A DNA stretch of 63,687 nt, counting the filler, from Kipferlia bialata (lineage: Eukaryota), in the NCBI GenBank assembly GCA_003568945.1. It is 4 parts of 4 records of this genome, joined end to end, with 100 filler letters (N's around TTAATTAATTAA, not from the genome) between each part and the next. Parts side by side here need not be neighbours in the genome. Positions count along the whole stretch, not along the records: positions 1 to 20,114 come from BDIP01000392.1; positions 20,215 to 40,318 come from BDIP01000393.1; positions 40,419 to 60,506 come from BDIP01000394.1; 1 more part is not named here. The stretch is one strand, 5' to 3'. Made by a program: the position numbers and the translations under genes. The notes under the pieces are model-generated. The model was given only the letters and a program-made list of their open reading frames with translations, ran no database searches and was not told the DNA's origin. Of this stretch, positions 1-63,687 are shown one piece after another. The first letter of the stretch is position 1, and the number at the start of each line of letters is the position of its first letter.

Positions 1-53
<53 letters not shown>

Positions 54-76
54 TAATGAATAACACAGAGAGATAC

Positions 77-1555
77 CTGGTGGGAGGCTCTATCCGAGTG
101 GCAATAGACGGAGCAGGGTGCCTGGAGTATGAGATGAGAATAATGTTGTGTACAACGATAAAGGAACTAGAAGTGACACAGAGAAGGGAAAATGCATACT
201 AGATGGATATATACATAAACAATACATGTTTATATACATACCTGCTGAGTGCCACGATGGCAGCTGGGGTGGATGACTGGGACTGGCGCCTAGGGGTGAG
301 GTAGACTGTATCGTATACACAACGTATATACCCCCACATGACAGGCATTAATCACTAGAGATTTCAACATAGCACATAGTACAATCCACACACCTATTGA
401 TTAGGAATGTGACCATGTTATGCAAGGCACTGGAGTCAAAGAGTTCCGGGGCCACCACAACAACCACCACACCTCTCTGACCCTCCTCCACAGTCTCTCC
501 CTCTCCCTCTCCCTCCTTCTCTCCCTCACTCTCAACAGCTGTCTCTTCCTCCTCCTCCTCCTCCGACTCACTGATACTGTTCTCAGTCTCAGTGGACTCC
601 CCCTCCATACTCTCCTCCTCAGATGGGGCCTGAGCCTCACTCTCTCCCTCTCCCTCACTCCCCTCCCCTCTCTCTCTCTCAATCTCTCTCTCAGCCTCAA
701 ATGCCTCAATGAATGTCTGCTCCAGTTTAGCAGCACCCATAGTATGCTCGACATACACTAACCGTACTTGCTGTAAGAGAAGAGGGGTCAGAGAGAGAAT
801 ATAAGATAGGAGCGGGAGTGGAGATATGTTAGAATTATGTAGCAGTATTGACTACGCGATACTAGGAGACATGTATATAGAATTATACTTATACTATACT
901 CCATACGTACATGAGGACGGCATGTGTACACTAAGGGCGTCTCTGGCTGTCTGGAAGGCAACCTGGAGTGAGAGGAATATATAGCTATATGGAACACAGT
1001 GGAAAGACAAGATGGAAGGAAGGAATCATCTCAAGGAGTGTACGAGTAGTTAAGACATTCCATAGAATGAATACTGTCTCTACTAAAGCAGAAGCACACC
1101 CATACCTCACTGAGGGTGCATGGGATGACGACCATGGGTGTGAGCAGGACTTGACTGGGAGTGAGAGTGGGATAGAGAGAGCATTATGATCTAGAGACAA
1201 AGGGGATCAGACAATGAGATGGAACTGGAGACACACTCATACGCAATAGGGGTGCCCTTAGACTACAGTGGGGATATTTCTGGCCGTGGGTGGCATATCC
1301 AAGAGGGGTATATGCACTGTAGTCACAGGGTCAATGTATCAATTGGAGCTGTATTCACCTGTAGCTAGTGATGCATGGGATCAGACTCTCACACACGCCC
1401 TTCATGCTGTGTCGCCGTGACCCCTGCACTATCCCATGCAGGGTGCTGAGGATGTGGGCATTGAGGGCTTGGTGGGATCGCCGTTTCACACTAGACCTCT
1501 TCGCCTCCTCTGCACTCCCACCCATACTGGTGCTCCACTCAGAGCAGGACGGGTC
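77..1555 (-). CDS. Hypothetical multi-exon protein with Glu-rich segment (runs off window start; 5' end uncertain)
   Basis: Minus-strand exons with CTCAC..AG acceptors and GT donors at about 1358-1555, 1105-1153, 911-962, 394-771 (EAEREIERERGEGSEG...), 242-290 and 78-122. Confidence 0.55.
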
Positions 1556-1766
1556 CTATACTCTGTCTAAATGGGTACAGATGCTGTGTAGTGGGACTGG
1601 GTGTATCTGCAAGGGCCGGGCGCACAGAAGGGAGGAAGTAGCTGGCAAAGCGACAGACATCAACCCCTTTCATGTGTCAACAGAAACGAACCTTTACGCC
1701 ATATTGATAATGAAGTATCAACCCAATTGCAGTGGAGCCACCAGTCTGCTTTTGATCTCAAACAGG

Positions 1767-4195
1767 ATGTCTGAGGTCGTTTCTGATGAGGATCGCGCTC
1801 TTGAGTACAAGAACAACGGGAACTCTCTCTTTAGAGGTAATATAATGTGCTTACGGGGGTGTTAGTGGATAGCATATTGTATAGTGTGTAATACTGTCCA
1901 GTTTGACATCTTATGTGCATCGTTAGAGCCTGATATCAGCCCTGAAGTACCAGGAGGCTATGGATATGTACTCCAAGGCCATTGAGTTGGCTCCCAACAA
2001 CTCTGTGTACTTCAGGTAAGCAGTAAGGATGGTGCATCGTCTATCAATACTGTCTCGTTTCAATGGTTCTCTCTCTGTTGCTCTGTTTCACACCCGTAGT
2101 TATAATCTAGTGTGCTTCTTGGTGGATTCAGGGCTTAGTACTCTGTTCTGTAGTAGAGTTGCTTTCGCATCTTATTGATTGCTGTCTCGCGTCCCGCGTT
2201 CACTTTGAACCACCCATCTCACCCTCAGCAACCGTGCCAACTGCAGCTACCACCTCGGCCACTTCACATTTGCCATTGAGGACGCCACAAGGGTGTGTGA
2301 TAGTGCCCATACTCGATGTGCCTTGGCTGTGTGTTCACTCTACAGGTGTATACACTATATATCCTCTCCCACCCCAGGCCATCGAGCTGAATGAGACATA
2401 CGTCAAGGCATACTTCAGAAGGGCAGAGGCCCACAACGCACTCAACCAGGAGGTACTCCTTGTCGATATCCCTCTTGATTACCGCATTGCACCTCAATCT
2501 ATTCTCTCTTTGGTGTATATATATATATGTATATATAGCACTCTGACCCCAGGATGAGGCCATTGCTGATCTGAAGAAGGCCACAGAGCTGAAGCCCAAG
2601 GTACAGTCACACACACATATATATAAGCATTACACGCCCTGCAGTACTCTCTCCCCGTCTTGTGTCTTCTCTCTCTCTTCTCTCTCTCTTCTCCCCCTTA
2701 CCCCTCAGGACAAGCGCCTCAAGAACAAGCTGGCCCTTGCCATCAGGGCCAAGAAGCAGAACCAGTTCAGGGCTGCCATTGCACAGAAGAGCATGCTGCA
2801 GGTATGTATAAATACACACACTACACACATATATATATATATATATGTATTAGCTGCACTTGTATGAGTATATTCCTGTGCTGCGCCCGTGCCCAGAAGA
2901 GCATGTTGCAGGTATGTATCTGTATACACATATACTCTATATATGCATGATGATACTGACCCCCCAGGTGGACAAGCAGAAGCCCAGCGCCTACCCCGTG
3001 CCCAAGGACTACGACGGACCCAGGATCGAGATGGCGGTACGTATGTCTATGCATGTACCTGTACCATTCTTCACTCTGTCTGCATACATATATGTGTGTG
3101 GTCGTGTTCCACACCCCTGCACCCCCTCACCCCCCAGGGCCAGATCCATGGAGGCATCATCCTCACTCTCTCAGGCTATATATATATATATAATTACTAT
3201 CATTAATTCAATATGTGTATCCTCACCCCAGGACCAGATCCACGGCGGCATCATCCGTGAGCTTGTCGAGTACATTGGCAGTGGCAAGAAGCTGCCTCTG
3301 CGCTACGTGTATGTGCTGATGAAGAGGGTCAAGGACGTGCTCGACAGGTAACCCCTACTACACACTCCCACTATTACTATTAGTGCATATATATGTGTGT
3401 GTTGAGTTCTCTCTCTCTAACCCCCCAGTGAGCCCAATGTATATACCATATATGAGTGAGATCTCTCTCTAACCCCCCAGTGAGCCCAATGTGCTTAGGA
3501 TCAACCTGGACAGGGCCAAGCTGGAGGGCCTCGGTGCCAAGAAGGCCCTGTCCATTGTGGGTGACATCCACGGACAGCTCTACGACTTCATCGAGCTGCT
3601 CAAGGTATGCGCAGATAACTACCTTTATACAGGGACTCTACTCTCTCTACTCTCTCTACTCTCTCTGTCCCTTTCATCGAGCTGCTCAAGGTATGCGCAG
3701 ATGCCTCTATTCATATAGGGATCTGTCTCTCTCCCTTATCTCCAGGTCAACGGCATGCCCTCTGTGTCCAACCCCTTTGTGTTCCTGGGTGACTACGTCG
3801 ACAGGAGGCCCCACGGTCTGTCCGTCATCCTCCTTCTCTTCGCCATGAAGATTGCATGCCCCCAGGGTGTCTACATGCTCAGGTACATCCCCACCCTCCA
3901 TCTCAATAGTATATATAGAGTGTATATATATATATATATCTGACTCATCCCAGGGGTAATCACGAGACCCGTAACCTCAACCTTATGTTTGGCTTCACCG
4001 CTGAGCTCAAGAAGGAGTACCCCAACGGAGACACAGACCTGCTCTTCAGCTGCATCTCTGAGGTACTCTCTCTCTCTCTCTCACGCACACACACGCACTA
4101 ACCCTCTCCCCCCCTCTCACCCATAGGTGTTCAACCACCTTCCCCTGTGTGCCCTCATCAACAAGTCCATCTTCTGTGTCCACGGAGGTGAGGCC

Positions 4196-4238
<43 letters not shown>

Positions 4239-4597
4239 TCTATCTTCCTTACTTCCAGGTCTCCCTGTCAAGTGTATGGCCTCTCTTGAGACCCTCGACG
4301 GACTCGCTAGGAGGTATGACACCGTGTGTGTGTATATATATATGTGTGTGATTGTATCCACCCCTCTCACTCTCCAGGCGCCAGCCCGACGGCCCCGTTG
4401 AGTCTGAGCTTCTGTGGTCTGACCCCAAGAAGTCCAACGCCATGGGTATGTATACTGTGTATCCTTCACCCCTTATATCACCCCCTATCTCCTCTCATAC
4501 CAGGCATGTATGGTATGCCTGCCCAGGGTGGAGATGCCGATGACGTGTCCTCTCTCCTCGGAATCACCCCATCCCACAGGTACCGATTACTATACAT

Positions 4598-4629
<32 letters not shown>

Positions 4630-5489
4630 GTAGACTCCTCTCTAGCACTCTCTCACCCTCCAGAGGCAGTGGCTTCTGCTTCGGTGCCGATGCGGCCTCT
4701 GCCTGGATGAAGCACGTGGGTGTGACTGCAGTGTACAGGGCACACGAGTCCATCCCAGACGGAATCAGACACGACTTCACAAAGTACGGCAGCTCTTTCT
4801 CTCTTAATATGAGTGTATGTGTGTTTGTGTATCCTTATGTCTCCTCTCTTACCCCTCAGGGACGGCAAGGTGTTCCACCAGGTTGTGGAGGACATGACCC
4901 CCACCCCAAGGCAGTACACTGTGTTCACAGCCCCAGACTACATGGGCATGAAGAACAAGGTACTGCATCTATATAGTGTATACATCTATGCATATTGTTT
5001 GTGTATCATTCTTTAGTATGTACTCACTGCAGGGCAAGGCCGCTGTTCTGTCTGGAGGCTACATTGTGCAGGAGATGGACAAGGCAGCTGCCATGAGGGG
5101 AGAGACAGACACCCCAGAGGTATATACTCTGTCTCTATGTGTATTAGTGTTTATATATGTATGTCCTGATCCCAGGTTGTCGAGGGTGGCGAGGTCGAGA
5201 TGACCCCCTCCTCCGAGGCACCCGAGTTCATCCCACCCGGCGCAGTCGAGGTGACACCCCAGCCAGACGCAGAGAAGAGTACGTGGTACCTACTATCTAT
5301 ACCTATTCATTCATCATTACTTCTCATGTCATGTTTGATAGTCTCTCTCTCTCTCTCTCCTGTATCTCTTACCCCCCAGACGCTGCCATGGGCGGCATGG
5401 GCATGGGAGGCGGCATGGGCGGCATGGGAGGGTTTGGCATGAACGGCATCAACCTCGCCATGCTCCAGCAGCTCATGGGCCGCAAGTGA
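1767..5489 (+). CDS. PPP5C: Serine/threonine protein phosphatase 5 (N-terminal TPRs + PPP catalytic domain), about 18 exons
   Basis: Spliced product: ALEYKNNGNSLFR, AIELAPNNSVYFSNRANC, AIELNETYVKAYFRRA (TPRs); YDGPRIE linker; GDIHGQ, GDYVDRR, RGNHE, HGG, LLWSDP, RAHE, TVFTAPDY; stop TGA 5487-5489. Confidence 0.93.
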
Positions 5490-5942
5490 GAGTAGGGCTG
5501 CCTGTATAGTCTAGTCCCCGCCCCTCCTGCAATTGGGGTTTAGGGGCCTCACGGGTCTCATTGAGGCCCCCGCTGATACCTGGCTTGGAAGGTTGTTTCT
5601 TTGTATCTGTGTGAAGTAGTAGTGTGTTTTATAGTGTGTACAAGCATAGGGTTGGTAGGTGGCAGGGTTCCCGTTCGATGTGTCTCCTGAGCTGCTGTGT
5701 CCCAGGGCTCGGAGGTCATGTTAGTAAATTATTGGTTACCAGTAGTGTACCAGGGGCACTTTACTTTATGTTAGAAGCGATACTAGGCCTAGTGGATATA
5801 TATGTAGCAGTATGACTCATACTGTGGGGCCACTCCTTGAGTGCTCAACAAAGCAAAAATACATTTTCGAAAAGGGTTGAACTCCAACATATCTCAATCA
5901 ACCACCGCCTTTGAAGCGGCCGTATAGCCTCCTTTCCCACCC

Positions 5943-6731
5943 ATGGAAGCTACAATGATTGGTGGTGTCCTTTCGGGCAGACCTATCTTCTCTCCCACCG
6001 CGGCAGAGGTTTTTGTTGCGATGGGATCGAGCATTGTTGTCATTGGCACCACAACGAGCCTAGAGCTGTACAGGCTGACCGACCACACCTCTCCCATCGT
6101 CTGGCTGTCCTTTGTGCCCCACTCTACCACCCAGATCCTGTCTCTGGATGCCTCTGGTGTTGCCAAGCTGTGGGATGTGATTGCCAGGGAGTGCATCACC
6201 ACTATCCAGACCCGTGCCGGGTGCCAGCTGGTGTTTGACCCAGACCAGCCCGCCCACATCCTAGCTGTGCACTGCGGCTATGTGGAGAGCGAGAAGAAGG
6301 AGAAGAAGAAGAAGAAGGGACACAAGGAGAAGGCTCTGTTTGTGTCCAGGTACCACCTCTCCACTGGGGACGAGGAGGTCCTGGCCACATTCCCCTCCCA
6401 CCACACCCTCACAGTGTCCCACTGTGTGTACCACGACCACCACCTGTTCCTGGTCGGTGCTGCCAAGTGGCTGGGTGTGTATGCCATTGAGCAGAGCCAC
6501 ATTGCTCTCTATAGGGTATGTGGCAGCTTGTGTGTATCTAATACGTGTGGATCTCTACTTTTTATGTGTCTGTTATTTCCATGATATCTCTCCCCTCACC
6601 CCAGACCGAGCTCCCCCCCACCTGTGTCTGTGTGTCCGGTGGCCGTGTCTGCATAGGAGATATGGGCGGAAGGGTGCTTGTCCTCACCTCCCCCTCCATG
6701 CTGTCTCTCCCACCCGCCACAATGCCTCTCA
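5943..6731 (+). CDS. WD40 protein resembling the WDR75/UTP17 N-terminus (partial)
   Basis: MIGGVLSGRPIFSP...LTDHTSPIVWLSFVP...LSLDASGVAKLWD resembles the first WD repeats of UTP17/WDR75; exons 5943-6514 and 6606-6731; model stops at a poly-C tract. Confidence 0.6.
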
Positions 6732-6841
6732 GGTCAGGGCCTGCTCTCTCTCTCTATATATATTACTCTATTGTATTCTGGATCAATGTGTGTATTTGAT
6801 ACCCCACAGTACTTTACAAATGAGAGAACCCCTCCTTCACA

Positions 6842-6842
<1 letters not shown>

Positions 6843-6891
<49 letters not shown>
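6843..6891. repeat. Poly-C homopolymer (about 49 nt)
   Basis: Directly visible; lies between two apparently different gene fragments. Confidence 0.95.
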
Positions 6892-6893
<2 letters not shown>

Positions 6894-6916
6894 TCTACTC
6901 ACTATCTTTACCCCAG

Positions 6917-9900
6917 GCAATCTGGAGCGTGCCCTGTACTACCTGGACAGGGCACTCAAGCTGGCTGCCCCTGCCACCAGTGCACCCACGCACCTCAACC
7001 TCTGTGCAGTGCTCAGTGCCACAGGTAACCCTTCATATATACACCATCTCTCTCTCTCTCTATGTATGTCTATACTGTTTAAGGACCCTGGCCTCAACCA
7101 ATGTGCAGTGCGCGGTGCAACAGGTGGATATATTCCTACTCTCTCTCTCCCTCCCTCTCTCTCTCTCATCTATCCTTTACCTCAGTGCCACAGGTACCTA
7201 TTCACTCATTCACCCCCCCCCCCCTCTCCTCCCTCACCCTCCAGGCAAGCACAGTGAGGCCTACCGCCATGCAGCATGTGCTGTCCAGATATTGAGGTGC
7301 GTATAGTTATGTGTTGTCTATTAGTAGCCACCATAGTCTGCACTGATATAGTGTCACCTCCAATATTGCTGCTCCACTATGTATTATGTCCTGCCCTTCG
7401 TCCTACATGTGTCTCACCCTCTAGGGAACAGTTTGACAGTGAGGACCCCCTGCCTGTGGGTGCGGCCAAGCCAGGCGAGGTGAGGCACAGTCTACCACGA
7501 TATACGTATATATATGTGTGTTTGTGTCTGTGTATACTCAGTATACTCAGACCCACCCACCCCGGTCCTGCTCTGCTGTTACTATCCTGCCTGCACTATG
7601 TCTCACCCCCCAGGTCCTCCCCGCTGCATACCACAACCTGGGTGTGGAGCAGGAGTTCCTGGGGTACAGAGACGCAGCAGCACAGAGCTACCTCGATGGA
7701 TACAGGTGGGACAGTTAGATACATCTGTTTATACTGTCTTGAACCCCCCCCCCCCCCCTTACTGTTATATATTGTCATACATTATATTACCCTAGTCTCA
7801 CCCCCAGGGTTGCTGTCCAGATGCTGGGTCCTGCCCACCACATGGCACTGGTCCTCCAGAGGTGGGTGGGGTGTATATGATATGTAGTAGTACTTGTCTC
7901 TGTGATGCGTCGTTGTGTATATATGCCATATGTCATAATCATGTTCCCTTTCTCACTCCCCAGGGCCCTGTCTGAGCTGCGTGACCCCACCCAAGGGTCA
8001 GTGCCCCCACCCAGTAGAAAGAAGGTTAGTACTTGTATGGGTATGTACTCTCCATACTACTGAACTCCCTTCTTCTTGTTTCTCTCTATCTCCTTCTGTC
8101 TCCCAGGGCAAGGCTCTAATCACTCATTCGATATCTCCATATCTCTCTCTCTATATATACATATCCTTCTTACCCCCAGGGCAAGGCCAAACATCTGCTC
8201 TCTCTCTCTCTCTCTCCTTCTCACTCCCAGGGCAAGGTCAAGCGCAAGGTGACCAGGCAGCGCCCAGTCTCCAGCAGGGGCAGGGGCACCAAGGCCTCAA
8301 CCCGTCGCCCAGCCAGTGCCAAGCGCCGCAGACCGGCCAGCGCGAGTGCCCGCAAAAACACCAGGCACCTCTCTGCGACGTCTGTGGCCAGGGAGAGGCA
8401 GGGGGTGGGGCGGGGTGCACGCAGCAGGCGGCCCCGTGCCCAGTCTGCACTGAGTGACATATCCGACATATCCATGATCGAGTCACAGCTGCAGACAGAG
8501 CGCAACACCCGCATGTCCAGCCAGTATGAGGGCCAGATGCAACAGACACAGGGGGGGTATGGTCAGGCGAGACTGCCCCCAGAGTCCATGTCAGGTGTGT
8601 CTATGGGTGGGACCCTGGGGGGCACGATGGGTGTGAACAGTGGGCCCTACCAGTCAGATCAGGCCGGTCTGAACGGGATGTCCTTTGCAGACAGGTCCTA
8701 CAACGCTGGGGCACAGGCACAGGGACAGGGCGGGTACGGGAACCCACCGCCCTATGGGGGCCCAGACCCAAGGGCACCCACCCAGCCCCAGGGGTACCCA
8801 CAGGGCATGGGGACACAGCCCCCACAGCCGTCCCCGCTAGGTGCCACTGGGCCCTACGCCCACTCCCCCCAGTCCACCGGTCTGCCCAGTGGTCTGGACA
8901 GCTTCGTTGCCTCCCAGCTGCAGTCCCCGAGTGGGCTGTACCAGAGCCAGGGGCCTGGGGCACAGGATCAGACTGGTGGTACTGGAGGTACTGGGGGGAG
9001 TGTCAGGGGGGTTGACAGTCCGTACGGTGTCAAGCAGGCTGCCCTGCTCGCCCAGAACTCCCCCCTGCACCCCGGGTCTACTAGAGACCCCAGAGGCAGC
9101 TTCGATGGGAGGGATGCCCAGATGCGACAGGCCACAGCCAACGCCGCACCTGTGCCCAGCCCCCACGGCACCTACCCTGATGCACAGCTCATGACATCCC
9201 CTGCCCCAGGGAGGGACATTGACAGTGCTAGTGTCCAGACAGAGGGTGCTAGGGGGAGGCTCTCTGCCACCACTCCCCCTAGGTCCAGACAGAGTGGAGC
9301 CGCCTCTGCTGCGGCAGCCTCTCCCGCTGCTCTGGCCTCCCCTGCCACAGACCCCCTGGAGTCTCTGGAGGTGAGCCCTGGTGTTGCCGGTGTGCGTGCC
9401 TCCTCAGCAGCTGCCCTCTCCCACAAGAGTAGTAGCAAGAGGTATGATGGGAGGTTCGTGGACTCCCAGCTGAGGCGTGTGCACACCTCACAGGATGGGG
9501 AGGCCCTGTCAGTGACTGGGTCTCTGTCTGGTATGGGGGAGACAGACACACCCGACGGACCACTGCCCCCAGGCACTCCTGTCAAGGATAGGGAGGGGGA
9601 GAGAGAGAGAGAGCCCAAGGGCACTGGAGGTGTGGATGCCGATGTGCTGAGGGGTATTGAGGAGTCTAGTCTGGAGGAGAAGGGGGAGAGAGAGAAGGGG
9701 AGGTCCAGGCCCCCCTCTGTCTCTGCCAAAAAGGGGCCAAGCAGACAGTCATCTAGGCAGGGCTCTAGACAGGCCTCTAGACAGGCCTCGAGGCCAGGGT
9801 CGAGGGATCTCTCCAGACAGAGCTCCCGACAGTCTAGGCAGTCCAGTAGACAGAGCGGGGCAGTGCCTCTCAAGGGTGGGAGGCCTGTGTCATCAAGGGC

Positions 9901-12139
9901 CTCTGTCACTAGTCAGGCCGAGGAGGCAGAGAGGGAGAGGGAGAGGGAGAGGGAGATAGAGAGAGCTGAGGAGGAGGAGGAGCGCAGTGCTCGCGTGGCT
10001 GTGCTGGTTGCCAGGCGCAGTCAGTCCAGCATGGACATGTACAGAGACAGAGCGCAGAGGGAGAGGGCGAAGAAGAGGGAGAGAGAGAGGGAGAGCAGGA
10101 GGCAGAGGGCCATCGAGGATGCCGAGGAGAGGGCCAGAGACAGGGCGGCTGAGGCAGAGAGACTGGCTGCGGTGGCACTGCTGGAGAGGACAGAGGCCAG
10201 CGAGGCCTCCTCCCCAGCTGCTCCGGCTCTGTCCCTCCCTGCCTCTGCCCCTGAGTCCCCCCTATCAACGGTGGAGGGCAGGCCCCGCCTGTCTGTATCT
10301 GCCTGTCCCATCGACCATGCCACAAGGGTGGAGGGGGTGCAGGGAGAGAGAGAGGGAGAGTCAGGTGGGGATGTGCCCAGGGTAGGGTCTGTGGCTGTGC
10401 TTGAGCTGACTGTGGAGAGAGAGTCCCAGCAGGGCAGTGCCCCCCACTCACCCCTGGGCAGTGAGGGTGATGCCACAAGGGAGGATGTGGTATCCACCCC
10501 CCAGGTGTTTGCGCAGCCTGACAGGTCTACCCTCCCCACCCCCACTGCATCACCCCCTGCCACACACCCCACAAGGGCAGATGGAGAGGCCGTGGCTACT
10601 GGGGGGTGCTCGGAGGGTGGGACGGAGCTGGCAGAGTGCCCGGTCTCCCCTGTCCTAAGGGGTAGGGAGAGTGGGGGAGCGGGTGAAGCCGGTGAGTATG
10701 TCTCCCTGTCTGAGCGTATGCAGTCTGTGGCACTTAGGAGTGTGGAGACTGAGACCGAGATGGACACAGAGGCTATGGAGAGAGAGAGGGCGGTAGAGAG
10801 AGAGAGACAGGCGAGGGAGGATGAGGAGAGGCAGCGTGAGAGGGACAGAGAGTCCATGGAGCGGCACCAGAGAGAGGCTCTGCTCGCTAAGGAGAGGGAG
10901 ATGGAGATGGAGAGAGAGAGAGAGGAGACGCGGCGCCTGCCCCCCAGGGTCAGTGCCCCTCTCCCCCCCGCACCCCCTCCCTCCTATACCAGACCCCACA
11001 CCGCGTCCACCGTCAACCCCTCTCTCTCACTCTCCCTGTCGGACTCCCGGTCCCACCCCTTGGCATCGAGATCAGCACTCTCTCTCTCCTCCCCCAAGCC
11101 GAGCCAGTCCAGCACAGACGCCCTGTCCCACCCTGCCACCCCTCTCTCCCTCTCGGAGCCAGGGGCCTCCTCCAATGCGAGGAGGGACAGGGGAGAGAGG
11201 GCAGACAGCGTGAGGGATGACGGGGGTATGGGGTCGAGTGCTCTGTACATGGGTGGTGGCATGACATCATCCAACAGCTCTCTCTCCCTCTCTGTCTTCG
11301 GTAGCCAAGGGGGAGCAGGGGCCTTCGGGGGTACTAGTGCCCCACCCCTAGAGGACAGGGGTAGTATGGGGGAGAGGGGGGAGGCCAGGGGTCGGCCTGG
11401 GAGGTCAGTTGTATCCTCCGCTGCTGATGCCCCCCCTACTCTCTCCACCCACACCGGTGTGACTGGCATGGGAGTGCCTAGCAGACACAGGCTGCAGGTG
11501 GAGGGGCTGACCAACAGGCTGGCCTCTGCTGCCGAGGGCACTGACTCCCTGGGTGCCAGTACGACATCTCTCCTCGGGTCCCTTATCTCACACGAGAGGG
11601 AGAGAGAGAGGGCCACGGGCAGCAGGAGCAGGCCGAGCTCTGCGAGGAGACCCCAGGATAGGGGTCCCCCTGTCTCTGGCGCTAGAAGGGAGAGGCCCTC
11701 CTCGGCTGGTCAGAGGACCACCTCCATAGCCTATGGGTCAGCTGCCTTTGGGATAGGGACTGCCAAGTCCCCACTGATGCAGTCTCTGAGAGAGAGCAGG
11801 GCACAGTTGGACAGGGGTAGACACACCCAGGCACAGGACGTGGAGGTGTCCAGTGTCAGCAGTCAGTACGGGCACATTGAGATGGAGTATGCGCAGCCAC
11901 AGCCACATGCACAGAACCCTGCCCGCTCTGACCCCGTCTCCTACAGATCCCTAGACACCTCTAGGGTAGGGGGCGGGTCTCTGAGTGCCAGGGGTAGGGC
12001 CAGCGGGTACCATGCCTCCTCAGGCCCATCTATCTCCATGTCGGGGTCCGGTGCTGACCTTGGTGCTGGGGTGTCTGATGACAGGATGCAGGCAGCACTC
12101 AACGCAGCCACCCAGAGACTGCAGAACTGGCACGGCTGA
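6917..12139 (+). CDS. TPR-like helical repeat protein with about 1300-aa low-complexity/coiled-coil C-terminal exon (5' part missing)
   Basis: Small exons splice to NLERALYYLDRALKL...THLNLCAVLSATGKHSEAYRHA...AAYHNLGVEQEFLG...AAAQSY; terminal exon 8231-12139 is open throughout. Confidence 0.75.
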
Positions 12140-12326
12140 GGATGATACCTTGTAATAGATTCAATGTGTGAATATGATATCCCTATTGACATGAATGAGG
12201 GTATGAGGTTTGTAGCCAAAAACCAACTGTGTTAGAGACTCTTTTTGTGTTGTCAGTCTGTCTTTGCAGTGTCCTTTGGTGCGTGGTAACACAACAGACC
12301 AGCTACGCAGCCTGGACTGCGGCAGT

Positions 12327-12905
12327 ATGGACATCCACTTCCTCCATGGGAGCCTGGACCTGTTCACTCTGAGTGTCCCTCGGGATATGGCCCCCTCCAC
12401 ACACATCTCAGCCCTGGCACCCCGTATCTCTGCCGCCATCAGTGCCACCCTGAGAGATATGGCAGAGGACACAGACTCTGACACCGACGCAGATGGGGGT
12501 ATCGGTGAGTGTGTGGCCCTGTCCCACCTCTTCCATGTCAACCATGTCGAGGTCCACCCCTCCACCCCCCTAGCCTTCCTGCTTACATATGTCAACATGG
12601 GGGTGGTGGAGGTGAATGTGTCATCAGTGGAGGCAGAGGTGGAGGAGGAGGAGAGAGAGAGAGAGAGACAGACTCAGGTACCTGTTGGCACCCTCCACTT
12701 CCCTACCCCCAACCCCACCCCCCTCGCCACCCTACCCCCTACCTTCGACCTGGACCCAGCCGCTGTGATAGTGAGTGGGGGGGCAGTGAATGTCCTCTCC
12801 AGGGATAGACGGGCTGTGGTGACTGTGGTGGGGGGCAAGGTGGTGCAGAGTGTCATGGTGGACACAGCTGCTATACCCAAGGGAGAGCATGTGGTCTGCA
12901 CTCAG
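12327..12905 (+). CDS. Hypothetical protein, first exon
   Basis: ATG 12327, open frame with coding-like composition to donor CAG|GTGGG at about 12905; followed by a poly-C tract. Confidence 0.5.
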
Positions 12906-12942
12906 GTGGGTTAAGGCACAACACATGTTGAGCTAGCATATC

Positions 12943-13012
12943 CCCCCCCCCCCCCCCCCCCCCCCTCCCCTCCCCCTCTCCCTCTCCCCCCCCCCCCCCC
13001 CCCCCCCCCCCC
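12943..13012. repeat. Poly-C / C-rich tract
   Basis: Directly visible. Confidence 0.9.
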
Positions 13013-13230
13013 TTCCCTCTTCATTTCCCTACTCATAACATGGAGGTACATTCACTCTCCTCTCATACGTGTTATCCTCCCCTTCCTTTGTCTCCTCCTC
13101 TAGATCTCTCCCAGTATAATACAGTATTGTGATACTGGGCAAGCATTCTTTTTCCCCACCGCTCCCAGTCATACTATCCCAGGTACATATGATACCACCA
13201 CTAATCACTATATTCAACTCATGTCTCAGA

Positions 13231-25400: not shown

Positions 25401-28272
25401 TTCCCTCTCTTTTGGTATTGACTTCACTTAATGGTGTCTGGAAACACAATCAGTTATAGTATGTATTTTATTATGGAGAACGGCAGTTTCTCTGATTCCG
25501 AAGTTGAGGACGTGTATTGATACAGCTATTGTGTTCCCTGTCTGTCGTTGACCCTTCACTGACCCCTCTATGTGTATTGGATTAGTATGTCCTGTCTATC
25601 TCGAATCTAATCCAATTAACCCTTATTTCACCCAAGTACTACAATATGTATATGAAATATTGTATATACGACTCACCCCAGTACTACAAGAACTCCTCGA
25701 TGAAGGACCTCAAGGGCCACATTGTCGCTGTGGGGGCCGTGTCAGAGGTATATCTATATATACAACAGTGTATAGATGTGTATGTGAGTGTATGTATCCA
25801 GGGACCTGTATTCATTGTCGCTGTGGGCTGTGGCAGAGAGGGATAGTGTTACTTACTACTATATGAAGTCCTATCCTATATCTATATTGACCCTAGGTAT
25901 CGATCTTAATACTTTACTTTTATACACAAAGATGTCTTATGTTGACTCCAGGCCGATGACAAGGGCAAGACTGAGAAGCCCTCCGACGTTGCCCCCAAGG
26001 GCCACACTGCCCTGGTCATATACCACATCAAGGGGTGAGTGTATATGGATATATATATATATACATATATATGTATATACATGATGTATGATGTATACAT
26101 ACTACCTGGTCATATACCACATCAAGGGGTGGGTGTATATGTATATATACATATATATATATGTATATACATGATGTATGATGTATACACACACAGCCCT
26201 GGTCATATACCACATCAAGGGGTGGGTGTATATTTTTATAGTTGCATACTCGCTGTGTGTATCATTTGAATACACACCCAGTCACTCACTCCAGTGGTGT
26301 GAGGACCGGCATGTATGTGTTTGTGGATGGCGAGGCTGTCAGAGACGCATGGGTCGAGGAGATCACATCGGCTGTGCAGTACGCTAAGGTATGTAGTGTA
26401 TATGAAATTTGCGTGTTTTGTATTCTATCTATCTAAATATATATATATATATATAGAGAGAGAGGGGGAGAGAGAGAGATTTCTTTATATACTAACCCCA
26501 GGACCACTCTGCCTCTGAGGTTGTGCCGGGTGACTCTCTCTATCTCTTTCTCTCTATTCATACATATGTTAATCTCTATATACTAATTCCAGGACCACTC
26601 TGCGTCTGAGGTTGTGCCGGGTGAGGTGACTGTCAGAAGAGGCAGCACTGCATCGCTACAGGACGTGGGCCAGACAATCGAGGCATGTTACACTACTTCA
26701 TTATTTATTTGGCCAAGTATACTGATATATATATATACAAGTATACTGATATATATATATACAAGTATACTGATACTGATACTGATACTGCCAAGTACTA
26801 ATGCTATAATTTCTTATTGATATTCATACTATTAGTCAGTAGTATATATGTATCTATTTCTCTTTCTATTACTTTAGAAGTACAGCATTCGTGCTCAAAT
26901 GGGTACCTACGGTGATTTGCGCATACGGTTGCAATATATAATGTATTGATCTGTATTTGGCAGTATATAATATATTGATCTATAATGTGCACACCTTCTT
27001 TTGTGACATTCACATATGGCCTTACTCCAGGACCCCAACACCACCCCCATCATGCATTCTGATATATATATATATATATACATTCATATGTGTATATATG
27101 TATATATGGTACATGACTTTAGCTATCCCTCACTCAAGGATGCCAACACTGCCCCCCTCTTGCATATCAGTATATATATATATATATATATGTTAAGTCA
27201 CTCACTCTAGGACGCCAACACCGCCCCCCTCGAGGCCGAGCAGGGCCCCGAGGATGTGGGGACTGTGACCATGGTGACCAATGAGCTGGCTGTCATGGCT
27301 GCGGCACCTGCTGTGCATGCATCCCTGGAGCAGGTGGGTGGTATATATATATATGTATACACATATATATATACATCAGCACTGGAGCAAGTGTGGTATA
27401 TTCATATATATATATATATATATATACATATATCCCTCCCTCGAGCAGGTGGGTGCACATATATATGTCCATGGAGTATAGCTAGTGTACTTATGTCTCT
27501 GTCTATACCTATGTTCACACCAGGAGGAGAAGACTGAGGAGTATATCAGAACAGTAGTAATTATGGTATTTATGATTCTTTTGTCATCTTACACCAGGAT
27601 GAGAAGGACAAGGCCGAGGAGACAGAGTCCCCTGAGGAGGAAGAGAGAGAGGAGGCTGTACAGGAGGAGGAGGCTCCTGAGTCCAGCTCCGGTGCACCCA
27701 CTGGCAACTCAGACTCAGGTACTCTCTCTGTCTATCCTTTCTCTCTCCCCCAGACTCTCTCTCTATCTAACTATATACGTAACTGAATACACATACATCT
27801 CTCTCACCCCCCAGACTATGCCGAGGAGGGCGATCTATCGCTCTCTCTCTGTATCTCTCCCTATATATATGAATATATATATTATTATACATACATATCT
27901 CACCCCTCAGACTATGCCGAGGAGGTTGATCTCTCTCTCTCTCTCTCTGCCCTCTCTCTCTGCCCTCTCTCTCTTGACATACACACTCACTCTCTCTCTC
28001 TCTCTAACCCCTCAGACTATGCCGAGGAGGGTGAGATGTACGGCATGGCAGAGGACGTGGACCCCATCCAGATCGCTAGGTATGACATTGTTACGAGAGG
28101 TTCTATGTCCAGTACTACTCTGTGACATTACCATTTCAGGTTGTGTGATATTCTATGTACTGTATTTGTAGTATGTGTATGAGGTTTCCTTGCATGTCTC
28201 ACCCCCCAGGGAGTCCATGGAGGAGGACGAGCGTGTCAGACTGGCTGCTGTGGCCCTGGCCATGAAGGAGGT

Positions 28273-28308
<36 letters not shown>

Positions 28309-31300
28309 ATTCCTCCGCGATCTGGTCCCCTTCAATTCGTCAGCTACTGTGTGTCTATGTGTATGCCAACAGATATGGTTTATAATTACTGTCTGACATC
28401 AAGGAGGCTGAGAAGCACGAGGCACTCAAGGCCGCTGCCGCTGCCGCTGCTGCTGAGGTACTATATCTCTCTCTATGCATGTGTCTCCCACTTCTTGCTC
28501 TCTCTCTCATCCATAGGAAGCTGCCGCTGCCGCTATTGCCGAGGCAGAGCCCGCTGAGGTTGCTGAGGAGGTTGCTGAGGAGGTTGCTGAGGAGGTTGCT
28601 GAGGTCGCCGAGGAGGTCGCCGAGGAGGTTGCTGAGGTTGCTGAGGTAGCCGNNNNNNNNNNNNNNNNNNNNNNNNNNNNNNNNNNNNNNNNNNNNNNNN
28701 NNNNNNNNNNNNNNNNNNNNNNNNNNNNNNNNNNNNNNNNNNNNNNNNNNNNNNNNNNNNNNNNNNNNNNNNNNNNNNNNNNNNNNNNNNNNNNNNNNNN
28801 NNNNNNNNNNNNNNNNNNNNNNNNNNNNNNNNNNNNNNNNNNNNNNNNNNNNNNNNNNNNNNNNNNNNNNNNNNNNNNNNNNNNNNNNNNNNNNNNNNNN
28901 NNNNNNNNNNNNNNNNNNNNNNNNNNNNNNNNNNNNNNNNNNNNNNNNNNNNNNNNNNNNNNNNNNNNNNNNNNNNNNNNNNNNNNNNNNNNNNNNNNNN
29001 NNNNNNNNNNNNNNNNNNNNNNNNNNNNNNNNNNNNNNNNNNNNNNNNNNNNNNNNNNNNNNNNNNNNNNNNNNNNNNNNNNNNNNNNNNNNNNNNNNNN
29101 NNNNNNNNNNNNNNNNNNNNNNNNNNNNNNNNNNNNNNNNNNNNNNNNNNNNNNNNNNNNNNNNNNNNNNNNNNNNNNNNNNNNNNNNNNNNNNNNNNNN
29201 NNNNNNNNNNNNNNNNNNNNNNNNNNNNNNNNNNNNNNNNNNNNNNNNNNNNNNNNNNNNNNNNNNNNNNNNNNNNNNNNNNNNNNNNNNNNNNNNNNNN
29301 NNNNNNNNNNNNNNNNNNNNNNNNNNNNNNNNNNNNNNNNNNNNNNNNNNNNNNNNNNNNNNNNNNNNNNNNNNNNNNNNNNNNNNNNNNNNNNNNNNNN
29401 NNNNNNNNNNNNNNNNNNNNNNNNNNNNNNNNNNNNNNNNNNNNNNNNNNNNNNNNNNNNNNNNNNNNNNNNNNNNNNNNNNNNNNNNNNNNNNNNNNNN
29501 NNNNNNNNNNNNNNNNNNNNNNNNNNNNNNNNNNNNNNNNNNNNNNNNNNNNNNNNNNNNNNNNNNNNNNNNNNNNNNNNNNNNNNNNNNNNNNNNNNNN
29601 NNNNAGGTCGCCGAGGAGGTTGCTGAGGAGGTTGCTGAGGAGGTTGCTGAGGTCGCCGAGGAGGTTGCTGAGGTTGACGAGGCCGTTGCCATCGTTAGCG
29701 CCATGGCCGCCCAGCCTGAGGGAGAGAGAGAGGCTGAGGCAGATGAGGAGGAGCCCCTCCCCCAGGTCCAGGCCTCCCCCGCCCTTGCCAGCAGTGTGCT
29801 CAGCCCCCACGTGGTGGTGGACTGGCACTCCCAGGAGGTATATGAGTGTACTGTGTATATAGTATGATAGGTATATAAGTATACTATATATATAGTATGA
29901 TATCTATATACGTATATGTATGTATAGTATCACACAATACACGCAGTAGTGGTTGTGGACTGGCACTCCCAGGAGGTATCATATGTATTACACAGTATAT
30001 GTTTATGTACACATATGTTGTGATATAACCGAAGTGGTAGTGGATTGGCACCCAGGAGGTATGGTCGTGCTACTGTGTATATATGCAGTATCATACAGTA
30101 CTACATTGTGCCTTCATGACATGTTTGGATGGTGGTGGTTGATACCTATGTTCTCATTTCTCTCATACCAGGTCTCTATCCATTTACATGACACTGTCCC
30201 TCCCTCTACCCCCTAAACACCAGGTCTCCATCCACTCTGCAGGTGGCATCGTTGTGGATGTGGCCCAGGATCACTTCAGGTACCTATCTCTCTCTCTCCC
30301 TGTCGATTTTTTGATACCATCTCCTTCTACTGTTCCAGCCGTTCTTTCCATGTCGACTTCAACATGAGTTCTCCAATCTTCCCCATACTGCTGTCTCCCC
30401 CTCACCACCCAGACCCCTCGTTTACTACAGTAGATATATATATATTTATATATTTATTTAGATCTATTTATAAATATTATGGTATTTGCTCTCTATGCTA
30501 TCCTCACCGCAGCCTCCCCCTCACCACCGAGACCCCTGATGGTGCCACTGCTGCCTTCCAGCACTCATCTGTCATGGAGGCACCTGCTGTCACATCAGGT
30601 ACATATATATCACCACATGCATCATTCTCTCTCTCTCCCTAAATATGTATCATGTTCTTGGACCAATATCCAGGCTCTGCCCCCTCCGTCCACATCCATG
30701 CCCATCTCTCTCTTTCTCTCTCTCTCTCTAGATATATGTATAACTACAATCTGCTAATATCCAGGCTCTGCCCCCTCCGTCCACATCCATGCCGACAACG
30801 AGAGTGGTGCACCAGTGGGGTCCCCAGACGCAGAGGTACTTAATACCAGCATATCTATATATATATTTATAAATATACGTGTTTATGTATGTATTGATAT
30901 ATTTTTTACTGGGGCGCTCAGACGTAGAGGTACTATGCCCATCAAAGAACATAACATATAGACTGGTACCTAGGTTTTGATGGAGCATACTTATCGAGAG
31001 AGAGAGACTAACCCCAGGCCGGCTGGGAGAGGCCCATCCTGATCATATATATATATATATATATATTACCCTGATACCTAGGTAGTGAAGGAACATATAG
31101 AGAGACTAATACTACAGTAGATATATACAATTATATGTTTAGATCTATATATACTAACCCCAGGCCGGGTGGGAGAGGCCCATCCTGATCCTGACCCCCA
31201 CCTTCAAGAGGGGCAGCAAGAAGGACATGAGGGAGCAGGGGGAGTGCCCAGTCTGTGAGGCCCCACTCAACGGAAAGGTACATTATCTCTCTCTCTCTCT

Positions 31301-32162
31301 CTCCCTCTCTCTCTGTCACATATTCTCCTAGCTTTGGAAGCATCTCTTTGCCCAGCGCTGTCTCCCAGTTTTCTGTCTTTCTCTCTCTCCCTCTCTCTCT
31401 CTACACCCTTGCTAACCCCAGGCCGATTTCTGCTGCTACTCCTTGTTCTCTACCCCCCCCCCCTCTCTCTCTCCCTCTACACCCTTAACCCAGGCCGAGT
31501 TCTGCTACTACTCTGGCCAGTTCTGCTGCCTGGGCTGCATGGCCACCAACAACCTGTCCATCCCAGCATACATCGTCAACAAGCACGACTGGAAGCCAAG
31601 GTATTGCTATATATATGATGTATATATACATGTATTGTCAACAAGCACGACTGGAAGCCAAGGTGTGTACAAGCCTATTCTCTCTGCCTGGTGTGCATCA
31701 TTATCTCTCTCTCTCTCTCTCTATACATACACACACACACATACATATATATATATCCCTCTCATCCCAGACCTGTCTCTGCCCCTGTGTACCAGCACCT
31801 GGTCTCCCTCCTCAGGGCACCCATATGCGCTGATGTCCACATCCCACAGAAGTTCAAGGACAGGTATTGTATCCATATTACGGAGATATGGATCCGAGAG
31901 TATGTATAGTGTGTGTGCCCCCCCCCCCCTCACCCCCAGGAGTAACAATAGTATAAATATATACATATATATGTATAACCCCCCCCCCCCTCACCCCCAG
32001 GAAGGACTATGCCCATGTCATGACATCCAGGCACAGGCTCAGGTAATGGTTATACTTATACACATATTGCGTATATGAACATTGTACGATTTCATTATGA
32101 AGTCGTATATTTATATATGTCCTATACACTATCTGCTCACCCAAGGGAGCTGTACAAGTACG

Positions 32163-32194
<32 letters not shown>

Positions 32195-33666
32195 TTCAAT
32201 GTATATCCTATACACTATCTGCTCACCCCAGGGAGCTGTACAAGTACGTGTGTGCGTGTGGCAAGGGAGGGAGGGACCTTGTGGAGAGAGGGCTGGGCGG
32301 CAATGAGCACCTGGCGGAGAGGATGGGCGTGTGGTCATACGAGGTATCAACATCAACTAATCCTCAATGCTATGTAAAATGTATTTTTGAATTAGTATAT
32401 CCTTTGTATAGTTGAACAGAATATTTTGGTTATAGGCATGGGACATGTGTCACTAACCCTCCAGGACCCTGCCCAGATGCACTCCTACTAAAGTATTTAG
32501 AGCAGCATAATGTACTATATATATATATATATATATATATCCTATACTATATATATATTCTACATGTGCCATTAACCCTCCAGGACCTTGCCCAGATGCA
32601 CTCCAACGCCCTTGGCACCTCCCTCACTCTGCTCTGTGACAAGCTGAGTGCGCACATCCTCCAGTGCCCTAGGTATGCATGTGTATGTGTTTATATATAT
32701 ATATATGCACCCATCCTCCAGTGCCCAAGGTATGTATGTGTCTATATATATTTACTACAGTGTCTACACCTCTCCCCCTACCTTGTCTCTCTCTATATTC
32801 CTTCCTCTCCCTTTCTGTTCTCTCTCACCCCCTAGGTGCTGTCTCCTAGGCCACAAGTGCAGGGTCTGCATCGACAAGGTACTTGAATGTATATGTGAAT
32901 ACATATGTGAATATATGAATATGTGTATATATATATATATAGGTATATACACAGCAGGGTCTGCATCGACAAGGTACTTGATAGTGAGTACCAATCTATC
33001 TACTTCTCTCTCTCTCTCTCTCTCTACACCCTTGATGATCTTGAGGATATGCATCGACAAGGTACTTGATGGAGTGTATTTATGTATGTGTCTAGCATAT
33101 ATCTACCTCTCTCTCTCTCTCTCTCTCTCTCTATACCCTTAATACCAGGACCCCAGGCACATCATCCACACCTGGGACCCATCCACCCCACACTGGTATG
33201 TGCATAGTGTATATATGTATATATATATATATATAGTAGGCTGTATACCAATATAGTGTATGATAGTACTACTCATATTGTTGTGTTATTACTATTTATA
33301 CTATTGCAGTGATGTACTATCTATATACATACCTCTTGGTCCTGCCCCATGTACCACGTTGAATTGGTAACAGATACCTATTAATATACGTTTGTATACA
33401 TACTCTATATGTTGTCAATGCGTGTACTATGCTACCGTGTACCCTTACCCCCAGGTCCTGCCCCAGCTGCCACGGTGTGTTCCATATATATATACATATA
33501 CATGCACATCTATTCTATTCTTCTCTACTACACTGTATATATTGCCTAACACACCAGGTCCTGCCCCACGTGCCACGGTGTGTTCCATGCCAAGTGTGCC
33601 AAGAAGGCATTTGGCAAGAAGGCCACCCAGTGTGACCTCTGTGCCGCCAAGGAGGCTGCCAAGTAG
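20372..33666 (+). CDS. PH-domain + C-terminal Rubicon-homology (RH) zinc-binding protein, PLEKHM1/PLEKHM3/DEF8-like; more than 30 exons
   Basis: PH-like: KHGKIQLRHFMVSGNTIKYYKNSSMKDLKGHI...RDAWVEEITSAV. RH: ECPVCEAPL..AEFCYYSGQFCCLGC..LSIPAYIVNKHDWKPRPVS...HILQCPRCCLLGHKCRVC..IIHTW..CPTCHGVFHAKC..CDLC; stop TAG 33664-33666. Confidence 0.85.
21568..22090 (+). repeat. Exon-end echo array (5 copies of about 40 bp AGCTGCCCTGACCAGCCACCAGCCAGACCAGACAGGAG|GT)
   Basis: Copies at about 21568 (true exon), 21691, 21824, 21953 and 22053, separated by TA-rich spacers. Confidence 0.95.
23898..24730 (+). repeat. Exon-end echo array (6 copies of GTGCACACCCTG[T/C]CCATCACAGC[A/T]GACAC[A/G]CAG|G[T/C])
   Basis: Copies at about 23906 (true exon), 24075, 24268, 24385, 24557 and 24692, plus shorter AGACAC[A/G]CAGGTA remnants. 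Confidence 0.95.
28556..29675 (+). repeat. Coding 12-bp tandem repeat GAGGT[T/C]GC[T/C]GAG, (EVAE)n, spanning an assembly gap
   Basis: Same unit on both sides of the N run 28653-29604, in frame with the PH/RH gene. Confidence 0.85.
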
Positions 33667-34083
33667 ACACATACACACATACAGAGAGAGAGAGAGAGAG
33701 AGAGAGATTATGTGTGGTTGTGAGTGGGAGATGACATCTTGCCTTGTCTTGATATACTCCCAGGGACTTGTGGGTTTTGTGTATGTATGTACTGTAACAT
33801 CTTGGAATGGTTTCCACCCAATTTTCGTTAGACTGAGAATAGAATAGACCAATCTATTTGAGTGTGACTGTTCGCGTCTTCTCTCTCGTTTCCCTTCAGT
33901 CTGTGTACAATGAGTATATAGTTACTATTGCCATCAGAGAAGAGAATACTCCATCTCTCCCAAAGAGACAACTTGCTCAATTCATTAGCAAGGTACCGCC
34001 AACTACCATCTCTAATAGGTCTATTAAGAGGTCCTACTATCTATTAGAATATTTAGAGGTCCTACTATCTACGTTAGGTCTAT

Positions 34084-36676
34084 TCAGAGGTCCTCCAGGA
34101 TGTCTGTGTGAATATCCTCCATAGGCTCTACCACCACCTCCTCCTGCTCCTCAATGACTGTCTCTCTCTCCCCCTCAGTCTCTCCCTCAGTACCCTCGAC
34201 ATCTACTACAACTACCTCTCCCTCTCCCTCTACCATCTCTCCCTCTCCCTCTCCCTCCTCCTCTGTTGGGTTGTGCTTCGCATTGAAGGCATCCACCCTC
34301 TTCCTGAGATGAGACTAAAACAATACTCCAGACACAGGATGCATATATACCTATACTAGACAATATATCTCCTATACTTGTACTCTGTGCGGTCTGTAGA
34401 GTATATATATATATATATACATACTATATATACCCTTTAGACTTCAGTATACCTGTACTCTGTAAGGTCTGTGGCGTATGCCTTGGTCAGACCAGACACC
34501 CTGGTGGTGTCGCGCTTCAGAGACTGGGGTCAGGGAGGGGTGTTGTACATACACACACACATATATATATACACGGTATCCCGCTGGGGCCAGGGAAGGG
34601 CTATACACTAATATTACGTTATATAAATACATCATTGTACATACACACCTTTGTGAGTGCCGCAACCTCCTCTGTGGACATGGTATGCCCCTCCCAGTCC
34701 TCTCTCACGGCATCGTCCTCAGAGGCAGCAGACACCTGAGGGGGTAGAGAGAGACAGGAAGAATATATGTATATGTAGGGCATATATACACATCGGTAGC
34801 AGACACCTGAGGGGTTAGAGAGAGAGAATGTAAGGCATATAATCATATTCATACTCCTCGGCAGCAGACACCTGACAGTGAGGTAAAGAAGAAATATATT
34901 GAATATAACTTTGATGGGTATATATATATATATATATATATTTGATGGGAATAGGTGCTAGCGGCACGATACCTTCTCGACGGCAGATGCGAGGCGTTTG
35001 GCTCCGTTGGCAGAAGCTAGGGCTAGCCTAGGTGAGAAAGAGACGGAATGCGGTATATATATATATATAGATAGATAGATATATTAATAGATAGATATAT
35101 TAATAGATATATATAGAGTGACAGAACAGACGTGATTACCAGCCACACGACGAAAGAAGTATTGCTCAAATCTGTGAGACTGAAGGGCAATAAGGTGTAG
35201 TACAAATATCCATTCCCACCTGTCATATGACTCCACTAGTATCAGTGTAAGTAATGATATGTATATACTATCTACATATGTATACAGTATCCATCCCCAC
35301 CTGTCATATGACTCCACCGGTATCAGTGTCAGTAATTATAAGTATATATATATATATATATATATATAGTATCCATCCCCACCTGTCATATGACTCCACT
35401 AGTATCAGTGTAAGTAACTATATGTATATATATATATGTATATATATATAGTATCAATCCCCACCTGTCATATGACTCNNNNNNNTATATATGTATATAT
35501 ATATAGTATCAATCCCCACCTGTCATATGACTCCACCAGTGTGACGCATCTCTTGTACAGGGACAAATCTGTTGATATGTATAGAACAATAATGTGTAGT
35601 ACAAACATCCTTTCCCACCTATCATATGCCTCCACCAGAGTGACGCATCTCTTGTACAGGGGGATCCCATTCAGATAGTCGGTGACATCCTCGCTGGGCC
35701 TCTCCACCACCTCTCCCTCGGTGTCATCAGAGGAGGACCTGGGGATAAGGTGGACTAATATAGAGGTAGATATTATATGTGTATATATGATAGGCTATAT
35801 ACAGTTGTATATGTGTTTCATCCTCAGACGACCTGAGGGTAAGGTATACTAGTCTATATATATATGTATGTATCTCTCTCTCCATATGTATATATCTGCA
35901 CCGTTTGAGGACCTAGGGTGAGACACACTCAAACCAGAAATATCAACGCGGGTACATATAACAATATCTATCTATACAAAATGGAGTAATAGTACGACAC
36001 ACACTACCTGCTAGTGAATCTGGACCACCAGCTCTTCTTAGGCTCCTTCTTAGTCTCCTTGGCCTCCTTGGGCTCTTCCTCTACAACCTCCTCCTCCTCC
36101 ACAATCTCTTCCTCCTCACCCTCACTCTCTGCCCCAGCCACTACAACCATCTCCTCTCCCTCTGTCTCTCCCTCTCCCTCTCCCTCTGTCTCCTCCTCTG
36201 TCTGCACTGTCACACTGGCCTCATACTCAGCCATGGCCTTGTCACGCATCAACTCGGCATAGCCCTGAGGGTAAGTGGGTTACACACTGCACAATTCACA
36301 CAATTGGTGACATGTCACACACCTCGTAGGCCTGTGTGCACATATCAGCACTGAGGGGAGCGGCGACTAGCTTCTCAGCAGCCTCAATCTTGGACTGGGG
36401 GTGAGGCATAGATGCATATAGTCAGCAACACAGGAGAAGAATGGAGACACTGTACTATCCATGGTAGGTACCTACAACTAAAGAGCAAATCTGGAATACA
36501 TATGAGACTCCTACACATTTAGGCTGTATACTGTACCTCCAGATCGGACATCTGCTTGGATAGGGCTGCGGCAACAGCTGGGGGTGAGGGGGGAGGAGAG
36601 AGCGAGAGAGAGCGAGAGAGAGCGAGAGAGAGCACCTGGCATTGCCTCTGCCTCTCTCAGTCTGTGTCTGGCACTG

Positions 36677-36724
<48 letters not shown>

Positions 36725-36867
36725 CATACACTGTATATACACTATACCTGGCATTGCCTCTGCCTCCCTGAGTCTGTGTCTGGCACTGTCTATGGGGGAC
36801 TGGAGGCCAGACAGAAGGGAATCAACAACGGCAGAACGGGTCTAGGTGTAAGAGAGATAGAGAAACT

Positions 36868-36903
<36 letters not shown>

Positions 36904-37006
36904 TCAACCACGGCAGAGCGGGTCTAGATGTAAGAGAGAGATAGAGAAACTTAGAGAGAGAGAGAGAGAGAGANNNNNNNNGATGTAAGAGAGAGATAGA
37001 GAAACT

Positions 37007-37055
<49 letters not shown>

Positions 37056-38418
37056 GTACCTCCAGGCAGTTGAGCAGGTCAGCCTTCTCGCATGGGTCGT
37101 CATAGATGTACTCATCCACCACAGCAGCTGCCTCAGACACAATGGCCTCGATGGAGGCAATGTCCTAATGGTGAGAAGGATATACACTAATGGATAGTTC
37201 CATATACACATATAGATGGATAGATACAGATGTATCAGTGACAATGGCCTCGATGGAGGATATGTCCTGAGGTTAGACATGTTAGAGGTGAATACATATA
37301 CATATATATATATAGATAGATCAGACACAATGGCCTCGATGGAGGCAATGTCCTAATGGTGAGTGTGGACGCATCAACACACATACACATGATACACCCT
37401 ATATACTTTGGGCGACACTGCCTGGTACACATGTATATATATACACACATCTATATTGTGTATCGAAGTGATATTCATATTTGTTACACACACATATATA
37501 TAAGTAACCCACCTTGGGCGACAGGGCCCCCAGTATCCTTGCTGCCTGTCCCGACCCCCCCTTGTCTGCATATACTATGTCCAGGGCCACATAGCGCATG
37601 TCCTCTAGGCCCACCAGAGCAGCCTGGAAGGACCTTAACGGTTAGGTAAACGGTTAGATGGCATCGCGTAAGTTTCCCACAAGCGCGCAGTATCCATACT
37701 AGTAGTTACCTGTACATATCTGCTGTGGAGCGCTGGAGGGATATCCAGTTCCTGACGGCCACCGCCTCCTCCTCAGTCACGCCACTCTCTCTCTCTCCCT
37801 CTCCCTCTGTCTCTGCCTCTACAGTAGCATCAGTCACAATGAACCTGGCGTCAGGTATAGGGGTAGCATAACCATAACACCTTTCAATATTAATAAACGT
37901 ATATATTATGAATAATTCATTGTATTTGTTTCTATATATATATATACAAATGATGATAGTATATATACCTCGTTGCGAATCTGAGGGAGGCCTTGGACAG
38001 TGAAGTAGCATATACATACATTAACGCTTACTGTATAGCCTAAATACATAATACATATACACATATATATATATTGTATATATATACCTTGTTGCGAATC
38101 TGAGGGATGCCTTGGACAGGGCGCCCTTGAAGGCAGCACCCAGCACAGCGGCCTGGGGTTAAGATATATGTATGTATGTATTCATACATAAATTCATATA
38201 TATACATATATAGTATCTTTAAAGGCAGCACCCAGCACAGGGGCATGGGGTGAGGGTACATACTTTTGTATACATTTGTATGTATATATATATATATCCA
38301 TTAACCTTGAAGGCAGCACCCAGCACAGCGGCCTGGGATAGGATCTATGTACATTGGGATGTATACAGAAGATTTACCACTCACCTCATCTGTGTGGACT
38401 GTCTTGAGTATGGGACAC

Positions 38419-38450
<32 letters not shown>

Positions 38451-38757
38451 GTATACTATATATACTACATGTACTATACACTATATATACCTCTACAATG
38501 GACCTAGGAGTGTCAAAAGGGAATTCTCAAATACCATGTGTATATATCTGATACTAATCCAACTGACATTCCCAGCACCCCACCAGAGAGACAACTAGGC
38601 AATTATTACTAAAATACATTTAGAAATATGGCTATACATATAATCACCACACGAACCGTGTGTATGTCTCCCTTGCCCTAAAGTCCCAGTCCCCCACCAG
38701 AGAGTATATATACACACATATATATATGTATATATATATATATGTGTATATATATAC

Positions 38758-38794
<37 letters not shown>

Positions 38795-39827
38795 GGTGTA
38801 TGTCTCCCTTGCCCTAAAGTCCCAGTCCCCCAATAGAGTATATATATATGTGTGTATGTATACATATACTATATTGTATATATATATATATATATCATAC
38901 ATGTACCTCGTGTATGTCTCCTTTGCCCTAAAGTCCCAGTCCCCCACCAGAGAGTCAACCAATACACGGGTGTCAGTGTTGACTGACAGGACCTGGGGGT
39001 AGAGAGAGAGAGAGCGACAAAGAGAGAGAGAGAGAGAGAGAGCGCAGTTATGCTGTTCACATTAGTCCTCACCTACTTCGTCTTCTCGGTCAGATGTGTG
39101 TATATTAACATACATGCATAATTCATGTGATATATACATATATACAAAACACACAGATACGTCTCCACACCTGCTTTGCCTTCTCGGCCAGACACATGTA
39201 TATCTACACGTATAATTCATATGATATATATATATATATATATATATAGTATATGAACTCTTTGGTCTCCACACCTGCTTGGCCTTCTCTGCTGCTGCCA
39301 GTATCCGTGACTCCATCCTGACACGCTGCCTGGGGGTGAGACATGTACACACCCATATGTAAACATACACAAATGTAAATGTATCTACACACCTCTCACT
39401 CATAGGCCCCATGCCCGATGCCTCGTACTGGTCAAGGGCATCAGTATAAGTGTACGTAGTATATATATATATGCATTTATATTTATGTATATTGTTCAGT
39501 ATACCTATCAGACATAGGCCCCATGCCCGATGCCTCGTACTGGCCAAGGGCATCTGCCAGGAGGGTGTCTGCTATGACACGGGTCAGGGCATCACCGCCT
39601 GAGGGTGAGTATATCACATATATATACATTTACATATAAATAGTATACAAGACTAGTAAATAGCAGTGCTATGACACGGGTCAGGCCACCTGAGGGTGAG
39701 TAACAATGAATACACTAATAAATAATAACACACACACACACATATATACATATACCTATATATAGTATTATACGAGTGCTAACCTGTCCTGACGTATGAT
39801 GTGCCTGTGAGTGTCACCTCCACTCAT

Positions 39828-39879
<52 letters not shown>

Positions 39880-40265
39880 CAACCTATATAACTAAATATA
39901 ACGATTGCTAACCTGTCCTGACGTATGATGTGCCTGTGAGTGTCACCTCCACCTCGGCCTTGGGACCAAGGGCATACTTGGCCTGGGGTCAGGTATGTAT
40001 ATATATATATATATTATATTATATTATAGATATATATTGTATATATACTATACATATGTGGGTGAATACATATATCCATGCTATACAGGGCATACTTGGC
40101 CTGGGGTCAGGTATGTATGTATATATATATGGTTGCACTACTCTGAAATCACAAACTTGGCATACCATTTGACTGTGGACACATATCTCCTATACTACGC
40201 ATATAAATAAAATGATTACATATATATACCCACCTTCTTGTCCTTCTTGTCTGTGTCTAGCACCC

Positions 40266-40266
<1 letters not shown>
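34084..40266 (-). CDS. ER Hsp70-family chaperone, GRP170/HYOU1-like (5' part off contig)
   Basis: Spliced: VTLTGTSYVRTGGDALTRVIAD...ILAAAEKAKQVLSVNTDTRVLVDSLVGDWDFRAK...KTVHTDEAAVLGAAFKGALS; acidic insertions; ends HTDILEDL* (KDEL-like). Confidence 0.75.
35214..35640 (-). repeat. Exon-end echo array (true exon + 5 copies of GTGGAG[G/T]CATATGA[T/C]AG|GTGGG)
   Basis: CCCACCTGTCATATGACTC on + strand at about 35215, 35297, 35378, 35459 and 35515; exon copy at about 35613. Confidence 0.95.
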
Positions 40267-40318
<52 letters not shown>

Positions 40319-40418
40319 NNNNNNNNNNNNNNNNNNNNNNNNNNNNNNNNNNNNNNNNNNNNTTAATTAATTAANNNNNNNNNNNNNNNNNNNNNNNNNN
40401 NNNNNNNNNNNNNNNNNN
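40319..40418. other. Artificial contig spacer N44-TTAATTAATTAA-N44
   Basis: Same linker as 20115-20214. Confidence 0.97.
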
Positions 40419-40867
40419 CCCCACAATCAACCCCCCCCCCCCCACCCCCCCCCCCCCCCCCCCCCCCTCCCCTCGATTAGTATACCCCTTGTGTGACAGT
40501 GCCATATGGCTCTCTCACACTCTCTGTCTCCTAGTGCTCTCTGTCTCTGTCTCTCTCTCTCACACACACCTACTCTATTGCTTTCTGTCTCTAGCACACA
40601 CATTATGACTCTCTCTATTCTATCTACCTTGTCTCCTGTGTAGACACGGTATCTCTCACCCACTTCCCCCCTGCCACTCTCACCTCAAGGTTGCATCTCT
40701 CTCTCTCCCCCTATCTATGTTTATCATAACCCTCTTCTACCCCTATCCTAGGTCAGCACTGCATCTCAACTCTCTCTATCTCCTAAGTGTATGTCAGTCT
40801 AACTCTCTCTATCTCTCTCTCTCTCTTTCTCTCTGTTTTCATATATGTATATATACCTTACCACCAG

Positions 40868-41458
40868 TCTTGCCAGGGTTCCCCCTCAGTGTGTGTCCAT
40901 AGTAGATCTGGGGGACATTGACATCAACACAGAAGAGGTATAGTATATTATACAAATTGTACTATATTACTATAACACTGTAGTATACATATAGTATTGA
41001 GGTGGATCTGGGGGACATCGACATCAATACAGAAGAGGTATATAGCATATATATATTATACTAATTATACTATATAATTAGTATAAGACTATATCACTGT
41101 AGTATGCATATAGTATTGAGGTGGATCTGGGTGACATCGACACCGCGGAGGTATATAGTATACTATACATGTACTATACATATACTATACAAAACGGTTA
41201 AATATATATATATAAATATGTATATAAGTATATATATGTATATATAATATTGTATCACTGGTGGATCTGGGTGACATCGACACCGCGGAGGTATGTAAGT
41301 ATCATTCATGTATATTTGAGAATAAGTCATGTATATTTGGTATATGTCTCTCTCTCTCTATCCTGCAATGACCCCAGAACAGTACTCGGGTGTACCTCTC
41401 TCCCTCTCTCTCTCTCTCTCTATCCTGCAATGACCCCAGAACAGTACTCGGGTGTACA

Positions 41459-41503
<45 letters not shown>

Positions 41504-41910
41504 CCTGCTCTCACCCCAGAACAGCACTCGGGTGTACATTTGTCAGTACACAGTCAGGACTGCAGGTATGTATGTATGTATATGAATGTATGCGTAGGAA
41601 TGGGTATATTAGGTCTATTCTGCACATATGCAAACAGTCAGAGTATTGCTGACCTAATCTTCTCTCCTAGCCTCCTCCCTCCCTCCCTTTCCGTTTCTGG
41701 CCCTTCATCTTTGTCTCTCTCCCTCTCTCTCTCTCTCTGTCTATCTCACGCTCTCTCCCTCTCTTTCAAATATGTTCTCCACTTCATCTCTCTCTCTCTC
41801 TCCCCCCCACTCCTCACCCCAGACATTATATATGTATATATTCATATATATATATATATATATTTGTATATCACCTCACCCCAGTGCAACACTTCAGCTC
41901 CCACCGGTTC

Positions 41911-41944
<34 letters not shown>

Positions 41945-42916
41945 CTCACCCCAGTGCACCACTTCAGCTCCTACCGGTTCTCTCTCTCTCTCTCTTTCTC
42001 TCTCCCCCCCCCTCTCTCTCCTCACCCTAGTACTCCACTTCAGTTCCTACCGGTTGATATCCTACAACGCGGTCAGGTATGGGATCCTATATATATACAT
42101 ATAACAGGTAGTATCCTGTACTACGTGGTGTTGATTATTATTTATTATTTGTTACAATTTTCCAACAGTCCTTCATGCTCTAATCTATAGGAATATTGAT
42201 GCCTGTCTGTTTGCCATGGCCCTTGTGACTGTATATGCATATATATATATAATATTATTATATATATACACATATATATATATGGAATAATGTCAATGAT
42301 ATATGTATTATATATATATGGTATAGTATCGCTCTAATTGTTTGCCCTTGCCCTATGGACACATTATATATATATATATGTATACAATATATATATATAG
42401 TATGTATATATATGTAATATCCTAATCTCTAGGAACATTGATGCGTGCCTGTCTGCCCTTGCCCTATGGACATTATTAATGTATATATACTACATCCTAT
42501 ATACTATATATATAACATAATGTATTTGATATACTATTGGCCTAATCTCTAGGAATATTGATGCCTGCCTGTCTGCCCTTGCCCTTGGTAACCAGCCCCT
42601 GCCCCTACATCTGACATATAGGTATAATATATATATATACACAGATACATTTACCTGCCCCCACCCCCATACAACTGGTATATAGGTTTGCAATGTAAAA
42701 TGCCATATACTAATAGTATTTTGAATTTGTACTGTGTGTATCTTGTTTCCCACCCCATACAGGTGGTGTATAGGTATGCGCATTGTGATATATATACTTA
42801 TCGATCGATCTGAAATCCCAAGCGATACCCTTGTTATGTCTGGTCAATATACAAGGAAGTCACCCCAAGGTATCCATATTATGTAGGATACGTATATAAG
42901 GATATATATATTATAT

Positions 42917-42948
<32 letters not shown>

Positions 42949-44503
42949 CCTTACCCTAGGGACGCCCTTCGGTGTCAGCAGTGGCCTGGTGTATCCGTAC
43001 AAGTCTATTATGTATAATAATAATATAACATATATATAAATATAGTGAATTATTCACTTCAGGGATGCCCTTCGGAGGCAGCAGTGGCCTGGTGTGCTGT
43101 GGGGAGTTTGTCTCAGAGGTAAGGACTCTTGAACAGTAACTATTCTCTCTCTCTAGACCCTTTTACCCCAGGCTACTCTGTTGTCCCTCAGGAAGTATTC
43201 TCTCTCTCTCTCTCTCTAGACCCTTTTACCCCAGGCTACTCCATTGTCCTATCAGGTGTCACGGGCAAGGGTTATCTCAATGTACGTTTATGTATAGATG
43301 TGTAATATGTATAGAAATGTGTAGTGTGTAGTATGTGTATAGTATGATATTGGCAAGGGCTATCTTAGTGCACATATATATGTATATATACAACCATCTA
43401 TACATTGTTTTTCATATATATAGATATATTCACATATATAGGTATATATATTATGATATTGGCAAGGCTATCTCAGTGCGTACCTTACCGTTGCGATGGT
43501 AATTGTGTAGAATTGATTTCTGGTAGATTGAACCTTGGATTGATTCTTTCATTGATTCCAGGCGTCCTCGGGGCTACGTGCATTTGGTGCAGAGGTTCTG
43601 GACAGTCTAGGTGAGTCTCTCTCTCTGTCTCTCTCTCTCTCTCTCTCTACACCCTTATTACCTGAGCTAAGAGACATATAGGGTGTATATGATATATATA
43701 TTTGTTTTAGTATGATCATTTCCCACCTCTTTGTCCCCTTCTCTCTCTCTCCCTCTACACCCTTATTCTCAGGCCCCCTCCAGTGGGACAGTGANNNNNN
43801 NNNNNNNCTCTACACCCTTATTCTCAGGCCCCCTCCAGTGGGACAGTGACTCTCTCTCTCTCGACACCCTTATTCTTCCACCTATTTGTCTCCTTCTCTC
43901 TCTCTCTCCCCCCCTCTACACCCTTATTCTCAGGCCCTCTTCAGTGGGACAGGGATACCAAGAGGATTGTGTTGGCTAACAGGGGAGGTATTGAGCGTGC
44001 TATGTACTTAGAGTACACTAATAGTCTTTTAGTATTAATAGTGTATAAAGTGTGTGTTTAATAGTATTTAATTTGCCAAGAGTTTAGTGATCGGCAAGTA
44101 ATTGTATATATAGACATTCTATACACGTTGTACATATGTTCATATATACAAGTAGACTATGATATCCAATAATCTATCCTCCATTTCAGGCACCCCCACC
44201 GTGTGTGATGCCCCCAAGTGTGTATTGATCCAGCGTGTAGATACTAGTATATATGTATATGTGTGTCAGTATATATATATATGCCTATATCTATTAGTAT
44301 TTCTAATTCCAGGCACCCCCACCGTGTGTGATGCCCCCAAGTGTGTGCCACCTGTGCCTGTGGTCAACTCAGGGTATCTCTCTCTCTATCTCTCTTATGT
44401 ATAAGGGTGTAAAGGATATATTGTTCTGGATACATGTATATTCTTTGTAGTGTATTATATTAGTCCGATGAGTGTGCCACCTGTGCATGTGGTCAACGCA
44501 GGG

Positions 44504-44541
<38 letters not shown>

Positions 44542-46770
44542 GGGTGTACTGGGGAGTATACCTATATATACCTCACCCTCAGGTGGCTCAGTATATATAT
44601 GTGTTCATACGTACTAGGCCTAGTAATATATATTTTTATATATTCTGTTTATATCTTTCTGTGCTCTTCCATATATACCTCACCCTCAGGTGGCTCCAGA
44701 CCCTCATGAAGGAGTGCATAGTGCCAGAGTATGCAGAGTGAGTATATATATACATTTATATACCCATATGTAAATATACTTATATATTCTATCATCAGTA
44801 CACTATATATATATATACCTTGTATTCATATATATACCCTCATGAAAGAAGGCATGGTGCCAGAGTATGCAGAGTGGGTAGTATATACATATATATATTT
44901 ATATAATCAATACACTGTATATAAACACCTTGTATTCATATATATACCCTCATGACCGCAGGCATGGTGCCAGAGTATGCAGAGTGAGTATTTGTTAATA
45001 TCTATGTATATGTAGGGTACATTATAGTATATATATGAATGACACCACTATTCACTATATATACGATATTTATGCGCTCATGGCCAAGTACCAGAGTATG
45101 CAAAGTGAGTGATATATAGTGCCTGAGTGATATATATATGTGTCAGTACACTATATGTATATCATATACTAATTACTATTGTGGGATGCCTAACCCTCAG
45201 GTTCCCTCTGAAGCCTCTGTGCAACCTTGAAGTGACAGCAACCGGATTCCTCGGTAATAGTTCTCTCTCTCTCTATACACCCGTATTACACTCACAGGGA
45301 TTGTTGTGACAGATCAGTCATTCCCTCAGTCTCTCCCTGCCCCCTCTCTCTCCCTCTACACCCTTATTCCAGACAGGAAACTGTACAGGAAGTACCGGAA
45401 CATCATCACCCAGGTACTATCTCTCCCTGCTATACTATCTCTCTCCCCCTTACACCCTTTCACTCTCCTTGCATATATTCTGTTCATTATCTCTCTCTAC
45501 CTACACCCTTATGCTTCCTCTCTCTCTCGTGCTTCACCCTTATTACACAGGAACTTGATGGCACTGTCCACGAGTCTATAGACCCAAAGACCAAGATTAA
45601 TCTGGTCATAGTAGGTACAGTAACTTGACTATGATGGACCATGGTTGACTATACGTGACAATTCTTGACCCTCATTGACTTTCCATGACTGTTATTGACC
45701 CTGATTGACCCCTTAGGACCAGACTGGAGTGCCAAGAGAGTGTCATTGGTCACCAACTTAACCACTAAGATTGGTAAGTGTGATGTATAGGAGGAGTATC
45801 CATAATGGATTTCCACTGCTATTTGAAGTATCAGAGAACATGGTGTTATTAGCTTCTATATATATTCTTCCTTATATCAAGGTTTTGCCCTCTCTCTCTA
45901 TCTCTATCTATCTATTCATTTCCAGGTTTTGCCCTTGATGCCAACTGCCAGATAGTGTCACTACAGTGGCTGGACAGGTATATATATATATGAACACTTC
46001 GCATATGTATATATATATCTATAATATTGTATAATAACGATATATAGATATATATATATATATATAGAAATTGATGTATATGTAGATAGCGTCTCTACAG
46101 TGGCTGGACAGGTATATATAGATATATATATATACATATTCATATTTAGTAATAATAGTGTATATATGCGTATATGTACAGTAATTGATGTATATACAGA
46201 TNNGTAATAATAGTGTATATATGCGTATATGTACAGTAATTGATGTATATACAGATAGCGTCTCTACAGTGGCTGGACAGTAATAGTTTTAATATATATA
46301 TTCAATTATATAATATATAATTATATGAGATAATAGCAATATATACATGTATTCAAATATTGTAATAATAGTGTATATGTATATATATATATATAGTAAT
46401 TGATGTTACAGTGGATGGACGGGTATATGTATATATATAGATTGATAGATTTACAGTATATATATAGAGAGAGAGAGTGTGTGTGTGTGTGTATATATAG
46501 AGATGTGTATGTAGGTGTGTGAATACATATCCAAAATGCTGTATATCACCAATAATTATCAGTTTCTATAGTATATACATTGATATGTTAGTATATATAT
46601 ATGTGTGTGTGTATACTGATGCTGTAACCCCCAAATCTACTAGTACCATTTCGTAATATATTTAAGCTTTTCTTGTTCTTTCTGTATAGCATGAGACCCT
46701 TTATGTATTACTAGACCCTAATATCAGGATACGCTCTACTGGGAAGTGGGAGACACCAGACATGACGGAG

Positions 46771-46813
<43 letters not shown>

Positions 46814-49800
46814 TAGGTAGTATATATGTATAGTGTATATATGTATGTATGAGTGTATATTGCATATAGTGGGAGATACCAGACATGACGGAGAAGGTAT
46901 AGATATGCAGCAATGAATGTTCACATATGTATATAGTATATGTATGTGTTTGTGGGGATAAATACAAAGTACATTGTGGGAGAGCAGACATGGCAGAGAG
47001 GGTAAGATTAAATAAAACTTTTTATTTAATTTAAGAATAAAATTAAAATTTCTAATTTCTAAATTAAATTTAAAAATGAATTTAATTTATAATAAATAAA
47101 ACTTACTCTCTTGACATAGATTCTAATACACACTTGTGTATATATATTGATTCCCAGGTCCTTTGCAGCAGTTCCATTCAACTATAGTAGTATTATTTAC
47201 TCTATGCGCATTATTAGAATAGATGTATATATATATGAGTGTGTGTATATTGTTATGAATATGGGTGTGTGTCTATTATTATTATATATGTGTGTGTATG
47301 TATGTATATACTAATTCACAGACAGAAGCTGGAACAGGAGGCGAGGTCATTCATGTAATGTTCTATACTCTCTATTGTATTACTATGTAATTGTATTTAT
47401 ATATATATATGTGTGTGTGTGTATATTATATACTAATACCCAGGTCAGAGAGAGGGTGGAGCAGGAGGCGAGGCCCAGACCGTTCGTCAAGGAGAAGGTA
47501 GGACTTCTCTCTCTCTCTCTCTCTCTCTCCCTACACCCATATTTCAGGTCTACACTAAGCTCTCTGGTAGCAGGATCTGTATCGCTGGGTGTGAGAGAGG
47601 GGATCCCGACTTCAAACAGGCAGAGGTATGTATTATACTATACTGTATGTGAGGTACTGTATATATCATACTATATAAGTATCTGCAAGATTCATACTAC
47701 ATTTATGCATACATTATAGTGACAGAGGGGGGACCCAGACTTCAAACAGGCAGAGGTAAGATCCTTGTATATTTTGTATTGCTGTGACTGCTACTATAGA
47801 GGTTTCTCACACTCTGTACCTTTCTCCCTTTATACTCTATTGATTGTCACAATCTCTTCCTTTACACCTATGCCTCATTTCACTCCTTCTCCAAACCTCT
47901 CCTTCCCTCTACACCCTCATTGCACTCTTCCATCTCTATCTCTCTCCATCTACACCCGTATTTCTCTCCTCCTCCTTCCCTCTCTCCATCTGCACCCTCA
48001 TCTCTCTCCTCCTCCTTCTCTCTCTCCCTCTACACCCTTATTTCACTTCTTCTTCGTCTCTTAGAAGTTCTCTCTCTCCCTCTACACCCTTATTTCAGCT
48101 TGATGGGTTCAACATTGTGGCATTCTCCGAGATCCAGCAGGAGCCTACAAAGGGTATGAATATATATATGTATGTATGAGTAATTTCATACAAATATGTA
48201 GTATATTCATATCTATATATGTATATTCAGCAGGAGCCCACAAAGGGTATGTCTATACACATATATGTACTATATACATAATAGTATATCAATCCTGTCT
48301 ATATATATAATACATAGCCTCCAAAGGGTATGTCCATATACATGTATTCATATATATCTGTGTCCGAGTATTTATGTGTTCTCACCTGAATCCCCTGGTG
48401 TCCAAATATTTTACATATACATTTAGATATTATATATAGACATATTATATATAGATATATTATACATAGATATATTATATTGACATTTAGATATTATATA
48501 TATATTATATATAGACATATTATATATAGATATATTATATATAGATATATTTTCTATATATATTAATTTTACATATATTTTGTAGATTTGTATATTAGTA
48601 CTCATTCCATGCGTCTACCTCATATATGAGGATGACACCTTCCCAGAGTACAGTATATGCATATATATAAATAGGTCAATTATATATACACACACATATA
48701 TATATATTCACTAACTTAAGGGGTGTACATCATCTCCAAGGATGACACCTACCCAGAGTACCAGGACACACTGCAGAGCATGGCACAGGGAAACAGGTAT
48801 ATATATGTATGTATACTAATATGATATATACTATATAAGGGAAACATGTATATATATACATACCAGGACACACTCCAGAGTATGGCACAGGGAAACAGGT
48901 ATTGTTAAAGTATTACATATATATACATATATGTAAGGATTCATATCTGTATGTATGCATATGTATTTAAATTGAGTATTCGTTCCAGGACACACTGCAG
49001 AGCATGGCACAGGGAAACAGGTATTGTCCCAATGATACATGCATATATATAGTAACCATATATTGGGGATCGCACAACTCCAATATGTATAAATGTAAGT
49101 ATATATATATATATGTTTATATATATTAATATATATATATGAATACCAGGACACACTCCAGAGCATGGCACAGGGAAACAGGTGTGTGTATGTACATGTA
49201 TGTATTTATACTAATGGCACACTACTAATCTAATGCCCAGGCTGCACTCCCTGGCCTTCTACTAGTTCTGCACAGCCATATATATACTATCAATATATAT
49301 ACTATTTTATACATTATTTATACATTATTACTATATGTATTCACTATACTAATCCTCAGACTGCACTCCCTGGCCTTCTACCAGTTCTGCACTGCCAGAG
49401 ACACACAGCCCACAGCCAACCTGCTGCCAAGGCTGTTTGAGGTGGGTATATATATATACAAAATGTATATATATATATATATATATATGTGCTATTGTAG
49501 TTATTAGTAATACGCTGAACACGTTATATTGTAGATTCTCACAGCCCACAGCCAACCTGCTGCCAAGGCTCTTTGAGGTATGTATGCACATATATATATG
49601 TATATATACTAACTATATGCATATATGTATACTAACTATATGTATATATATATATGTATATACATATATACTAATAGTATACCAATATGTCCTTATCCCA
49701 GCCCTCCCCTCCCCCTCGGCACTTAGAGAACCAATCAGTGCTGATAGTGGGAGATGAGAAGGGTATGATGTATATATGTTAATATACAATGAATATGTAG

Positions 49801-51160
49801 TATGTATTATATACAAACATACTTGTATCTTGTAGACAGTGCTGATTGTATCGGACGAGAAGGGTAGGGATAGATATATACGCCTCTCCAGATGCGAAGG
49901 GAGAGATGGTCTCTCTCTCTCTCTCTCTCTCTCTCTTCATCCTGACCCTTATTTCAGGACCTGATCATGCCCTATGTGCCAGTCTGTGTGTGCAGCGTCT
50001 TGGAGGTTCAGTAAAGGGTGTAGAGGGGAAGGGAGAGGAGACACCGGATGCATGGGAGGGTATTACCTTGGTGGTGGACCTAAATCAGGTATGTTGTATA
50101 TATAGTGTATATCTATAGTATATGTCGGTTACTCATAAATACTACTTATAGTGGCTACACCCTTGTTTCAACCCTCAGGACCACCAGGAGAGAGCTGTTG
50201 AGACTATGCATATATATATATATATATATAGCTCTCTATACATGTATAGCTACGATGCACCCTTTTCTCATTCTTAGGACCATCAAGAGGTTGAGAAGAG
50301 GAAACTATATATATAGTATATCTATAATATATATTGGTGAGTAAATCATTAATACTTCTATAGTGGCTACACCCTTTACTCACCCTCAGGACCACCAGGA
50401 GAGAGAGGTCGAGAAGAGGAGACAGGGCCTGAGGGGGGCTGAGGTGGTACCCGTGGTGACGAGGTATATACTTTTATTATAGTATATATATACATTCATA
50501 GATAGCTTGAGAGAGAGAGAGAGAGACAGGGCCTGAGGGGGGCAGAGGTGATACCCGTGGTGACCAGGTATATACTTATATTATAGTATATATATGCATT
50601 CATAGATAGCTTGAGGGAGAGAGAGAGAGAGAGACAGGGCCTGAGGGGGGCTGAGGTCATACCGGTGGTGACCAGGTATAGACTAGTGTATAGAGTATAT
50701 ATATACATTCATAGATAGTTTGATAGAGAGAGAGAGAGACAGGGCCTGAGGTGATACCCGTGGTCACGAGGTAATCCGTAAGACATACATTGCTGTATAT
50801 GTATTCTTATTCATATACACATACACACCAGTGGTGAAGAGGTAATACGTATATAGTAGTGGATACTCTCTGTACTTCTCCCGCTCTCTATAAGCCTCCA
50901 GTTTCTGACCTACATAAGCCAAGTGTACTCGTGTTGGTATTTGAGTGTAGTAGATATATACAATAGTATACAATACTCTCACTCCAGGGGCCATCAGTTC
51001 CTGACCGACCTACAAGTGAATGGATACATTTGTATATATGCTTAAAAAAAATTGTATGCTATTTGTTTATGTATGTATACTTCTCTCACCTTCAGGGGCC
51101 TCCAGTTCCTGACCAACCTCCTGGGCATGCCTGGGTCAGGGGGGGCTAGGTATGCATATA

Positions 51161-51193
<33 letters not shown>

Positions 51194-52930
51194 GTCTAAT
51201 GATAGTAAATATATGTATATATTTGCATTTACTATGTATATCTATATGTCTATATATATATATATTTCCTGACCAACCTGCTGGGCATGCCAGGGTCAGG
51301 GGGGGCTAGGTATACATTGATATATGTCATATTCATTATATGTGTTATATATGATATATAGTTATATATGATTTGAGAGAGAGAGAGACTCACTACATAT
51401 ATGTATGGGGCTAGGTGATGGTATGACTGTTCTTTGAATTGATTTGAATTGATATGAGTTGTTGCTCTCTCTATCTCCCTAAGTATACCACTATTATTGC
51501 TCTCTCTCTCTCCGTGTGAATCAATTTACCCCCAGTCTCTCTCTCATTGATGTGTTCTCTCTCTCTCTCTCTCTCTCTGTATACATATATACCCCTCACC
51601 CCCAGTCTGTCTCTCCATGAGGCCATTGATGTGTTCTCTCTCTCTCTCTCTGTGTGTCTATATATGTTGCATCTCTTACACGCAGTCTGTCTCTCCATGA
51701 GGCCATTGATGTGTTCAGACACGAGCCAATCACAGAGAGGTATGCAGAATGTAGTGAACACTATAGTTCTCTCTACACCCTTTATTCACCTCAGAGGCAA
51801 CATGGATGGCCTGGACTCACTCCTAAGCACTGTGAGGGCACAGAGGTATGTATATATGTATATACTGTACATATGACTATACCTAATAGTATATGTATTT
51901 TACAATAGACTACAAATATATATATACATATGTGTATGTATATGGATGGCCTGAACTCACTCCCAAGCACTGTAAGGGCACAGAGGTATGCACTAATATA
52001 ATGGCATAAAGTATATGTATATATTTCTTATTGGTATGAATGTATATACAAATATATATGGACCATATTTGGATGGTACCTTATGCCTCACCCTCCAGGT
52101 CCGCTGTACCACTAGATGTCAGCCCAACCTCGGGACACTCAAGGCTCAAGGTATTATATATATGTATATATACACATATATATTATGTATACATTATACT
52201 ATATATGTATTACCTCTGGACACTCAAGACTCAAGGTATTATATTGTATACATATGTATATAGATAGGTAATACTATTTATAGATAGATAGATGGATAGA
52301 TATCATCTGGACACTCAAGACTCAAGGTATTATAATGCAAATAGTCTAGTATATACATTATGTATTGATATACATTATGTATATATATATATGTGTGTGA
52401 GTGCCTTTGCCTTGACCTCTGGACACTCAAGACTCAAGGTATTCTAATGGCTAATAAGGCACTATTCAAATGGGTATTTATGTTCTAACTATATAGTTAG
52501 GAATTATTGCTTCTAACAATAGGTGCAGAGCGAGAGAGAGAGACTGGAGGAGATTGAGAGAGAGAGACTCAGGGCCAGTGAGGAGAGACACCGAGAGAGT
52601 GAGGAGAGGCGGTGGATTGATAACAGGTATGTATGTGTGTATATATATACTGTTTGAGTAGCAGTTAAACCGGTCTTCCCGTCTTTTAGCCGGCTGCGTA
52701 TATATCACATACTTGATGTGTTTCGTTCTATTAGGCCCAGTAATGCCCCATAACCGGAGCAACTACGGCAGTATTATCCAAAGATAACTATATTCATGTA
52801 TAGTCTATGATCAGTGGGGACCTATCATTCTCTTACCGTCTTACAATCTCGACGTCTAACCGTCTTACCGTCTAACCGTAGCAACTACGGCAGTATGACC
52901 CAGGACAAGGCAGGGGTCATGTGGATAGAC

Positions 52931-52933
<3 letters not shown>
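40868..52933 (+). CDS. Multi-BRCT protein, TopBP1/Rad4/Dpb11-like; about 28 small exons (start uncertain)
   Basis: BRCT-like units: GYSIVLSGV..LRAFGAEV..PVVNSGWLQTL; FPLKPLCNLEVTATGFLDRK..IITQELDGTVHESIDPKTKINLVIV..QIVSLQWLDRIRSTG; VQRLGGSV..ITLVV..PVVTR; stop TAG 52931-52933. Confidence 0.7.
48759..49185 (+). repeat. Exon-end echo array (4 copies of CCAGGACACACT[G/C]CAGAG[C/T]ATGGCACAGGGAAACAG|GT)
   Basis: Copies at about 48759 (exon), 48861, 48984 and 49144. Confidence 0.95.
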
Positions 52934-52978
<45 letters not shown>

Positions 52979-53435
52979 ATGGCAGTGAGAGAGAGTCAGA
53001 TATCGTGTGTGTGTGTGTGTGTGTAAAGGTTCATTAGAATTGGAGAGAGATGTGCGCTGGTAATAGATAGACGTTCAATTACAGTGGGTCAATGTCCACT
53101 CTCTCTACTGGCTTCTGTCGCTGTGTATTATGGTTGGCTACTGCTGTTGAGAATGACATTCTTGTCACTATCCCAACATGACATGTAAGAGTGTACTATA
53201 TATAGTGTCCGATGGTTCTGTGACATGTTTTAGGGTTCTACAGTAACACTGTAGTCAAGTGTTGTCACTGAGTCTGGCACACACTGTAGAGACAGTACCT
53301 ATACAGTGGAAGGTGTACAGTCATATGACCCCACCCCTGTCTCTCCCTGCTCACTCCCTTTACTAAGAGACAGAGAGTCCTACCACTGTACTACTCCTAC
53401 CCATCAACTCGAAATACCTGGATACTGACACCCTC

Positions 53436-56400
53436 ATGAGTGTACCCTTCACCCAGGCACAGTGCATCCACCCACACAATGCCCTATACACAGATGATTG
53501 TGGTATGAACATAGTGGATAGACGTGTTCAGAGGGACCCTGTAGTGGGCGACGGGTCGCAGCTTGTCGGTTTCGCAGTGGAGTCTCACCACCTTGTATGT
53601 ATTGACCCACACACTATACTGCACATAACAACCGGTACACGTCGCCTCAGGTGTGTCTCTCTGACAAGACCAGAGGGGGAGGCATCAGGTATTGTCGGTA
53701 TATGTATATAGTGCATTATATATTAATACCATTAGTGGTAACTATAGATATTTGGTGTATAATGGCCTCAAGTGGGTCTGTCTGACAAGGCTAGAGGGGG
53801 AGGCGTCAGGTATAAAGAAATTCTTATAGGTGAATAGAAGTCTCAAGTGTGTCTCTTTACCAACAGACTTCCAGAAAGTGAAAGGAGAGACACAGTACTA
53901 TCCCTCATACCTGAGAAGAGATATGGACTCGTCCATGTACGGCAAGTTTCCAAGGTAACCATATGTATAATTAAATACATATGTATATATATATATGTTG
54001 TGTCCATGTACCGCCAGTATCCTAGGTAACCATATATGTACATATGTATAGCTTTGTGTGTGTGTGTATGTGTACATAATACATATATTCAGATGTATAT
54101 GAAATATTTGTATATATACAATATAGTAACAATATTATATAAACTATATATATATATATACTATACATGGAGGGAGAGAGGATATGGTCCATATCATATG
54201 GAGTCGCCCATCATGGGCCCCATGTACGGGAAGTTTCCTAGAAATACCAATACACATATATGTATACGTATACATATCAAAAGTATCAATAATAGGGGGA
54301 TGCTCTATCTAACACCCTGGAATGTGTGCTGCTTACAGTATGTATATGTGTATAGTATATACCTACCATGTAATTAACAGAGTATACATACTAACCACTT
54401 AGAGAGGTCTGCTGCTTTGATGCCGCCAGGGTATTTAGGGTAGGGGACCATGTCTGTGTGTGCTCACGCTCAAGGAAGCTAGGATGCAGGTTAGTACAGA
54501 TACATGTTCTGTCTGAGGATACATGCAACTGTACACTGAAGTGAACCACATATATCAACAATAGATCCATCCACGCAAGGAAGCTAGAGTGCAGGTATAC
54601 ACAGACACATGAAGTCATATACTGTGAATTCACAGTAAGAATCAGCCACATACCAACGATATATACATCCATACCCTGGACCTCTTTACATATATCGAGA
54701 CTAGGCATACACTAGAACGTGTTAGTAAATATGTGAAACAATACACCAATGTCAGCTACTTTCACACCCTAGACCTCTTCACCTGTATCGGGACTAGAGA
54801 TATATGATATTGATATATGTATAGATATATGGTACTATACATCGAGTATTAAGCAACTCAACGCCAGATATATCCACACCCTAGACCTTGTCACAAGGTC
54901 CTGGACAACTGTCAGCCTGGACATACTAGACATAGAGGTACTCTCTCACTCTCTCTCTCTCTCTATACATGCTACCCATAGAGGTACTCTCTCTCTCTAT
55001 ATATAAATATATACATGTTACCCATAGAAGTACTCTGTCTCTCTATCTCCCTAATAACATGCTAGCCATAGAGGTACTATCTCTCTCTCTCTATACTTAC
55101 TACCCATATGGTGATTACTCGCTTGGGCATAGAGGTACTCTCTCTCTCTCTCTTTCTCTATACATACTACCCAAATGGTGATTGGTCTCTCTCTCCGACA
55201 AGTGCAAACTCTCGACTCGTAAGTTAGTAATCATTCCGGAAGTGTCCATTTTATAGGGTTTTTCAATCAATTATAAGGGGGCACTCTCTGATCGTAGGTG
55301 CAGTCTATACCGTTCGACCACAACACATAAGCGTATTACTCCTGCTAGTGTTTACGTATTCTTATCAACAGGGTCCAGTTGTGGAGGAGGAGAGCATCCC
55401 GAACCCTCGTGCTCGTTTCCATGATCCAACTTTCCCTCAACATCTTTGGCCTCAGGTAGAGGCCGCTCTCAACAGCTATTCTCCTACACTGTACCTCCAG
55501 GAGGCGCGTAAGCGCAGTAACTCTCTGCATTTATCCCATACTGGGGGTGGAGAGACTCTCACTGAGGCAGAGACTGATGGGTTGCACCAAGACTCTTACC
55601 TAGCCGAGTGGCCACGCAACCTTATGACCATGTGTGGAGAGGTCATTGTGAGCATTAGGGAGCAGCTTTCAACACACTTCACCTCACCCCTACCCCTCAT
55701 TGCATTTGATCCAGTCCAGCAGGGGTACACTAGGTTACAGTATCAGGACATTGAAGTGCCCCTCCCACCTCTGGGCTTCACGACGCCTGTCTGGACTGCA
55801 GTACTAGGCGAAACAGCCTATATGCTCGTACCAAGCATGGTTTGTGATCCTGTCTATCGTGTGAAGGTGTCTCTCTACACCTACTCAGGTGGGGTATATA
55901 TGTGTAGAAATGCATGATACATATCCTATGTATGTATACATACATATTGCGTATATATATGCGTGTGTGTGGCTTTTGTACTGAAGTGGCGCCTCATGCA
56001 TGTACTCACACATATAGTATATACTTAATATATATATATTCTCATCTCTAGACAGAGTCGGCTGGGGTATGGCCCAGCTCTCTTGGCAGGACACCCTCAT
56101 AGGTCTAGATGAACTCTACAGTGAGTCAAAGGTCTTACAGGTGAGAGAGAGTTACGAGTCTAGTTATCAGTACTTATCAGTGTTCTTTCCAAACCTACTG
56201 AACCCCTCAATGAGTCAAAGGTACTGCAGGTACTCATATCCTCCCTAGTATTTGAGCCATAAGTCAATACACGCATCCTAGCCATTGTAACAATGACTCA
56301 AGTGCCTGACATTCAGACTGAATGTCACATTCCTCAGTACCACTATTAGAGTGTCTCTCTTTCAGTAGTTCTGGTTACCTCTTTCCTTCTGTTAACACAT

Positions 56401-57604
56401 AGGTGTTAGGCCGATCCATCATACTTGTCAATGAGAGCTTGGTGTGGGCGCTGGATACAGTCTCACTAGAGGAAAGGTGAGGACGGTACTATCTAGTTTC
56501 ACCAAGCATAACATATACAGTACTCACGCTAGATACATTGGCACTCTGTCTCCAGTGGTCTTCTTACCTCAACTGGCGCAAGAGTCCATGCGGAGAGAGA
56601 GAGGGGCAGAGAGAGTGGCAGTGGCAGAAGATGCTGAGGAAGCCGCAGGGGGAGAGGGAGGGAGAGAAGGAGGAGAAGCTTCTATACTAGGCCAGGTCAC
56701 AATGCTTGGACCATCAGAGTGCGTGTACCTTCACCCTATGGGGCAGAGACATCTACTCGTATCCCTGAGGTATCACCTTCACTGTGTATATGATTATCCC
56801 ATGTTACTATATGTAGACATCTACTTGTATGATACAAGTTACCCTAGTAGGGTGATACAAGTTGTATCTCTGAGGTATCAACTCAATATGTTGATACTTG
56901 TATATATAGGGTAACACTGTCTGTACCGGCCCTCTGTTGGTGATAGAAATATGCTTGAATTGCTGAGGTATTATACCTCAGATATCAATTACACTGATCC
57001 TGCCTTATACTGAAATGCACTGACACTCACACTCAGGTTTAACTGTCTACCTCAGTACCCAATGGTATCTATACGTATCTCTCTATGTAGACAGATACCA
57101 TTGATACACTGCAACTGAGATAGATGTACTGTACTACTGCTAATACTCAGTTTTGACTGTCTTCCTCAGTACCCTGATATCTCTCTCCTATGGGCACAGG
57201 GCAGCTACTTTGCGATGCAGAAGGGAGTTGATAAGTGGAGTGGGAGGCGTGAGGCTAGGCAGGTAGAGGATCCAGTAGAGCCCGACTTGCATATGAGGGT
57301 TGACCCAGCAGAGCATGCAGATGAGGACTTCCTGTTCCACTATCGCCAGTGGCAAAGACTCCTAGAGCTGCATACCGACAATGACACGAACACAGACAGT
57401 GACGCAGATACAGACACTGATACTTACTCTGACACAGACACAAGCACAACCACTGACACTGGTACTTACTCTAGCACGGAGACACACACAGACACCAACA
57501 CAGATACCGACACAGATACCGACACTGACACTGACACTGATACAGACACTGATAGTGACACACTGACAGAGAGTGACAGAGACACTGACACCGACATGGT
57601 GTAG
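53436..57604 (+). CDS. Divergent kelch-like/beta-propeller family protein with acidic (DT)n tail, multi-exon
   Basis: ATG 53436; beta-strand-rich exons with IHTLDLVTRSW, AVLGETAYML, VWALDTVSLEEW, YPDISLLWA; last exon 57171-57604. Confidence 0.55.
57377..57596 (+). repeat. Coding 6-bp GACAC[T/A/C] repeat, (DT)n
   Basis: Visible in sequence and in ORF 57215-57604. Confidence 0.85.
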
Positions 57605-58123
57605 TTTGGCATTGAATGTGATACAGGCAATATCATGGTGTAGTCTGGAACTAAAGGGATGGAAGGGATTCTATAGAACTGAATCATGTTTACAGAGTGG
57701 CAACGACTAGAATGACTTGGACGTCTTATGTATACTGTGGTACATTCATTACTATTGTCACCAAATGGTGTAAGGATGAAGCAATAGGACTGCTGGTGTA
57801 TATATGCGTGTGGATGGTGTATTCGTGGCAGAGTGATTGTCCATAAAGAGACAGTGTCTGCTGAAGACTGGAGACTATAGATACTGACCATATCTATATG
57901 ATACGTATCACACTTTGACCAATAGATCGGATGTGGAGTATGGATCTCGTCAATAGAGAGGGAGATGGGGTATCTATTCAGAGTTACTATACTAGATACT
58001 ATCTAGTAGATACTATCTAATAGACCTGTGGGTGTTTATGATATGTGTCTCTCTATGATAGAATACCACTGAAAGCACTACGCGATGTGGTAGTATCTCT
58101 CTAGCTTGAGATCTTCAAGAAAT

Positions 58124-59999
58124 CTATTGCTCCTCTGGACCCTCAATCAGCTTGAGATCTTCAAGGGTCAACTCCTTGAGTTCCCGACGTAGACAGTCGA
58201 ACTCTCCCCCAGTCAGCCGATCAGTCTCAGATGCCCAGTATTCTACGTCGTCTTCACACTGATGGTCAAGGATGGTCAGGGTATATGATGGTTAGGTCAA
58301 GGATGGTCAAGAACAGCAAAGGGATAAATGACTAACACTGGTAAATGTGTGAACGCACATATCCTTGTGTTCACTGATATGTATATATACAAACACAAAC
58401 CACAAGTGTATACAGGCATGTCATATATTTGTGGTTGTGTATATATATGTGTATATATCCACAACCAGTACCTCAGGGTACTCCTTCAGTGTGAAATCAC
58501 CATATCACATTAATACCTCAGAGAATTATTTAGTATTCTTCATAGAGAATATATGGACTAAATATATCGATACCTCAGGGTATTCCTTCAGTGTGTTGTG
58601 TCTGAGGTGTGCTGCCAATATACGGCGCCTCTCAGCCTGTTTGTTATAGGTATACACTCTCTGGTGACTCTAATTCGCAGTAAAGTATCGGTGTATAGAA
58701 TATATAAAGAATACACTCACCAAAAATACATACTCACCAGCTGCCACCAATGCTGACCTACCTGGTGCATATGCATATATCTATAATGTATATGTATTCT
58801 TACAATAATATACAGGAATATACTCACCTGCTGCCACCAATACATGTCTAGCATCCTCTCTAACTCCCTCTCACTGGATGTCTTAACTCTGTGGCGTGTG
58901 GCATACCAGTCAATCATAACACCTATGGTTAGGTGAAATACATATATATTGTACATATGTATATATAGAGTATACATATATATATACTGTGTGGTGTGCG
59001 GTGTCATAGTCCATCATGACACCTGGGGTGAATACTATATATATTATACTATATATATACCCTATACTATATACTATATGTATAGTTACTATACAGAATA
59101 GTATACATATATGTATACTGCATGTACTGTGCCTGTGCAGTGTGGTTAGGCGAAATGCATATATATACAATATACTATATACATATATATATATTCTGTG
59201 GGGAGGTGGATGTCCCAGTGAATCAACGTGACACCAGGATGACAATTATATCCGGTATAACACAATTAGATATGATATAATAGTAAGGGTACCCAATGGG
59301 GATAGATGTGTGAGTGCGTCTGTATAGAGAAGGGGGGTAAGACACTCATCCCGACAATGAGACTGTTAGGTTGTGCATTCCATTTCCCACACATTACCAG
59401 AACAAACACAACTCCAACTGTATCTGGTGTGAAGTATACACCGTGTATACTCTATTGTATGCTGGTAATTTACAGTCACTTACCGTTGGTAGCCAGTATC
59501 TCTATCCTCTCCTCCTGTTTCAAGCCCATAAACTCTGCCTTTTCCAGAAATATGGGTGGGGGATAGGTAGTCTGGGTATTAATTATCATACATATATATG
59601 TGTGTGTATACGTCCAATATACTATATCATATACACTCTATATGGGTGAGGGGTAGGCAGTATGGGTATACATGAGTGTACACATATATTTATGTGTGTA
59701 TATATCATATACACAGAATAGTATATACTATGTGTGGATTGGGGGCAGGCGGTATATATTAGATGTCGTGCCACTCGCTGGAGGGATAACTTGGTACTGA
59801 TCCTGATACTGATACTGAATAGCAGAGACAGATGGCATATATATGTTCATAAGCATTGATAATAACATACATATGCATTATACAGTATAGTAATAAACAT
59901 TGTATATAATAACATTGTATATACACTCTGATACAAGGTATGTACCTCCTCGGCAGATCCCTGTGTCCCCTCAGCACCACTCACACCCCTAGGACTCAT
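58124..59999 (-). CDS. Hypothetical multi-exon protein
   Basis: ATG 59999; exons giving PPIFLEKAEFMGLKQEERIEILATN|GVMIDWYATRHRVK..MYWWQQ|AERRRILAAHLRHNTLKEYPE|CEDDVEYW..IEGPEEQ*. Confidence 0.6.
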
Positions 60000-60180
60000 T
60001 GCACACAGACCATGCGCAGAAGAGAGAGGATACATGGCAACTGAGTGAATGAGACGGCTCCCGATGGACCCTTTTTTAGCAAGGTGGATCGGAGAATCGG
60101 AGAAAACGGATTTTCTTTGCAGAAAAGGGTTCACTCAATGATCAAGCCTCCCTCTCTTCTAGGCTAGTAAGTGAGCAGCA

Positions 60181-60506
60181 ATGCACCTATCGTGCCACAT
60201 CTGTTCTGATGGTGAGATAACACTGTCATACGCCTACATTGTTGGTGCTTCTCTTCTATGCTGATACTGCATTGTCTGTGGTTGTTGTATATACATATGT
60301 ATGTACATGTGTATATGTGTGTCTTGTTGTGCACTCTCTCTTTGCTCTCTCTCTATTATGACATGCATTGATACCCTCACCCCCCAGATGACGACCCCTC
60401 CCCCTACGTACTTACCCCGTGTCGCCATGTGTTCCATCTAGAGTGTTTGGCTGAGTGGCTAGACACCAGTGTGGAGGGATATGCACACACACACTGTACA
60501 TGCCCT
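60181..60506 (+). CDS. RING-H2 finger protein (E3 ligase), truncated by contig end
   Basis: Exons 60181-60211 + 60388-60506: MHLSCHICSDDDDPSPYVLTPCRHVFHLECLAEWLDTSVEGYAHTHCTCP (C-x2-C..C-x-H-x2-H-x2-C..W..CP). Confidence 0.85.
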
Positions 60507-60606
60507 NNNNNNNNNNNNNNNNNNNNNNNNNNNNNNNNNNNNNNNNNNNNTTAATTAATTAANNNNNNNNNNNNNNNNNNNNNNNNNNNNNNNNNNNNNN
60601 NNNNNN
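60507..60606. other. Artificial contig spacer N44-TTAATTAATTAA-N44
   Basis: Same linker as above. Confidence 0.97.
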
Positions 60607-60607
60607 C

Positions 60608-60832
60608 TTTACATTGCATCTTCAAGCATTTGACACAATCACCTGCCAGTGGCAGGACTGGAGTCCCCAGTGGGGCGTGATAACACGCGTTGTTGGGTAT
60701 TTCGACTCGTGTTGCCTGTTCACACCTAGTATGGTGTTGGGCTATCAAGACAGCCACGGGTCTAGAAGAATGTTCTACATAGACCCTTCCCGTGTGTACC
60801 CAGACCACGGACTCGCATGGGCGTGTGACTAG
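60608..60832 (+). CDS. 3' end of a tandem paralog of 61361-62176
   Basis: HLQAFDTITCQWQDW..YIDPSRVYPDHGLAWACD* is nearly identical to the downstream gene's end; shared TAGTGTATAGAGGT after the stop. Confidence 0.85.
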   Translation, partial: FTLHLQAFDTITCQWQDWSPQWGVITRVVGYFDSCCLFTPSMVLGYQDSHGSRRMFYIDPSRVYPDHGLAWACD

Positions 60833-61360
60833 TGTATAGAGGTAGACGGTGAGACGGGGGTAGAGAGGAAATATAAACTATAGGGACAATTATAGTTTGG
60901 GTTGAAGATACATAGTGAGTACTGACGGAGAGTAGTCTCTGATTAGATACTTGGGACTCAAATAGAGAGGTAATATACACCCAACATATTCTGATACTTT
61001 CGCTTTCCGCTTTGGACCCACCCCTGTCCATTGAAGCAGTCAGTCCTAAGACTAAACCGACACTTGCCAAGTCATTCAGCGGTATAGGCTGGTAGTAATA
61101 CGTGGTAGTACTTGAAAAATTCAAGGTCTTGATAACTTGCAAGAGTAACTGTAGAGTCAAGAGCGCCCAAAGATATGTGGGGAAGACTCCAAGATGGCTG
61201 TATACCCACTGATTGATAGTATCAACTTGATACCCTAGGCTTGTACTTGGCATCATGTCTCTCTCCACCTCCTTCCAGTATACACCAATGCTCTCCAACA
61301 GAGACACCTGCATAACGCACACCGTTAAGGTACCAAGAGGCAGAGTTGACAGACGGAATC

Positions 61361-62176
61361 ATGTCTGGCGTATCAGGTCCCGACGTCAACCTTATAGGGA
61401 ATCACAGGGCTACCAGTCACACCCTCGTTGGAGCAGAGACTTCCTATGTGACACTTGATAGTGTGGACATTGCGGTACCCGGCCTCTACGACTACCACCC
61501 GAGAAGCGGCATCAAACACTGTGTGCTAGACGGTGTTCTATACTATATCGCTTCGGATACCGTAGACGCAGTGACCCTTGACACATACCTACCAGTGGAC
61601 GTCCCTAAATTTCCCCAAATACCTTCATGTCAAACTAACGTCTGTACTCTAGTCGCACTCGATGGTTATGTGGTGCTTCTAGGAATAGCCCACTGCCCAG
61701 GACGTACGATACGTGCCTATGTATACACCCCTCAGGATACAAGTAGGGGATGGGTACTGAATGGGGAGCGTTTGGACCACTGGGGCGACTCCACCGTCAC
61801 GGTCTCCCACGACAGAGCCTATTTGGTACTCAGGTCAGGGATGGTTACTTACAGTCTGACCGAAGGTTTCCAGCATATCGGATCCCGTCTCTTTGCTACG
61901 CATGTATGTGGACAGTTACAGCGCCACATACTGGCAACAAGGACAGTGTACGTTGATGGAAACCCAAGCCTACACCTAGTTGCATTCGACACAGTCACCT
62001 GTCAGTGGCAGGACTGGGCCGAGATTGCACGCGATCCTGGGCATTTCTACTCGTGTTGCCTATTCAAACCGAGTATTGTGTTGGCCTATCAAGACAGACA
62101 TGGGTCTAGAACACTGTTCTACATAGACCCTTTCCGTGTATACCCAGACAACGGACTCGCATGGGCGTGTGACTAG
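61361..62176 (+). CDS. Intronless kelch-like/beta-propeller family protein (about 271 aa)
   Basis: Single ORF from ATG 61361; repeats such as VLDGVLYYI, VALDGYVVLLG, AYVYTP...GW, AFDTVTCQW. Confidence 0.65.
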   Translation: MSGVSGPDVNLIGNHRATSHTLVGAETSYVTLDSVDIAVPGLYDYHPRSGIKHCVLDGVLYYIASDTVDAVTLDTYLPVDVPKFPQIPSCQTNVCTLVALDGYVVLLGIAHCPGRTIRAYVYTPQDTSRGWVLNGERLDHWGDSTVTVSHDRAYLVLRSGMVTYSLTEGFQHIGSRLFATHVCGQLQRHILATRTVYVDGNPSLHLVAFDTVTCQWQDWAEIARDPGHFYSCCLFKPSIVLAYQDRHGSRTLFYIDPFRVYPDNGLAWACD

Positions 62177-62517
62177 TGTATAGAGGTTGACGATGAGAAG
62201 TGGTAGAGAGTCTCTACCGTAGAGACGGAACAGAGGGGAGACAAGGATTCTTGGTTGAGGTCCTCAACTTGAGGACTTGCATATACATATACCGAAGCCA
62301 TTATTATGATATGATAGTCAATAATAGCCACGAAAGGGGCTGCTTGATAATAACTTACTTATAAGGGCACTTTCAAATGCATGACATTTTTCTTATGCTT
62401 CGAGTAGGGGCATCACGGGAAGTAGCTATGATATATATACGGGTGAGATGATTCACATCACATGAACACTGGAGTACGATTTATGTCAACAGTTCAAGGG
62501 AAGCGCATAGTCTATTG

Positions 62518-63030
62518 TCACTCCTGGTGTGTGTGGTCCTTACTTCCTTCGATAGGAACTCCATCCTCTGAAAGGGGAGAGGCCTGCTTGACTGATGCCC
62601 CTCTACCTCGTGTCTGCACAACAGATAGAGCACACCCCACCACCACACCCATACCCACAGCACAGGCAGGGGCACCCATGGCATGCAACTGACCCAGTAT
62701 CACCCCGGCTAGGGTATCCTCCGCACTACTCAGTAAGACCCCACACAGTATATAGAGCAGTGTGAGTGTGAGTACAGTCATGGGCACAGTTGGAGTGCCA
62801 TGCAGATAGGGCAGTCTCTCCATGCACCTTAAGGGCCCACTTAGCCAGGCAGGGAAGTAAGAAGGGGTGGGGTGCCGAACATATAGGGTCGAGACAGTGG
62901 ATACAAAGAGCAGTGCGGTGTAGCATACTAGAAGAGGGGTATAGACAGGCACAACCTCGGGCAGAGAGGGTAAGGACTGGGCCAAGCCAGTTACACTCTG
63001 CCGCACCCACTGCTCTTGCTCCTCCACCAT
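62518..63030 (-). CDS. Hypothetical multi-pass membrane protein (possible extra 5' exon at about 63135-63191)
   Basis: ORF with about 3 hydrophobic segments; acceptor CTAATCCAG just upstream of ..YIKSMVEE. Confidence 0.5.
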   Translation of the reverse strand: MVEEQEQWVRQSVTGLAQSLPSLPEVVPVYTPLLVCYTALLFVSTVSTLYVRHPTPSYFPAWLSGPLRCMERLPYLHGTPTVPMTVLTLTLLYILCGVLLSSAEDTLAGVILGQLHAMGAPACAVGMGVVVGCALSVVQTRGRGASVKQASPLSEDGVPIEGSKDHTHQE

Positions 63031-63687
63031 GGACTTGATATACCTGGATTAGAACTCTGACCCATATATCCATTCTCTATGCTGCATCTGTAGTATATAT
63101 GTAGTAGGAGGGCATGCGAAATATCGCCCCATACCTGGCATTGTGCCTCTGCTGGGCTCTTGTACTCCTACACCCCCTGCCACAACCCATGTTCCAAGTC
63201 CAGAGAGAGGGGGTGCATGACACACTGCCTGACTCTATGGGGAAGCTGACACTGCGAGTGTGGTGGGTGAGAGAAGGCTTCTTGATTCTATGAAGAGACT
63301 GACAAAAGGGTGTAGCTAGTCGGAGAGTATCAAAAATCCGATTTGAGGTCACCCCACTCCCCGACTCCTTTCTCTCTAGACGCATATCAAGGAGGAGAGG
63401 AGGTGTCTGTAGGAGTGGCGTGCATAGGCGGATGCCTGAGGCGGTAGGGACAGATCCTATTGACCTGGATGCTAAGCTGCAGCAGGTGAGAGAGCATATT
63501 CTATATTGTATTCATCCACCTATATATATGACTCTCCCTCCCCCCCCCCCTGTAGTTCAGGAGTGTGTGCATTTGACACCTCACTATGTGCTTTTGATGT
63601 GCTGTGCGATGACATTGTTCGGCTGCATAGATACCCCCCCCCCCCTCTTTCCCATTCCTCTCTCTCTCTCTCTCTCCACTACCCCCC

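Follow-up and report, generated by a model that had tools for sequence, protein, structure and literature searches.

Minisatellites whose repeat unit spans an exon-intron junction are known from single human genes, such as the 37-bp VNTR in intron 7 (IVS7) of F7, the closest described relative of the structures treated here; IFI6 (6-16), CBS IVS13, LMNB2 and PDGF are also listed in the accessible part of the source (PMC1557585). In F7-type repeats, as described there, the unit carries the donor, which is thus reiterated in the intron, and the most upstream donor is normally the only one used (PMC1557585).

The window, by which we mean the whole stretch of 63,687 nucleotides from Kipferlia bialata that was analysed, contains many introns with what we call echoes: intronic copies of the adjacent exon edge together with its splice signal. 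These are real tandem duplications of the exon edge, the splice signal and part of the intron. Literature searches within non-subscription papers found no report of this architecture, of its density or of the silent-site signature described below, and "duplicat" and "tandem" do not occur in the main text of the species' genome paper.

In the tandem-duplication model of intron gain, an exonic sequence holding AGGT is duplicated and both copies are used for a new intron; the RdRp gene of potato reportedly gained an intron by tandem genomic duplication. Concerted evolution of tandem duplicates is a further parallel, in which gene conversion lets copies share polymorphism. In the intron gain by tandem genomic duplication in ATP2A1, according to the accessible part of the report, splice signals are reiterated, as they are in Kipferlia (PMC3265369).

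Echoes in the window

Echoes were called by local alignment of each flanking exon with its own intron at a score of at least 26, a threshold reached by 0.15% of 8808 unrelated exon-intron pairs. Nine gene models were used, each a coordinate chain without internal stops and with GT/GC-AG introns throughout. In the following list the names TPR-like, GST-like and BRCT-like are those of the preliminary description; the labels PH and HSP70/GRP170-like also come from it.

1767..5489, + strand: PP5 gene, 20 exons; model identical to P0001, in line with DNA of K. bialata type; Pfam PPP5/Metallophos
2890 (donor), 3140 (acceptor), 3673 (donor), + strand: PP5 echoes, in 3 of 19 introns at the strict threshold; short acceptor echo at 3410
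6917..12140, + strand: TPR-like gene; exon tested without Pfam match
7092 and 7181 (donor), near 8107 and 8180 (short acceptor), + strand: echoes of the TPR-like gene
19482..19957, - strand: 3′ end of GST-like gene; donor echo at about 19681, acceptor echo at about 19945
20370..33665, + strand: gene with PH, Rubicon-homology and zinc-finger regions (PH/RH gene), 5′ end off the contig; echoes in 25 of 35 modelled introns
34200..39982, - strand: HSP70/GRP170-like gene; echoes in 9 of 15 modelled introns (without 38152-38907); exon tested without Pfam match
40868..52626, + strand: BRCT-like gene; echoes in 19 of 28 introns
41002-41290, 48861-49180, 50513-50770, 52212-52445, + strand: arrays of the BRCT-like gene
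53651..55140, + strand: kelch-like gene with echoes, outside the statistics since its frames would not chain
58574..60035, - strand: hypothetical gene whose acceptor and donor echoes are decayed

Both Pfam matches of the PH/RH gene, RH_dom and RING-like, lie below the curated cut-off, and single-exon queries for the annotated PH/RH protein gave no match. Besides the kelch-like gene, the stretch 38152-38907, the last contig and the genes at 1-1.6, 5.9-6.8 and 55.3-57.6 kb stand outside the counts.

Of the 107 introns in the nine models of this window, 59 have echoes, 105 in all (60 donor and 45 acceptor), which confirms the earlier claim that many introns hold copies of the adjacent exon edge. 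A short splice-anchored pattern, for which about 1.4 matches would be expected by chance, adds 11 introns (70/107). The density is uneven: in two AT-poorer genes (12.3-14.5 and 15.6-19.3 kb), whose introns are roughly delimited and whose frames are provisional, none of 23 introns has an echo, and with these genes included the strict count is 59 of 130. Each echo matches its own adjacent exon only. Inverted controls scored once in 214. Non-adjacent pairs from the same gene scored 6 times in 1910; given this figure, the 0.15% among unrelated pairs and the lack of a dispersed family, introns made by introners or transposons were rejected. The echoes cited in the preliminary description are all present within about 15 nt of the positions given there, the donor echoes at 2890, 3673, 21228, 26105, 46868 and 50513, and the acceptor echoes at 3132-3162, 3410, a short pair near 8100/8173, 27798-27833/27898 and 44183-44223.

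The exon-derived part of an echo has a median of 29 nt; it is identical to the exon in 15 of the 105, and some array copies have variants in common. Introns with echoes are long (median 304 nt, versus 106 nt for those without), and the stretches from true site to innermost echo site account for about 41% of the intron sequence in the models (26,783 minus 15,724 bases). This supports the view that a repeated local duplication inflates introns while leaving the reading frame unbroken. Consistent polarity, donor echoes downstream of the exon and acceptor echoes upstream, likewise stands as an observation, but not as the sign of a special directional process, because in a tandem duplication across a splice site the copy that stays joined to the exon body is automatically the outer one. 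A preference of echo junctions for microsatellites was also rejected, there being no excess relative to the rest of the intron (p 0.73). (TA)4 occurs in 50 of 59 echo introns and 16 of 48 others, a difference confounded with intron length.

As in F7-type repeats, the unit spans the junction: 99 of the 105 echoes stop no more than 7 nt from the exon edge next to the splice site, and splice signals are kept in 54 of 57 donor echoes (GT/GC) and 34 of 42 acceptor echoes (AG). The F7 type as presented in the accessible part of PMC1557585 consists, however, of single loci with near-identical units that reiterate donors only, whereas in Kipferlia about half of the introns are involved and acceptors are echoed as often. 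Moreover, near-identical whole-unit monomers were not found: the intron-derived flanks, although alignable in examples, are for the most part nearly unalignable (mean identity 62% against a background of 53.5%; at least 80% in 9 of 97), and the exon-derived part has a codon-phase constraint, again unlike the F7 type as presented there.

Splicing of echo introns

The following features belong to the stretch of the PH/RH gene for which a transcript was found.

20275..21606, + strand: RNA-checked stretch; spliced contig from X2 with 0 differences, DNA contigs from X1
20370-20435, 20533-20614 (GC donor), 20878-20932, 21037-21134, 21524-21606, + strand: exons
about 20289, 20789, 21228-21264, 21331, 21416, + strand: unused echoes
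21567..22085, + strand: donor array; exon tail 21567-21606 and echoes at 21691, 21823, 21952 and 22053, all four skipped by the transcript

X2 is an RNA run by a tool's guess, and the contig itself is spliced. In this one contig of one gene the outermost sites are used, all nine echo sites in the stretch are skipped, as in F7 IVS7 according to the accessible part of its description, and the letters at diagnostic positions are those of the outer copy; the loose end of the contig is the start of exon 22148. It should be noted that contigs drop rare isoforms and that nonsense-mediated decay of mis-spliced forms could mask the use of inner sites. Among the echo sites that keep their signal, 33 donors and 22 acceptors score at least as high as the true site.

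A rule by which the spliceosome pairs a donor and an acceptor with the nearest partner across a short exon, suggested by this one transcript, would make the outer sites prevail even when the available inner alternative is an intron of less than 250 nt. An exon-centric proximity rule, in which the sites closest across the exon are chosen, likewise predicts outer-site use on both sides; in the human data of the accessible part of the source it holds for flanking introns longer than about 250 nt, and short introns favour the inner pair (PMC9225289). By contrast with that human case, the median echo-free intron of Kipferlia measures 106 nt, and the splicing seen passes over inner alternatives of about 150-175 nt. 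K. bialata has 87 of 174 spliceosomal proteins, according to the accessible part of PMC6679479. Echoes near the true site, and acceptor echoes followed by donor echoes, would probably be purged: the nearest echo site lies less than 50 nt from the true site in 2 of 85 cases, against 32% in a uniform-length null, and in all nine introns holding both types the donor echo precedes the acceptor echo. These nine introns could splice inner-first.

Silent-site signature

A dead copy is expected to show a pN/pS of at least 0.5. Echo and exon differ by 98 distinct silent changes and 74 distinct replacement changes (68 families, 2057 sites), a pN/pS of 0.24 (family bootstrap 0.17-0.33; 0 of 5000 resamples at or above 0.5). 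Single-hit codons alone, with 27 multi-hit changes dropped, leave 90 silent versus 55 replacement changes. Base composition or transition bias as the source of the silent excess was rejected, kappa being 1.26 at fourfold sites and the ratio stratified by substitution type again 0.24, versus 1.69 and 1.70 in the two wrong frames. Neighbouring echoes compared with each other give 32 to 30 changes, a ratio of 0.29 (p 2e-6 versus neutral, p 0.023 versus the 0.5 bound), and under a serial model 18 silent and 9 replacement changes go beyond what the exon lineage explains. The signal is weaker in acceptor echoes (0.38, versus 0.16 in donor echoes), and three genes with few changes give 0.55-0.87. This signature of coding constraint, which the preliminary description missed, is the more surprising feature of the echoes.

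The following two arrays lie in the PH/RH gene.

22183..22497, + strand: donor array; Leu-Leu-Lys in three silent spellings, exon and two echoes
23898..24730, + strand: donor array of five echoes with nested sub-echoes; the sole violation in the four-gamete test of 8 multi-copy families

The simplest history would be that of an F7-type minisatellite, namely duplication by slippage on the same chromosome, then neutral decay, silent change in the exon and occasional conversion in cis. The 15 identical echoes and the variants common to some array copies agree with it, and acceptor echoes come closer to the 0.5 expectation. It predicts, however, that pS increases with distance from the exon, whereas pS is flat (0.15-0.17) over first, second and third echoes, which fits draws from a pool and not ageing. 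In a crude two-locus simulation (N 150, 12 settings, independent sites), five clonal settings with cis conversion gave a pN/pS of 0.59-0.96, well away from the observed 0.24 and 0.29. In five settings that allowed recombination or conversion between haplotypes (theta 0.1-0.15) the ratio was 0.21-0.34 (dS 0.14-0.25, dN 0.04-0.06), and in two with exchange at low diversity it was 0.68 and 0.90. Slippage with neutral decay is thus disfavoured, and we hold it to be very unlikely.

Constraint would also appear if the echoes were selected directly, being sometimes read into protein or having a function at the RNA level. Indeed, the pN/pS of donor echoes (0.15-0.20) is as low as that of a working exon, the splice signals are mostly intact, and minor isoforms may be hidden in contigs. 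The transcript nevertheless has the outer copy's letters, and no acceptor precedes the donor echoes; retention of echoes as in-frame isoforms was rejected, since only 7 of 67 families would keep the frame and stay free of stops if the nearest one were retained, and a non-translated RNA role would not track codon phase. Direct selection is in our judgement quite unlikely.

Read support

Alleles of a mixed or heterozygous sample, concatenated in assembly, would at once account for silent-biased copies with divergent introns; there are four small N gaps inside arrays, where a few adjoining copies could be scaffolding duplicates, and X1 may be the source sample of the window, so that it excludes an assembler artefact without being an independent sample. 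The gaps do not drive the ratio, which is still 0.22 for the 99 of 105 echoes left after near-N ones are dropped. Raw long reads or PCR products had been proposed as the place where the echoes might prove absent; in read-derived contigs they are present: over the 1.35 kb checked (20280-21630; coverage of the larger arrays, at 21.6-22.5 and 23.9-24.9 kb, is partial or nil), the X1 contigs for 20350-20986 and 21036-21347 span true sites and echoes with 0 differences at a depth of 417-425. Junctions from intron to echo are crossed at 393-526, the range of single-copy exons, which makes an artefact unlikely. Segments shared between copies rise to 893-1400, the 45-nt segment common to the array at 21567 reaching 1400, about 3.3 times single copy, and DNA joints that skip echoes are absent from this 1.35 kb. 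An assembly artefact is accordingly extremely unlikely.

Proposed origin

Since the differences between echo and exon are mostly silent, the copies probably come from other working versions of the gene. We lean towards the reading that the echoes, tandem duplications skipped by the checked transcript, took or renewed their sequence from divergent working alleles when haplotypes recombined out of register. As a first step, when an intron breaks or a fork stalls in it, repair may re-copy about 100 nt reaching back into the exon and rejoin them out of register, the duplicated structure being observed and this cause proposed. The accessible part of PMC8516963 gives K. bialata as lacking NHEJ and Rad51A while having Dmc1 paralogs, PolQ and Spo11. 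AT-rich introns diverge fast, so that only exon-like islands could pair between haplotypes. An echo would then take the sequence of another haplotype's functional exon, or stay while the linked exon is swapped, and differences between echo and exon would reflect the variation among working alleles, about 15% at silent sites, and show little decay. From the signature, seen in one strain, we infer both this exchange and the allele pool. Copies would share polymorphism through exchange, as in concerted evolution, but here one partner is a non-coding fragment of 30 nt, and so the constraint signature would report exchange between haplotypes. Several points weigh against this reading: the weaker signal in acceptor echoes, the higher ratios of the three genes with few changes, the single four-gamete violation among 8 families, and a pairing length (about 30 nt) that is short for homologous recombination.

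A low pN/pS together with a flat pS would equally result if two long-diverged homologs had exchanged sequence within a single diploid, polyploid or hybrid lineage in which outcrossing is not ongoing and heterozygosity was later lost, and fornicates are proposed to depend on homologous recombination for repair (accessible part of PMC8516963). X1 reads, however, have no variant letters in the 1.35 kb, which means that in that stretch the sample is either homozygous or haploid and shows nothing of the 15% diversity implied. Codons with three states across exon and echoes (arrays at 22183 and 29811) likewise exceed what two homologs supply without later mutation. We consider the two-homolog history unlikely. 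A metagenome scan for relatives found one distant locus (L001, 37%) and no second strain or allele.

Returning to exchange among working alleles, we tentatively suggest, at somewhat less than an even chance, that one Kipferlia genome archives other functional alleles of its own exons in about half of its introns. This would imply recombination between haplotypes differing at about 15% of silent sites, by sex or parasex within a hyperdiverse population, cross-exon pairing by a reduced spliceosome despite 100-nt introns, and Dmc1-only, NHEJ-less repair as the engine. If true, the echoes of the free-living protist Kipferlia would be traces of genetic exchange within a group for which there is no direct observation of sex, would make it possible to test for sex and gauge population diversity from a single genome, and would connect the growth of introns with the loss of Rad51A and NHEJ. 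K. bialata has 124,912 introns (PMC5874029); if the density holds genome-wide, these would include tens of thousands of natural experiments with duplicate splice sites, bearing on exon versus intron definition in a short-intron protist. Annotators should be aware that echoes may be miscalled as exons or break short-read assemblies.

New introns and exons

The preliminary description had further suggested that echoes could generate new introns or exons, which the window does not bear out. Unlike the intron-gain model, Kipferlia duplicates an existing junction, the extra sites are unused in the one contig, and a completed gain was not found. Tandem duplication of whole or mutually exclusive exons was rejected, since none of the 105 echoes extends as far as the distal exon edge. 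Similarity between adjacent exons was seen in 2 of 107 pairs, one borderline and one Ala/Glu-rich. A frameshifted whole-exon copy lies near 53773, outside the models. There is one candidate for a new exon, which would join the head of exon 22729 to an echo from the tail of exon 22148.

22609..22626, + strand: putative in-frame hybrid micro-exon of 18 nt with AG and GT flanks, from sequence only

Gene models

Four contigs, with spacers between them, make up the window. A PP5 exon retrieved at 100% identity a database protein (P0001) whose source label is Kipferlia bialata, and the 20-exon PP5 model translates into the same 586 residues. Nine gene models were assembled by coordinate, and every one chains without internal stops; of their 107 introns, 105 are of the GT-AG and two of the GC-AG type:

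20615 and 26683 (+): GC-AG introns, the one at 20615 backed by a spliced contig

PP5 was supported by Pfam, and one Rubicon-homology exon and one RING-like exon scored below the cut-off. The gene labels GRP170, BRCT, GST, TPR and PH, from the preliminary description or from general background, are taken here as assumptions. PP5 exon 15 (4504-4579, +), whose start resembles the preceding donor region, presumably adds residues behind the WSDP motif that typical PP5 proteins lack. One 3.9-kb low-complexity exon lies at 8231-12140 (+); the rest of the genome is of the micro-exon type. The HSP70-like model does not chain at 38907-38152 (-); a candidate micro-exon of 13 nt there, together with a GA repeat followed by an exon-like tail, suggests missing or collapsed exon sequence.

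Abundance and geometry of the echoes

That introns are pervaded by copies of exon edges, as the preliminary description had claimed, was borne out when each flanking exon of the nine models was aligned to its own intron: 105 echoes (copies of the adjacent exon edge with its splice signal, downstream of the exon for donors and upstream for acceptors) were found in 59 of the 107 introns, or in 70 after adding a short anchored pattern. Scores were reached by 0.15% of 8808 unrelated pairs, 1/214 inverted controls and 6/1910 non-adjacent exon pairs. The splice-proximal edge is the end point of 99 echoes, and none of the 105 extends to the distal exon edge. No echoes occur among the 23 introns of two AT-poorer genes with only rough boundaries, and echo density therefore differs between genes; since these two are unlike their neighbours, the echo process is regional.

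12328-19262: echo-less multi-intron gene pair; introns less AT-rich, neighbours with echoes

Median intron length is 304 nt with and 106 nt without echoes, and about 41% of the intron bases in the models fall between true site and innermost echo site. The median site-to-site spacing, 108 nt, is near normal intron length, and the nearest echo site is under 50 nt from the true site in 2/85 cases versus 32% under a uniform-length null. Microsatellites are not enriched at echo junctions in the modelled introns.

The echoes belong to the genomic DNA. Contigs from a DNA run (X1), which may be from the source sample of the window, cover true sites and echoes in 20280-21630 with zero differences at a depth of 417-425. 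In the donor array of the PH/RH gene (exon tail 21567-21606 plus four echoes) the common segment has a depth of 1400 and contigs specific to single copies 393-526; the echoes are therefore full-depth genomic copies rather than half-depth alleles.

Splice-site choice

Echo splice signals are mostly intact, and many score no worse than the true site. One 2315-nt contig from a second run (X2, presumably RNA), with zero differences, is spliced through five exons; it begins at the outer acceptor, runs on into exon 22148 and passes over nine echo sites, among them inner introns of about 150-175 nt. Where an intron has both echo types, donor echoes precede acceptor echoes (9/9). Individual cases are:

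22609-22626 (+): 18-nt in-frame candidate micro-exon, the sole, sub-threshold exception to this order
38332-38306 (-): acceptor echo of exon 38152; with the new AG|GT at its end it forms a candidate duplicate mini-exon of 27 nt, in frame
53773-53810 (+): exon 53651-53687 (37 nt) copied over its whole length; the copy is decayed, carries a one-base insertion and is bordered by AG and GT

The choice of first donor and last acceptor in this transcript is consistent with pairing across the exon, which PMC9225289 reports in humans where introns are long, not where they are short. A 5'-to-3' scanning rule, proposed for human F7, accounts for the donors here and fails for the acceptors. Decay of mis-spliced RNA or two-step nested splicing may also lie behind the pattern of the one mature contig.

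Silent-biased differences

Between echo and exon, 98 of 172 distinct differences are silent, about 24% being expected (68 echo families), a clear excess. The ratio of replacement to silent differences per site (pN/pS) is 0.24 (bootstrap 0.17-0.33), unchanged with stratification by substitution type and inverted in wrong frames. This bias is unexpected because echoes are non-coding: by simple counting, 0.5 should result for a dead copy next to an exon under constraint, and echoes that were serial snapshots of an evolving exon should differ from each other at 0.5 or more. Between echoes, pN/pS is 0.29 (32 silent, 30 replacement; p 0.023 versus the 0.5 bound). Silent distance is 0.15-0.17 at every echo rank, and the intron-derived flanks have near-background identity. 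In two-locus simulations, clonal populations with conversion gave 0.59-0.96, and ratio and distances were both matched only with haplotype exchange at theta 0.1-0.15.

Proposed mechanism

The echoes are tandem units across junctions, with outer sites used (one transcript) and silent-biased differences. They would be born by over-run repair synthesis and subsequent out-of-register rejoining, would survive through cross-exon pairing of splice sites, and would be refreshed from other alleles because exon-like islands would be the only sequence still pairing between haplotypes. Refreshment from other alleles appears to us slightly better than an even bet. Against it stand the weaker acceptor echoes (pN/pS 0.38), three genes with few changes at 0.55-0.87, four-gamete evidence in only 1/8 families, the absence of variant letters from the reads (20280-21630) and a search for a second strain that found none. 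Haploidy, as predicted for the relative Carpediemonas, would square homozygous reads with occasional exchange. The repair-gene inventory agrees with the mechanism: according to PMC8516963, metamonads are without Ku and DNA-PKcs, Fornicata have lost Rad51A, and supplementary rows hold K. bialata entries for Dmc1 (four), Spo11 and PolQ; human DMC1 tolerates mismatches (PMC7809202).

F7-type junction-spanning minisatellites (F7 IVS7, 37-bp VNTR) work alike; however, they have near-identical monomers, which the Kipferlia echoes do not. Nor do the echoes amount to completed intron gain by tandem duplication, which the preliminary description had raised. Among the literature matches listed, none reports such echo density or silent-site signature.

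Other repeats

A long, near-perfect inverted repeat lies in intergenic DNA (14810-14865), and the last contig carries a diverged pair of intronless kelch-like 3' ends (60640-60850 and 62000-62200). Ordinary short tandem repeats away from splice junctions occur at 48406-48583 (15-nt, AT-rich), 33985-34095 (about 26-nt) and 57372-57603 (12-nt, coding-like).
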